Shown: one piece after another, positions 1-64,000 of the stretch
Layout of the letters: every line of letters starts with the position of its first letter
Numbering within the stretch: position 1 is the stretch's first letter
NCBI GenBank assembly: GCA_951406725.2
Contig: OX597838.1
Span: 13,516,001-13,580,000, forward strand
DNA: 64,000 nt
Direction of reading: 5' to 3'
Source of the DNA: Octopus vulgaris
Lineage: Eukaryota
Translations under genes and position numbers: made by a program
Notes under the pieces: generated by a model
Databases searched by the model: none
Told to the model about the DNA's origin: nothing
Seen by the model: only the letters and a program-made list of their open reading frames with translations

Positions 1-270
1 AGAATTGTTTATGACGATTTGAACAGGTGTAAAGTTTGTTCCCAGGTTGCTCAGTGATGGTAACCAACTACTTGACAAAGATGGGTATCAAAACTGTCCC
101 TCACCCCCTCCTTACAGTCCAGACCTTGCTCCCTTTGACTTTTGGCTGTTCCCCAAGCTGTAGGAGAACCTCGAGAGCAGTTGTTTTGAAGATGAAAGAG
201 GCTGTGACAAGAGTCCTGGACACCTTTACTTTAGAGAACTTTAACTTCCATGGCGCTTTCATGAAGTAAC
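1..270 (+). mobile_element. mariner transposase C-terminal remnant
   Basis: Frameshifted translation gives HP..PYSPDLAPFDFWLFPKL, the mariner YSPDLAPxD motif; stops and frameshifts present. Confidence 0.75.
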
Positions 271-289
271 CGGAATACTACAATTTGTG

Positions 290-900
290 GTGCTGACATA
301 AAAAAATGTATTTCACAAAGTCTTAACTCTAGTGACCTACTAAATAAACCTGTCTGTGTTGCAACAGATGTTGAATATATTGCAAGATCTGATGTTTTTA
401 CTGATATAATGAATCATCTACAAACTCTTAACTTGGCACTCCAGAGAAAGGCTAAGATTATTTCTAATCTTACTCAGTTTTCAGCTTTCAAAGTAAAATT
501 AAAACTTTTCTAAGAGACATTGTTGAAAAATTTCAGGCACTTTGCCAATCTCAGAAATGGAGTGAATCCATTTCCTGATGCTAAAATAAAAGACCACAAA
601 CCGGAATACCAGCATAAATTACAAAGATTACAAAGATTACTTGATAATTTCCTAACCAGGTTTGATGACTTGCACAAGGTGAAGCAGGACTTTCTTGATG
701 TGATCAGTGATGGTTGTCCAGTTCTCAAACCTCTAGTTATGGAATCACGAGGCAATGGATTTACAGAATTTAGGTCTAAAGAAGATCCGTAGATCCTTGT
801 CTACAAAAGAGTTCTGGAAACAAGTTCCAGAAATAGAATGTCTTAAACTGAAGAAAATAACTGTGCAACCACTCTGTAATAAATTTTATGAAATGGAAGC
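290..900 (+). mobile_element. degenerate hAT transposase C-terminal remnant
   Basis: Fragments DIMNHLQTLNLALQRKAKIISNL and EFWKQVPEIECLKLKK resemble the hAT C-terminal/dimerisation region; multiple frameshifts. Confidence 0.55.
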
Positions 901-2970
901 ATTGTGTAGGCCTTACAAGCCACCAACTTATTGAGCTAATTCATATAGCCTTGATGGAAACCTGAAAGACCCCTGCTAGCAATAAATAGCAGCTTTAATA
1001 GCCTGATATGTGTTGCATTGCCATAAAAATTTGCAAGTCTCCTTTTATAAGATAGGATCTGGTTTAAATAACTCTAATTTTATTGGTTTGCCTTTTTACA
1101 TATTTTTCATGTTCCGACTAGATATTTACTAAGATAAATATTTTAATTATTTTTACCTTTTCTCTTTTATTCTTGATTGTCTAATTTCATGTTACTGAAT
1201 GCCAATTTGTACAACCTATGCATAAGTACACTTGAACATATGTGTGTATGTCTATGTGCGGATGTTCGTTTCAATTTCACAGACTAAATTCACCTGCATT
1301 CCGCATCTGCTGTCTCTTGCTCACCCCCACCTCCAACTCTGTTGATTTAGCTTTCTTTTCCCCGGAGACACAAGGTGCCATAAATTATCTTTACAACTGC
1401 CACACTTCCGAACTTCAAATTATAAAGGTAATTTATATACACCCCACCCTCAATGTTTTTGTAGTTCATTATTGTATTAAATATGCTAAAACTTTTGGTG
1501 TACAAACTTAAACTAAATCAACTGCATTCATGAATAAATATTATTGCATACATACAAAATGTGTTTGTAGCAATTAAAAAACATTCTTTTGTGTCACTAG
1601 TTACGCTCATCAGACTACAGCCAGCCTGGGGCACCATCATGGAAGTATTTAATCAATCATATCAACCCTAGTACTTTTTTTTAAAGTTTGGCATACTTCT
1701 ATTATTGATCCAAGTTGTGTGGGACAGAAACACTGACACAGATACAAATGTAAACATGGTGTGAATATTGTTCATGTCTTGTGACTCTCAAACACCTGAA
1801 CTTTATAGTCTTGTTAATCAAGTTTCACCAACTTTGGATTAAATGTTTCAAGTAGATTTTGGCATTTCATCTCAGGGGAAGTTGAAAGGTTACCTGCAAT
1901 TTGGATCTCAGCCATAAACCAGCATGTTTTGGAATATTTACACTTGCATCCCCGCAATAAATTTTCAGAATTTACCATATAAAAATGACATTCGAAAAAA
2001 TTGCCTTTCTTTTGCAGTTCAGTGTATAACTTGTAAACAAGATCACACCTAATTATGACACCAGTGTCTGTCCTGGCACTGTTTTTTTCTCTATATTGCT
2101 AGCAGGGAGATGAGTTGCTGCTATCTCTAGTGGTCAAGTGTCCATCACTGATGAGAAGGTTGAAATCATGTGATCTGGTGGTCTCGGTGCTGGAGGTGGC
2201 AGGGATTTATCTCCCCGCTAGCGATATAAACAAGAGTGCATTATTCACCAAAAGCCAATATGAGAAGTTCTCTCATGATATCTACCACAGTATAGTTTGT
2301 TCTAACAGAACATCCACATTTAAGTGGGCATAAATATTGCCTCTCGGTATTAATACTGCCTCTGTCACTTACGTATATTTTTCATGACATGGGAGAGGAA
2401 GACCATATGACATGCTGCAGCTAAACTGGAAAGGAAACTGCAAGGCTGCAGAGCTGAAAAAACCCAGAGATCCAACTAGAGAAAAGCAGAAAAAACAGCC
2501 CAGGGTTGAAAGCAGTGGAAAAAAGTTGTTGATGGCTTCTGCTTCATAGGGAGTGAAAGCTTTAAGTGATATGAATGAAAGGAAAGAGCTTAGCCTGTGA
2601 CACCCATCTGATGGGTTTTTCTCTTGAAACCAGAGACTTGGCCCAAATACTTGCAACAAAGTGAATTCTGCTAAAGGCATCTAAGTGTCAGGTGGTGCTG
2701 TTAATCTGAACACATTATTACAATACAACAAAAACTCTTGCACTTTTGTAGCACTGGTAGTTGCTAGTATGAGACTCGTATTCATTTTCTGTTCATGTTT
2801 CATTAAATCAACATTATCTACCTCATGCTTACTAATAAATACTTCATTGCTATCTCATATTCCTTCACACATGCTTATTACTTATTTCACCTTGCTCGTT
2901 ACCTCTTCATCGTCAGTTCATGTTACTAATTCTACATAATTTTCTCTTGTTGCTAATTGTTTCTCTGTGT

Positions 2971-3356
2971 GTGGAGGCGCAATGGCCCAGTGGTTAGGGC
3001 AGCAGACTCGCGGTCGTAGGATCGCGGTTTCGATTCCCAGACCGGGCATTGTGAGTGTTTATTGAGCGAAAACACCTAAAGCTTCACAAGGCTCATGCTG
3101 GGGGTGGTGGTGAACCCTGCTGTACTCTTTCACCACAACTTTCTCTCACTCTTACTTCCTGTTTCTGTTGTACCTGTATTTCAAAGGGCCGGCCTTGTCA
3201 CACTCTGTGTCACACTGAATCTCCTCGAGAACTACGTTAAGGGTACACGTGTCTGTGGAATGCTCAGCCACTTGCACGTTAATTCCACAAGCAAGCTGTT
3301 CCGTTGATCGTATCAGCTGGGACCCTCATCGTCGTAACCGACGGAGTGCTCCTATA
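2971..3356 (+). mobile_element. tRNA-derived SINE, family A (OR-like)
   Basis: Pol III A box TGGCCCAGTGG and B box GGTTTCGATTCCC; 10-bp TSD TTCTCTGTGT (2961-2970 / 3357-3366); near-identical copy at 35185. Confidence 0.85.
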
Positions 3357-3506
3357 TTCTCTGTGTATTGTTAATCACTCCCTCATTATCTCATGTTACT
3401 AATTGTTTTCACTTTGTTATTTTATGTTGGTAATTACCTCCCAAATGATATTTCACATTGCCAATTACTTCCCTTATTTTTAATACTCATGCTGACCATT
3501 GCCTCT

Positions 3507-4486
3507 TTTGCGGTTTCCATGGACAGCAAGGCTCACCAATGGAGAAGTCCATAAGCAGATAAAGCTGAAAATGTCGCTAGAAGCTAGGATCACCAAGCGT
3601 AGATTGGCATTTTTCGGTCATATTATGCGGAGAAAATCCCTGGAGAAGGGCATCATGCTCGGAATGGTCAGTGGCAAGAGAGGAAGAGGCCGACCAAGAA
3701 CCCGCTGGCTTGACACCATCAGGAGTGATACCGAAATGGACATGGCCAGTCTGAAAGAAGTGGCCCAGGATAGAACTGACTGGAGGACACTGATCCAACG
3801 AGTGACCGAGAGTCGACTTCGACTGAGTGGATAGATAGATAGATATATATTATATATACGGAATGGTCAGTGGCAAGAGAGGAAGAGGCCAACCAAGAAC
3901 CCGCTGGCTTGACACCATCAAGAGTGATACCGGAATGGACATAGCCAGTCTGAAAGAAGTGGCCCAGGATAGAACTGACTGGAGGACACTGATCCAACGA
4001 GTGACTGAGAGTCGACTTCGACTGAGTGGATAGATAGATAGATATATATTATATATACGGAATGGTCAGTGGCAAGAGAGGAAGAGGCCAACCAAGAACC
4101 CGCTGGCTTGACACCATCAGGAGTGGTGGACATGCCCACAAAGTCAGAAAACAACACAGCTCCCATGACTTTCGGAAACATTTCTTCACACTCAGAGTTG
4201 CTGAAGCATGGAATAAACTGCCTGCGTCAGTTGTTGACTGCCATGACACTGCATCCTTTAAGGCCCTCATGCTTTCCGAAATCCGTCGAAACTACACCTG
4301 ATTATATATACACTTTCGATGAGTTGTAGTGCACCTGAGCACTGTACACAATGTTTTATTATTATTATTATTATACCGGAATGGACATGGCCAATCTGAA
4401 AGAAGCAGCCCGGGATAGAACTGACTGGAGGACACTGATCCATCGAATGACCGAGAGTCGACTTTGACTGAGCGGATAGAGAGAGA
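3507..4486 (+). mobile_element. RTE-clade LINE 3' end with ~199-bp terminal unit present three times
   Basis: ORF WTARLTNGEV..RRLAFFGHIMRR..GKRGRGRPRTRWLD..AQDRTDWR is the typical RTE ORF C-terminus; units at ~3660, 3859, 4058. Confidence 0.85.
4126..4372 (+). mobile_element. CR1/L2-group LINE 3' end nested in the third RTE unit
   Basis: GHAHKVRKQ..RKHFFTLRVAEAWNKLPASVV..SFK motif, then a short UTR and (TTA)n tail; RTE sequence resumes at ~4373. Confidence 0.8.
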
Positions 4487-4520
4487 TTTTTAATACATCA
4501 TAATTTTTTTCGTTGTCGAT

Positions 4521-4668
4521 TCATGTTGCTAAGTTATTGCTTATCTCGTCCCATGTTGCTAAGTTATTGCTAATCTCGTCCCATGTTGCTAAGTTATTGC
4601 TAATCTCATCCCATGTTGCTAAGTTATTGCTAATCTCGTCCCATGTTGCTAAGTTATTGTTTATCTCA
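4521..4668. repeat. 30-bp minisatellite (CATGTTGCTAAGTTATTGCTAATCTCGTCC) x~5
   Basis: Direct tandem repeat just upstream of a splice acceptor. Confidence 0.9.
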
Positions 4669-4698
4669 TTACCTTCTCTCCTTCTTTTCTCATTGCAG

Positions 4699-5143
4699 CT
4701 TACAGAAAATTCGTACTATTGGAACGAAATTGGCAAAAGGATTTGGCATGTTGATGGGGAGGAGGTACATGTACCTGACAGGTGTCGAGGATAAAGTGGT
4801 GTATGTTTGGGACCGCAACGCTGACCTGGAGAAGCAGAAAGGTATCGTCAAATATGCTGGCCTCGTTACCATGGAAACACAGAAAGAACTGAAAGTTAGC
4901 CCCGAGCTCTCCTTGCACCCGGGAAAGATGTCTTTTGACAATCACGGGAACCTGTGGATCATAACTACAGATTACCAGTTGTACTTCAGAAATTCCACGG
5001 AGGGCGAAGGCTATGAGACAAAAATTGTGAAACTAAAAGTCGATGACTCAAGGGAAAAGCGAACCACTTCGACAGCAGCTTTAGACCGGAAGCTCCTTAT
5101 ATCGTTAATAATTGCCACGGTCATGTTGTGCATTGTTTTGTAG
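4699..5143 (+). CDS. Terminal exon of a yellow/major royal jelly protein (MRJP)-like beta-propeller protein with hydrophobic C-terminal (GPI/tail-anchor-like) segment
   Basis: Polypyrimidine tract + CAG acceptor at 4696-4698 (phase 2); non-repetitive open frame IGTKLAKGFGMLM..YMYLTGVEDKVVYVWD..LHPGKMSFDNHGNLWIITTDYQLYF..TKIVKLKV resembles the last blades of yellow/MRJP; ends LLISLIIATVMLCIVL*; AATAAA at 5195-5200. No upstream exons identified in the window. Confidence 0.65.
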
Positions 5144-5194
5144 GAATTTGACAAAAAGAGTTATGTTATGACTATTAGAAGAAGGATGCAAAAG

Positions 5195-5200
5195 AATAAA
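5195..5200 (+). promoter_or_regulatory. polyadenylation signal of yellow-like gene
   Basis: AATAAA ~50 nt after the stop, followed by GT/T-rich sequence. Confidence 0.5.
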
Positions 5201-5698
5201 GTAGAAAGAGGAGAGAGAATGTGAGTGTGTGTATTTTATTATTTTTCAGTGTCTGCTGTTATAGTTGTTGTTGTTGCCTTGTTTCCAACAAGAGGAGTTT
5301 CAGGTAATACAAGTGATCCTAGTTTTAAGCATAAATTCATATACATACTTTATCACCACCACCACCACCATCATCATCAATTTACGTTTGCTTTTTGCCT
5401 ACTGGCTTGAATCAGATTGTTCTATTCCAGTAAAAATTCTTGTCACTCCTGAACATCCTTTGTCATCAGATTCACAACAACAACGCCGGAATATTGCTTA
5501 TCTTTATTGTGCTAGCATCGATATTAGTTCAGCAGTTCTCAAATTGAACAAATACCAAGCTACCTCCAGCAAAAAAAAAGTAAAAAGAAGCATAGTTCTT
5601 TTGACATCTGTCCCTTCTTTATGGATGAAGACAAAACAGAGCTTGCACTGTATAAATTTTCTTCTTTGATTACCATAGTTTGGACAAGTTTACAGAGT

Positions 5699-6069
5699 TT
5701 AACCCTCTCGTTACCGTATTTGTTTTGAGATGTTCTGTGTTTCTTTCAATTACTTTAAATATTAGGTTGTCCCAAAAGTTCGTAAACACTTGCGAAAATT
5801 GAATTTTTACTTGCCAAGTACTAACAAAAACAACAAAAATTATTCCTCAAAATAAAGACCCTTATTTTCCAAGACTTTCTACGAACTTTTGGGACAACCT
5901 TATATAACAAAGAATTTAGTAAAATAACTTAGTTATCGTTAAGCTAGTGTTAGGAACATAAATTGTGACTAAGATTTGGTAGAAGATTTTAATTCAAAAC
6001 TTATGGAAGCAAGACATTTGTACTCAGAGCCAGAGGTAGTTTCAGCCAGATTGGTATCAAAAGGGTTAA
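5699..6069. mobile_element. piggyBac-like MITE family E with nested mariner-type MITE (5762-5902)
   Basis: TTAA-CCCT...AGGG-TTAA ends; inner element has TIRs AGGTTGTCCCAAAAGTTCGTA / TACGAACTTTTGGGACAACCT flanked by TA; partial second copy 6110-6242. Confidence 0.8.
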
Positions 6070-6799
6070 ACAGGCTTTACATTTGACAGATTAATCTGAA
6101 TGCTAAAGGGTTAAGCTAGTGTTAGGAACATAAATTGTGACTAAGGTTTGGTGGAAGATTTTAATTCAAAACTTATGAAAATAAGACATTTGTACTACAG
6201 GGCCAGAGCCGGTTTCAGCCGGGTTGGTAACAAAAGGGTTAATACTATCTTAATTTTATTAAACATGGCAATTTATCCAGCAGCTTTTCAATCCTTAAAA
6301 GCTCTTCTATGAGAAACACTGAAACAGCTCCATTTCCTCACGACCCCTTAGCTACTGAAATGTGTAAGAGGCTGCCAGGATTGGTCTTTAGTCAACCCAT
6401 TTTCCCCTGTATCAGTTTTTATTCAGATTTGCAACACTTGTAAATGAGTTCACTTTGCTGCAGCTTGTACAGTTTCTGTTTTGCGACTACGCGAGAGATC
6501 TTTACATTAAGTGTTGCGTTGTATTTGTCCCATGTGTCTGTCTGACAGCTCTAGAAATGTCACCTCCAACACAGCTGAGAAACTGCATTTCTTTGTGATG
6601 TAGGAGATTACGTTAGCAATCAAAGGACACTGATCATAAAGCCAACATTCATAATGCTCGTGGCACAGTTGTTTAGACAATAGATGATGACGTGGTTGGT
6701 GTTTATGAGAGGATTGTCTTTGTGTCTTGTGTGTGTGTATGTGTGCATACATACATACACATATACACACATAAACATATACACACATACACTTCTCTC

Positions 6800-7336
<537 letters not shown>

Positions 7337-7743
7337 AAATAAATCTTTAAAATGTCTCATCCTCAAAGCTGCGGTCAGACATATACATACCACACACACA
7401 CATGCACATACATATATAATGGTGGTTGTTGAACTTGTCCATGTGTATAACCATAACTGACAAATTATCTTATCTTAAAGATAAGGTAGGACAGTGACTG
7501 TTACCAATGCCTGTGCTGAAATTTAAAGTCAATAACAACTTGTGCAACACTACTAAGACATCTAGCTTTTGTTTTTCATCCTGTGGGGTGTCCAACAAAA
7601 ATTGCCCTCCTTACCAAGCAAGCTTGGCAGGATTGCTGGTTTAGTCACTGACACCACTGCCATGCGACGGGTTGTACCGCATTACATGCTGCATACGCTT
7701 GCATACATACATACATACATGCATGCAGGTACAAGCATACATA

Positions 7744-8145
7744 TCTTTATATATAAAAGAGAGGTTGTGTGCTGTCTGTCTCCTACGATTTAGATTCCTA
7801 ACTACTCCCACATTTTGCGGTGCAGTTTAACCAAAACCGGGTATCTTATAGTCGTGATTCATATCGAGCCCTTCTGGGTATTAGCGCGCGTCTACGATGA
7901 GTCTACGATTTAAAAAAAAATTTACCATCAATCTTTCCCATTTTTAATGCATTTTTGGCATATATAAGGGAAGTAACTCTCTAAAAATTTATTATTAAAT
8001 CTCAGAGCGTAAAAAGCTACAGTAACACCCCCACCCCCCCTTTGTGGTTAGCCATATTGAGATGGCTATTATACTTTACATCTCTAAAAATGCTTATATA
8101 GTTATTTCCCTTACAAACCCGAGCAACGCCAGGCGATACTGCTAG
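7744..8145 (+). mobile_element. non-autonomous Helitron
   Basis: 5' TC, 3' GC-rich hairpin (CCCGAGCAACGCCAGGCG) then CTAG, inserted between A and T, no TSD; near-identical copy 27397-27776. Confidence 0.8.
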
Positions 8146-8446
8146 TACTTATATAAATATAAATATATAACGTAAAGTATACTAGCCATCTCAATATGGC
8201 TAACCACAAAGGGTGGGTGTTACTGTAGCTTGTAGCCCCAGGAGAATATCGTCTCCAGCTGGCTTTAGGCACACTTTCTGTGCACTTATGATATTTGCAA
8301 AGGGAGGTCATCCCTCTCTCGTAAACCTAAGTGATACGCACGGACTGCAGTTTCGAGGTAATTTGCCTCTTGTCAGACAAGAGGCAAATTAAAATGCCCG
8401 TGTGTTAGATTGTAATTAAAGGCTGCTAGTCACCACTCTTCACAAG

Positions 8447-8675
8447 TTAACCCTTTCATTACTGTATTTATTTTGAGATGTTCAGTGTTTCTTTCAATTA
8501 ATTTTAAATGTAACAAAGAATTTAGTAAAACAACTTAGTTATCATTAATCTAGTGTTAGGAACATAAATTGTGACTTAGGTTTGGTGGAAGGTTTTAATT
8601 CAAAACTTATGAAAACAAGACGTTTGTACTCAGAGCCAGAGCTGGCTTCAGCCGGGTTGGTAATGAAAGGGTTAA
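8447..8675. mobile_element. piggyBac-like MITE family E
   Basis: TTAA-CCCTTTCATTAC...GTAATGAAAGGG-TTAA. Confidence 0.85.
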
Positions 8676-8689
8676 ACAGGCTAAATTCC

Positions 8690-9215
8690 TACCTGACTTG
8701 TCCATTACTCTGATGTCTCCTGTTCTGTGGAGTGGGCATTTTTGGCTGTATTACTTTGAAGTTGTTCTGTTAACACTTGTTCACTTGAGTGGGCTTTTCT
8801 ATCAGCTGAGACTCCAACCTCTGTTGTTTCTGCTCTGGTGTCTCATGTTTCCTCAAGTGGACTTGTCTATCAGCCGAGACTCCAACCTCTGTTGTTACTG
8901 CTCTGGTGTCTCATGTTTCCTCAAGTGGACTTGTCTATCAGCTTGAGACTCCAGCCTTTGTTGTTTCTGCTCTGGTGTCTCATGTTACCTCAAGGGGACT
9001 TGTCTATCAGTTTGAGACTCCAATTGCCATCATTTCCACTCTGGTGTCTTTTGAGCCCACAAGCAGGCTCGACTGGTTGTTACAAACTGAAGTTATACTT
9101 CTCATTGCTCTTGTGTGTCCAGGGCATCTCATTGTCTCTGAAATTGGAGCCTGTCCTGCCTTTCTTCTTATGCTTCCCTAAGCCCTTCGACCTCTGGAGT
9201 GTCAGTCATCAGATG
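8690..9215 (-). pseudogene. decayed Helitron-type ORF with 23-aa STPR-like repeats
   Basis: 68-69 bp tandem units translating on - as ETPEQKQQRLESQADRQVHLRKH, with stops and 1-nt deletions. Confidence 0.55.
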
Positions 9216-10230
9216 ATTGAAAAGTATTATTTTGGCTTTTATACATCATATCAAATGTGAAATATATAAAAAAATCAAAAATAAATTCCATAACATCCAA
9301 ATCATTTTTTGTTGTTTCTAAATTCAATCATGTGGCTTCCTAAGCTTCGTAAAAATCGGTCCAGTATGACAATTTGTGTTCTATACACAGGAATTCATAT
9401 GATTATACAAAAACAAACAAAACAAATTTTAGTGTTTGATTTAGCTGTTGTTTTTAGCACATTTCATAACCCTCCTCATTTGTTTTACAATCTGATGTAT
9501 TGCTGTTTTGCAATATTTTTCTCCCCCCCCATGAACACATTTAATGGTCTTTGGGATTTAAGCCAAAAATTTGAATTTTCCATATTTTAAACTGTGATTT
9601 AAAAAGAAAACGCAAAAAAAATATTTTAAAAAGTTAAAAAATAAAAAAAAAATTTTTTAATTAAAAATAAAAAAATTTTATAGCTGTGTGAATTCCTGTG
9701 TGTAGAATATAAATTCATAAAAATTTTCTGAAAATTCTAAAAAATAAAAAAAGTTACAAAGGGTTATATGGGGTGCTTAAAGTAGAATTCCACATCTTAT
9801 TGTGTCTAGGGAGGGTTATTAAGCCAATAAAAATTAAACACACACACTGTTTCAATACCACTTCTTTATTTTTCCAACTATTCAATTGTTTGTCTAATGT
9901 GTTGATTGAACATTCAATTGGTTGTTAGTTTTCTCTGTCAGAGTCCTTTCATGACCTCCTCACTGATATGCCCTCTTCTAGATCTGCTTTCGGTCTGTCT
10001 GAGGACTAGTCTGTAAGTGTGTGTGTGTGTGTTTACTTAGGTACATGTATTATATGCATGTATAAGTGGATTAGCCCATTTTTTAAATAGGTAAGTGTCT
10101 GTGTGTATGTTTGTGTGTTCGTTCTTGTGTGCATGTGGATTCCTTAGTGTGTGTGTGTGTAGGTGTGCATGTCTATATATATTATGTGTTCATTCTTGTG
10201 AGCATATCTATATGTATTGTATTCATCCTT

Positions 10231-10643
10231 GGCGAGCTGGCAGAACCGTTAGCACGCCGGGCGAAATACTTAGCAGTATTTCGTCTGCTGTTACATTCTG
10301 AGTTCAAATTCTGCCGAGGTCGACTTTGCCTTTCATCCTTTCGGGGTCGGTAAATTAAGTACCAGTTATGCACTGGGGGCCGATGTAATCGACTTAATAC
10401 CTATGTCTGTCCTTGTTTGTCCCCTCTGTGTTTAGCCCCTTGTGGGTAATAAAGAAATAGGTATTTCATCTGCTGTTACATTCTGAGTTCAAATTCCGCT
10501 GAGGTTGACTTTGCCTTTCATCCTTTCGGGGTCGGTAAATTAAGTACCAGTTATGCACTGGGGCTGATGTAATTGACTTAATCCGTTTGTCTGTCCTTGT
10601 TTGTCCCCCTCTATGTTTAGCCCCTTGTGGGCAATAAAGAAAT
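10231..10643 (+). mobile_element. tRNA-derived SINE family C (MetaSINE-like core), tandem dimer
   Basis: A box TGGCAGAA, B box GAGTTCAAATT, core GCCTTTCATCCTTTCGGGGTCG; other copies at 11838-12300, 28276-28495(-), 41555-41795, 59585-59810 and fragments at 42240-46650. Confidence 0.8.
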
Positions 10644-10704
10644 ATATATGTCTTGTATTCATTCTTGTGTGTGTATGTATGCATGGCTGTGTCTGTGTGT
10701 GTGC

Positions 10705-10880
10705 AGTTGTGTTTAGCTTATCAGCGAAACTCCTAGAAGTCTCCCCAATGTATGCCATATTCCAGTTCTTACAATCACCCTCCATGCATTTTGTATGGTA
10801 GCCTGTACTCCTGGTATTCCAGTCAACACTAGAGTTAAAAGTACACTGGTAGGAGTATAATAACAGCAAACAATCATCAG
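10705..10880 (-). mobile_element. Penelope-like GIY-YIG endonuclease fragment
   Basis: YHTKCMEGDC..AYIGETSRSFADKL contains the YIGET motif. Confidence 0.55.
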
Positions 10881-10961
10881 TTCTCTATCAACATGCCACA
10901 TAGCATTATTATCATTATTATTATTATTATGGCTAATTTCTAATCAGGGCTACAGCAACAT

Positions 10962-11359
10962 AGGCGCAGGAGTGGCTGTGTGGTAAGTAGCTTGCTAATC
11001 AACCACATGGTTTCGGGTTCAGTCCCACTGCGTGGCATCTTGGGCAAGTGTCTTCTGCTATAGCTCCGGGCCGACCAATGCCTTGTGAGTGGATTTGGTA
11101 GATGGAAACTGAAAGAAGCCTGTCTATACATGTATATATATATGTATGTGTGTGTTTGTGTTTGTCCCCCTAGCATTGCTTGACAACCGATGCTGGTGTG
11201 TTTACGTCCCCGTCACATAGCGGTTCGGCAAAAGAGACCGATAGAATAAGTACTGGGCTTCCAAAGAATAAGTCCCAGGGTCGATTTGCTCAACTAAAGG
11301 TGGTGCTCCAGCATGGCCGCAGTCAGATTACTGAAACAAGTAAAAGAGTAAAAAGAGAG
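10962..11359 (+). mobile_element. tRNA-derived SINE family B with internal (TA)n(TG)n
   Basis: A box TGGCTGTGTGG, B box GGTTCAGTCCC, tail (GTAAAAGA)n; copies at 19668-20083(-), 23365-23750, 24255-24865(-), 30710-31045, 33677-33931(-), 36170-36535(-). Confidence 0.85.
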
Positions 11360-11837
11360 TATAGTCCTGCCACACTTCTCAGTCCATCATCACTGCCTCT
11401 AGTTCCTGGATATGTTCCAGGTCAGTGTCTGCAAGTTGTCGATGTGTGACAACATTTCCCTCTTCTTACATCACCATGAAGTGGGTTCCACAAGACTAAT
11501 TTGGATGCTTCCAGTCCCAGGTGGACTGCACACTGACCACCTAGTCACAATCATCTTTGCCTGATCTTCTCACTGTGTTGATGCTATGCTGCTGTCTTCT
11601 CAGATCAGGCAAAGAAGAGAAGCATACTGAATCGAATTAGTATCAAAATCTTGTCTTAACGCCCTTGAGACTCATCATTATGACAGCTACCTGAGTCTGT
11701 TCGCAAAAATCAGACAATTCCAATACTAACTAAAAAGTATGCATAGTAAATATAATACCAGAACCACAATACCAGTTGCACTACCTGCATAACACATACA
11801 GAAGTATGTGGATGTACTATAGACAGGTATGTATAGG

Positions 11838-12300
11838 GTGAGAGCTGGCAGAAACGTTAGCACGCCGGGCGAAATGTGTAGCCATATTTCGTTTGCCGTT
11901 ACGTTCTGAATTCAAATTCCGCCTTTCATCCTTTCGGGGTCGATTAAATAAGTACCAGTTACGCACTGGGGTTGATGCAATCAACTTAATCCGTTTGTCT
12001 GTCCTTGTTTGTCCCTTGTGAATAGTAAAGAAATAAGTATTTCGTCTGTCTTTATGTTCTGAGTTCAAATTCCGCCGAGGTCGGCTTTGCCTTTCATCCT
12101 TTCGGGATCGATTAAATAAGTACCAGTTACGCACTGGGGTCGATATAATCGACTTAATCCATTTGTCCCCTCTGTGTTTAGCCCCTTGTGGGTAGTAAAA
12201 AAATAGGTATGTGTAGGGTACGCACTGGGGTCGATATAATCGACTTAATCCATTTGTCCCCTCTGTGTTTAGCCCCTTGTGGGTAGTAAAGAAATAGGTA
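11838..12300 (+). mobile_element. SINE family C cluster with repeated 3' halves
   Basis: One head plus three tandem partial bodies. Confidence 0.75.
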
Positions 12301-12694
12301 CGTGTAGGGTAATATTAGAATGACAGCAAGATAATCAGCAATCCACAAAGAGAAATACTTGTAATTATAAACAATTCCAGTATGCAACCATACACATTCA
12401 CGAACACACAAGCCCACATAAAAACATATACACACAAGAACACAACTATACACACATCGGCATGAATACCCACACAGACATACACTAGCACACACACACA
12501 CACACATGCAGGAACATGCACATGCAAAGATACACACGGATTTATATGTTTGAAAGAAAACTTCTTTTGTTATTTTAAAACTGTCAGCAGTGTTTATGAT
12601 CTGAAAATTGCTATTACACAATCCATTTGTCAACGAAACAAATGTTTATACCTGACACATATACTTTTCATTTAATTTCTTTTTTTGTGTGTGT

Positions 12695-13200
12695 ATCATC
12701 ATCATCATCATCATTTAGCGTCCGTTTTCCATGCTAGCATGGGTTGGACGGTTCAACTGGGGTCTGGGGAGCCCGAAGGCTGCACCAGGCCAGTCAGATC
12801 TGGCAGTGTTTCTACAGCTGGATGCCCTTCCTAACGCCAACCACTCCGAGAGTGTAGTGGGTGATTTTATGTGCCACCGACACAGGTGCCAGACGAGGCT
12901 GGCGAACGGCCACGCTCGGATGGTGTTTTTATGTGCCACCGACACAGGTGCCAGACGAGGCTGGCAGACGGCCACGCTCGGATGGTGTTTTTATGTGCCA
13001 CCGACACAGGTGCCAGATGAGGCTGGCGGACGGCCACGATCGGATGGTGTTTGTTACGTCCCCAAAGCACGGAGGCCAGTCTATGCGGTACTGGCTACGG
13101 CCACGTTCGGATGATTTTCTTGTGTGCCACCGGCACTGGTACCACAAAGATACAAATTCCATTGATGTTCATCTATTTTGATTTGTTTTGATTTGATTTG
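12695..13200 (-). mobile_element. SINE-like family D ((GAT)n tail, GGAAGGGCATCCAGC motif) with internal 62-bp tandem units
   Basis: >15 copies in the window in both orientations; here ~4 internal units. Confidence 0.8.
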
Positions 13201-13344
13201 ATTTGATTTTCACTTGTATGTATGAACATATATTTGTTTTCAAATGTGTGTGTAATAAAAGCATATGTAACAATGTATGAAATTTTTGTAAGTGTAATAA
13301 TACACACACATACATACATACATATATATATGAATTCGAATTGA

Positions 13345-14233
13345 ACCAGCCAGGATCCCTGGTCTGGTGGTACGTAAAAAGCACTATCCGACTCGTGGCC
13401 GATGCCAGCGCCGCCTCAACTGGCTTCCGTGCCGGTGGAACGTAAAATACACCAATCCGACCGTGGCCGTTGCCAGCCTCGCCTGGCACCTGTGCAGGTG
13501 GCACGTAAAAGCACCCACTACACTCACGGAGTGGTTGGCATTAGGAAGGGCATCCAGCTGTAGAAACATTGCCAGATAAGACTGGAGCCTAGTGCAGCCT
13601 TCTGGCTTCCCAGATCCCCGGTCGAACCGTCCAACCCATGCTAGCATGGAGAACGGACGTTAAATGATGATGATGATGATATACATATAAGAGAACAAAG
13701 TGTACGTACGCCGCAATAATTTATGTATAAAAAATGGGACAAGAACGCAAAACATTCAAATAGATGATACGAAAACGGATGGGTCATTTGAAGCCTCTAA
13801 TCTTCAGTCAAGAACCGGATCATCCTCACAATTTCGGCTGATTAATCTTGAGAGGATGATCTGGTTCTTGACTGAGGATTAGAGGCTTCGAATGACCCGT
13901 CCGTTTTTTTGTGTCGTCTGTTTGAATGTTTTGCATTCTTGTCCCATTTTGTATTTTTATATATATATCATCATCATCTCCATCATCGTTTAACGTCCGT
14001 TCTCCATGCTAGCATGGGTTGGACGGTTCGACCGGGGTCTGGGAAGCCTGTGGCTGCACCAGGCTCCAGTCTGATCTGGCAGTGTTTCTACAGCTGGATG
14101 CCCTTCCTAACGCCAACCACTCCGTGAGTGTAGTGGGTGCTTTTTACGTGCCACCTGCACAGGTGCCAGGGGAGTCCGGCATCGGCCACGATCGGTTGGT
14201 GCTTTTAACGTGCCACCGGCACGGAAGCCAGCC
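13345..14233. repeat. nested foldback: two inverted family D copies around a ~240-bp palindrome
   Basis: D(+) 13345-13680, arm 13725-13828, short loop, arm 13852-13955, D(-) 13965-14233. Confidence 0.8.
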
Positions 14234-15171
14234 AAATATATATATATAAGGTTTTGTGTCTGCCTATGTATATGATTATGTATGTATATATCTACATATA
14301 AGTCTTTTATTTTTTACTTGTTTCAGCCATTTAACTGTGTCCATGCTGGAGCACCACCTCAAAGGATTTTTAGTCAAATGTATCGACCCAAGTACTTACC
14401 TTTTTAAAGTCTGGGACTCATCCTATTGGTCCCTTTTGCTGTTCACTTGATACAGGGACATAAACACACCAACTTGCCCAAGGTGCCCTGCAGTGGAACT
14501 GAACCAGGAACCATGTGCTTGAGAAGCAATCCTCTTATCACACAGCCACACCTGCGCCTGTATGTATCTATATTGCATTTGTGTATGTATATAGGTATAT
14601 ATTTATCCTTTCTTCTATATAAGAATTAAAGTGTATATATGTGTGTATGTATCTATGTATGTGTGTGCATGTGTTTGTATTTATGTATGTATAAGTATGT
14701 ATATGTGTGTATAAATCTATGTATGTATACATGTGTGTGAGTATGTCTAAATATATTTATATATATATATGTATGCATATGTATTTGCATCTGCATATTT
14801 ATGTTCATATGTATATATGTGTGTATATCTGTGCACACGTGTGTGTATATATATGTATATATATATATGTGTATATAAATTTGAATGTGTGTGTGCATAC
14901 ATTTATTGTATCGTCTCTAACTCTCTCCCTTTTTTTATATTACTACTTCTTGTTCTTTATTCTCCCCTTTAACAATTGGACTCCTTCTTATTGACTATAT
15001 ATAAAAGCTTCATCCAAATATATATTTTATATTATTTGCCTCTCTGTTTGAAGAATTTCTAATAGGACATATCTTACATGTTTCCTACTTGCACAAATTT
15101 GTAATTCCTATTAGCAAATGAAACGTGTAATGGTGAATAAATAAAAAAATTTTCCCAATCTCCTGTATTTA

Positions 15172-15830
15172 CCATCATCATCATTGTTTAATGTCTGCTT
15201 TCCATGTTGGCATGAGTTGGACAGTTTGACTGAGGACTTGCTAGCCAGGATGCTGCACCAGGTTCCAATCTGATCTGGTAAGGTTTCTATAGCTGGATGC
15301 CCTTCCTAATGCCAACCACTCTGAGAGTGTAGTAGGTGCTTTTTACATGTCACTGGTATGGGAGCCAGTCAGGCAGCACTGGTATTGGTCACGCTTGAAT
15401 GGTGCTTTTTACGTGCCACTGGCATGGGGGGGGGGCAGTCAGGTGCAACTGGTATCGATTGTGCTCATATGGTGTTTTTACATGCCACTGGCACAGAAGC
15501 CAGTGAAGCAGTACTGCCATTGACCACACTCGAATGGTGCTTTTTATGTGCCACTGGCACAGGTGCCAGTCAGGCGGTACTGGCACCAGCCATGACGACA
15601 GTTTCACTTGACTCAACAGCTCTTCTCAAGCACAGCATATTGTCTGACCATTTGGAGCGTACTTTTAAATGGGCTGGTTATGCAGCTCTGGCATTGGCCA
15701 TGGCTACGATCTCACTTAGTTTGCCGGGTCTTCTCAAGCACAGCATATCTCCAAAGGTCTCAGTTGCTTGTCATTGCCTCTGTGAGGCCCAATGATCGAA
15801 GGTTGTGCTTCACCACCTCATCCCAGGTCT
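15172..15830 (-). mobile_element. older, longer family D element
   Basis: Diverged D tail, several internal units and extra upstream sequence. Confidence 0.65.
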
Positions 15831-16975
15831 TCCTCTACAAGAGTAAGTTTTCATTTCGTGTAGCATTTCTTCAATTCAGGAAGTTAAACAATTTGGCTTT
15901 TTTGAGATTTAGGAAACATTTTCACTTTCAAATCTAAATACAACCCTTCTATATATTGGTTGATGTGATTCAGACTTAAGATGTCCAATGAACAAACTCT
16001 GACCTTGAGTTCAAACATCAGTGGACATACCCTCCACATTCATCAATGAACAATAAATGTAGAGACACAGAAACATCATCATCATCATTTAGCATCCGCT
16101 TTCCATGCTAGCATGGGTTGGACGGTTCAACTGGGGTCTGTGAAGCCAGAAAGCTGCATCAGGCCCAGTCTGATCTGGCAGTGTTTCTACGGCTGGATGC
16201 CCTTCCTAATGCCAACCACTCTGTGAGTGTAGTGGGTGCTTTTTACGTGCCACCCACACGTAAAAAAAAAAAAGACAACTCAAAACAATTTGTTTACTCA
16301 ACTTGTCTGACTACCCACCTACCCACTTTACCTGGATCAGCAGATAAAGTGGGCAATTTGATAGCGAGATTGGCAGATAGATAAATAGGGAGACCAGGAG
16401 GTATGTGGGTGACAGGTAGATAGTTTGGCAGATAAATTGATAGCAGGTAAGTATGGATGTAAGTAGGTAAACAGATAAATATAGATGCAGGCAGATTGTT
16501 AACAGGATTGTTAAAAGATAAGTAGGTTAATAGGTCGGCAGGTAAGGACTTACAGGTTGTTCAGGCTAAATTTGACAGTTTGCATTCAAGGAAAAGAAAA
16601 CACAATAACCCATCCAAAAATTAAAATATTTTTTAAAATTTCAAAAAGAGAATATTAACTAGATTATGGCTGGGTGATAACAGTTTACTCAAAGAAGCTG
16701 CCTTCAGGTTCCACTATGCCCTCAAGAAGGCTCCAGATTCTGGCACATGCATTTCTCATTGTGTCTCTGGGAAGATCTTCAAATATTTCCTTGACCTTTG
16801 CCACCAGTAGACCTTGGTGTTGCAGACAGAATATTTTTCAACTGTGCTTCATACATAGTAATCGGGGGAATTAGGAGGCTAGAAAATGGGGCTGGTGAAG
16901 TTGTAGAAATTTTCTGACAACAGTTTCTAACTCTTTCCAGGGGTATGGTAAAGAACTGAATCCCACTGCTACATA

Positions 16976-18692
16976 CACTCAGAGCCATGCTAATAGATTA
17001 GGAGTGAGATTTAGGATTTCTTGTTTTTTTTGTGAATTGATTTTGATAAAACTTTTCCCAACTGGTTTGCACACTATGGTAACACAATTGTTATGTTTTC
17101 ATTATTCTGTGAAATGTCCTTTTTTTATTTCAGATTCTTCAGATTTTGGGTGAACCATGGTAATAGCTTTTGAATGAAAATATCCCATCTGGACATTATT
17201 TTCAGAAAATGAAGGGTAATAATACATATTAACCACACATTGAGTATATATTTAACAGAAAAACATAATAATATTATAACATTTATTGACATAATGAATT
17301 ATTTAGCCACATGAGCACCCAGGAAGAAACGATCTGACTGTGGGACCTCCAAGACTGTGACAGCTAGCAATTTAAGGAATATTGGCCACAAGATATGTGG
17401 GAAACCTGGACAAACAAGCAAAGCCATTTTCACCACCTTCAGATTTCCTCATGTACCAATAACCACCAAAAATTGCAATCTCGGGACCATGGCTTTTGTG
17501 CAAGAACCCCTGAAACTGCTTTCTTCACAGGAGTTTGAGGCTTCAATGTACATGACGTTAGACACGAGTTGTGTTTCACTGATGAGACCAGGGTGACCCT
17601 TGACAAACCTGATGGTTGGGCAAATGATTGGGTCTATTTTGGAGATGAGCAACAACAGGGTGGAGGAGTCATATTGTGGGCTGGTATCATTGGGGACAAA
17701 CTTATTGGTCCAGCCAGAGTACCTGAAGAGGTTAAAGTGACCACAGCTGCCTACTGCAATCTTCTGAAAGAGGTCTTGGATCCCTGGCTAGGTGACACAT
17801 CACTATCACTTCTAAGGAATCTCATATTAATGCATGACAATGCTCCCTCCCACTCTGCTAGGACCACCTAAGCATTCTTAGGGTTTTGTGCCATACAAGA
17901 TGAAAGGTTGGAGGTGTGGCCGCTAGCATCTCTGGATCTCAACCCTATCGAAAAACTTTGATCCATCATTAAACAAGACGTTTAACCGATGGACACCAAT
18001 TTATGTTGAAAGATGTCTTATGGGCAACCATGGAAGCTGCAGCAGAGGCAGTCCAACCTGCTACTATTAAGAAATTGATAGATTCCATGACTAACAGGGA
18101 TTTTGAAGTTATCCGTCGAAATGGGGCTCATGTGGCTAAATAATTCATTATGTCAATAAACGTTATAAAATTATTGTTTTCTGTTAAATATATACTCAAT
18201 GTATATATTTAACCCTTTCGATACCAACCCGGCTGAAACTGCCTCTGGCTCTGAGTACAAATGTCTTGTTTTCATAAGTTTTGAATTAAAATCTTCCACC
18301 AGACCTTGGTCACAATTTATGTTCCTAACACTAGCTGAATGATAACTAAGTTATTTTACTAAATTCTTTGTTATATTTAAAATAATGGAAAGAAACACAG
18401 AGCATCTCAAAATAAATACAGTAATGAAAGGGTTAATATGTATCATTACCTTCCATTTTCTGAAAAATAATGTCTAGATGGGCTATTTTCATTCAAAAGT
18501 TATTAGCATGGTTCACCCAAAAAACTGAAGAATCCGAAATAAAAAAGAAAGGACTTTACACAGAATAATGAAAACATAACAATGATGTTGCCAAAGTGTG
18601 CAAACCAGCTGAGAAAAGTTTTATCAAAATCGATTCAAGAAAACTGAGACATCCTAAATTTCACTCCTAAGCTATTAGCATGGTTCTGGATA
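16976..18692 (+). mobile_element. Tc1 DNA transposon with long (~320 bp) TIRs, internally deleted
   Basis: TA-CACTCAGAGCCATGCTAATAG left end mirrored at 18150-18690; DDE fragments FTDETR, MHDNAPSH, WPLASLDLNPIE; MITE inserted in the right TIR. Confidence 0.85.
18209..18436. mobile_element. piggyBac-like MITE family E nested in Tc1 TIR
   Basis: TTAA ends; interrupts otherwise continuous TIR. Confidence 0.85.
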
Positions 18693-18756
18693 TATATGGC
18701 CTTCTAGCAGCAACCCTCTCCAGCCAGGGATTGACTGCAGTCCCAACAGCTTCATA

Positions 18757-19170
18757 CATCATCATCATCATTTAGCGTCCATTTTCCATGCTAGCATGGG
18801 TTGGACGGTTCAACTGGGGTCTGTGGAGCCGGAAGGCCACATCAGGCCCAGTCTGATCTGGCAATGTTTCTACGGCTGGATGCCCTTCCTAATGCCAACC
18901 ACTCCATGAGTGTAGTGGGTGCTTTTTACGTGCCACCCGCACAGGTGCCAGACAGAGCTGGCAAAAGGCCACGAACGGATGGTGCTTTTACGTGTCACCA
19001 GCACAGGGGCCAGGCGAGGCTGGCAATGGACGCGAGCGGATGGTGCTTTTACGTGCCACTGGCACGGGGGCCAGGCGAGGCTGGCAAACGGCCACGAACG
19101 GATGGTGCTTTTACGTGCCACTGGCACGGGGTCCAGGCGAGGCTGGCAGCGGACATGACGATCGGATGGT
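18757..19170 (-). mobile_element. family D element with 4 internal 61-62 bp units
   Basis: Same layout as 12695; a similar copy lies at 20420-20805. Confidence 0.8.
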
Positions 19171-19378
19171 TCGCTTTTTGGTAATGTGCTATCTGAATTG
19201 AGCCAAAGACCCTGTTCAAAGATGTAGGGATGAATACCAATGTGCAGACAGGGAATACCTGCTGTGTCCCTTCCTACTTTTTCATGGCTTCATAATCTCC
19301 ATCATAGCTGTCCATGTCACGTCTTACAACTTTTACGGTGTTCACAGAGCATTGAGAAGCAGTCATGATGTTGGCACT

Positions 19379-19608
19379 TTAACCCTTTAGTGTTCACATT
19401 ATTCTGCCAAAATTAATGCTTTTTAATCCACTTTGTTTTTGAACTAATCAGGCATTATCTTGTAGCTATGAGATTTTGATGAGGTAGCTGTTAATTTTTA
19501 AAATGATATTGTAGGGTTGGCGTGAGAGACCAGATCTGGCCAGTTTGAACATAAAACAGGCAGAATACTTTTGGCAGGATATGGCCGGTTTAAATGCTAA
19601 AGGGTTAA
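19379..19608. mobile_element. piggyBac-like MITE family F
   Basis: TTAA-CCCTTTAG...CTAAAGGG-TTAA; copies at 24951-25185, 34418-34644, 34669-34897, 44944-45170, 49153-49332. Confidence 0.85.
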
Positions 19609-19878
19609 TCATCGTTATACAGGTAACTCTTTTCTAATATTCAGATGACTTGCAGCCCTTCACATCACTCTCTTTACTCTTTTACTTGTTTCAGTCATTT
19701 GACTGTGGCCATGCTGGAGCACCACCTTTTAGTCGAGCAAATCGACCCCAGGACTTATTCTTTGTAAGCCCAGTACTTATTCTATCGGTCTCTTTTGCCG
19801 AACCGCTAAGTGACGGGGACGTAAGCACACCAGCATCGGTTCTCAAGCAATGCTAGGGGGACAAACACAGACACACAA

Positions 19879-19914
<36 letters not shown>

Positions 19915-20893
19915 ATATATACGACAGGCTTCTTTCAGTTTCCGTCTACCAAATCCACTCACAAGGCATTGGTCGGCCTGGGGCTATAGCAGAAGACACT
20001 TGCCCAAGATGCCACGCAGTGGGACTGAACCCGGAACCATGTGGTTGGTTAGCAAGCTACTTACCACACAGCCACTCCTGCGCCTATCAATTAACTTTTT
20101 CTCAACTATAACCTTAATCTTTATGCTCTCCAACGCCATTGACTTTTCACCAATACATCAAGCTGTTTCTGAAAAAAGGAGACATTAAAAAAAAAAAAAA
20201 ATCAAATTTACCCCTAACACCTTGTATAATTAACTAAATACCACAAATTTCTTAGCTAATTAAACAGCTTTCTTTGCTAACTAGTTGCCACAATGCTCTT
20301 TGCTAATTAGACACCACAGCTTTCTTAGTTAATTAGAAGCCACAGTTTTCTTAGATACTGCCAGTTCAATAAAATCAGGTAACGAGGAAGTTGAGGTTAA
20401 GACAGAGATGTCAGACAAACATCATCATCATCTAGCGTCCGTTTTCCATGCTAGCATGGGTTGGATGGTTCAACTGGGGTCTGTGAAGCTGGAAGGCTTC
20501 ATCAGGCCCAGTCAGATCTGGCAGTGTTTCTACGGCTGGATGCCCTTCCTAACGCCAACCACTCCGTGAGTGTAGTGGGTGCTTTTTACATACCACCCGC
20601 ACAGGTGCCAGACGAGGCTGGCGAACGGCCACGAACGGATGGTGCTTTTACGTGTCACCGGCACAGGGGCCAGACAGAGCTGGCAAACGGCCACGAACGG
20701 ATGGTGCTTTTACGTGTCACCGGCACAGGGGCCAGGCGAGGCTGGCAACGGACACGAACGGATGGTGCTTTTACGTGTCACCGGCACGGGGGCCAGGCGA
20801 GGCTAAAAGACAGAAAACAGGAAAAAGTGAAAAAGGAACAAACATGGAATAATTTCTTGAAAAATCTAATTTCAAGAAACCACTGCCACTACC

Positions 20894-20927
<34 letters not shown>

Positions 20928-20998
20928 ATAGATAAAAACACTGACAAGGAATTCTTAAAGAAATGAGAACGTTTTTTTTTCCCCCTTAATTTTACAAA

Positions 20999-21004
20999 TT
21001 TATT
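20999..21004 (-). promoter_or_regulatory. candidate GLTP polyadenylation signal
   Basis: AATAAA on - strand ~120 nt after the stop codon. Confidence 0.45.
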
Positions 21005-21124
21005 CAGAATATGTAGTTCAATAATCAGTCATGTGCCACTGCTCTGTGCCATCACTGTCACTGCACCATGCTGAAAACAATGTAGCATGATGATCCACCA
21101 CCGCTGTGCTCTGCTGTGACGATG

Positions 21125-21229
21125 TTACACTTTGTCATTGTTCTCCAGGTTATACTCGATCAAAAGAGACTTAAATACTTCCAGGTTGCTTGATAACGAG
21201 TCCAGGTAGACCTGAAGGTCATTAATGAA
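21125..21229 (-). CDS. GLTP: GLTP coding exon 6
   Basis: FINDLQVYLDSLSSNLEVFKSLLIEYNLENNDKV*; acceptor ttccag. Confidence 0.88.
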   Translation of the reverse strand, partial: FINDLQVYLDSLSSNLEVFKSLLIEYNLENNDKV

Positions 21230-24200
21230 CTGGAATTCAATGGAAAAATATATATAAATATATTACACATATAACTTGAAAAATTGTGCTTGAAGGCATG
21301 ACACATTACCAAAAATTTGGGCTCAAAAAAGATAGTGCTACATTCCACTCCTATACTCTATGCCAGCATTTCTCAACTGGGGTTCTCCAGAAACCCTAGG
21401 GTTCTGTGAGAAAGAGTGAGATAGGCTAATGCAGTCCCACTGCATGGCATCTTGGGCAAATGTCTTCTATCACAGCCCCATGTTGACCTAAGCCTTTTGA
21501 GTAGATTTGGCAGACAGCAGCTGAAAGGAGGTTCTCATATACATATATCATCATCATAATTGCTTCCTAGCTACATGGTTTCGGGTTCAGTCCCACTGCG
21601 TGGCACTTTGGGTAGGTGTCTTCCACTATAGCCCCGAGCCGACCGGAGCTTTGTGATTGAATTCGGTAGGTGGAAGTTACTGCCGTGTGTGTATGTGTGC
21701 GTATAGCTGCTCAGTGCCTCTCCGAAAGAGAGAGAGAGGGATAATTATATATAAATAAAATGACAGTGGCACATAAAAGCACTCATGTGGTGACACGTAA
21801 AAGCGCCCATGCAGTACCACGTAAAAGTGCCCGTGCAGTACCACGTAAAAGCGCCCGTGCAGTACCACGTAAAAGTGCCTGTGCAGTACCACGTAAAAGC
21901 GCCTGTGCGGTACCACGTAAAAGTGCCTGTGCAGTACCACGTAAAAGTGCCTGTGCAGTACCACGTAAAAGCGCCCGTGCAGTACCACGTAAAAGTGCCT
22001 GTGCAGTACCACGTAAAAGCACCCGTGCAGTACCACGTAAAAGCACCCAGCACACTGTGTTAAGTTGTTAGCATTTGGAAGGGAATCCAGCTGTAGAACC
22101 CATGCTAAAATAGGCAGGAGTCTGGTGCAGTCTCACTGGCTTGCCAGCTCTGGTCACACATTTGTCGGCGCTAATCCAACCCATGCCAGCATGGACAACA
22201 GATATTTAATGATGATGAGTCTATATAAACACACACGTGTTGTTCATGCCTCGAAATCATGGTTGTTAAAGAACAACCAGCACTGTCGTTTAACTGATGT
22301 TTGTTTCCAGCATTCTGTGAAAAACCGCTCTATGTTACGCTGGTGAGACCCATATTGGAGTACGGGATCCAAGCCCTTTCTCCTTATCTCCTCAAAGACA
22401 TACATCATCTTGAAAGAGTCCAGAAGCTGGCTACCCGCATGGTTCTTGGTCTCAAGCATTTGTCTTATGAAGAAAGGCTGAAGACGCTCGACCTTTATTC
22501 TCTAGAAAAACGACGACGCCATGGTGATCTCATTCTCGCTCACAACATCATAAGCGGAAAGTGTAACCTCTCGAAAGAGCTGTTCTTCACTCCTGCTCCA
22601 GAGTGTAGGCTGCAGAGTCACTCCGAAAAGCTCTATCTGCGACGATTTCATCTCAATCGAAGGAGAGGGGCTTTCTTCGTCCGGGTTGCGGATCCGTGGA
22701 ATAAGCTACCGGACGAGATAGTGAAGATGCCGACGACCACTCGGTTCAAAGTCTCTCTTAACCAGAAATGGCCTGAACTCTTTGCATGAACACCCTCCCT
22801 GTACATAACTCCATGTCCCCCTACATGGCCTTGCTTTTTGCTTTTTGAGCCAAAAAATTAACTTAACTTAACTGACATTTGGCCATGGGGAAATAAATGC
22901 TGTTGGGTATCAAACTCATGACTTTATGATCATGAGCTGAATGCCCTAACCACTAAGCCATGTGCCTTCACAAAAGCCAGAATGTTATGAGTGGTAACAA
23001 AATATGGGCAGACAATTCGTTCAGTACTGTCTGTCCATGGGGGAAATATTACTTTACTTGGAATGTATACTGAACCAATTCTAGCATGCAATCGTTGAGT
23101 AAATAATTTAGTTAACCCACCTGTTCTTCATCTAAGTTGGTACCGTTACACAAAATGTTCATAAGGCCCGTACGGCTTGGGGCTGCTATTGAAATAATCT
23201 GGTGAAAGAGAGAGAAATATTGTAAAGGGTAACAGAAACAGCAATAACAACAGCAATGATGAAACAAGTTGGACACAAGCCAAAGCAAGAGCATCCTGAC
23301 CTGCTAGAAATAGCAGCCATATCCTCAAGGCTATTTTGAGTAATGAAACGCAGTCCTAAATACAGGCACAGGTGTGTCTATGTAGTAAGAAGCTTGCTTC
23401 CCAACGACATGGTTCAGGGTTCTGTTCCACCTTGGGGGGCAAGTGCGTTCTACTATATAGCCTTGGGTTGACCAAAGCCTTATGAGTGTATTTGGTAGGC
23501 AGAAACTGAAAGAAGCCCATTATATACATGTGTGTGTGTAGTTGCTTCCCGTAGTCACCACTTGACAAGTAGTGTTGGTTTGTTTATGTCCCTGTGATTT
23601 AACGATTCATTAAAAGAGACCGATAGAAATAGTACCAGGCTTTAAAAAAAAAAGATAAATTCTGAGCTTGATACATTTGACTAAACACTCTTCAATGCAT
23701 TGCTCCAGCATGGCCACCGTCTAATGACTGAAACAAGTAAAGAAATAGAGATACTTTATATGAATACAGGACATGCTGCAGTTGGAAGACCTGATCATAG
23801 GAAGACCCGATCATAGTTGTCTAACATGGACAACTGGATCAAAACTGACCTGGGGATAAAAAATGATGTATGAAGTTAAGTTAGTGAAGTTAATTTTTTG
23901 GCTCAAAAAGCAAAAAGCAAGGCCATGTAGGGGGACATGGAGTTATGTACAGGGTTATATATATATATAACATCATCATAAGTTGTTGACAGTAAACACC
24001 TGTATTGTTTGTTTGGTTCCTTGGAAGCAGCTCAAAATGCACAACACCTCTGTAATCCCATCAAATTGACAGCATGACCTTTTTTGATGCAATTCACCTT
24101 TTGATGTTGTTTCTGCTGGCTCATTACGCTTGGACCATGATGGTTTTCGATTGATATTATTGTAAACAATTTATTTCCCATCACCAGTGATGACTTCTTT

Positions 24201-24661
24201 AAAAAAAAAGGGCAATTTCATTGCATTTGAGATGAATATTGCAAATATATATTGCACAGACACACAAACATACATATGTACAACAGGCTTCTTTCAGTTT
24301 CCATTTATCAAATCCACTCACAAGGCTTTGGTCGGCCCGAGGCTATAGTAGAAAACACTTGCCCAAGGTGCCACGCAGTGGAAATGAACCTGGAACCATG
24401 TGGTTGGTAAACAAGCTACTTACCACACAGCCACTCCTGCACTTATATTTAACATAATATCATATACTCTTTTACTTGTTTCAGTCATTTGACTGCGGCC
24501 ATGCTGGAGCACCGCCTTTAGTCGAGCAAATCGACCCCGGGATTTTGTAAGCCTAGTACTTATTCTATCGGTCTCTTTTGCCGAACCGCTAGGTGACGGG
24601 GACGTAAACACACCAGCATCAGTTGTCAAGCAATGCTAGGGAGACAAACACAGACACACAA

Positions 24662-24702
<41 letters not shown>

Positions 24703-26349
24703 TACGACAGGCTTCTTTCAGTTTCCATCTACCATATCCACTCAAGGCTTTGGTCGGCCCAAGGCTATAGTAGAAGACACTTGCCCAAGGTGCCACGCAG
24801 TGGAAATGAACCTGGAACCATGTGGTTGGTAAGCAAGCTACTTACCACACAGCCACTCCTGCGCTTATATTTAACATAATATCATAAGGTAACTGATATC
24901 TAAAAGATATAAAACTTTCAAGCAGGCAATGCAGCAGATCTAAAAAGCATTTAACCCTTTAGTGTTCAGATTATTCTGTTAAATGTAATACTTTTTCACT
25001 CAAATTGTTTGGAATTAATCATGCATTATCTTATAGCTTTGAGGTTTCAATGATGTCATCATCAATGTTTATTTTTAGAACGTCACTGTAGGTTAGGTGT
25101 GAGAGGCTGGATATCGCCAGTTTGAATATAAAACATGTATAATATATTGGGCCGGATGTGGCCGGTTTAAACACTAAAGGGTTAATGATAAATCCAAGAG
25201 GCATTAGAAAATGAGTGAATGAAAGACTGAGCAAATGAATGAAAGCAAAAAAAAAAAAAAAAAAAAATTCCTTACTGAAAATAGTTTCTGTACAAGCCAT
25301 CCATGGTATTGACTAAGTGTTTCATCATAGGACTTTTGAATGAGTGGATGTAGTGACTGAGATGTTTTTCCAGCTTTGTGTTCTTCCAAATATCCAGACA
25401 GAAAAACATATATGAATTCTAGAGCTCTAAAAGTAGAAATAACACCATCGTCAGGCTCGTCAATTTACTCGTTGACTCATCGTGTTAAGTGAATCTCTTT
25501 CAATTTATGTGGAACCCAAGTATCAAGCTTCTTAACAAGTCCAAGATATTTAGAATTATTTTCAATTGTTGTGCGATACATATAACACCTCTGCAATCTA
25601 TCACACACAATCAGATTCAATAATGGCTTTGATTCAGTCATCATCAACTTCAGTGGGTCGACCAGAATATTGGTCATCTTTGAGTGAAAAATCTCCAGAA
25701 TGGAATTCTTTATATCATTTCTGACATGTGCATTCTGTTAAGTAATCAATACCATAAACTTCACGTCTTTTTGTGAGTTTCACCAGCTTTCTTGCCTTTA
25801 CGGAAATAAAAGGCCAAAATATTGTGAAAATGTTTGTTTTTTGCACTCAATGTTAAAATTGACACTGAACTAACAGTTGGAGACAAAATTATGTGCAATT
25901 TGCTTCTAAAGTAAACTAAAAGTAACAGATTTCAAATGTCAAAGGGTAAAAAAATCATAACATTGACAAAAGTCATTAAAAAAAAATTGTAACTATTTAT
26001 GAAAAATGAAATTACTTTCTTGCCAACCCTAGATATATACACACACACACAAACACACATATATATATACATATATATATCACGTGATCAGATGTTGCTA
26101 CACATCGCTGGTCACAATGCGTTCGCATTGTTTTAGCCTTCGAATGACGCCACCCCGCTGGATAAGCGAGCAGGCCAATATATATATATATACATATATA
26201 CAAAATGAGAAAATGGAGAAATATATCTAAATCATTCATCAACTATCAGATAATACCGAATCATATACTTTATTAAAACACTACACAAGAGCATTAAGAT
26301 TAGACATTAATACAGTACAATAATTACAATCAATATAATGAGATATAAC

Positions 26350-26389
<40 letters not shown>

Positions 26390-29300
26390 TACATATATAT
26401 ATATATACACATACATATATGCATACTTACACATATGCACATACATATGGTTCAAATGTACAGAAAACAAAAGACCAAGACAGGTGAGGGAATAGCAAGC
26501 AGGTGTATTAATTTGACTCCCAGGAAAAATGGAAAAGTCTTTGATATTTTGAGCCTATGCTCTTTGACAGAAAAAAGATGAAAGGCAAAAAATGGAGAGA
26601 TAATGAAAAAAAATGAACAATTTGGGATTAACAGTTCTACATATTGAAATGACTGGAATAAAAGAAGCCAATGAAAGGGAAGATAACAGTGACTCATCTG
26701 AACTGAGTGTGCAAGTGCATGTGTGTGTGTATATGAGGATGTTGTGTGTGTGTGTGTGTGTGTGTGAGGGGGTGATCATAAGATTAGCACTCCACACAAA
26801 TGCATACAATAAATGTAGTTCATCATCACCAGCATCATAGTTTAGCATCCGTTTTCCATGCTAGCATGGGTTGGACGGTTCAACTGGGGTCTGGGAAACC
26901 AGAAGGCTGCACCAGGCCCAGTCTGATCTGGCAGTGTTTCTACAGCTGGATGCCCTTCCTAACGCCAACCACTCCGTGAGTGTAGTGGGTGCTTTTTACG
27001 TCGGTTGGTCGGTTGGTGCTTTTTACGTGCCACCGGCACGGAGGCCAGTCGGAATGGCGTTGGCAACGGCCACGTTCAGATGGTTCTCTGATGTGCCACC
27101 GGCACTGGTATCATAGCTACAATTTCCATTGATGTTGATCGATTTCGATTTTGATTTCAGTAGTTCTCAGGGGGGGGGGGCGGATTCAGCATGACAGTGT
27201 GTCAAGGCTGACCCTTTGAATTACAGGTACAATTCATTTTCCGTCAGCTGAGTTAACTGGAGCAGCGAGAAATAAAGTGTCTTGCTCAAGGAAGAAAGCA
27301 TTGCAAAACAAGGAGAGGGAGAAAAACATAAAAGGTGAAGATTACATATAAGAGGAAAGACATATTGCAAGGTAAGAGGAAGCAAACCCCAGCTAATCTT
27401 TATATATAAAAGTGAAGTTGTGTGTCTGTCTCCTACGATTTAGATTCCTAACTACTCCCACATTTTGCAGTGCAGTTTAACCAAAACCGGGTATCTTATA
27501 GTCGTGATTCATATCGAGCCCTTCTGGGTATTAGCACGCGTCTACGATGAGTTTACAATTTAAAAAAAAATTTACCATCAATTTTTCCCATTTTTGGCAT
27601 ATATAAGGGAAGTAACTCTCTAAAAATTTATTATTAAATCTCAGAACGTAAAAAGCTACAGTAACACCCCCTTTGTGGTTAGCCATATTGACATGGCTAT
27701 TATACTTTACATCTCTAAAAATGCTTATATAGTTATTTCCCTTACAAACCTGAGCAACGCCGGGCGATACTGCTAGTTAGAATTAAATTTATACTGGACA
27801 AAATACAGATGGAGTGCCTAAAATGATTACCTCTTCAACCAGAGTCCACTGATGCCAGCATAGTTTGTTGTCTTGTTCTCTTGTTCATCCAAGAACATTG
27901 CTTCAAGGTGGGAGAAGGTAGCAGGGTCCGTGTCATACTTGGTTTGTAGTTTCTGTAGTAAGGAGACAATTTATGAAGAACATATACAATGAGGTAAACC
28001 AGGGGTTTCCAAACTTTTTTGTTGTTATCGCCCACTTTTCCACACACAAAAATTCCCATCGCCCACCTGTGCAGTAATTTTCAGGATGCAAAAATAAAGC
28101 GCATTCAGAACGGTTGCTTAAAAAAAATGAAATATTGCAAAATGGGCATTCGGAGTTGAAACGTTATTCAGAAGAATGATGTTTTTGATTGCTAAATGTT
28201 TCTCAATGAAATAAAATTGAAAAATGATACATGTATTAAATGTTCAACAAACTCACCATTGGTTACCTATAACCTATTTCTTTATTACCCACAAGGGGCT
28301 AAACACAGCGGGGACAAACAAGGACAGACATAGGTATTAAGTCGATTTGATCGACCCCAGTGCGTAACTGGTACTTAATTAATCGACCCCAAAAGGATGA
28401 AAGGCAAAGTCGACCTCGGCGGAATTTGAACTCAGAATGTAGCGGCAGGCGAAATGCCGCTAAGCATTTCGCCTGGCGTGCTAATGATTCTGCCTTGGTT
28501 ACCTATAACCTTTGACTCATCCACTTGTATTCAGAAGATTGGAGAATTTGAATGAGTTGAGGACATTCCTGGCCATTTCATCTATTCGTCAAGAAATTGT
28601 ATTGTTACTAATTGGAATTTTCTTGGTAATCGTGTCAGACTTCTTGTGCATTAGAGTTGACAGAACTTCTTCAATGACAGGTCGAAGCAATGTTTCTCCT
28701 ACAGTGTGGGACTTCCTGGTCTTTGCGACCAGTAATGCAATATTGTACGACACAATCATACCATCATTTTCCTGTACAGTTGCTTCTGTAAACATCGTGT
28801 TCAGTGTTTTCTGCTTTTCGAAAGAAACCTTAAGTTGCCAAAAAATGACAATGGTTTGTCTTTTTTGTCAGAATACTTGGAATCAAAATGGTATTTCAAG
28901 TGTGAAGGCTTCATAGATTCATTGCTCAAAGTTTGCTGGCATAGAAGACAGTTCTGAGGAGAAGCAATAAATCCATAGGACAAATAATTAACGCTGTCCT
29001 GGTGACAAGTTTTCTTTACCGGAGGCATCAGGAAAGTAAAAATTCGAAAAAAGAATTCATAGAAGCAGAATCGGCAAAGGCAGAAATTCACAAAGCACAC
29101 TGATGTGTGTGCATCCAATGCAAGTGTAGCGACGTGGTTAATGGGTCTGGTCACTACTTTTGATCTCAGAATAGCCCTAAAAATGACTTATCATCATCAT
29201 CATCGTTTAACGTCCGTTCTCCATGCTAGCATGAGTTGGACGGTTCGACCGGGGATCTGGGAAGCCAGAAGGCTGCACCAAGCTCCAGTCTTATCTGGCG

Positions 29301-32300
29301 ATGTTTCTACAGCTGGATGCCCTTCCTAACGCCAACCACTCCGTGAGTGTAGTGGGTGCTTTTTACGTGCCACCTGCACTGGTGCCAGGCGAGGCTGGCA
29401 TCGGCCACGGTCGGATTGGTGCATTTTACGTGCCACCTGCACGGAAGCCAGTCGAGGTGGCACTGGCTTCAGCCACAATTCGGATGGTGCATTTTACATG
29501 CCACCTGCACGGAAGCCAGTCGAGGCGGCACTGGCTTCGGCCACGATTCGGATGGTGCATTTTACGTGCCACCTGCACGGAAGCCAGTCGAGGCGGCACT
29601 GGCCACATACGATAAAGATGAACGGATGAGGGAACAACAGATATAGTTTGTTCAGTGATTTCTTCCATACATGAAGTGGCAATACAGAAGTACCAGGAGT
29701 GTGTGAGCAGCAGAGGAGAGAAACGATGATATGCAAGCTGGGTCTGCCAAAGGTCAACTGGCGAAATCGTTTGAAGCCACTCTATTTATGCCAAAATAAT
29801 CATTTGATGTTTAGCCACTGTGTAGGCGTTTTATTTTGGTGACTAAAGAGTTGTTTGTCTCACTGGGGTGTGGTAGCTAGGTAGCAGATAGTGTTGTTTA
29901 GCTGTATACTACTTCCTTAGTTTAGACTAGGGAAAACATAATTACCAAAAATCCTTTATCGCCCACCATTTCTTAACCCTTTCATTACCAACCCGGCTGA
30001 AACCGGCTCTGGCTCTGAGTACAAATGTCTTGTTTTCGTAAGTTTTGAATTAAAATCTTCCATCAAACCTTGGTCACAATTTATGTTCCTAGCTGAATGA
30101 TAATTAAGTTATTTTACTAAATTCTTTGTTATATTTAAAGTAATTGAAAGAAACACAGATCATCTCAAAATAAATATAGTAATGAAAGGGTTAAAAATTT
30201 GTTTATCGCCCACCAGTGAGCGATATTGCCAGGTTGGGAAACCCTGATGTAAACATGCCATACAGCCACTGACTTTTTCCTTCTTGTTGTATCCAGGCCA
30301 ACCTAACCCCAACCCAGTAAAAATATGATCAAAGAAAAATACTCTGGCACTGAGCCTCATCGTTTACTTTGGTGGCAGGAGTCAATAAAGAACCAGTCAA
30401 GTACTGGAATTGATTTATCTTCTCTCATTCTCTCCCTTGAATCAACACTGAACACAATGTTTATGGAAGCAACTGATGGTATGATTGTGCCGTACAATAT
30501 TGATTCAACAGCACAAGACTGACCACGTCAAGAAACCCACCAATCTTTCCACTGCCCCTTCACTATTCAATGGTGCCCCCTCAGATTTACTCTACTTCAG
30601 CATTATTACAAGTGTCCACCCAGAATATTCTGAAGTACCCCCAGGTACCAAAGTCTGGCAGCAGGTCAGACACCAAATTGTCATAGTAACATTCAATTTT
30701 CTTTCTTTTTCTTGGGCAAGTGTCTTCTGCTATAGCCTCGGGCCGACCAAAGCCTTGTGAGTGGATTTGGTAGACAGAAACTGAAAGAAGCCCGTTGTAT
30801 ATATGTATATATATATGTATGTGCGTGTATGTTTGTGTGTCTGTGTTTGTCCCCCTAGCATTGCTTGACAACCGATGCTGGAGTGTTTACGTCCCCGTAA
30901 CTTAGCAGTTCGGCAATAGAGACCGATAGAATAAGTATTAGGCTTACAAAGAATAAGTCCCGGAGTCGAGTTGCTCGATTAAAGGCGGTGCTCCAGCATG
31001 GCCACAGTCAAAATGACTGAAACAAGTAAAAAGAGAGAAAGAGAGATATCTATACAGTGTGTTTCTTTCGGTTTACAATAACCAAATCCACTCACAAAGT
31101 TTCGGTTAGCACAAGGTTATAATAGAAGACACTTGCCCAAGGTGCCACCAACAGTTTGAACTTTCTTGCCCTTGGTTTGACATCTTCGACATCAGCAGTA
31201 ACGATCTGCTTAACATATTACTTGACTCTACAATCTTTTCCGTATCAACTTTAAACCAAAAGGCAGTCCGAATATATTAGAACTTGAACTCTTACCTCAA
31301 TGTTTCCAGTAATATCAGATCGAATTGGTGAGAAAGTAGTTCCAAAGCCTTCTGCAATAGAAAAGAAAATATTATCAGGACTATAACCTCATTCACCAGT
31401 GCGTAACCGGTACTTTATTTATCGACCCCGAAAGGATGAAAGGCAAAGTTGACCTCGGCGGAATTTGCTCTCCGGAATCGAACCCTAATTCCCCGTTGCC
31501 ACCACATAATTGATTTATTATCTCTCTCACTGAAATACTGGTATATTCACTTTGAATCCCTAGCTCCACTAATATAAATTACCTCCCCCATAATTACTAC
31601 CTAACTAAACCACCTTTAATATTAATTTCTATCTCTATTACACTTGCTTTTAGCATAATTTTATAAAAATCTCTTATACTAGTTAATATCTTGTACACAC
31701 AATGAGTAACCTTCTATCAACAAATGAAAATAGACAGTCTACCAATGAACAGGATATAAGTCTTTTTCAGGTAACATGTCAGAGAGATTTAGTTGAGTTA
31801 CTTGCCGTTTTTATAATGCAGCACTATTTATAACACCCACTTGCAGCTAGGTAGACTGGACAGCCAAGGCAGATAGGCTAAGTTTTTATGTTAACATGAA
31901 AATGCAATGTTCATGGTTACAGTAGAATTCTGGCGACAAAATATAAGCTACTGATCTCTCACAAGCTCAGCTGTTACCCAAACCACTCAGCCATTCATAT
32001 TCTTTCCAGACTATAAATACACAAGTGAAAATCAAAATCAAAATCGATCAACATCAATGGAAATCGTAGCAGTGATACCAGTGCCGGTGGCACATAAGAG
32101 AACCATCCGAACATGGCCATTGCCAGCACCACCCCGACTGGCCTCTGTGCCGGTGGCACGTGAAAAGCACCCACTACACTCATGGAGTGGTTGGCGTTAG
32201 GAAGGGCATCCAGCTGTAGAAACATTGCCAGATCAGACTGGGCCTGGTGCAGCCTTCTGGCTTCCCAGACCCCAGTTGAACCATCCAACCCATGCCAGCA

Positions 32301-33739
32301 TGGAAAGCGGACGCTAAACGATGATGATGATGATAATTAGAAAAGAGATCTTATTCCACTTTGTAGCTAATAAAGGCTGTGACATTTTAATTACTAATCA
32401 CTAATGATTGTCACCTCTTGAACCAACTTCAGGGTCCAGGATACACATCCTTTGTGCTCCCACTTCATACCTCTCAGAACAAATTGCAGGCTTACTGCTT
32501 ATTGTACTGGCATTGAGTGGAGACTGCAATGTATTTTTGAGCACTCTCCTCCTGAGACCCAAACACATCCCTTGTTAACCCATGCAATAGACAATGTGGT
32601 ATGGTCGTTCTTATTTGTATTATATATATATATATGTTTACGTGTTTTCTTAGCACGGGTGTGTGTGTGTCAGTCTGATCTGGCATATGATGCCCTTCCT
32701 ATCCGCGATGTATACATATATGTGTCTGTGTGTATATATATATATATACTGAGATGCATATACACACACACACACACATTTTTGTGAGTAACACTTAACA
32801 CATACCAGGCCAAAATTTTCTTGCTATATACTGCCAGCTTTGACCTGCATTCTGTAAATACACACACACACACACAATTAATTTTAAACAATTTTAAACA
32901 GGCTTTACATCTGTGAGTAAAGTCTTAAACGTTTGAAGTTGTTGAATTTGTCCCAATTTATAAGCTTTATACTTTCTAAGTCGTTTGACATGAGCTGGAG
33001 TCATTCTGCTTACGCTTTGCATTTGATTCATAATGCTTAATGAAATAGCTTTCTAAATTATCCAAAAGCATTTCTACTCTCTTCCTATAATAGTGTCTCT
33101 ACTTTAATTTCTATTCATTTACTATTCATTACCCTAATTATATTTGCATACTATATCTTACTCACTACTAACCATAATCATAAACCGGTATTATTCAATC
33201 TGCTGTGATGATTCAAACAAACTTACAAATTAATTAAGGGTATATTTTTTCCTCCCTCTGAAGAAATTAAGCTCAGAAGCATGATTTTATACTTATTTAA
33301 CCTCACTAAACTAATTAAAACAGCCATAATGGATAATGATCGATTTTTTGCTGATAATAAACTCTTATTAACTTCAATATCTCTATTTTCTTATTCTTCA
33401 TTTGCATGATTATAAACCATGGTTTATATATGAACCTGTTATTTTTATGGATTTAATCCTCTCCTCAAAATATTAGGTACTGAACCAATTTAAATTTAAT
33501 TTGTCAAAATATTTTCGTCGCTTTGAGACCGCGACCTGTTCACTGATAAAACTTAAGTGAATCATACGGTTTTTGTGTGTTTCTTAAATTGCTTATAAAC
33601 ACCTTCCACGCTGCAATTGTTTTCGTTCCAGCACACGATCTCAGATCAAGTCACTCGCTATGCAAGTACATCTCCGTAAACACACCAGCATCGGTTATCA
33701 AGCAATGCTAGGGTGAAAAACACAGACACACAAACATGC

Positions 33740-33770
<31 letters not shown>

Positions 33771-36744
33771 CGACGGGCTTCTTTCAGTTTCCGTCTACCA
33801 AATCCACTCACAAGGGTTTGGTCGACCCGAAGCTATAGTAGAAGACACTTGCCCAAGATGCCACGCAGTGGAACTGAACCCGGAACCATGTGTTTGGTAA
33901 GCAAGCTACTTACCACACAGCCACTCCTGCGTATGTATATATATATATACTACATGGATGATATTTTCAATCAAGACATTACACCTGTATCTGCTTCAGT
34001 GCTTCAATTCTGTGTACGTACATATATTTACTCTGTTGTTGACTTTGATCAATGGTTTCTCCTGTTAATTTGATGCACAATTTTCTATCATTAATACCAC
34101 TATTGATGTTTTTGACAATACGAGTGTGCTAGTTTTACAATAAAATAAGGGCAATTTTGCAACTGAACTGGTCAGATGAGTTTCATAGTTAACTGGGAAC
34201 AAAAAGAGCTGATGTCAATTACTTTTTAATGTAATTAAATATTCAAGGTTACAAGAAAAAAGAAAAAAATATTGCTACTGTCATTATTTGAAACTAGCCA
34301 TTGCCAAATTAACTGGTGAAACTTGTTTTTCTATGAAAGAAAATGAAGGTGGTAACAGTCCTTGAAGATTTTATTTCTTAACAAAAAAGATTTGAAGTGC
34401 CTCAGGATGGTCACAGTTTAACCCTTTAGTGTTCTGATTATTCTATCAAACATAATGCTTATTGATTCCCATTGATTTGAATTAACCATGCATTATCTCA
34501 TATCTTCAAGATTTTGATGGTGTAATTACTTAATGTATAATAACATTGTAAGGTAGGTGTGAGAGCCTGGATCTGGTCAGTTTGAACATAAAGCAGATTA
34601 AATATTTTGGCCGGATATGGCTGGTTTAAATACTAAAGGGTTAAAGTGTAAAGCAAGTAAAAAGTATATTAGCCCTTTAGCATTTAAACCGGCCATATCT
34701 GGCCAAAAGTATTCTGCCTGTTTTATCTTCAAAGTGGCCAGATCTGGTCTCTCACACCAACCCTACAATATCGTTTTAAAAATTAACAGCTACCTCATCG
34801 AAATCTCATAGCTACAAGATAATGCATGATTAGTTCAAAACAATTTGGATGAAAAAGCATTAATTTTGGTAGAATAATGCAAACACTAAAGGGTTAAATA
34901 AAAAAATATGCAGATGTTAAATTTTACCATTCTACTGATTTAAAAAAACGAAGGTTGTTTGAGTTGACTGAGGATGACTTGCATTAGGATTTTTCCTGCA
35001 AATGGTATGAGTGATATGTCTCTGTAGTTGTTACACTGAAGGCCATTTTCTTTTCTTTTATAGAGGTGTATGATGCAGACGTCTTTGAATTCTTGTAGAA
35101 TTTGCTTGTGTTCCAACATTGTAGCGAACAGTGCAAATAGTATATCCTGTATTCTCCGTCCACCACATTTGTAGATCTCAGCAGTGGAGGCGCAATGGCC
35201 CAGTGGTTAGGGCAGCGGACTCGTGGTCGGAGGATCGCGGTTTCGATTCTCAGACCGGGCATTGTGAGTGTTTATTGAGCGAAAACACCTAAAAGCTCCA
35301 CGAGGCTCCAGCAGGGGGTGGTGGTGAACCCTGCTGTACTCTTTCACCACAACTTTCTCTCGCTCTTTCTTCCTGTTTCTCTTGTACCTGTATTTCAAAG
35401 GGCCAGCCTTGTCACACTCTGTGTCACGCTGAATCTCCTCGAGAACTACGTTAAGGGTGCACGTGTCTGTGGAGTGCTCAGCCACTTACACGCTAATTTC
35501 ACGAGTAGGCTGTTCCGTTGATCGTATCAGCTGGGACCCTCATCGTCGCAACCGACGGAGTGCTCCTATTATAGATCTCAGCAGGAATTGCATCAGACCC
35601 AGCAACTTTACCATTGGTTAGTCATTTAAAAGTCAATTGAAAATCTCAAGTGTGTGTCACTTAGATGATTGTGGATACATGAGGGAGCTGGTTTACTGCC
35701 TCTACAATTATATGAAAGGGGCTATAGTAGAAGACACTTGCCCAAGGTGCCACGCAGTGAGACTGAACCCGGAACCATGTGGTTCATAAGCAAGCTATTT
35801 ACCACACAGCCACTCCTATGTCTATAAAACATATAAAAATTATGTCGCCACTACTTTGGTTACTATAATTGGTATCATTAGTTACACTAACCCTCAGGTC
35901 GTGGCTTGTATCCCTAGGGGTTATGCAATCAACGTATACGGGTTGCATGTGGGATAAAGAGGGTACCTCTGGTGGTCCATTGGTGCCATTAACATGAGCT
36001 GTCTGATCTACAGTACTACTGGCTAAAGTGGGATTAGGGGCAAGTTTATAGGTGCAAAGTTCTAATCTTGTCAAATATAGGTTGTAACCAAGCTAGCTGA
36101 CGGATGCAAGTTCTCAGTTCTCATTACATCTTGTTTACTATCATTATTTGTAATATTCTCATTGCTATACTCTTTTACTCTTTTACTTGTTTCAGTCATT
36201 TGACTGCGGCCATGCTGGAGCACCGCCTTTAATCGAGCAACTCGACCCAGGACTTATTCTTTTGTAAGCCCAGTACTTATTCTATCGGTCTCTTTTGCCG
36301 AAACGCTAAGTGACTGGAACACACGAGCATCGGTTGTCAAGCAATGCTAGGGGGACAAACACAGACACACAAACACATACATATATATATATATATACGA
36401 CAGGCTTCTTTCAGTTTCCGTCTACCAAATCCACTCACAAGGCTTTGGTCGGCCCGGGGCTATAGCAGAAGACACTTGCCCAAGATGCCACGCAGTGGGA
36501 CTGAACCCGAACCATGTGGTTGGTTAGCAAGCTATTCTCATTGCTATGCGTAGACAAATTACGATTGCTAGAATTACAACTTACAAGCAAATCATAACTT
36601 AAAGGGTTACAAGGATCTTTAGTATTACTGATATTTACATCATTAAGATTATTAAAGTTGTTATTAGGGGCTAAATCAATATTACTGCTATTATTATCAT
36701 CAATCCCACAGGCCAAAGAATACCCTTGTTGCTTACTTATTTTG

Positions 36745-36804
<60 letters not shown>

Positions 36805-37730
36805 GATGGGTTCCTTTCAGTTTCTATCTACCAAATCCACTCACAAGGCTTTAGTCAGCTCAAGGCTATAATAGAAGATACCCTAGCTGCCGTGCAGTGG
36901 GACTGAACCCAGAACCATGTGGTTGGGAAGCAAGCTTCTAAACATAGCCACGCTTGGGGATGCATTTTGAAACTTATGAAATGCTTTCAAAATGTCATTT
37001 TTTGGTTTGAATTCAATATTTACAAATTATATATCTACCTATATACACACGTTTCAATATTTTACTTTTATACACACACACATCGTATTTACTGGAGTAC
37101 AATGCCATCTTTATAAACTGTGTAATACTCACTTTTACACCTTAATATCAGTACTATTTTTTGTTTGACACTCGGGTAAAATGCTACCCCTCCGTTTTGT
37201 ACTATATTTCTCGCCTCACACAAAAGTAAATATGGTATCTATTTACCAAAATGATTTGTGTTGACAAAATCGTTAGAACATTACTGAGATATTTTGTGTT
37301 ATAATTGCTCTTAGTGGATTGATTTCGAATCTTGCTGAGACCAACTTAACATTTCATCCACTCCAGAATAAATTTAATCGTCTATATCCCTTCCCTCACA
37401 AATGTGTTGTACCTACGATTCATTAACGACCCTTTATCCTTCCATCGTTAATTAAAAAAAAAAAAAATAAGGTACTTAATAAAGTACCAAGGTCTGTTTA
37501 GAACGACACTACTTGTTTCTTTTAGAACAGTTGACGACTATTAGAAATCGCTTAAAAATTTATAATAGCAATAGATTTAGTTTTAAAATATTAGTGGTAA
37601 AAAAAAAAAAAAGTTTCTTACCTAAGAATTTGACGATGTATCGACTGGCCTGAAGAAGTTGGACAACTTCTATGTGGCCTTGGTCAGTAATTGCAGGAAA
37701 TAAATACGTGGAATCACCGAAAAATGTCAT
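21125..37730 (-). CDS. GLTP: glycolipid transfer protein, 206 aa, 6 coding exons (gene span)
   Basis: complement(join(21125-21229,23121-23198,25276-25426,27831-27952,31296-31351,37622-37730)) = 621 nt, all GT-AG, phases consistent; motifs SDITGNIEK (D48/N52/K55 of human GLTP), LWLKR (W96), YHGW (H140), C-terminal DKV. Confidence 0.92.
21795..22048. repeat. 24-bp minisatellite x~10 inside a family D element
   Basis: GCAGTACCACGTAAAAG(C/T)GCC(C/T)GT units followed by the D tail. Confidence 0.9.
22324..22875 (+). mobile_element. CR1-group LINE 3' end
   Basis: LYVTLVRPILEY..HLERVQKLATRMV..LSYEERLK..RRRHGDLI..FFVRVADPWNKLP; (TAACT)n tail; inverted short tail copy at 23872-23953. Confidence 0.88.
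23121..23198 (-). CDS. GLTP: GLTP coding exon 5
   Basis: IISIAAPSRTGLMNILCNGTNLDEEQ; cag/gtggg. Confidence 0.88.
23975..24246 (-). mobile_element. mariner transposase, catalytic half
   Basis: ICNIHLKCNEIA..VITGDGK*IVYNN..HQKKVMLSI*WDYRGVVHFELLPRNQT..YCQQL. Confidence 0.85.
25276..25426 (-). CDS. GLTP: GLTP coding exon 4
   Basis: (R)ALEFIYVFLSGYLEEHKAGKTSQSLHPLIQKSYDETLSQYHGWLVQKLFS; 151 nt; ttttag/gtaag. Confidence 0.92.
25471..26033 (-). mobile_element. mariner (mellifera-like) 5' half with TIR
   Basis: TIR-like GGGTTGGCAAGAAAGTAAT; decayed HTH (..FRKGKKAGETHKK..); ends LDTWVPHKLKEIHLTR*VN. Confidence 0.85.
27397..27776 (+). mobile_element. non-autonomous Helitron
   Basis: A|TC...hairpin-CTAG|T; same family as 7744-8145. 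Confidence 0.8.
27831..27952 (-). CDS. GLTP: GLTP coding exon 3
   Basis: KLQTKYDTDPATFSHLEAMFLDEQENKTTNYAGISGLWLK(R); tacag/gtaat. Confidence 0.92.
28000..30246 (-). mobile_element. Buster/Charlie-type hAT transposon, deleted, with nested SINE C, SINE D and MITE
   Basis: TIRs CAGGGGTTTCC / GGAAACCCTG; TSD AGGTAAAC/ATGTAAAC (nnnTAnnn); fragments YLSYGF..CLLCQQTLSNESMKPSHL and KSHTVGETLLRP..ISNNTIS. Confidence 0.88.
31296..31351 (-). CDS. GLTP: GLTP coding exon 2
   Basis: (E)GFGTTFSPIRSDITGNIE; tgcag/gtaag. Confidence 0.92.
31468..31497 (-). pseudogene. 30-nt 18S rRNA fragment fused to a SINE C 3' half
   Basis: AACGGGGAATTAGGGTTCGATTCCGGAGAG matches a conserved 18S segment (from memory). Confidence 0.7.
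32025..32335 (+). mobile_element. family D element
   Basis: D body with (GAT)n tail. Confidence 0.8.
34980..35615 (-). mobile_element. RTE LINE reverse transcriptase fragment interrupted by SINE A
   Basis: GKVAGSDAIPAEIY|KCGG..FKDVCIIHLYKRKENGLQCNNYRDISLIPFAGKIL. Confidence 0.8.
35185..35571 (+). mobile_element. tRNA-derived SINE family A
   Basis: 13-bp TSD TAGATCTCAGCAG (35172-35184 / 35572-35584). Confidence 0.9.
37622..37730 (-). CDS. GLTP: GLTP coding exon 1
   Basis: MTFFGDSTYLFPAITDQGHIEVVQLLQASRYIVKFL; ATG 1 nt after a cag acceptor; donor gtaag. Confidence 0.85.
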
Positions 37731-37847
37731 TCTGGCAATGAAGAACTGTCGTTATATTAAGTCATATGTGTATATTCACACCTATATATGTAGTATAAAC
37801 CTCTTCTCCTTCTCTCTATGTGTGTGTATATATATATATAGTCTTAC

Positions 37848-38197
37848 AGTATATTACTGGTTATGGCATGTAACTGGTCAGAATGTTATACACACCCCGT
37901 GATTTTTCGTCCTAATAATTAATCTTCTGGTTTTTGCCTTCTTTGAAATATGTTTTTCGGGTTGTTAACCACAACAAACATGGGCGGTCTGGGTTTTTGT
38001 CTACCTTTTCTATATATTTCCAGAGTTCTTTGCCGGTTTGTGGCTGTGTTTCTTAGTTTTACTGGAGTTCTGATTCAGCACAGAGTCTTGTTTCGTCGTA
38101 GCCTTGAAGTTTTGTTTTTTGGTGTCTATTCTTTATTCTGTACTTTTCTCGCCTCGTCCATCTGATTCAGCTGTTAACCAATGCGGTAGACAACTGC
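37848..38197 (-). other. GLTP: probable GLTP 5'-UTR exon
   Basis: Strong pyrimidine-rich acceptor (ctttcacag, 38198-38200); donors gtaag (37847) or gtaga (38004); stops in all frames. Confidence 0.45.
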
Positions 38198-39238
38198 CTG
38201 TGAAAGCATAATAGATAAAAGAATGTAAAGTAGTTATATATATACATATATCAAATGAGAAATAGGCTATACAACGTACTACTACTACTATCTATTAAGA
38301 AAAAGAGAACTCGGTACTTCTATTGATAAAAAGTTTAATGGGATTTGGCACCTCACAAGTGACCACTTATTCATCCCAGATGGGAATCTTCGGGCGATAA
38401 TCTCTATATATAATTATATATATATAAATAAATTAAGCACTAAGCTAATACATTTGTTAAAACTTGTCCCTCACGAGTAGTCTTCTTTGTGCTTATTGCC
38501 GCGTGTGTATGTATATATATATGTGTATATATAAAGATAGGGTGTGTATAATGAGCCCTCGTTAAAGTCGTGGGCCAGTCCGTTTTATGGGTCGTATTAA
38601 GAACTTACTCCAGCTGTGTTCTTCCTTATTTATTTTTTTTTAAGATGAAGTATGCATTTTAAGGAAATGTGGCTGCTATTTCTAACATGTCAAGTGACAA
38701 GCAGAGACATCTGCGTTACTTTGAGGGTGTGTATATGAAATTCTACACGCTTATATTATGCAAAAAGTAACTGTTGGAGTATATTAAGGTAGCCGGGTGT
38801 AAACATGTAGATAGGGTGAGCATGTATGTATGAAAAAACAGACGGATAGATAAACAGATAGGTAGGTAGCCAAAGATAGTTAATAAAACAATTAGACAGA
38901 TACAAATAATTAGGCAGACATAGGAGAGATGTTTACTTAATGCTTCCTTAATATTTTGCCAACCTGTTTTACAAAGTATTCCTGCAGGGGTTTGGTGTCT
39001 GACGGGGCAGCACTATATCACATGAAACATTACCTGGATATATTGGATGCTTTAACCTACGTTTGAAAACAAAGGATGATGTTCTACAGAAGTAATAATA
39101 ATACTACGGAATAACGTAAACGAGAGTTGGGGGAATACCTCTTTTGTGAACGAATGGGTTGTAAAAAAATGGGTGGTGCCGGTTCGTATGGTAATAAAAG
39201 GGTTAAAAGGAGGAAGAGGGGGGAAAAGTGAAAGAAAG

Positions 39239-39758
39239 GGAGATATAGTAAGATAACAATGGGAGGAAAAGAAAGAGAGAGAGAAAGTAAACTTATACAG
39301 TTAAGGAATGAGGGAAGAGTAAGAGGCATTTAGATATACCAATATAATAAGGATGGGTGGGAAGCAGAGATATAGTAAGGTAACAATGGGAGAAAAAAAG
39401 AGAGAGAGAGAAAGTAAACTTATACAGTTAAGGAATGAGGGAAGAGTAAGAGGCATTTAGATATACCAATATAATAAGGATGGGTGGGAAGTAGAGATAT
39501 AGTAAGATAACAATGGGAGAAAAAGAGAGAGAGAGAAAGTAAACTTATACGGTTAAGGAGCGAGGGAAGAGTAAGAGGCATTTAGATATACCAATATAAT
39601 AAGGATGGGTGGGAAGCAAAGAGATAGAGTAAGGTAACAATGGGAGAAAAAGAGAGAGAGAGAGAGAGAGAAAGTAAACTTATACAGTTAAGGAGTGAGG
39701 GAAGAGTAAGAGGCATTTATATATACCAATATAATAAGGATGGGTGGGAAGCAGAGAT
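39239..39758. repeat. ~127-bp purine-rich tandem repeat x4
   Basis: Units start at ~39241, 39368, 39495, 39622, with variable (AG)n. Confidence 0.9.
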
Positions 39759-41077
39759 AGAAGCAAAGGGAATAAGGGAGTAGGAGGAGAAATGGAACTA
39801 TGAATAGGGACAGTGGGAGAAGAGAGTAGCTAGAACAGCTTCAATAGACGAGACAAGAAGAATGGAATATGTATTGGGGGGGACTTTACAGCCTCTAAAG
39901 TTACATACATACAAGAAGGGGCTGGAATAAACAGGTTTTGCAACATTTGTTTCAGTGTAGTAGTGTGGTAACAGCCGCAAGTTGCTGAGTTTTTCCGTCT
40001 CATACTAATTTATCTGTTACCATTTTACTTGGTTCAGTCATTAATTAGACTACGGTCGGTCGGTCATGCTGGGGCAACGCCTTGATGAATTTTTAAAGTC
40101 GAATTTTTAAGTACTAATTTTTTTTTTTAAAGACTGGTACTTATTTTATTTATTGTTCTTTTTTTCGCCGGACCGCTATGTTACGGGGACGTAAATAAAC
40201 CAACACCGGTTGCCAAGCGGTGATGGGGGACAAAAACACACACACACACACACGTATATCAATTACGGGCTTCTTTTAGTTTCCGTCTACGAAATCCACT
40301 GACAAGGTGTCATGCAGTGGAACTGAACCTGTAACCATGCAGTTGGGCTGAAAGCTTCTTACCACACAGCCAATGACTGCGTGTATTGCATAAACTGTTT
40401 CATAAATAATTACATAAATAGATATGATCCAGCACCAGCTGTGTGCCAATTCTTCATCAGGTTGCTTACTTTTTAAAGCACTGAATAAATTAATAAATAA
40501 ATTCATATATCGTTATATTTTGGGATGATCGTTTTTTGTTTTTTTTTGCTAGTCAAATAAACACACGTTCTTCACTCGTTTTTTTGATTTTTTGTTCTTA
40601 TTTTATCTTAAGTCCATCGTCTGGAAATCTTTCGTCACACACCTGTAACCTCCTCAGCAACTCTTCCATCCCACGTGTCTCCTTCTGTTCAGTTTAGTCC
40701 ATTCTGTCTTTCTGTGATGTATATCCTTATCTGCATTTGTGTCTGTATCTCTGTGTGTGTGTGTGTGTGTGTGCACGCATGCATGCATGTGTATGTATGC
40801 ATGTCTATGTGTTTCATTTAAAAGTACCCTTCAATCACTGGGCAATATGCTGTGCTTGAAAAGACCTGTTGAGTCAAGTGAAATTGTTGTCGTGGCCAAT
40901 GACTGTGCCATATGATTGGCACCTGTGCTGGTGGTACCATTTGAATTGACTTATGTCCATGCTGCTTGACTAGCTCCCATGCCGTCAGCATGTAAAAAAC
41001 ACTATTCGAGTGTGGTCATTGTCAGTACCACCTGATTAACTCCTGTGCGGGTAACACATAAAAAGCACCCACTACAC

Positions 41078-41296
41078 CAGTGGTTTTCAACCAGGGTTCC
41101 GCGAAACCTTAGGGTTCTGCCAGTACAGTCCAGGGGTTCCGCAAGAAGTTACAAAACTGCTGAAATCGGCAGTAATTTTTAATTATCCTGTGCAGATATG
41201 TGTGCATAAGACTATTAAATTATTGCACAGGGGTTCCTCGAGCCAGTGGAATGTTTCCTCGGGGTTCCGCTCCAGCAAAAAGGTTGAAAAGCACTG
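41078..41296 (+). mobile_element. hAT MITE inserted in a family D element
   Basis: TIRs CAGTGGTTTTCAACC / GGTTGAAAAGCACTG; perfect 8-bp TSD CACTACAC. Confidence 0.9.
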
Positions 41297-41889
41297 CACT
41301 ACACTCTCAGAGTGGTTGGTGTTAGGAAGGGCATCCAGCTATAGAAACCTCACCAGAACTGATTGGAGCCTGGCGCAGCCTTCTGACTTGCCAGTCCTCA
41401 GTCAAACTGTCCAACCCATGCTAGTATGAAAAGCAGATGTTAAATGATGATGATGATGATTTTTATTTGTTTATTTACTATGTTTAACAACAATTTCGAC
41501 CTAGCAGAATTATTAGGACATCGGATAAAATGCCTTGCGGTATTTGTCATATAGGCGACGAGCTGGCAGAATCGTTAGCACGCCGGGTGAAATGCGTAGC
41601 TGTATTTCGCCTGCCGTTACGTTCTGAGTTCAAATTCCGCCGGGGTCGACTTTGCCTTTCATCCTTTCGGGGTCGATAAATTAAGTACCAGTTACGCACT
41701 GGGGTCGATGTAATCGACTTAATACCTATGTCTGTCCTTGTTTGTCCCCTCTGTGTTTAGCCCCTTGTGGGTAATAAAGAAATAGAAATAGGTATTTGTC
41801 TTGACTCTTTACATTCTGAGTTCAAACTCCGTCGGGGTCATCTTTGCACATCATCCTCTCAAGGTTAATAAAGTAAAGTCTCATCCATG

Positions 41890-42165
41890 TTCTGGGGGTC
41901 GAAAATTGTCGTTGGCTTCGTACTTCGTCTCAACTAAACGACATTAACACGTCCCGTAATCAAGTCATTCGCCTGAGTTCCTCGGATGTCACTATTTGAC
42001 AATAATGTCTGCAGTTGAATATAATGTCGACTGTTGCTAACCAACTCAAACATTAATTTACGTGTTTTTGAACAAATAATTTCTGAAGTTACGTCAACAG
42101 TTTATTTTTAAAATTTGACAGAAATTTTTAGAAAGAACGATCGCAAAACACGATTCTAGGTAAGT
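41890..42165. promoter_or_regulatory. candidate bidirectional promoter / first non-coding exon of TCHP
   Basis: Unique, CpG-retaining stretch between the divergent genes; X-box-like GTTGCTAACCAAC 42033-42045; CRE-like TTACGTCA 42089-42096; donor AG|GTAAGT at 42159/42160. Confidence 0.45.
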
Positions 42166-43676
42166 TACAAAAAGGATATTAATATTTTAATATTATTCCT
42201 CGAAGATTTCATACTGATTTCAAAATTTTGGTGCAAGACCAGTAATTTCGGGGGAGGGAGCAAAATCGCTTACAACGACCACAGTATGCAACTGGTACTT
42301 ATTTTATTGACTTCGAAAGGATGAAAGGCAAAGTTGACCTCGGCGGAATTTGACGGAATCAGACGTAAAGACGGACGAAATGTCGCTCAGCATTTTGTCC
42401 GGCCGATTTAAACTCAAAGTTTTCATGTTAAAAATAAAAAAAAACAAACAAAAGGTATGTTATTAAGATAACGGCAGCTATAAAGTATATTGTTACGGAA
42501 ATTTGTTCAAACTGGTGATGGTTTGAGGCTGACGACATTCAGTTAATAAAGTTGTTTAACTTCGAGCCAACGTTGATTATCCCCAGCTACGATCATCCCG
42601 TATTATTACATGTATCTTGGACAACATTATTAACCTATCCTTTCCTTATTTAAGGGAGTTGGGAGTGAGTTGAGACATTCAGCTGCTATTTTTGCAACCT
42701 CCGATTCTTCAAAACATTCGATCCAAAGCTTGAACGATGTTGCCAATTCACTGCCTTAGTGCCATAGAATATATATCTCATTTTATATGGTACCACCTTC
42801 AACTTATTTCTCAACTCAGAGTCAGAAATAGCAAATGAGGTAATTTCCCCAGGGCACTAAAATCTGGAGGTTTGCTGGCTTGAACCCTTCACTCCCTATA
42901 AAGTACAGATCATTGATGGAAGACATTTCTCCACCATTCTCAACTCTGGGGCTGTCTTTTCTACTTCTCTCCAGTTGGATCCCTGATTTTTCACCTCCGC
43001 TATTCTTAGGGCACCCTCTCTCCACTTCCCTTGTGGATTCCTTGTAATATTTTTTTCCTGAGGTGAAGGCCTTCCTCTCCCAGGTCTTGCTGGTTTTGAA
43101 CTGTCATCAATGCTTCTATAACTCTGCTTTCTACCAGGTAGGGGTATTGACCTTACGTAAACCCCTAATTTTACCTCTGGGAAGAGGTGGTCCATATAAG
43201 AAGAGAGAGGGAGAAAGACAAGAGATTAAAAGTATGAGAGAAGGGGCCAGAATAGCTGGTCATAATTAGGAATCCCTTAATCATAGCTCTGATGGATAAG
43301 GGTTCAAGTGGGGCTGTTAAAAAAAAAAAACGAAAAAAACCCCTTAAACCTCTCATCACACTGATATTTATGGAAAATTAGATGAGTGTGGCAAGCATGG
43401 TCTGAGTGAACAACCCCAACTCTGAGAATTTGCCTGTAGGCGGGAGAAGGACAACTGAGAGAGGGCACTTGCGTTGGTGGTCAGAGTGACTGTGATTTTT
43501 GAGGGGGTTTCCACAAATAATCCTTAATGGTCTCCTTTTAGAAAATTTTTCTTTGTTTCAATTATATTTTTATGTTTTGTTATTTTTCTTGCTTACATGC
43601 TTTTTTTTATACAATCCCACAATGCATCATCCTACACAAGGCTCAATATTTTTGTTAATGCTTCTGATTGTTGTTG

Positions 43677-43710
<34 letters not shown>

Positions 43711-44169
43711 GGTGAGTAGGTAGGTAGAATCAACAGTGAGTCGAATGAAATGCTTAGCAGTATTTCTCCCAGCTCTTTACATTCTGGGTCCAAATTTGAG
43801 CTAAACTTTGCTTTTCCTCCTTTCAGGGTCAATAAAATAAAGTACCAGTTGAGCACTGGGGTCGATGTAATCAACTTATCCCTTCCCTTAAAATTGCTGG
43901 CCTTGTGCCTACAGCAGAAAAGATTATCATTATTGTTATTCTCTCTCTCTCTAGTTCCACCCTGCTCACTCTCACTTGATCTTCTGTAGTGTAAGTAGCC
44001 TGGTAGTTCTACAAGGGAAAACTATTCTGGCCCCTTCTCTCATACTTTTATTCTCTTGTCTTTCTCCCTCTCTTCTTCCATCTCTACAGAGGAAATCTCA
44101 GTGTTGCAAGCTGCATGGTGACCCCATCAGTGCTGGTGCCACAAAAAAAGAAGCACCTTGTACATGCTG

Positions 44170-44499
44170 TAAAGGGTGGAAGGTAACGATAAACGTCGCC
44201 CTTTTCAAGCCTAGCCAGGCTCATGGGCTCGGTTTCCCGGTTTCTGTGGTGTATGTGTTCCCCCCAGCTGGACAGGATGCCAGTTCATCGCAGCGTTACT
44301 CAAGAAACCGGAAGAGAGAGTGAGAGAAAGATGTGGCAAAAGAGTACAACAGGGGTCGCCACCACCCCCTGCCAGAGTCTTGTGGAGATTTTTAGGTGTT
44401 TTTGCTCAATAAACACACACAACGCCCAGTCTGAGAATCGAAACCACAATCCTCTGACCGCGAGTCCGTTGCCCTAACCACTGGGCCATTGCGCCTCCA
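44170..44499 (-). mobile_element. SINE with family A head and a different 3' body
   Basis: Reverse complement of the family A tRNA head (44330-44499) joined to an unrelated tail. Confidence 0.65.
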
Positions 44500-46644
44500 C
44501 AAAGTGTGGAAGAGCATCTAGTTAAAAAAATGTACAATGCTAAGGCAGTATAATGCAGTCTTTGGAGGCTACTGGATCCTGTCAGACCCTCCAGTCCATT
44601 CCAGCTTGGAAGATGAGCATTCAGTAATCCTTTCTGCTATGGGCACAAAGTCTGAAATTTTGGTACTTAATTTATTGACCTGTGAAAGGATGAAAGGCAA
44701 AATTGACCTTGGCAGAATTTGAACTCAGAACATGAAGACGGACAACATGCTACCTTAATGGACGCCTTAATAATGATGAAGCGCAAAGTCACAAATTTGG
44801 CAGGAAGGGGACAGTCAGTTATACTGACTGGTGTTTTATTTTGTTGACCCTGGAAGGGTGAAAGCAAAGTTGAAGCTAGTTGGATTTGAAATCAAAACAT
44901 AGAGAGCCTTGATTTAAATACTGCAAGGAATTTTACATCATGTTTAACCCTTTAGTATTTAAACCGGCCATATCCGGCCAAAATATTTAATCTGTTTTAT
45001 GTTCAAACTGACCAGATCCAGGCCCTCACACCTACCCTACAATGTTATTCTACATTAAGTAATTACACCATCAAGATCTTGAAGATATGAGATAATGCAT
45101 GATTAATTCAAATCAATGGGAATCAATAAGCATTATGTTTGATAGAATAATCAGAACACTAAAGGGTTAAGGTTTATTAATTTTGGCATGACAAAAAATG
45201 TTCAGAGAGAACATGGTTGATGGAATTGACTGATTCTATGAAACTATTCTAAGCATGCAGCTTTAGATTGAAGAACAACACTTTGTTAGAACTTATGTTC
45301 CTGGTTGTCAGGGTAATCCTAGATCTTGTGGTAGTTCCTTGATCGGCTCTAGTTGGAGGTTCTCTTCCCTCAAGTAGAATGGGGTCACATATTTGGTATA
45401 CTTTATGTACTTTATGCTTCGTTTCCCTCTCTTTCTCCCCCCCCCCTCATCTTTTATTTAACCCCTCCCTCACGCATGCACAAATTGCATACTGTCTTTG
45501 TAATGTCACCCTCATCAGATATCCCTGCTGTAAATAAAAGAAATAGTCATCATCATTATCACCACCACCACTACCACAACCATCCTCCTCATCATCACCA
45601 TCATCATTAATGATAATAATAATGGGATTTTGTGGGTCGAAATGATCAAAAAGCAACAAAATATGTGAAATTGTAGGACAGATGTTTCAATGGTTGCTAA
45701 AACACAAATATATGTTGGATGTATTGTTCTAAAATATGGGGCAGAGCAGCTGACCGCACAAGTTCTATAAATAAAAACAAAGTGTATATAGGCACCTAGG
45801 CAAACACATTACATCTGACACAAAAGCCAAGCTAGCTAATAGATATAGAAATAAGACAATTTTTCTTTCTAAATAATAGTTTTCAAACCCACTGAATCGG
45901 CACAGAAGTTAGTGCTAGTGTATTTAATACAGGGAACATTAGCTAAAAATAATTGTTGATAGATAGACAAGTAAGATAGATAAGTAAGATAGATAGGTAA
46001 GCTAGAGAGATAAGATTGATAAATAGATGGATGGATAAAGAGTTGGGCAGTCAGTGGTTAGCCAACTAAATTGATTTTAGTACTTCACTTGTATTTTACT
46101 TTATTGGCCCTCTAAGCATTTTGTTCAGTGTGCAAATGATTTTGCCAGCTTGCTGCCTTATTAATAGTGATAATAATAATAATAATAATGATAATATAAT
46201 AATGGTTTCAAATTTTAGCACAGGGCCAGCAGTTTTGGAGGGTTGGGGGATGTCAGTTACATTGACACCGGTTCTTGACTTGAACTTTATTTTTATTGGC
46301 TCCAAAGGGATGAAAAGCAAAGTTGACTTTAGCAGGATTTGAACTCAGAATGAAAAGACTTGTGAAATGCTGCTAAGCATTTTACCCAGCATGCTAATGA
46401 TTCTGCCAGCTCACTGTCTTAATAATAATGATAATTCTTTCTACTATAGGCACAAGGCCTGAAATTTGTGGGGAGGAGTTTGTAGATTACATCAACCCCA
46501 GTGTTTAACTGGTGCTTGTTTTATCGACCCTGAAAGGATGAAAGGCAAAGTTGACATCTGCAGAATTTGAACTCAGAACATAAATATGAAAGACCACTAA
46601 GTAGTTTGTCCATTGTGCTAATGATTTTGCCAGATCACTGCCTA

Positions 46645-46697
<53 letters not shown>

Positions 46698-46869
46698 TAA
46701 TCTAATAACATTGTAGGAAGATATTTGATAATATATATGTGCAAACCATTCAATACCATTTTTTTTTTCTCCAGTATCGGTTAAAAAAAAAAGAAACCCC
46801 TTGTGTCTGTTTTTTACTTTCCTCAGTTGGTGTCATTCCAATTTAACCCATTAAACTAGTCAATCAACC

Positions 46870-47063
46870 ATGGCACTTCCCACACTGTCTAGCCGCTCAT
46901 GGCCTGCCCTACAGAACATCTATATGCACACGTGGAATCAACGAAGATGTCGAGATGAAGATATGAGACAAAGCTGTTTAAAGACAGACCGTTTTTTCCA
47001 GACAGGAAGGTTAAAAGCTGAAAAAATACAAAAGTGGACTTCTGATAAGTATTACCGTAAAAG
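46870..47063 (+). CDS. TCHP: TCHP coding exon 1
   Basis: [22 protein letters not shown]; acceptor at 46825-46826 implies an upstream UTR exon. Confidence 0.9.
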
Positions 47064-50000
47064 GTAGAATTATCTGTTTGCAAAAAAACTAAATGCTTGA
47101 CTAACAAAAACTTTCCCCAACCACCCATTCCTCCATGCCCTCACCCACCTGCCAACACACTAACCCTTTTCTTTTATTTTCATTTCTTATTCTTGGTTTA
47201 AAAAAATTTTTTTTAAAGAATGCATGGAATTCATCATGGGACAGTAATGTAACTTCTAAATGCAAAATTTCTGGCTTATGTAAATAAGGCTTTGAATTGA
47301 ATGCTGGGAATTAGTTTGACATTGCGTATAACTAACATTTGCTTCCATAGGAGCAGTGGTTGTCTATCTCCTTTCATAGCTCAGTGCCCCCACCACCACT
47401 GCTCTCCTGCCCTTCCCTGAATAATTTTGCTGAAACTCAAAATTTAATTTTGAGCATTGGCTTCAGTTATGTTTCTGTTCTGTTAATAACACAATGTCTT
47501 ATATTCTAATCTTATATTCTTATATTCTAGTCTTATATTCTAGTCTTATATTCTAATCTTATATTCTAATCTTATATTCTTATATTCTAGTCTTATATTC
47601 TAATCTTATATTCTAATCTTATTTTCTAGTCTTATATTCTAGTCTTATATTCTAATCTTATATTCTAATCTTATATTCTAATCTTATATTCTTATATTCT
47701 AGTCTTATATTCTAATCTTATATTCTTATATTCTAGTCTTATATTCTAATCCCATCAAAGATTTCTATTTGTGAAAATGTGTTTAAAATATAAAGTATGC
47801 CTGTGTTGTTAAGAAGCTTACTTTGTAAACTCGTAGTTTCAGGTTCAGTCCCACTGCATGGTACCTAGGGCAAGTGTCTTTTGGGTCAACTAATATCTTG
47901 TATGTAAATTTGGTAGATGGAAACTTGTTATATGTACACACACATGCACGGGCACATACAGGCATCCCCTGTATTATCACTACCTCAGCTTACAGAATTT
48001 TGTGCTTATGGAAATTATAAAATATGACCATTAATTTCACTTTTACAGAAACTTGTATTGCATAGTTTTAAATTGTTAACAATTTAAAACTATACTCCCT
48101 TCTTAGCTCATTGGTCATTAGCATTTTAATTAAGATCAAAGTTAATGAGTTGGAAAACTATCTTCAAGTTACTCACATACATGCACACAAATACGCATGT
48201 TTATATTTTGTGTATAATGTGAGTATATATATATATGTTATACAAGTTATAATATTAAATTACCAGTGACTAATATAAACTTAAATTTCATTAAATAGGA
48301 ACTTAGAAAAGTATTATAAACCTTGCTATGTTTAAAGCTATAAACCTTGCTATGTTTAAAGCTAATTAAACTGTTTAATATATATATATATATATATGAA
48401 ATCTAGTACAAATTATAGCAACACACAACACTAGTAAATTTAACAGTTTCCATATGAACAATAGCAATAATAGTAACCAGAATTATAATTATAGATTAAT
48501 AAGTAGTATCAATGTAAACATGAGCAAACAAACCATAAGTAACACAACTAGGTATGAAGATAGGAACTATGTTTTGGGAACCAATAAAATAGAAGAGACC
48601 TGACTGAGCTTTCCCATGAGCTTAGAAGTAGATGTGAATCCTAGAAAGCACAATACTCAGAATGTTTATATGCAAAAGACTAATAGCTTAGAAGATAGAC
48701 AGGAGAATATAGAAATCACATCTAGAGAAGGTGAAGCCAATACTATTAATAGTAGCAGTAGAATTATTAAATGCGATTGTACAAGGAACAGGGTTTGTCC
48801 ACTTAACTCTAATTGTAGGACCAAAATATCATATACAGATGTAAGATTACCTCAGAGAATAGAGAGTATTTCTATATAGGAGCTTAAAGGAGAATTACCA
48901 GACATTTAAGTCCGTTAAGAAATAGGAGCAAAATGAATACCATCAGCCTTAGTAAGCTAATTTGGCCACTAAAAGATAGTAACAAAGTATTTTTGATTGC
49001 TTGGGAAATAATTAGTAAAGCATGACTTTATAGAATAGGCAATAATAAGTGTGACTTTTGTGTGGAAGAAATGTACCAGATTTTCGCTTCTAAATTTACC
49101 CTTATAAACACTAGACAGGCTACGAGGTGTCAACACTGGACAAAATATATGTTTAACCCTTTAGTATTCAGATTAGTTTGTCAAATGTAAAACTTATTTA
49201 TTCATATTGCCTTGAATTAATCAAGCATTATCTCATAGCTTTGAGATTTTGATGATGTGGTTGCTTTTTTTTAGAATGACATTCTAGGGTAATTGTGAGA
49301 GGGTGTGGCTGGTTTAAATACTAAAGGATTAAATGATTTAAATACACAAATTACCATCTGTAGTAATTATACTAGTTAAAATAACGATTATGACACTAAT
49401 ACATATAATTATAATAATAACAATATTAATTGAGGTTATAAACTCAAAATAAGTGAAGTACCTCTGAATAAATAATGTACTCCGTACAATAAAATGTAAA
49501 CAAAACTGCTACAAATAATTGTAGTATAAATAAACATTTGTTTGTCTGTGTGTGTGTATTTTTGTATGTTTTTCAACATATAGACAATACAATACAGAAT
49601 TAAACAGAAAACTTTTATTATAAGGACAGGGTGTTGTTATTGAGCTAGAAACACAGCGTGAGAGAGAAAGTGTGTAAAAAATAGAATTAAAATTTATTTC
49701 AAGAAAAGAAAAAAAACCCGGGTTATTGGTTGAGTATACCAATGTGTTAATTGTAGTAGACTTCTGCTGAAGGATCTAATTCATCTTGACTAGGTTGTTA
49801 CCTGACAGCACAGCAATGGGTAATGACTAGTTGACTACTAAAATTATTGCTAAAGGGTTGGCACTTACAGAGGGATGTCTTCAGGTTTTGCTTATAATGA
49901 TCCCAATTGTGAATATAACATAAAAATTACAAGAGGAATTTACAACGAGCTCAGTTCCTATACTGAGCTATACAAAGAGATGATTCGTTATAAACAACAA

Positions 50001-50445
50001 ATAACTTTGGATAAGTTCTTCACACTTCAAGCCAATGTTTGTGATAATAAACTGTAAGGTAGTATATATATTGCCCTTCATCGTCCTAGTAGCTCTCATT
50101 CCTCCACCATCCTCACACAGCAGTCAACATCTTTTGTAGTAAGAACAATATTATGGTTCTTATTAATTTCCTAACTTATTCCTCTTGAAATGGTTTTTGT
50201 ATTTTTATGTATCTATATTGTATTGTGTATGTTTAGAAATAGTTATTTTCATGTATAAAAGTGATAATGTTGCTTGTTCTTTGTTGTTTTCTTGTACTTT
50301 TTTTTATATTAAAAAAAAAATGCCATAGGAATGCAATCTCATGTGATAATAGGAATATCAATAGAAATATTAATTTTGTTATTATGGAATTTTGTGTTAT
50401 GGCCAGATTTTCAGGAATGCATTACTTCCATAAAGTGGAGGGTTC

Positions 50446-50478
<33 letters not shown>

Positions 50479-53400
50479 CTACAAAATTAGAAAATGGAGA
50501 AACATACTTAAATCAATAAAACATCAACTATCAGATGATACCCAATCAATACTTTATTACACCATTACATATCAGTAAAGGCATTATACAAAATATACAG
50601 TAAAGGTAAATAGACAAGGAAATAGAAATATAAAATATAAAATATAATATGTAATTATATCATATCTGACAGCTGGATATATGTTATCCCATGGTGGGTT
50701 GAATTTTTCAACCCCTATCTCATTTTATAACCTATATATCTCTCTCTATATAAACGGCAGTTTGTCTGTGCGTTTTCTGTGTGTCTGTTTTCTCGTACCC
50801 TCACTCTGACCACGGCTTTCAACCGATTCTGATGAAACTTGACACACACACATAGCCCAATGTCATAATTCAAAACTAACGCAGCGAAAATTTTGAAAAG
50901 TTCCCCCAGTTCTGAAAAAAAATCGATAAATTCGACATGGGGTCGAGAATGAGAAACCCAAACCACAGACCGTCTAGGGGACGCAACTCCACCTGTTTTA
51001 ACTCTCAAAAAAAATTTACCATCATTTTTTTTCCATTTTTTTGCTATTTTTTGGCTATAACTCTCTAAAAATGCTTTATAGTTATTTCCCTTACAAACCT
51101 GAGCAACGCCGGGCGATACTGCTATCTCTCTCTATATAAACGGCAGTTTGTCTGTGCGTGTTTCTGTGTGTCTGTTTTCTCGTACCCTCACTCTGACCAC
51201 GGCTTTCAACCGATTCTGATGAAACTTGACACACACATAGCCCAATGTCATAATTCAAAACTAACACAGCGAAAATTTTGAAAAGTTCCCCCAGTTCTGA
51301 AAAAATCGATAAATTCGACATGGGGTCGAGAATGAGAAACCCAAACCACAGACCGTCTAGGGGACGCAACTCCACCTGTTTTAACTCAAAAAAATTTACC
51401 ATCATTTTTTTTCTATTTTTTGGCTATAACTCTCTAAAAATGCTTTATAGTTATTTCCCTTACAAACCTGAGCAACGCCGGGCGATACTGCTAGTATATA
51501 TATACATGTAAAAAAATACAAACTGGGACAAGAACGCAAAACATTTAGAAGACAATACAAAAAACACGGACGGGACATTCGAAGCCTTCAATCTTCAGTC
51601 AAGAACCGGATCATCCTCGCAATTTCGGCTGATTAATCTTGAGATTGCTCCGACCTGGCCAGCTCCAAAGGAAAATCTAAGCCAAGCGCATTAGATTCCT
51701 TGGAAGAAAGCCTCGAATGTTTGAATTTTATGGAAGAACTGACAGATTGTTTAGTTAGTTGACCTATGATACTTGGAAATACTAACGAATAACTTAGCTG
51801 GACTGGCTCTCGTGCCAGTGGCATGTAAAAAGCACCATTCGAGCATGATTGTTACCAGCATCACCTTACTGGTACTTGTGCCAGTGGCACGTGAAAAACA
51901 ACATTTGAGCGAGTTCATTACCAGTGCCACTGGACTGGCTCCTGTGCAGGTGGCATGTAAAAAACGCCATTTGAGTGTGGCCGTTGCCAGTACTGCCTGA
52001 CTGGCCCTCGTGCTGGTGGCACGCAAAAGCACCCACTACACTCGGAGTGGTTGGCATTAGGAAGTGCATCCAGCTGTAGAAACCCTGCCAGATCAGATTA
52101 GAGCCTATTGCAGCCATCTAGCTCGCCGGTCCTCAGTCAAACCGTCCAATCCATGCCAGCATGGAAAGTGGATGTTAAATGATGATGATTAATACATGTA
52201 TGTATGTATGTATGTATGTATGTATGTATGTATGTATGTATGTATGTATGTATGAATACATGCATGCATACATACATACATACATACATACATACATACA
52301 TACATACATACATACATACATACATACATACATACATACATACAAACAAACAAATAAACAAACCACTTGCTCAAGGTGCCACACTGTGGGATTGAACCCC
52401 AAACCATGTGTTTGGGAAGTAAACTTCTTAACCACCCAGTTATGCCTGCATCTATAAGTCACATAAATTCACATCTAGTTGACAGTAGTGTGTAGACCCG
52501 TAACTGACTAACACACAGTGCTGTACTGTTTGCTCCTCATTATACATAATGTTACTCTGTTCCCTTTTTCCTCTGTCCGAGTGTCCAGCCGTCTATAAAC
52601 GTGTCCTACTGTGTCTACTTGCAGTGCTGATGACCAACGTGAGAAGATGAAGAAGGAAGCGAAAGAGGCCAGTCTAAAGGCTCGACGCGTTAAACTGTCG
52701 ACCCTGTTACTTCATGAGAATAAACAGTATGAGGTAATATATGCTTTAGACTTTTAGGGTAACTTCTGGGTAACTGTTAAGGTTGACTTCATGGTTTATA
52801 TTGTTGAATACATTGAAAGCATGATGATTGTATTGTACAAGACGTTGTGAAGAATCAATGAAGAATCAGTGAGACAGTGTCACGTGACAACTTGCTGGGG
52901 CTGCCTGCTGGAGCCTATGCGGCAGGTATTTAAAGGGAAAAATTTGACAAGACAGTCAGTCACCGGCTGACACTCGCTGACGATACATCATCGAAGAGGC
53001 CAGGGAACAGAAGAAAGAAGACATGCACCCAACACCAGAGCTGAAGACACCTCCGAAAGGGGGGGGGGGCGCAGCCACGTCAAAACGGTAGAGGAGTAGG
53101 GGCCGAAACCGGACAAGGTTCCTCCTGATGATAAAGGAGCTGTTGTGGTAGCGGACCACGAAACACAAATGTCCTTAGTTCACAGCAGGGCTGGATTAAT
53201 GTCTGCCTTCCATGCTGGCATGGGTTGGACAGTTTGAGAGGAGTTTGCTAGGTGTGGGACTGCAACAGACTCCTGTGTCTGTTTTAGCATGGTTTTTATG
53301 GTTGGATGCCCTTCCTAATACCAACCACCCAGCAGAGTGGACTGAATGCTTCTTATGTAGCATAAACACAGGTGAGGTCAGTTTTGGCATGGTTTTTGTA

Positions 53401-54695
53401 GTTGGATGCCCTTCCAAATGTCAACCACTTTACAGTGTGGGCTGGATGCTTTTTACATGGTACCAACACTGGCAGGGTCACCAAGTAACTTGCAAGACAA
53501 ATATCCTTTGGAGGAGGTGATCTTGGGCCAGATGATAATAGGTTAGAGCAGTGCTTTTCAAACTTTTTGCTGGAGCGGAACCTCAAGGAATCATTCCACT
53601 TGCTCGAGGAACCCCTGTGCAATAATTTAATAGTCTTATGCACACATATCTGCACAGGAGAATTAAAAATCACTGCCGATTTTAGCAGTTTTGTAACTTC
53701 TTGCGGAACCCCTGGACTGTACTGGCGGAACCCTGGTTGAAAACCACTGGGTTAGAGTAACAGAGAGACAGAGAAGCAGAAACAGGTGTCTTGCTGTAGA
53801 CAAGGTACATGGTTTCCTGACCGGTGAGAGAATGGTAAAAATAGAAATATTGTGGGTCATTTTCAGAATAATAAAGGTTTTTCTAAAGCGTCTTCAGCAC
53901 TTCTTTTATTCTTTTAAAAGGCTGAACTGAAACAGCAGACACCTCGAAAGAATTACGAACTACTGGACCAGATGAAGGAACGTGTTGAAACGCTACAAAG
54001 TGCTCGGGAAATAAAGCGTAAACAGGTTTGTGTTGGCACCAAGATGTTTGCATATTTGTTCTTTAGTTGTTTCATGTTTACTCTTACTCTTTTACATGGA
54101 AACTTCCTCACACTCTCTATCATTCTCTCTCACCCACTCTTCTCTAATACTGTCTCTGTTACTCCCTCTCCCTTCCATTCCATTCTCTCACTCCCTCTCA
54201 CTCCCTCTCCCTCCAACTCTCTCCCAACCTTCTCCTTCTCGCTCCCTCTCTCATTCTCTCTCACTCACTCACATCTGTCTCTTTCACTCGCTTATTATTG
54301 TCTCTTTCAGTTGGCAGATGAGAAACTACTGGAACATTGGCAGAAAAATGCTCCTGAAATTCAACAGGTCAGTTGTTCTCATAGATTACATCTGTTACAC
54401 ACTCCTTCACTCACACTCCTTCACTCACACTCAGTGAGTCACTCATTGTCTCAACAGATTTCCTTCGCTTGAAACACTTTAACATGTCTGGGCTGTTTGT
54501 GGTTCAGTTGATTATTACCTCCCTTAGAAGCAACTACTCTCCTGTTGGTGGCAACAAGAAAGGCTTCAGAAAACTCTGGCTCAATGTTACTCACCTCTTA
54601 TTCATGCAAGCATGGAAAGTGGATTGCACACACATGCATACACACACATGCACATACACACACACGCATACACGCATGCACACACATACACGCAT

Positions 54696-54729
<34 letters not shown>

Positions 54730-54939
54730 CTTTTCTCAATTTATAGAACTAAAAGGATTCTTTTACAACTTCCAGGACTCTATAAAATGGAAATAAAATT
54801 CCAGAATACATAAATATAAATAAATAGACAAATGTTGATGTAATACATAAAACATGATCAAATTTAAGAAAAATGTCTTTTGTAAGTACTTTAGTATGAT
54901 GAAATTAAAAATTTTTCTTGAGAGAATTAAGTGTGTGTA

Positions 54940-54983
<44 letters not shown>

Positions 54984-57900
54984 ATTTATGTATGTATGTA
55001 TATATCATCATCATCATCATTTAGCGTCCGCTTTCCATGCTAGCATGGAAAGCGGACGCTAAATATATATATTTAAATATATATATAAGCACCAACCGAT
55101 CATGGCCATTTGCCAGCCTCCCCTGGCCCCTGTACCGGTGGCACGTATAAAGCACCCACTACACCCATGGAGTGGTTGGCGTTAGGAAGGGCATCCAGCT
55201 GTTGAAACACTGCCAGATCAGACTGGATGTTAAAGGATGATGATGATGATGATAATGTATTAAGTATTGAAGAGATATTAAAAACAACGAAAGAAAAAAT
55301 ATAAAAATCTCATCTATGGCACATTTCAGAGATGTGCCAAGGATTATGACATATTTCATATTATTAATCATGGCACTCCTCTCATCAGGATGTTAGACAA
55401 AGGTCGTTAACACATCTACATACCAGAACCGGTTAACCGTCAATGTTTAACATCCCGATGAGGAGGGGAGTAATTTGAATAGTGCCAAATCCATGCAATT
55501 GCTGAAGGACAATTTGATACCAGACTTGGATGAAGGTGAGATATTTCAGCATGGTGAGGTTCCATGCCACAGATCGCGTGCAACACAATAGCATTTGGCT
55601 GATGAAGGTGTTACCATATTGAAAGATTGGCCAGCTTAGAGCCCTGACTTCAATATCATCAAGCAAATATGGACAGAACTAGAGAGGAGGGTTCGTCTGA
55701 AAAACCTACACAATCTTGAAGAGTTGTAGGAGCTCAGCCACAGAGAATGGCATCTCATACCTGTGAAGATGGTGAAGGATTTGTACACATCTCTTCCCAG
55801 GTGCATTGAAGCAATTATTCAAACCAGGGGAAGCCATACAAAATAACAATGTACAGTAAATTCTTGAAAGGAACATTATGTAATAAATTTTCATTATAGA
55901 CATTTTTCTGTTTTAAAACCTTGTATCATGATTGGTTTATGTGAGGTTGCCGAAAACTTTTGCACAGCCATTTTTGGTGATCGTTTCACATGTTCCCTTC
56001 TCATTCAGAACCCTGACTACGAAATATAATGATTAGGTATGGAAATGATTCCAACAGGACCAATGTTTCATCTGTAAAAAATGCAATGTGAAACATCCAC
56101 TTATAAGTTGGCTATTAGTAGAAATTTACAATAGTTTTAAGTGGTCAAAGATTTTTGCATGGTACTCTGGCACCTGTGCCGGTGGCACGTAGAAAGCATC
56201 CATTACACTCATGGAGTGGTTGGCATTAGGAAGGGCATCCAGCTGTAGAAACACTGCCAGATCAGACTGGGCCTGGTACAGCCTTCTGGCTTCCCAGACC
56301 CAGTTGAACCGTCCAACCCATGCTAGCATGGAAAGCGGACGCTAAACGATGATGAACAATGAATAAGCATATGCATAAATATATGTTTGTATATATAATT
56401 CCGAGAAAGTTAGAGGTTGTGAACCCAACCAACTAAGGGATAATATCTATCCAATATACTGCTGGTAGAATACCCAATTATTAATACACAAGTGTTTTTT
56501 ATTGCATTGCAATTACATTACCGAGTCTACTAAATAGGTGAGGGTAGAGAGTTATTTTACCATTAATTTTTAGAGCAATAAGAAAATGGAGGGGATCAAT
56601 AGGTGGTATTCATCATATATATATATATACATATATGTCTATATTTTGTAAATGTGCATTTTACAAAACAGTCTATTCCTATAGAACGTTATATCTAACC
56701 CTTTATTTGGTAATACTTATTTCTTTCAGGTCGACCGAAAATTACTTACTGAGCATGTTGTATCAGAGTGGGACCATCAGCTGGAAGATGCAAAAAAGGT
56801 TTGATTTCCTTCCTTCCTTCCTTCCTTCTTCCCCTCCACATGTTCATTCATTTGCTGAAGTATTGTCCCTTCCTCTCTTTGTATCATCCTAAAACACACA
56901 CTCACCAACTAAACTCTCTTCTGAACATTCTACCTAGTTCTAAATTACTGCGCACACTTGCGTGCACACACACACACACACACACACACACCATCATCAT
57001 TGTCATCATCATCATCATCATCATTATCATTTTACATCTAATTTTTCTTCTCAATGCTGGTATGGTTTGAATATATCTCAAAATATCTCTACCATCCAGC
57101 ACATACACCACTACAGAGAAAACTACTCAACTTAGTTGTGCATATCTTACAATGTAGACTGGATGCATTTTATCCTGCCTCCAGCTCTGAAGACGTTGTC
57201 TTGTGGAATTGATGTCATTTGGTAGACACAAACATTCCTTTTTGCTCAAAAGTTACCAGCCTTACCTCTTACAGTTACCATATTTATTGGTTAATAAGAT
57301 GTACTCCTATTTTTCCAAGTATATTTGTGGAAGGAAAAGCAACCTTAGTGTGTTTGATCATACATGTTTTGAAAGAGAGACTATCTTTCTTAACCATTTA
57401 GTATTTAAACTGGTCACATCTGGCCCAAATATGGATCTGACTTCTCACATCTACCCTACAATGAATGAATGAGTGACTGAATGGATGAATGAATGAATGG
57501 ATGAATGAATGGATGAATGAATGAATGGATGAATGAATGGATGAATGAATGGATGGATGAATGAATGGATGAATGAATGGATGGATGAATGAATGGATGA
57601 ATGAATGGATGGATGAATGAATGGATGAATGAATGGATGGATGAATGAATGGATGGATGAATGAATGAATGACTGAATGAATGAATGGATGAATGAATGG
57701 ATGAATGAATGGATGGATGGATGGATGGATGAATGGATGAATGAATGGATGGATGGATGGATGGATGAATGAATGGATGAATGAATGGATGGATGGATGG
57801 ATGGATGAATGAATGGATGGATGAATGAATGGATGGATGAATGGATGGATGAATGGATGGATGAATGAATGAATGACTGAATGAATGAATGAATGGATGA

Positions 57901-60900
57901 ATGAATGGATGAATGAATGGATGGATGGATGGATGGATGAATGAATGGATGAATGAATGGATGGATGGATGGATGGATGAATGAATGGATGGATGAATGG
58001 ATGGATGGATGAATGGATGGATGAATGAATGAATGACTGAATGAATGGATGAATGGATGAATGAATGGATGAATGAATGGATGGATGGATGAATGAATGG
58101 ATGAATGAATGGATGGATGGATGGATGAATGAATGGATGGATGGATGGATGGATGGATGAATGGATGGATGGATGGATGGATGGATGGATGAATGGATGG
58201 ATGGGTGGGTGGGTGGGTTTTGGGGATTTGGGTGGGTGGGAAAGAGGTAGGTCCAGGAAGACATGGGATGTGGTGGTGAGTCATGATCTTTGGATGTTGA
58301 GTTTCAATGAGGCAGTGACAAGTGATTACTTTTTGTACAAGTTTTTACCAAATATTGTTCTTTTCCATACTGAAACTACTTGGTAGAATTTATTAATTAT
58401 ATATATGTATATTATATATGTATATGTATATGTGTATTATATATGTATGTATATTATATATGTATATATATATATGATTCTACACTCGCGGAGTGGTTGG
58501 CGTTAGGAAGGGCATCCAGCCGTAGAAACACTGCCAGATCTGACTGGGCCTGACGAGGAGATATTATATATGTATATATATGTATATATATATGTATATT
58601 ATATATGTATATATATGTATATATATGTATATATATATGTATATATATATTTTAGTATATTATGCTTATTATATTGTTGTGAACATCACTTCCACAGAGT
58701 CTCTTCACTTTAAGTACATCTATCATCTTTGATCTGCATTACATGTCCCACACCGTTCATTTGTCTCTTTTGCACACTATGTTTGATCCGTCTGATAATC
58801 AGTTTATCCCCTCAACACTTTAATACTATCATTCATACGTTGTACATCCGGTGAAACATATTTGCTTTATTTCTTTCTAGGTTTTTGTAAAAAAACTTTG
58901 TTTGAGTTGTTTTAACAAGGATTTCTTTTTTTTTTTGTTTTTTTTCCCTCTCTCACAACCAACTTCAGCAAGCTGAAGAGAAGGCAAAGGAAGAAGAGAC
59001 CTACCGGCAGCAAATGGAGGAGGAAATGAAGGCTGCAGCCAAGAAAGAGGAGATGGAGCAGGAGAAGAGGATTAAGCAACGGAAGACTTTGCAAGAAATA
59101 CTGAAGCAGCAGATGGGAGAACTGAAAAGAAAAGAGGAAGAGGTGAGGTCCTATAGGGATCCATAGCCTGGGATGTATCTGTTTTGCTGTTCCTGTAGGT
59201 GTTTGTCTTGTTTTGTCCTTTTTTATGCTTAGTTCCTCTATCATGGCTGAAGGTGAATGAGAAGTTGGTGTTTTTCACGTGTGTGTTCTTCTTCATCATT
59301 TCTTTTCTTCTGTTTCAGTCATAGGACTGTGGCCATGCCGGAGCACCACCTTGAGGTACTACTTGTTTTTGCCAACTGAGCAGATGTGAAATAAAGTGTC
59401 TTGCTCAAGGACATAACGCACTGCCAGGTATTGAACTCACAGCCTTATGATTGTGAGCTGAATGACCTAACCACTAAGCCACATGCCTTCGCATATTTTA
59501 GTAATTAAAAATTTGATTTACTTTTTTTTATATTTCTTTAATAATTAATATTTTTACTGTAACAATTACATCAAAGCAGTCTGATTGGCAGAAACGTTAG
59601 CATGCCGGGTGAAATGCTTAGCAGTATTTCATCTGCCGTTATGTTCTGAGTTCAAATTCCGCTGAGGTCGACTTTGCCTTTCATCCTTTCGGGGTCGATA
59701 AATTAAGTACCAGTTACGCACTGGGGTCGATGTAATCGACCTGATCCCTTTGTCTGTCCTTGTTTGTCCCCTCTATGCATATCCCTTTGTGGGCAATAAA
59801 GAAATAAGAATTGTTAAAGTATGAAACAATGTAAAGCCTTTTATGTTCTGAATTCAAATGCCACCCAGGTGAACTTTGCCTGTCAGTCTCCCAACTACTG
59901 GAGTCTATAGAGTCAACTATGTTCTCTCTCTCTCTCCAAATTCAACATCTTGTGCCTGCCCACATGAAAATTTAATATTTATAACTACATTTTCACAATA
60001 AATGTAATTATGTTTTTCTATGTATTTAATTAAATTTTCATTAAAGAGGTTTAGTTGAATTACACTTAATTCAATGTTATTTTCTAATATAAGAAGGATC
60101 CTTGTTTTTTTTATTATATATTACTTTGATTGTCTCCATTAAGTTTTTTTTTCTCGTTAATCTTAATTGGTCATCTAAAGTGGCAAGCTGGAAGAATTGT
60201 TACCATGCCTGACAAAATGCTTAGTGGCATTTCGTCTGTCTTCGTGTTCTGACTTCAAATTCTACCATGGTCAACTTTGCCTTTCATCCCTTTTGGAGGT
60301 CGATAAAAATCAAGTACCACTTGGGTACTGGGGTCAATGTAATCGATTTACTCCCTCTCTCCCTCCCTCGGAATTGTTGGCCTTGCACCAAAATTTGAAA
60401 TCAGTCTTAACTGGTTTATCACATGTGTTGAGTTCCATGTGAAACGTTTTGTTGTGTTTCAGGCTGCAGAACTTCAGGAACAACAGGCCAAGATAGAGAA
60501 GGAGAAATACCAGATGGAAGTGATGGAAAACGAGCGTAGGAAAGTGGAAGAGAGGAGGAAAAAGCAAGACTTTGGGTGAGTCTCTTTCCACCGCATTACC
60601 ATCACCATCACCACTGTATGCACCACCACCACCACCACCACCACCACCACCACCACCACTGCCATCAGCATTACTACTATCATTGCAACCATGACAACAG
60701 TCACCACTATTAGCCTGTCATTTCCCCCACTACCTCTTACATCCCTAACTCTATCATTACCTCCATAATCATTTTCATCGTCATTGTCATCACTACCTCC
60801 CTCATCATCATCACTACCACACCATCATCTTCATCTCATGACCCGGCAACGCCGGGTCATAGTGCTAGTTAAGTAATAGAAGGGATATAATTTTATACTA

Positions 60901-63644
60901 GTGTTTATATAATATTTTAGTTTCATAACAGCCAATGTTTGTTATCGATTGGTTTCCTGCTGAAAAACCTTCCAGAAGTGGAGAAGTGAATTGGCTGATT
61001 TGAAAAGTATAGAAATAAAAAATAACACAACTAAACTCGAGTTCATGTTCTAATAGAATTATCTTTCTTACTTTTTTCAGACGTGTGTTACTAAGACAAC
61101 ATAAGACCCAAATGCAATGTCAAGCAAGGAAAGTACAGAAAGAATTAGTAAGAAACTTTCTAGATTGGTTTGTGGGTTTATGTGATATGGCTATAGGTCT
61201 ATGTTCTGTGTGGGCTTATATGATATGGCTATAGGTCTATGTTCTGTGTGGGCTTATATGATATGGCTATAGGTCTATGTTCTGTGTGGGCTTATATGAT
61301 ATGGCTATAGGTCTATGTTCTGTGTGGGCTTATATGATATGGCTATAGGTCTATGTTCTGTGTGGGCTTATATGATATGGCTATAGGTCTATGTTCTGTG
61401 TGGGCTTATATGATATGGCTATAGGTCTATGTTCTGTGTGAGCTTATATGATATGGCTGTAGGTCTATGTTCTGTGTGGGCTATATGATATGGCTATAGG
61501 TCTATGTTCTGTGTGGGCTTATATGATATGGCTATAGGTCTATGTTCTGTGTGATATGGCTATAGGTCTATGTTCTGTGTGGGCTTATATGATATGGCTA
61601 TAGGTCTATGTTCTGTGTGAGCTTATATGATATGGCTGTAGGTCTATGTTCTGTGTGGGCTTATATGATATGGCTATAGGTCTATGTTCTGTGTGGGCTT
61701 ATATGATATGGCTATAGGTCTATGTTTTGTGTGGGCTTATATGATATGGCTATAGGTCTATGTTCTGTGTGAGCTTATATGATATGGCTGTAGGTCTATG
61801 TTCTGTGTGGGCTTATATGATATGGCTATAGGTCTATGTTCTGTGTGGGCTTATATGATATGGCTATAGGTCTATGTTCTGTGTGGGCTTATATGATATG
61901 GCTATAGGTCTATGTTCTGTGTGGGCTTATATGATATGGCTATAGGTCTATGTTCTGTGTGGGCTTATATGATATGGCTATAGGTCTATGTTCTGTGTGG
62001 GCTTATATGATATGGCTATAGGTCTATGTTCTGTGTGAGCTTATATGATATGGCTGTAGGTCTATGTTCTGTGTGGGCTTATATGATATGGCTATAGGTC
62101 TATGTTCTGTAAGGGCTTATATGATATGGCTATAGGTCTATGTTCTGTGTGGGCTTATATGATATGGCTATAGGTCTATGTTATGTGTGGGCTTATATGA
62201 TATGGCTATAGGTCTATGTTCTGTGTGGGCTTATATGATATGGCTATAGGTCTATGTTCTGTGTGGGTTTATATGATATGGTTATAGGTCTATGTTCTGT
62301 GTGGGCTTATATGATATGACTATAGGTCTATGTTCTATGTGGACAGGTTGGATGACCTGTAATATGTGACTGTGTCTCTGGTATGATAATATTCTCAGGA
62401 ATGTATCGTTGTAACAATGATATATTATAGTATGTGATTGGAGCAGGGAAGTCTCATCATAAATTTATTACTGAGGTAAGAAGTTGTCATAGTCAATATA
62501 TGACTGAATAGAATGGAAATGTCATAGTGAATATATGACTAAGGTCGAGAGTTCATAATTAATTAAGTATCATGATAAATGTATGACTGAGTTAGATTAG
62601 CAGTATCATTGTAAATTTATGACTGAGGTAGGTTTATGGATTCATGACTGAAGCAAGGAAGTTATCATAATCAACATTTAATGTTGTTTCCCATAAATTG
62701 GACGGCTTGACATGAACTGGCAAAGCCAGGGGCTGCACCAAGTTCCATAGTTTGTTCTGACTTGGTTTTTACAGTTGGATGCCCTTCCTAACACCAACCA
62801 CTTTATAGGGTGTACTAGGTGCTTTCAGTGTGGCACCAATGCTTTTTAAGTGGCACCAGAACCCACAGCAATGCTTTTTAAAGTGGCACCTCAGTTTCAG
62901 GATATCGGTCCTGTTGTGTATTAGAGTAAATGTATAACTGAGTTAGGAAAATATAATAGTGAAAGTACCACTGAGACAGTGAAGTATCAGAGAAAGGTTG
63001 GGTGTCCCATAATAGTAAATGTATGAGTGAGGTAGGGAAGGGGATTGTAAATTGCCCCTTTTCTCAAAATACATCAAGGTGTGTTACTATGGAGTAGTTT
63101 ATGAAAGTGGTCAATAAATTTGTATAGAAAATCTCAGATTAACTATAACAGACGGATAGAGAAAGGTGTCTTACTATAGAAGAAATGCTTGTCTACTCCA
63201 GCAAGAAAAGACAGGAGAGGAAGGAGAGAGTGGAGAGGAAGATGGGGAGACAGGCAGTGAGAGAAACGTTGGAGATGCATCAGGACCTACCCACAGGGAA
63301 CATTGTGGGGATATAAGTGCTACAGAGGTGTTAGAGGGGGATGTTCTATAAGAGCGTGAAGGGAGATGTTTCGAGATGAGGGAGAGGTGGCTGTAGCAAA
63401 TGATGGCGGAAGATATTGGAGTGATTGGGACAGGAATATGGTAGTTGTGTGGTGTGGGGACATGGAGAGTGTGGGGATAGGCACATGAGGGAGAATGGCT
63501 TGGTCTAAGAAATGTGGTTTACTTTTTTAACAGGAAGAAGACTGGAAGCTGTTGTCCATGTTGGTAGACAGAGAGAAAGAACTCGAACAAATTGAAACAG
63601 CCAAGAGACAGGCAGCACTGAATGATGCCAGATGGATGAAAGAG
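46870..63644 (+). CDS. TCHP: trichoplein keratin filament-binding protein, first 9 coding exons (333 aa, 3' end outside window)
   Basis: join(46870-47063,52625-52733,53921-54025,54311-54367,56730-56798,58969-59142,60463-60575,61081-61147,63534-63644) = 999 nt in frame, all GT-AG; MALPTL start, [16 protein letters not shown] and DARWMKE match human TCHP (MALPTL, LYEHWKKNNP, HVVNSW, DVAWMKQ). Confidence 0.93.
47498..47750. repeat. 13/9-bp minisatellite (TCTTATATTCTAR)n
   Basis: Direct tandem repeat. Confidence 0.9.
48760..49150 (+). mobile_element. Penelope-like GIY-YIG endonuclease remnant
   Basis: [46 protein letters not shown], with frameshifts. Confidence 0.65.
50739..51494 (+). mobile_element. 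head-to-tail Helitron dimer
   Basis: Two ~380-bp units (50739-51124, 51125-51494); A|TC start; 3' hairpin and CTAG|T; 3' end shared with the 7744 family. Confidence 0.82.
52193..52343. repeat. (TATG)n-(CATA)n inverted microsatellite
   Basis: Self-complementary arms around a short ATACATGCATG centre. Confidence 0.9.
52625..52733 (+). CDS. TCHP: TCHP coding exon 2
   Basis: (S)[36 protein letters not shown]. Confidence 0.9.
53549..53749 (-). mobile_element. hAT MITE (same family as 41078)
   Basis: Perfect 8-bp TSD GGTTAGAG. Confidence 0.9.
53921..54025 (+). CDS. TCHP: TCHP coding exon 3
   Basis: [35 protein letters not shown]. Confidence 0.9.
54311..54367 (+). CDS. TCHP: TCHP coding exon 4
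   Basis: [19 protein letters not shown]. Confidence 0.92.
55380..55972 (+). mobile_element. Tc1 transposase 3' remnant
   Basis: [43 protein letters not shown]; ends in TIR-like ACTTTTGCACAGCCA. Confidence 0.75.
56730..56798 (+). CDS. TCHP: TCHP coding exon 5
   Basis: [23 protein letters not shown]. Confidence 0.9.
57460..58215. repeat. (TGGA/TGAA)n compound microsatellite
   Basis: ~750 bp simple repeat, directly following a truncated family F MITE. Confidence 0.95.
58969..59142 (+). CDS. TCHP: TCHP coding exon 6
   Basis: [38 protein letters not shown]. Confidence 0.92.
60463..60575 (+). CDS. TCHP: TCHP coding exon 7
   Basis: [37 protein letters not shown](G). Confidence 0.92.
60840..60868 (+). 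mobile_element. Helitron 3' terminus
   Basis: Perfect hairpin GACCCGGC-AAC-GCCGGGTC then CTAG|T, preceded by (CAC/CAT)-rich sequence. Confidence 0.6.
61081..61147 (+). CDS. TCHP: TCHP coding exon 8
   Basis: [22 protein letters not shown]. Confidence 0.9.
61168..62342. repeat. 38-bp minisatellite x~31
   Basis: TGTGGGCTTATATGATATGGCTATAGGTCTATGTTCTG units. Confidence 0.95.
63534..63644 (+). CDS. TCHP: TCHP coding exon 9
   Basis: [37 protein letters not shown]; cag/gtaagt. Confidence 0.92.
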
Positions 63645-63869
63645 GTAAGTTATTTAGTAGTAGTAGTAGTAGTAGTAGTAATTGCTACTGTTGCTGCATA
63701 CCCCACACCCACCCAGGTAGCTCTGATCCAGTAGATTTTTTAATCAATGATATTCTTTTGTATCATTCTAATGTGATATGAGGGAAATTTGGCTGCTATT
63801 TCTAGCAGGTTGATCAAGCACCTAAGTGCTTCCTTTGTCAGTAAAAAAACTGTTACAGTGTTGTATTTG

Positions 63870-64000
63870 TATCATCATCATCATCATTGTTTAACGTCCG
63901 TTTTCCACGCTAGCACAGGTTGGACGGTTCGACCGGGGTCTGGGAAGCCAGGAGGCTGCACCAGGCTCCAGTCTGATCTGGCAGTGTTTTTACAGCTTGA
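63870..64000 (-). mobile_element. family D element (truncated by window edge)
   Basis: (CAT)n plus D body. Confidence 0.8.

Follow-up and report, generated by a model that had tools for sequence, protein, structure and literature searches.

The exon at positions 4699–5143 on the forward strand belongs to a yellow/MRJP-family gene of Octopus vulgaris, and is the second and last coding exon for a 407-residue protein (P0001). The best explanation, held here with as much confidence as doubt, is that P0001 is a GPI-anchored, ligand-binding surface protein of skin and sucker, with a rebuilt pocket, and is not a classical dopachrome conversion enzyme (DCE). Unless another sequence is named, positions refer to the window, which is the whole 64,000-nucleotide stretch of DNA that was analysed.

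Neither the gene nor its proposed link to melanin is a discovery, since both have been in print since 2019 (Rosani et al., PMC6678240). In the available parts of that study, the O. bimaculoides orthologue is rebuilt and modelled, with His-333 and Tyr-352 numbered as in P0001, and is expressed at more than 100 TPM in skin, suckers, and visceral mass. Its pocket is described as poorly conserved, and a melanogenic role is suggested. The two octopus proteins share 84% identity over exon 1 (P0004), and their last 40 residues are the same by eye. Yellow genes are reported there as widespread among molluscs, which overturns an earlier statement, made in a first-pass annotation of this DNA, that the family is patchily distributed and occurs in few other animals. 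The O. bimaculoides gene is tabled with 0 introns and represented in the tree by an exon-1 model only, whereas in O. vulgaris an 18.6-kb intron interrupts the coding sequence. The words ‘GPI’ and ‘anchor’ are absent from the main text of the paper, as available. The additions to the 2019 account are thus a probable lipid anchor, an intron within the coding sequence, and a pocket contrast between two coleoid paralogues.

P0001 is annotated as ‘hypothetical’ in O. vulgaris, and its cluster includes an O. sinensis RefSeq model. It is the sole match to the exon among 442 candidate longer proteins, and is 100% identical to it. The exon has an open frame in phase 2 and ends in a TAG stop codon (5141–5143). 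It is preceded by an acceptor AG (4697–4698) and, before that, by a polypyrimidine stretch in which C and T make up 87% of 30 nt, so the intact terminal exon of the first-pass annotation is where it was placed. The spliced cephalopod gene proposed there is likewise borne out, as a tblastn search with P0001 against the window and 120 kb upstream gives two exact blocks and locates the upstream exon 18,559 nt away. The intervening intron is of the GT-AG type and in phase 2. Exon 1 is 779 nt long, ends in CG before the intronic GTAGGT, and lies outside the window (G000:C25:13501361-13502139; L013:1501-2279). It encodes residues 1–260, including the signal peptide, and the translation of the two joined exons exactly equals P0001. 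The features within the window are as follows.

1–4698 (+): 3' part of the intron; the two-exon translation equals P0001.
4667–4698 (+): polypyrimidine tract and AG acceptor; contigs of four of four runs begin at 4698.
4699–5143 (+): last coding exon, residues 260–407, with the final propeller strands, linker, and predicted anchor signal; TAG at 5141–5143.
4742–4744 (+): F275; D in 62 of 92 other homologues.
4916–4927 (+): pocket motif H333-P-G-K336; W-x-D-T/S in the family, Y-P-N-D in Aedes DCE, F-G-T-D in LJM11.
4967–4975 (+): T350-D351-Y352; N-R/K in the family, with N350 retained by DCE and LJM11.
4991–4999 (+): sequon N358-S-T, one of five in P0001.
5051–5062 (+): R378-E-K-R, a possible proprotein-convertase site directly before the anchor; absent from Argonauta and decapod sequences.
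5069–5077 (+): candidate GPI omega site S384-T-A, rule-based, 23 residues from the end; S-x-A at 384 also in Argonauta P0003.
5093–5140 (+): hydrophobic C-terminus of 16 residues, with nothing after it.
5144–5748 (+): 3' UTR, of at least this length, from contigs presumed to be RNA; AATAAA at 5195–5200 is read through.

Two further observations concern the non-coding parts of the gene. A tandem repeat of about 30 nt in four to five copies (4520–4665) abuts the polypyrimidine tract on its upstream side. Ahead of exon 1, a T-rich stretch and an AG lie 5 bases before the ATG (L013:1480-1500, on G000:C25), which suggests an extra intron in the 5' UTR and an upstream non-coding first exon.

Contigs from sequencing runs, which are presumed to be RNA as a guess and give neither tissue nor expression level, begin at the acceptor (4698) in all four runs, and the same runs have zero cover of intronic positions 4513–4654. 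No run containing this sequence was listed as RNA. Three of the contigs that start at the acceptor carry 1022–1226 extra letters that lie off this stretch, which is room enough for exon 1. Full-length sequences of relatives in the available supplement of PMC6678240 show the join between exon 1 and exon 2, and we infer the same join in O. vulgaris RNA. All three coding differences in the contigs are synonymous. Downstream, the AATAAA at 5195–5200 is present, but the poly(A) signal claimed there is unsupported and a poly(A) site at 5195 is rejected, because single contigs continue past the hexamer to 5344, 5686, 5717, and 5748, that is, 140–550 nt beyond. The window contains 77 AATAAA hexamers on its forward strand (1.2 per kb). 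A highly abundant transcribed repeat within the 3' UTR (5700–6290) breaks the contigs, and contigs of similar depth resume at 6215–6400, which suggests that the 3' UTR extends beyond 5748.

Elsewhere in the window, a gene for a glycolipid transfer protein (GLTP) has an exon on the reverse strand (25204–25464; Pfam E 9.3e-13), in convergent orientation to the yellow gene. Two forward-strand stretches (53918–54472 and 58906–59166) are probably exons of a coiled-coil ciliary protein, perhaps CFAP53-like, the second with a weak match to the TPH domain (E 0.008). Decayed mobile-element fragments occur at 3496–4480, 17315–17871, 22298–22789, 28509–29187, and 48604–48879. By eye, these are LINE-like, Tc1/mariner-like, hAT-like, and Penelope-like, and none has a Pfam match at E 0.01.

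The family assignment rests on both profile and fold. The whole of P0001 matches Pfam MRJP (PF03022) over residues 127–378 with 48.2 bits against a cut-off of 19.8 (E 1.2e-12). MRJP is also the only Pfam match of the exon alone, though under the cut-off (E 0.023). SGL and NHL domains, the competing propellers against which the first-pass annotation had set MRJP, have no Pfam match in the whole protein at E ≤ 1. The structure model (pLDDT 90.5) is a six-bladed propeller, and the two propeller-like peptides quoted from the exon are both present. In VIA, its five best matches are honeybee MRJP1 (two entries; Z 36.9), Aedes DCE (36.4), Anabaena 2QE8 (34.5), and the sand fly protein LJM11 (34.4), and the ten best in Foldseek are the same entries. 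The next fold scores 25.4, and SGL/NHL folds reach Z 25 or less against 34–37 for yellow proteins. The expected N-terminal signal peptide is predicted from hydropathy and inspection, with residues 5–19 averaging 1.65, V-L-G before D21, and the propeller starting at residue 22. P0001 also carries five sequons, including the NST at residue 358, and a conserved cysteine pair (C100/C128).

The pocket was compared across the family. At E ≤ 0.001, a library search returned 339 relatives, and 150 of these are listed. The alignment (A1) holds 98 proteins, namely 96 of the 111 with 340–530 residues and two coleoid-like fragments; it excludes six partial-looking proteins and nine near-copies of P0043. 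Pocket positions were mapped by sequence profile, not by superposition. In 92 other homologues, the most frequent residues are Q107 (66), D224 (59), D275 (62), W333 (80), D335 (74), T/S336 (78), N350 (69), and R/K351 (71). At these eight positions P0001 carries, in order, G, S, F, H, G, K, T, and D, and lysine at 336 is outside the six commonest residues in the same 92. The profile alignment gives Y-P-N-D in DCE and F-G-T-D in LJM11 at 333–336, so that Lys336 of P0001 occupies the position of an Asp in both, and both retain Asn350. P-G-K and D351 occur in all nine coleoid orthologues examined from the PMC6678240 supplement, with N351 in the fragment P0060. This conservation argues that the altered pocket has been kept rather than decayed. 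Because residues conserved elsewhere are substituted, classical DCE activity has likely been lost in P0001, and the predicted pocket argues against amine binding as well. The earlier suggestion that this gene is a candidate for melanin chemistry, itself published in 2019 (PMC6678240, as available), or for amine binding thus meets a pocket that has lost the polar residues common to DCE, LJM11, and most homologues.

It is doubtful, though possible, that P0001 is nonetheless a membrane-bound DCE, anchored within the lumen of melanosomes in the ink gland or on epithelia undergoing melanisation, and the octopus counterpart of the Sepia ink enzyme. Like Aedes aegypti DCE (PDB 9W1K) and Drosophila yellow-f/f2, it is a secretory MRJP propeller, and it matches the Aedes fold with Z 36.4 and rmsd 2.7 over 332 residues, at 16–18% identity. 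According to the available text of PMC4052311, the Sepia enzyme is associated with melanosomes, and its main product is DHI, as it is for insect DCE. An ink role is possible, because the octopus produces melanin ink, apparently with this as its single yellow gene, and among the tissues sampled its DCT is expressed almost exclusively in the retina, whereas yellow expression is high in skin and visceral mass (PMC6678240, in the parts available). Against this reading, the Y-P-N-D of Aedes DCE is H-P-G-K in the octopus, so that N and D at 335–336 are G and K; N350 is T; and the octopus protein bears a predicted anchor signal. The second decapod paralogue retains W-P-D-S and N-R. Expression in skin need not mean melanin, since the pigments of adult chromatophores are ommochromes. 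As far as the available texts go, the substrate preference of the Sepia enzyme is unlike that of insect DCE (PMC4052311; PMC5085778), and most yellow proteins tested are not DCEs (PMC3358328; PMC5085778). Sand fly yellows bind amines and showed no DCE activity (PMC3358328, in part), and membership of the family therefore does not imply catalysis. In the available portion of the O. vulgaris ink proteome supplement (PMC10142993), no accession, name, or motif matches P0001; an anchored protein may not enter ink, and this result is not counted as evidence. The literature searched yielded no published catalytic residues for Aedes DCE 9W1K.

The C-terminus points to the cell surface. The TTSTAA spacer and the 16-residue hydrophobic end described in the first-pass annotation are both present, the latter with a mean hydropathy of 3.1. 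A single rule-based omega candidate (S384-T-A) lies 23 residues from the end, and there are no cytoplasmic residues. Argonauta has S-K-A at the same position, small residues occur 19–23 positions from the end in the orthologues P0001–P0003 and P0060, and an end of this kind is found in every one of nine coleoid orthologues examined from the PMC6678240 supplement. P0001 is thus probably GPI-anchored at the cell surface, as predicted from its sequence. Of the two anchors first proposed, GPI or tail anchor, only the former stands: together with the signal peptide, the five sequons and the conserved cysteine pair (C100/C128) give a GPI pattern, and the tail-anchored class is rejected on the same features. 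The tail is not the distinctive feature it was taken to be. GPI-like ends are predicted in 31 of the 96 proteins whose alignment extends to the last strand, and in 27 of the 92 outside the octopus clade, so that an anchor-like tail is common in the yellow family, at about three in ten homologues, and not octopus-specific. Of the same 96, a hydrophobic segment followed by a longer tail is present in 19, and neither kind of end in 46; the thresholds behind these classes are crude, and a few members of the class of 19 appear GPI-like. Type I membrane-like homologues with a cytoplasmic tail include P0030, P0041, P0047, P0057, P0085, P0093, P0109, P0117, P0129, P0133, P0140, P0143, and P0146, some type I-like proteins ending in tyrosine-based motifs. 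Literature searches found no paper linking yellow/MRJP proteins to GPI, and PMC2853526 uses the term for a different protein.

It is unlikely that the tail is instead kept as a short single-pass transmembrane anchor without a cytoplasmic part, or that the ectodomain is freed at REKR as a soluble mucus protein; either would leave the role of the protein unchanged. Residues 385–406 form one helix in the model, and the 19 homologues with longer tails offer some precedent. REKR is found before the anchor in three Octopus species and Hapalochlaena, but is absent from Argonauta and decapod sequences, and shedding at R378-E-K-R in octopods would be a guess from sequence. The hydrophobic run is only 16 residues long with nothing beyond it, and the conserved small residues upstream also speak against a transmembrane anchor.

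A surface scavenger of biogenic amines, like Lutzomyia LJM11 (PDB 3Q6K), is very unlikely. The fold is shared (Z 34.4), as are aromatics at two pocket positions (H333 and Y352; PMC6678240 Table 2), but LJM11 is a soluble saliva protein, and in the available parts of that paper only two of seven listed pocket residues correspond in the octopus orthologue, the other five having no counterpart. Compared at Y90, Q91, F223, F325, D328, and F344, P0001 lacks an LJM11-type amine-binder pocket, in agreement with Table 2 of PMC6678240: Y90/Q91 are G107/A108, F223 is S224, D328 aligns with K336, and, in addition, N342 aligns with T350. Finally, a chance open reading frame, pseudo-exon, bacterial contaminant, or unrelated SGL/NHL propeller, to which only the sub-threshold Pfam score of the exon lends itself, has a negligible probability and is ruled out by the two exons that match an annotated protein exactly, the 45.6-Mb contig on which they lie, the GT-AG intron, the contig boundary at the acceptor, orthologues throughout coleoids, and the Pfam profile results.

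On the favoured reading of a GPI-anchored surface ligand-binding protein, a signal peptide of roughly residues 1–20 would direct P0001 into the ER, where the five sequons would be glycosylated and C100 and C128 would pair. GPI transamidase would then cleave after S384, with lipid taking the place of the 23-residue tail, and the protein would be displayed on skin, sucker, and visceral epithelia, as judged from the expression of the orthologue, with possible shedding at R378-E-K-R in octopods. In the pocket, the acidic and amide residues of the family, D224, D275, D335, and N350, have given way to S, F, G, and T, with a charge exchange from D335...R351 to K336...D351. Such a pocket would favour an aromatic ligand that is neutral or anionic, or else a protein partner, over a cationic amine. 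The GPI step in this scheme is a rule-based call, while the family, fold, hydrophobic ends, two exons, and coleoid-wide pocket substitutions are shown by the analysis. Several points weigh against the scheme. The activity of the homologues with a ‘canonical’ pocket is itself a prediction, and DCE differs from them, and so from the family consensus, at columns 224 and 275. Lys336 could bind the carboxylate of dopachrome. The animal also inks, its DCT is reported almost only in the retina (PMC6678240, as available), and no other yellow gene was found in it.

In the octopus genome, this locus is the only credible match for each of three protein queries (P0001, P0043, and P0013), although a divergent multi-exon paralogue could escape them. 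By these searches it seems to be the only yellow-family gene in the genome. A family-HMM search of the same genome gave no candidate and missed even this gene, and is therefore no evidence on copy number. Second yellow sequences from Sepiella and Idiosepius are present in the available supplement of PMC6678240, and P0043 is a similar record. P0043 keeps D275, W-P-D-S, and N-R, also has a hydrophobic end, and, used as a query, found no second, decapod-type copy in the octopus genome. Other molluscan yellows and the P0043 cluster share the signal peptide, the MRJP domain, and often the hydrophobic end with the octopus protein, but keep W-x-D-T/S, D275, N-R, and two loops that are shortened in the octopus clade. 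In a quick tree, in which the position of the coleoid clade is unsure, this clade has long stem branches (1.11 and 1.31, where the median end branch is 0.9). P0164 (P0012 cluster), a yellow homologue, is named from the sponge Oscarella lobularis; Porifera are given as lacking the family in the available parts of PMC6678240.

Honeybee MRJP1 is a yellow-family royal-jelly protein not known as a DCE; it is secreted, forms filaments, and is not known to have a GPI-type end. It is the best structural match to P0001 (5YYL, 7ASD). The gene of the cuttlefish ink dopachrome-rearranging enzyme was not found named in the literature searched, and the second squid and cuttlefish paralogue, with its near-canonical predicted pocket, would be the better candidate for it.

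A joint reading can be put forward tentatively, and is more doubtful than not. Many non-insect yellows would be GPI-anchored, and the coleoid family would have split into two, an anchored copy that evolves fast and has a charge-swapped pocket, and a near-canonical copy in squid and cuttlefish, one of which would be the ink dopachrome-rearranging enzyme of 1994. The pocket differences between the paralogues offer a cheap and direct test of which gene, if either, encodes that enzyme. If the joint reading is true, a GPI-anchored surface location would be an unreported localisation for non-insect yellows, and the octopus gene would perhaps represent a new ligand sensor of skin and sucker, or an enzyme with new chemistry.

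What the first reader, a model, noticed from the sequence alone, without database searches (positions are those of the whole stretch)
21125..63644. GLTP-TCHP head-to-head pair matches the human arrangement
Seen: GLTP (-) and TCHP (+) are divergent neighbours with start codons 9.1 kb apart and only repeats and UTR candidates in between. Established (from memory): human GLTP and TCHP are adjacent and divergent on 12q24.11, and coleoid genomes lost much ancestral microsynteny. Inference: a bilaterian-age gene pair held together by a shared promoter, linking glycolipid transfer with a centriolar / ER-mitochondria contact protein (trichoplein/mitostatin).
Basis: partly seen in the sequence, partly recalled or inferred. 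Interest (0 to 1): 0.7.

Follow-up and report, generated by a model that had tools for sequence, protein, structure and literature searches.

The report
Old back-to-back octopus gene pair
Two octopus genes, a glycolipid carrier (GLTP) and the centriole protein trichoplein (TCHP), sit back to back and are also neighbours in vertebrates, likely a leftover of an ancient animal gene neighbourhood, but their RNA ends lie about 2.8 kb apart with repeats between, so one shared on-switch is unlikely.

Summary
GLTP (minus strand, a true GLTP, not FAPP2 or CPTP) and TCHP (plus strand) are divergent neighbours with start codons 9,140 bases apart and no detected coding gene between. They are also neighbours in two other octopods and four vertebrates, but not in the sea anemone Nematostella. 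No bivalve, gastropod, annelid, echinoderm or amphioxus could be tested, so 'bilaterian age' is inferred (about 0.75). It gains support from three more genes of the human 12q24.11 region on the same octopus chromosome: a KCTD10-type gene 91 kb away and a GIT/ANKRD13 divergent pair 9.5 Mb away. The shared-promoter idea is not supported: RNA contigs show two separate non-coding first exons whose ends are about 2.8 kb apart, and 62% of the gap is repeat. No functional link was found. Verdict: probably a new example of a known kind, a conserved ancestral head-to-head pair. A published database lists the block as a vertebrate novelty. The scan had not noted this pair before; it noted a similar pair (ARMC1-MTFR) elsewhere in this genome.

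The parts
21125..21229 (-). GLTP coding exon 6 (105 bases, stop codon)
23121..23198 (-). GLTP coding exon 5 (78 bases; exons 5+6 = 183 bases = human last exon split by an extra intron)
25276..25426 (-). GLTP coding exon 4 (151 bases, same size as human exon 4; holds His137)
   Evidence: Pfam GLTP E=2.7e-11
27831..27952 (-). GLTP coding exon 3 (holds Trp93)
31296..31351 (-). GLTP coding exon 2 (holds Asp49, Asn53)
   Evidence: RNA contig loose end at 37622 reads into this exon
37622..38197 (-). GLTP exon with start codon (ATG at 37730) and about 470 bases of 5' UTR
   Evidence: (one contig bridges the microsatellite at 37803-37846)
38964..39259 (-). GLTP non-coding first exon; contig 5' ends at 39146, 39152 and 39259 (not a mapped start site)
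   Evidence: spliced joint, 766-base GT-AG intron, in 2 of 4 runs; exon covered in 3 of 4
39240..39759 (.). 127-base tandem array, 4 copies, between the two first exons
39260..42044 (.). Gap between the transcribed ends, 2.8 kb, 62% covered by repeats found elsewhere in the neighbouring 264 kb
41903..42212 (+). Unique CpG-rich stretch, likely TCHP promoter (CpG o/e 1.87; window mean 0.48; 0.07-0.27 from 42600 on)
   Evidence: promoter role inferred
42045..42159 (+). TCHP non-coding first exon
   Evidence: one contig joins it to 46827 in 2 of 4 runs listed; covered in 2 of 4 runs listed; GT/AG ends
46827..47063 (+). TCHP exon with start codon (ATG at 46870)
52625..63644 (+). TCHP coding exons 2-9 (52625-52733, 53921-54025, 54311-54367, 56730-56798, 58969-59142, 60463-60575, 61081-61147, 63534-63644); five further exons lie up to 6.5 kb past the window end

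Best explanation
GLTP and TCHP are divergent neighbours in octopods and neighbours in vertebrates, likely because the pair was inherited from the last common bilaterian ancestor, and in this octopus each gene likely starts from its own promoter, the two RNA ends lying about 2.8 kb apart across repeats. Shown: gene identities, orientation, absence of a detected gene between them, separate spliced first exons, repeat fill, adjacency in three octopods and four vertebrates, and a KCTD10-type gene two detected genes away. Inferred: common ancestry of the arrangement. Also inferred: the pair lasts because the stretch between the two 5' ends is a small target that carries the upstream control DNA of both genes, so breaks there are rare or harmful. 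It may once have been a compact two-way housekeeping promoter that repeat insertions have since pushed apart.
For: Orthology: best solved-structure match is GLTP (4e-28) over FAPP2 (7.8e-19) and CPTP (5.3e-9). The genome's two other GLTP-fold loci match CPTP and FAPP2 best. The first four intron phases equal human. TCHP aligns end to end with a rodent TCHP, 37% over 504 columns. Adjacency: consecutive or near-consecutive accessions in 3 of 3 octopods with both proteins (CAI9740647/48; XP_014775862/860; GAB1608140/139). Consecutive rows of one block in mouse, elephant shark, frog and zebrafish (PMC8851819 supplement). Wider block: a KCTD10/13-type gene 91 kb from GLTP; KCTD10 is listed in the same human region. 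GIT (-) and ANKRD13 (+) lie on the same octopus chromosome, divergent. A rough null with assumed inputs gives 0.05-0.75 chance head-to-head matches per genome and a 1-3% chance of a given third gene within six places. Separate first exons and repeat fill. In print: 5'-5' pairs are the best-kept class of ancient pairs (PMC3514665), and ancestral two-way promoters were often disentangled in vertebrates (PMC6292497).
Against: Nematostella has TCHP at NV2.15666 and GLTP at NV2.16849, 1,183 ids apart, in a table whose ids follow genome order for a control pair. No non-cephalopod bilaterian invertebrate was tested, so the pair falls short of the four-lineage rule for an ancient pair. A 49-genome survey lists the block as 'Vertebrata novel' and shows no invertebrate GLTP row, although it needs three genes per block and the stored file is cut. 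Other human neighbours did not follow: the MMAB-type hit is on C6, RAD9 on C9, 0 of 47 HECT matches and 0 of 2 GHMP-kinase matches are on C25. KCTD10 was noticed after the fact, and genes of one ancestral linkage group share chromosomes anyway. Contig ends are not start sites. The retention mechanism is untested.
Confidence: 0.6

Rival explanations
1. The two genes came together twice by chance, in octopods and in vertebrates, while being shuffled within the same ancestral linkage group.
For: Not neighbours in Nematostella. Block called a vertebrate novelty. No intermediate lineage shown. Several other human neighbours are elsewhere in the octopus genome.
Against: Rough chance of head-to-head adjacency for a same-chromosome pair is 0.0005-0.001, and fewer than one such match is expected per genome (assumed inputs). 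The KCTD10-type gene lies close in both, and GIT/ANKRD13 are divergent on the same chromosome.
Confidence: 0.17
2. One two-way promoter still drives both genes and keeps them together because glycolipid transfer and trichoplein act jointly at ER-mitochondria contacts or the centriole.
For: Head-to-head order. The 9.1 kb shrinks to 2.8 kb at RNA level. Human GLTP binds the ER protein VAP (PMC3261905). Ancient 5'-5' pairs tend to be co-expressed. A further upstream GLTP exon hidden by repeats cannot be excluded.
Against: The gap exceeds the 1 kb signature cited and is 62% repeat. No contig covers 41874-42035 or 39282-39929, and the only gene-type joint listed is the GLTP UTR intron. CpG-poor DNA (o/e 0-0.39, 39200-39899) separates the two ends. 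The FFD core of the VAP-binding motif reads FLE in octopus. No paper links the two genes functionally in searches. The human gap of about 20 kb is recalled.
Confidence: 0.11
3. The pair is ancestral but kept with no selection at all: a passive remnant of a larger block that rearrangement has not yet hit between these two genes.
For: Other members of the block survive nearby or on the same chromosome. The region tolerates many repeat insertions between the promoters. No conserved non-coding element was tested or found.
Against: Both head-to-head junctions (GLTP/TCHP, GIT/ANKRD13) appear kept while the tail-to-tail TCHP/GIT junction is broken, as a constraint on 5' regions predicts. This is n=2, and the human orientations are recalled.
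Confidence: 0.12

Closest known systems
Conserved ancestral microsyntenic pairs (CAMPs), 5'-5' class (Irimia et al. 2012, PMC3514665; abstract and Results parts 1-2 read, supplement unavailable)
   Same: Unrelated genes, adjacent and divergent, in lineages split at the protostome-deuterostome divide; no developmental regulator involved.
   Different: Shown in only two major lineages (the paper requires four); absent in Nematostella; co-expression untested; whether the pair is in their Table S2 could not be seen.
Bidirectional housekeeping promoters of amphioxus and vertebrates (Marletaz et al. 2018, PMC6292497; passages read, 4 supplement files searched with no hit)
   Same: Divergent genes with a CpG-rich unique stretch at one 5' end.
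   Different: The RNA ends are 2.8 kb apart with a tandem array and dispersed repeats between, which fits a disentangled pair better than a live two-way promoter.
Block 1098 'Vertebrata novel' of Robert et al. 2022 (PMC8851819; passages and matching supplement rows seen, file cut)
   Same: The same two genes, in consecutive rows for mouse, elephant shark, frog and zebrafish.
   Different: Dated there to vertebrates; the octopus arrangement suggests at least this pair is older. Their method needs three genes per block.
Human GLTP gene at 12q24.11 (Zou et al. 2008, PMC2262070; passages read)
   Same: Intron phases 1,0,2,0; exon 4 of 151 bases; 6 of 7 headgroup-recognition residues.
   Different: One extra intron in the last exon, a non-coding first exon, Asp in place of Tyr207, and an altered FFAT-like core.

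Membership tests
GLTP (not FAPP2/PLEKHA8 or CPTP) | GLTP fold domain PF08718 alone, about 200 aa, no PH domain | tested here: met
   (206-aa records)
GLTP (not FAPP2/PLEKHA8 or CPTP) | Closer to GLTP than to its paralogues, with the paralogues accounted for elsewhere in the genome | tested here: met
   (with the 90%-identical relative P0001); three loci; C26 locus best matches CPTP, C2 locus FAPP2; single exon 4 only marginally prefers GLTP; no tree with named paralogues was built
GLTP (not FAPP2/PLEKHA8 or CPTP) | Headgroup-recognition residues Asp48, Asn52, Lys55, Trp96, His140, Tyr207, Val209 | tested here: met
   6 of 7 kept (D49, N53, K56, W93, H137, V206); Tyr207 is Asp
GLTP (not FAPP2/PLEKHA8 or CPTP) | Vertebrate intron positions and phases | tested here: met
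   4 of 4 phases shared; sizes 109/56/122/151/78+105 vs 103/59/134/151/183
GLTP (not FAPP2/PLEKHA8 or CPTP) | Glycolipid transfer activity | not testable with these tools
   needs a transfer assay
TCHP/trichoplein (not CFAP53) | About 500-aa TPH-domain coiled coil aligning end to end with vertebrate TCHP better than with CFAP53 | tested here: met
   PF13868 on the named records; argonaut orthologue 37% over 504 columns to rodent TCHP, E 1e-61, against 2.3e-5 for mammalian CFAP53 and 5.6e-23 for a solved TPH-domain chain; E-values come from different libraries
CAMP (ancient microsyntenic pair) | Non-paralogous genes with four or fewer genes between | tested here: met
CAMP (ancient microsyntenic pair) | Linked in at least four major animal lineages | tested here: inconclusive
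CAMP (ancient microsyntenic pair) | Conserved 5'-5' orientation | tested here: inconclusive
   shown in this window; vertebrate orientation recalled; accession order gives no strand
Bidirectional promoter | Divergent start sites under 1 kb apart | tested here: not met
   contig ends 39146-39259 vs 42045-42050, about 2.8 kb; contig ends only approximate start sites
Bidirectional promoter | One shared open-chromatin/CAGE region and correlated expression | not testable with these tools
   only assembled contigs were served; no raw reads, CAGE or ATAC

The most novel reading that the evidence does not exclude
The human 12q24.11 run KCTD10 ... GLTP><TCHP - GIT2><ANKRD13A, listed as a vertebrate novelty, is a fragment of the Urbilaterian genome, with the TCHP-ANKRD13 link going back to the cnidarian split. 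In octopus it survives as two intact head-to-head pairs, broken exactly at the tail-to-tail junction. That would be a natural experiment showing that divergent pairs resist breakage even after their promoters have been pushed kilobases apart.
Probability: 0.4. Interest if true: 0.5.

Novelty: new member of a known kind. Interest (0 to 1): 0.33.

Why it matters
Hundreds of such ancient pairs are known, so one more is modest news. If confirmed, it would re-date a block listed as vertebrate-specific. It would also give a test case for why head-to-head pairs persist once they no longer share a core promoter. It does not, on present evidence, point to a joint function of glycolipid transfer and trichoplein.

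Tried and rejected
1) Accession-order test outside cephalopods failed for lack of matched pairs. GLTP accessions were obtained for a chiton, a bivalve and five spider species. TCHP accessions were obtained for a jellyfish, two sponges, two placozoans, a sea anemone, a priapulid, a tunicate, a horseshoe crab and kangaroo rats. No species had both. I looked up 20 of the 150 TCHP representatives listed, minus one slot given to a GLTP. 2) Metagenome scan: the TCHP alignment was unusable; the GLTP alignment gave 1 of 210 stretches, a 4.5-kb contig not followed up. 3) Supplements: Irimia 2012 unavailable; no GLTP/TCHP hit in the held files of PMC7269912 (3 files), PMC6292497 or PMC11136973 (3, plus one unreadable), which may simply lack the needed tables. 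The one GLTP-domain row in PMC9023564 sits with beta-CASP and B3/4 genes and is probably CPTP (neighbours recalled). A whole-genome oyster annotation (PMC12064177, file 4) would test a bivalve but was not seen. 4) Protein atlas gave no answer. 5) FAM222A search rang nowhere, so it is uninformative. 6) No listed run is on record as RNA. I treat the runs as RNA only where contigs skip GT-AG introns, and depth was not used to rank expression. 7) Earlier-findings look-ups for this pair were empty. 8) The TCHP tree (89 sequences of 380-620 aa) served only to choose look-ups. 9) Ten stretches further left were fetched but not analysed. 10) PMC10734178 lists GLTP, GIT2 and ANKRD13A together in pig but not TCHP, and adds nothing on order. 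No fold or complex job was run: nothing suggests the proteins bind.

Full report
What is there. The window is G000:C25:13,516,001-13,580,000. Its proteins match records named for octopuses. On the minus strand six GT-AG exons encode a 206-aa GLTP; on the plus strand nine exons give the first 333 codons of TCHP (the exon-4 acceptor of GLTP was set to 25426 from the options listed there, checked against record P0014). Five more TCHP exons follow within 6.5 kb beyond the window. The start codons are 9,140 bases apart, and 0 of 84 frames of 45 aa or more between them match Pfam.

Gene identity. The close relative P0001 matches solved GLTP at 4e-28, FAPP2 at 7.8e-19 and CPTP at 5.3e-9. The genome holds three GLTP-fold loci: the C26 locus best matches CPTP, the C2 locus FAPP2, and the window's locus GLTP. 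The first four intron phases equal those of human GLTP, exon 4 has the same 151 bases, and the last human exon (183 bases) is split 78+105 (PMC2262070 passages). Six of seven headgroup-recognition residues are kept; Tyr207 is Asp. The argonaut TCHP aligns end to end with a rodent TCHP at 37% and far more weakly with mammalian CFAP53.

How widely is the pair kept? In 3 of 3 octopods with both proteins the accessions are consecutive or two apart, and for two of them the contig lengths agree. In the supplement of PMC8851819, GLTP and TCHP fill consecutive rows of block 1098, 'Vertebrata novel', for mouse, elephant shark, frog and zebrafish; no invertebrate GLTP row appears in the stored part, which is cut. 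That method needs three genes per block. Human TRPV4, GLTP and TCHP share a 130-kb segment (PMC4231109 table), and the region is conserved in jawed vertebrates (PMC9664204 passages). Human strand and spacing (about 20 kb) are recalled. Against: in the Nematostella gene table (PMC10946136 supplement), where a control pair has consecutive ids, TCHP is NV2.15666 and GLTP is NV2.16849, and the FAPP2 homologue is elsewhere too. I could test no bivalve, gastropod, annelid, echinoderm or amphioxus. A bilaterian age is therefore an inference from two lineages.

The wider neighbourhood. Scanning flanking frames against Pfam (left flank: all but about 4 of 182 candidates plus 34 of 35 from the window's left part; right flank: 80 of 220) gives the order KCTD-type BTB gene (-), FET-family RNA-binding gene (+), yellow/MRJP gene (+), GLTP (-), TCHP (+), matrix metalloprotease (+), trypsin-like gene (-). 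Both BTB exons match the KCTD10/KCTD13 group best by ten orders of magnitude, 91 kb from GLTP. Human KCTD10 is listed in the same region, with MMAB, UBE3B, MVK and TRPV4 before GLTP (PMC10137185 table). GIT (-, 23.076-23.095 Mb) and a UIM-bearing ANKRD13 (+, from 23.253 Mb) lie divergently on the same chromosome, 9.5 Mb away. Among 150 of 286 candidate frames in that 200 kb, only transposon domains lie between them. Human GIT2 and ANKRD13A flank TCHP (listed; order and strands recalled), and in Nematostella an ANKRD13 gene is two ids from TCHP. Other human neighbours did not follow: MMAB-type on C6, RAD9 on C9, no HECT or GHMP-kinase match on C25. A rough null with assumed gene counts expects 0.05-0.75 chance head-to-head matches per genome and a 1-3% chance of a given third gene within six places. 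Ancestry is favoured, at about 0.75.

Shared promoter? Assembled contigs from seven public runs (RNA status guessed by the tool, supported by GT-AG joints) show a TCHP first exon 42045-42159 spliced to 46827 and a GLTP first exon from 38964 to 39146, 39152 or 39259 spliced across a 766-base intron. Some GLTP contigs run unspliced to 38706-38937. The transcribed ends are thus about 2.8 kb apart, not 9.1 kb, but still well over the 1-kb signature of two-way promoters (PMC3514665). The gap holds a four-copy 127-base array and is 62% repeat. A unique CpG-rich stretch surrounds the TCHP first exon (o/e 1.87), and CpG-poor DNA at 39200-39899 separates it from the GLTP end. Contig ends are not start sites, and repeats could hide a further GLTP exon, so this lowers but does not exclude a shared promoter.

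Functional link? None found. Searches for GLTP with TCHP (2 papers, both lists of vertebrate neighbours) and trichoplein with glycolipid transfer protein (1 paper, listing only) show no study of the pair, and none of the arrangement in an invertebrate; unseen supplements, above all Table S2 of PMC3514665, may list it. Human GLTP binds VAP through a motif with an FFD core (PMC3261905 passages); the aligned octopus site reads FLE. That paper notes such motifs vary and may sit nearby, so the point is weak. Trichoplein's centriolar and mitochondrial roles are recalled.

Mechanism. Most likely an inherited divergent pair in which each gene now has its own promoter. The short interval carrying both genes' upstream DNA is rarely broken, and may descend from a compact two-way promoter of the kind reported to be disentangled in vertebrates (PMC6292497). 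The apparent survival of both head-to-head junctions and loss of the tail-to-tail one fits this, but rests on two cases and a partial scan. Rivals: chance re-association (0.17), passive remnant (0.12), live shared promoter with joint function (0.11).

Verdict. Real, probably a new member of a known kind. Squid keeps about as many ancient blocks as scallop (275 vs 216; PMC9023564 passages), so survival in a coleoid is not very surprising. Interest 0.33.

Noticed in passing
G000:C25:23,076,092-23,275,000 (L032-L051): GIT (-) and ANKRD13 (+) are divergent with 158 kb between their innermost detected coding exons and only transposon domains found between (150 of 286 frames scanned); likely a second ancient head-to-head pair of the same human region.
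   Followed up: partly
L021:1818-2273, L020:180-425 and L013:3888-7923: A KCTD10/KCTD13-type gene (-) and a FET-family gene (TAF15/FUS/EWS-like, +) are divergent neighbours 57-91 kb left of GLTP; human KCTD13/FUS and TNFAIP1/TAF15 share chromosome arms (recalled).
   Followed up: partly
window 4703-5140 (+) and L011:5325-6140: Yellow/major royal jelly protein family gene whose last exon ends in a hydrophobic tail; it is the downstream neighbour of GLTP.
   Followed up: partly
L002-L003 (window-equivalent 67246-70519): The public 399-aa TCHP model P0010 ends in an aberrant tail, but the genome holds the three missing 3' exons for a full protein of about 500 aa; the annotation looks truncated.
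   Followed up: partly
window 21125-21136: Octopus GLTP has Asp where human has Tyr207; chiton, bivalve and spider GLTPs also lack Tyr there, so headgroup preference may differ from vertebrates.
   Followed up: no
Nematostella table rows NV2.15664-15671 and NV2.16842-16851: TCHP lies near ANKRD13 and RAD9 homologues, and GLTP near paxillin and a T-box gene; human relatives of these lie in 12q24 (RAD9B and ANKRD13A, the rest recalled), suggesting one ancestral linkage group.
   Followed up: no
L005:2415-6428, L006:1694-2023, L008:5600-5848: A matrix metalloprotease with hemopexin domain (+) and a trypsin-like gene (-) follow TCHP.
   Followed up: no
window 57450-58200 and 61170-62340: Large intronic tandem arrays inside TCHP (a 4-base-unit microsatellite mosaic and an array with a unit of about 44 bases), read by eye.
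   Followed up: no

What the first reader, a model, noticed from the sequence alone, without database searches (positions are those of the whole stretch)
23975..26033. A conserved host exon sits inside a mariner transposase split in register
Seen: the mariner 5' half (TIR to WVPHKLKEIHLTR*VN, ending at 25471) lies upstream of GLTP exon 4. The catalytic half begins downstream at 24246 with ICNIHLKCNEI..ITGD. Mariners of this type read WVPHELKEIHLTQRIN-ICDMHLKRNEIDPFLKRIITGDEKW (recalled), so the halves abut with no gap or overlap. The intervening 1.2 kb holds exon 4, a MITE and a duplicated SINE B head whose two copies share the variant GGAAATGAACCTGG and a ~23-bp flank. Inference: the ancient exon was copied or moved into a younger transposon by template-switch rearrangement and the original was lost, replacing its upstream intron context ~45 nt from the acceptor.
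Basis: partly seen in the sequence, partly recalled or inferred. Interest (0 to 1): 0.7.

Follow-up and report, generated by a model that had tools for sequence, protein, structure and literature searches.

The report
Ancient exon relocated inside dead transposon
The only copy of an ancient exon of an octopus lipid-transfer gene sits between two exactly abutting halves of a dead jumping gene, likely because a DNA-repair accident copied the exon into a break there and the original was then lost, leaving the protein intact.

Summary
Real and non-random. On the minus strand, 26029-25472 is nt 3-576 and 24248-23976 is nt 576-848 of one mariner family; the halves overlap by 1 nt, are equally diverged (10.5% vs 10.3%) and of one subfamily. 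Between them lie 1.22 kb holding the sole copy of GLTP exon 4 (151 nt, as in vertebrates) of an intact gene. A contig from another sample and organism label bridges the upstream junction, so misassembly is unlikely. It works like a single-copy Pack-TIR made by transposition-independent gap filling (PMC8277862), but fails that paper's definition (no parental copy, one TIR). The twist is that the captured copy is now the working exon. Copy-then-loss versus cut-and-paste, and the ancestral layout, are not resolved: no outgroup locus was read. The scan's notes showed no such case on other DNA.

The parts
25472..26029 (-). Mariner 5' half, element nt 3-576, with left TIR behind a TA-rich flank
   Evidence: blastn to family majority sequence; 58 of 555 substitutions
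25427..25471 (-). 45-nt stretch before the acceptor: branch-point-like CTGAC (A at -25), no AG between it and the acceptor; its 5' part has repeated ACGA words (possible repair filler)
   Evidence: its first 23 nt are unique in G000 at up to 2 mismatches
25276..25426 (-). GLTP exon 4, 151 nt, phase 2 to phase 0, sole copy
   Evidence: vertebrate exon 4 is 151 nt (PMC2262070 Table 1)
24951..25185 (.). TTAA-flanked MITE, later insertion
   Evidence: 4 of 234 differences from the majority of its 10 nearest matches; clean empty site in a contig of organism B (record 10)
24466..24866 (-). Full-length SINE, young
   Evidence: 11 of 355 scored sites differ from the majority of other copies
24255..24464 (-). 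Duplicate of upstream flank plus SINE head, cut off in the SINE microsatellite at the junction to the mariner 3' piece
23976..24248 (-). Mariner 3' piece, element nt 576-848; nt 849-1288 and right TIR absent
   Evidence: 28 of 271 substitutions
23874..23954 (-). 81-nt 3' end of a LINE-like repeat just behind the truncation of the mariner
   Evidence: the LINE label rests on the (TAACT)n tail and shared 3' end, not on a family search
27831..27952 (-). GLTP exon 3
23121..23198 (-). GLTP exon 5
21125..21229 (-). GLTP exon 6 (to stop codon)
31296..31351 (-). GLTP exon 2
37622..37730 (-). GLTP coding exon 1

Best explanation
The sole GLTP exon 4 lies between two exactly abutting halves of one dead mariner, likely because a break in the middle of that fossil was filled with a templated copy of the neighbouring exon and its flanks, after which the original exon was likely deleted. 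Shown: one family and subfamily, register, equal divergence, single exon copy, intact gene, loss of the element's 3' third. Inferred: (1) the mariner inserted at a TA in intron 3 or 4; (2) much later, after the young SINE had inserted, a break or stalled fork at nt 576/577 was repaired by copying about 1 kb from just above the branch point through exon 4 to the SINE, with a slip back over flank plus SINE head either in the template or during the copy, and rejoined at 1-3 nt of shared sequence; (3) two copies of a 151-nt exon shift the frame, so loss of one would be favoured; if the mariner sat in intron 3, one deletion (later, or a further template jump in the same event) would remove nt 849-1288, the right TIR and the original exon together; (4) the MITE came last.
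For: Register 576/576. Divergence 58/555 vs 28/271, Fisher p=1; majority sequences from copies picked by either half differ at 3 of 1288 sites. Both halves lie in the upper tail of the family (7.2 +/- 1.6% on an unselected part, 3 of 44 copies at 10% or more). Chance model for two unrelated fragments within 2 kb, same strand, within 3 nt: 1e-6 to 4e-5 per copy for 621 to 20,000 copies. Upstream junction bridged by 40 nt in organism B, downstream junction by 26-32 nt in another sample of organism A. SINE 11/355 and heads 7/160 versus mariner 10% date the downstream junction late. Doubling exon 4 gives a stop after 179 residues, skipping it after 99. PMC8277862 (sections 8, 10, 14 read) reports the same marks for single-copy Pack-TIRs: source within 15 kb in 57%, median 2-bp microhomology, small gap, internal breakpoints, formation after the element's activity.
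Against: No parental copy or remnant exists, so the duplication stage is not seen; a non-duplicative shuffle gives the same end state. No outgroup locus was read. The late date assumes that the SINE-head/mariner junction is the primary one. 1-3 nt of overlap is within chance. The filler signal (P 0.001-0.003 for repeated 4- and 5-mers, 0.04 for 6-mers) was tested after seeing it. The chance model is not negligible genome-wide at the highest copy number (0.78 expected at 20,000 copies before asking for an exon between; 0.05 at 5,000). Divergences of the two regions within other copies correlate only weakly (rho 0.24, p=0.10, n=50), so equal divergence is modest evidence. The TA run behind nt 848 could be the original right flank, in which case that deletion did not take the old exon.
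Confidence: 0.6

Rival explanations
1. Cut-and-paste shuffle: three nearby breaks (one at mariner nt 576/577) were end-joined in swapped order, or a piece was excised as a circle and re-inserted permuted, so the exon moved without ever being doubled.
For: Explains the exact register and the absence of any second copy in one step and avoids a frameshifted intermediate.
Against: Needs three breaks within a few kb in one germ cell; does not by itself explain the duplicated flank plus SINE head at the junction, which points to DNA synthesis.
Confidence: 0.23
2. Two mariner copies (independent insertions, or a tandem duplication of the region) sat on either side of exon 4 and lost complementary halves; the register is a coincidence and the exon never moved.
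For: The family has at least 621 and 493 first-look candidates and truncated copies are common; a tandem duplication would also give equal divergence; the first stage selects for striking coincidences.
Against: Two independent deletions must meet within about 3 nt of 1288 (about 0.5%); per-copy chance 1e-6 to 4e-5 for unrelated insertions.
Confidence: 0.1
3. Misassembly at the SINE or microsatellite repeats.
For: Both junction regions lie among high-copy repeats; the downstream bridge is only at the limit of what counts (26-32 nt, record 2); no single record spans the whole stretch.
Against: Organism B's 444-nt contig runs from the SINE head through exon 4 and 40 nt into the mariner 5' half and lacks the MITE, so it is an independent allele with the same junction (record 10); the two SINE heads differ at 7 of 160 sites.
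Confidence: 0.04
4. Transposase-dependent capture: abortive gap repair after excision while the family was active.
For: The break falls at a TA dinucleotide; the left TIR is in place.
Against: The junction cuts a SINE about three times younger than the mariner; breakpoint is central with no gap, whereas PMC8277862 expects terminal breakpoints and larger gaps for this route; TA is common in this AT-rich element.
Confidence: 0.03

Closest known systems
Single-copy Pack-TIRs made by transposition-independent gap filling (Tan et al. 2021, PMC8277862; abstract, passages, sections 8, 10, 14 read; supplements not seen)
   Same: Host sequence inside one TIR element, single copy, internal breakpoint (0.45 of the length), no gap, 1-3 nt overlap, local source, likely formed after the element died; captured coding exon with flanking intron as in their ERP44/GTF2H5 case.
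   Different: No parental copy and no right TIR, so their strict pipeline would discard it; the captured exon is the constitutive coding exon of its own gene, whereas the cases in section 10 serve as retained introns, UTRs or non-coding RNA. The paper says 199 human candidates appear when the parental copy is not required; whether any replaced its parent was not seen.
FoSTeS/MMBIR complex rearrangements and polymerase-theta templated insertions (FoSTeS as used in PMC8277862 passages; theta papers seen only as search listing; rest recalled)
   Same: Several nearby junctions, short microhomology, slip-back duplication and possible patchwork filler at a junction.
   Different: Here fixed in the germ line with an intact gene product; the enzyme is not identifiable from sequence.
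Nested TE insertions into mariner fossils
   Same: Also split an element in register: 6 of 55 genomic copies examined.
   Different: Those inserts are 159-434 nt and repeat-like (5 of 6 match other loci, the sixth has TIR-like ends); this one is 1.22 kb of host gene without a long target-site duplication or poly(A) end.

Membership tests
Pack-TIR (Tan et al. 2021 definition) | 100-5000 bp of non-TE sequence between two pieces of the same TIR element | tested here: met
   1.22 kb between nt 576 and 576/577; same subfamily, equal divergence
Pack-TIR (Tan et al. 2021 definition) | Both flanks reach at least 10 bp of the element's termini | tested here: not met
   Left TIR present, nt 849-1288 with right TIR absent from the window
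Pack-TIR (Tan et al. 2021 definition) | Parental copy at 90% identity or more elsewhere in the genome | tested here: not met
   One match for the exon protein; DNA search of exon plus flanks finds only self and four low-complexity hits
Gap-filling Pack-TIR (mechanistic marks) | Internal breakpoint with small gap | tested here: met
   Position 576 of 1288, gap 0 (at most 10 nt)
Gap-filling Pack-TIR (mechanistic marks) | Microhomology at a breakpoint | tested here: inconclusive
   1-3 nt shared by the two halves; the template side is unknown without the parent
Gap-filling Pack-TIR (mechanistic marks) | Capture later than insertion: intact orthologous element in an outgroup | tested here: inconclusive
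   Indirect support from SINE age; contigs of organisms C and D showed no listed piece across either junction
mariner (D,D34D) transposon | D,D34D transposase frame, short TIRs, TA target | tested here: met
   Family majority sequence: 345-codon frame (one stop), 34 residues between second and third D, about 28-nt TIRs in TA flanks; subfamily name 'mellifera-like' is recalled, not tested
GLTP (PF08718), ortholog of vertebrate GLTP exon 4 | Domain match, 151-nt exon, conserved intron phases 1, 0, 2, 0 | tested here: met
   spliced product equals P0003 at 206 of 206 residues

The most novel reading that the evidence does not exclude
Silent exon relocation: repair of a break in a dead transposon copied a constitutive, bilaterian-old coding exon with just its branch point and acceptor, and the copy replaced the original. 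Split fossils would then act as rulers for a hidden process that re-houses old exons in new intron context without changing the protein, a class that parent-requiring Pack-TIR screens discard by design.
Probability: 0.5. Interest if true: 0.5.

Novelty: new variant of a known kind. Interest (0 to 1): 0.38.

Why it matters
If true, an exon whose size and phase are shared with vertebrates has changed its physical place within the last several million years while the protein stayed the same. Gene-structure comparisons cannot see such moves; only the split transposon records it. It suggests a genome-wide screen (sole-copy exons between in-register halves of one repeat) to measure how often local repair re-houses exons and turns over intron sequence. 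As a single case with no known effect on function it is a curiosity, not a new system.

Tried and rejected
The 99%-alike inverted pair at 23954-23874 and 22797-22873 around exon 5 looked like TIRs of a second packing element; it is two 3' ends of a common repeat with a (TAACT)n tail: rejected. Retro-insertion of pre-mRNA: no poly(A) end or long target-site duplication at the junctions: rejected. Origin of the 45-nt stretch from a repeat or from nearby DNA: unique 23-mer, longest local match 10 nt: none found. Whether the 23-nt flank is the SINE's target-site duplication: the other 13 full-length rows show 4-13 nt matches apart from 2 in pure TA runs: undecided. Contigs at 90% likeness over 23000-28000 were swamped by repeats; organism C's piece at 25608-25700 is no better than another genomic copy (95.7%), so it says nothing on the orthologous layout; the junction state in organisms C and D stays open. 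No RNA holder on record was listed and no RNA run was laid. Paper searches for a same-gene replacement case: searches gave 0 papers with all terms; searches listed none by title or abstract start; subscription journals and the supplements of PMC8277862 were not seen.

Full report
Observation. The window is G000:C25:13516001-13580000. A DNA search with the upstream piece gave 40 scored matches of 621 candidates; 29 non-self loci were aligned into a 1288-nt majority sequence with about 28-nt TIRs and a D,D34D transposase frame. Against it, window 26029-25472 (-) is nt 3-576 and 24248-23976 (-) is nt 576-848; nothing from nt 849-1288 was found in the 64 kb apart from the TIR's match to the left end and one 14-nt hit at E=0.84. 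The overlap is 1 nt, or 3 nt (CAA) if a TA was expanded; the last 10 nt of the 5' half carry 3 mismatches, so a gap of up to 10 nt cannot be excluded.

One element, not two. A second search with the 3' piece (40 scored of 493 candidates) returned several of the same copies. After dropping 3 duplicates, majority sequences from 29 copies picked by the 5' half and 26 picked by the 3' half differ at 3 of 1288 sites. The halves differ from the pooled majority at 58 of 555 (10.5%) and 28 of 271 (10.3%) sites, 8.3% each without CpG sites, Fisher p=1. On an unselected part the family averages 7.2 +/- 1.6% and 3 of 44 copies reach 10%, so both halves sit in the same upper tail; the within-copy correlation is weak, though (rho 0.24, p=0.10). 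A simple chance model gives 1e-6 to 4e-5 per copy for an unrelated second fragment within 2 kb, on the same strand and within 3 nt of register; summed over the genome that is 0.0007, 0.05 and 0.78 for 621, 5,000 and 20,000 copies, before requiring an exon between. In-register splits as such are ordinary: 6 of 55 copies have one, with 159-434-nt inserts of which 5 match other loci and 1 has TIR-like ends. What is unusual is the cargo.

The cargo. 25426-25276 is a 151-nt exon with AG/GT ends that matches Pfam GLTP (E=2.7e-11) and human GLTP residues 101-148. Six coding exons (109, 56, 122, 151, 78, 105 nt) splice to a 206-residue protein identical to P0003 (named O. vulgaris GLTP), 204/206 to O. 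sinensis and 187/206 to O. bimaculoides. Vertebrate GLTP exons are 103, 59, 134, 151, 183 nt in all 12 rows of Table 1 of PMC2262070 (passages read): same phases, same exon 4 length. The exon is therefore far older than the mariner. It is single copy; no remnant of its flanks occurs elsewhere in the window. Skipping or doubling it shifts the frame (stops after 99 and 179 residues). The 45 nt above the acceptor hold a branch-point-like CTGAC at -25 with no AG after it, so the moved piece keeps about the minimum needed for splicing (inference). Its 5' part is unique in the genome and has an excess of repeated short words (P=0.001 and 0.003 for 4- and 5-mers, 0.04 for 6-mers; tested after seeing it), which may be repair filler.

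Timing. The full SINE differs from the majority of other copies at 11 of 355 sites; its duplicated head shares 4 derived sites, one absent from 40 other copies, and differs at 7 of 160; the duplicate is cut off in its microsatellite directly at the mariner 3' piece. If that junction is the primary one, the split is no older than the SINE duplication, several times younger than the mariner. With the rate used in PMC13282606 (0.0036 per site per million years; passages read) that is roughly 30 million years for this mariner copy, 9 for the SINE and 6 for the duplication (rough; CpG sites inflate the last). The MITE is the youngest (4 of 234).

Assembly check. Of 24 runs listed I laid 4, all contigs. 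Repeats swamped most tables. Record 10 (organism B, 444 nt) covers 24843-24950 and 25182-25511: it bridges the upstream junction by 40 nt and shows a clean empty site for the MITE, so the junction predates the MITE and is not peculiar to this assembly. Record 2 (organism A, another sample, 215 nt) covers 24067-24280 and bridges the downstream junction by 26-32 nt, at the limit of the 31-nt rule. No listed piece from organisms C or D crosses either junction, which shows nothing either way. No record spans the whole stretch.

Mechanism. A central break with both ends preserved, a local insert, a slip-back duplicate at one junction and possible filler at the other fit repair by template copying into a break in a dead element (0.6). 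The original exon must then have gone; if the mariner stood in intron 3, one deletion accounts for the missing nt 849-1288, the right TIR and the old exon. This last step is inference from parsimony; the TA run behind nt 848 could equally be the old right flank. A cut-and-paste shuffle (0.23), two copies with complementary losses (0.10), misassembly (0.04) and transposase-driven capture (0.03) are the rivals.

Comparison. PMC8277862 describes 370 animal Pack-TIRs, most single-copy ones made by transposition-independent gap filling: source within 15 kb in 56.9%, median microhomology 2 bp, median gap 4.6% of the element, internal breakpoints, 13.4% exonic. This locus works like those but is not a member by their definition: no parental copy, no right TIR. 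The transcribed cases in their section 10 act as retained introns, UTRs or non-coding RNA, not as the replacement coding exon of the same gene; their discussion mentions 199 human candidates when no parent is required, and supplements that I did not see may hold a like case. My searches found no paper on same-gene replacement (none with all terms; 40, 42-44, 60: none by listing). The scan's notes gave 8 unrelated findings and two blanks.

Verdict. Observation confirmed, interpretation partly supported; a new variant of a known kind; interest 0.38. The orthologous locus in O. bimaculoides and O. sinensis would decide the history.

Noticed in passing
window 23121-23198 and 21125-21229 (-): The vertebrate last coding exon (183 nt) is split here into 78 + 105 nt by an extra phase-0 intron; O. 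sinensis isoform P0004 (180 aa) lacks the 26 residues of the 78-nt exon.
   Followed up: partly
G000:C26:35808837-35809238 (L032); G000:C2:120222065-120224299 (L034, L035): Two further GLTP-domain loci: one in a single 200-aa open frame, one in at least two exons.
   Followed up: no
window 22797-22873 (+) and 23874-23954 (-): Two young 3' ends of one LINE-like repeat, up to 99% alike, inverted around exon 5, about 1 kb apart.
   Followed up: yes
L058 and L059 (G000:C7, about 78 kb apart): Two mariner copies with the same internal deletion and truncation (nt 1-924, 1019-1071), likely a segmental duplication.
   Followed up: no
window 21722-22095: Tandem array of a 24-nt unit in intron 5.
   Followed up: no
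window 101-196 (+): Weak match to the transposase C-terminal part (50% over 32 aa, E=5e-4), probably a fragment of another mariner family.
   Followed up: no
window 23792: A contig of organism C carries a 16-nt insertion here that repeats neighbouring sequence (table 4).
   Followed up: no
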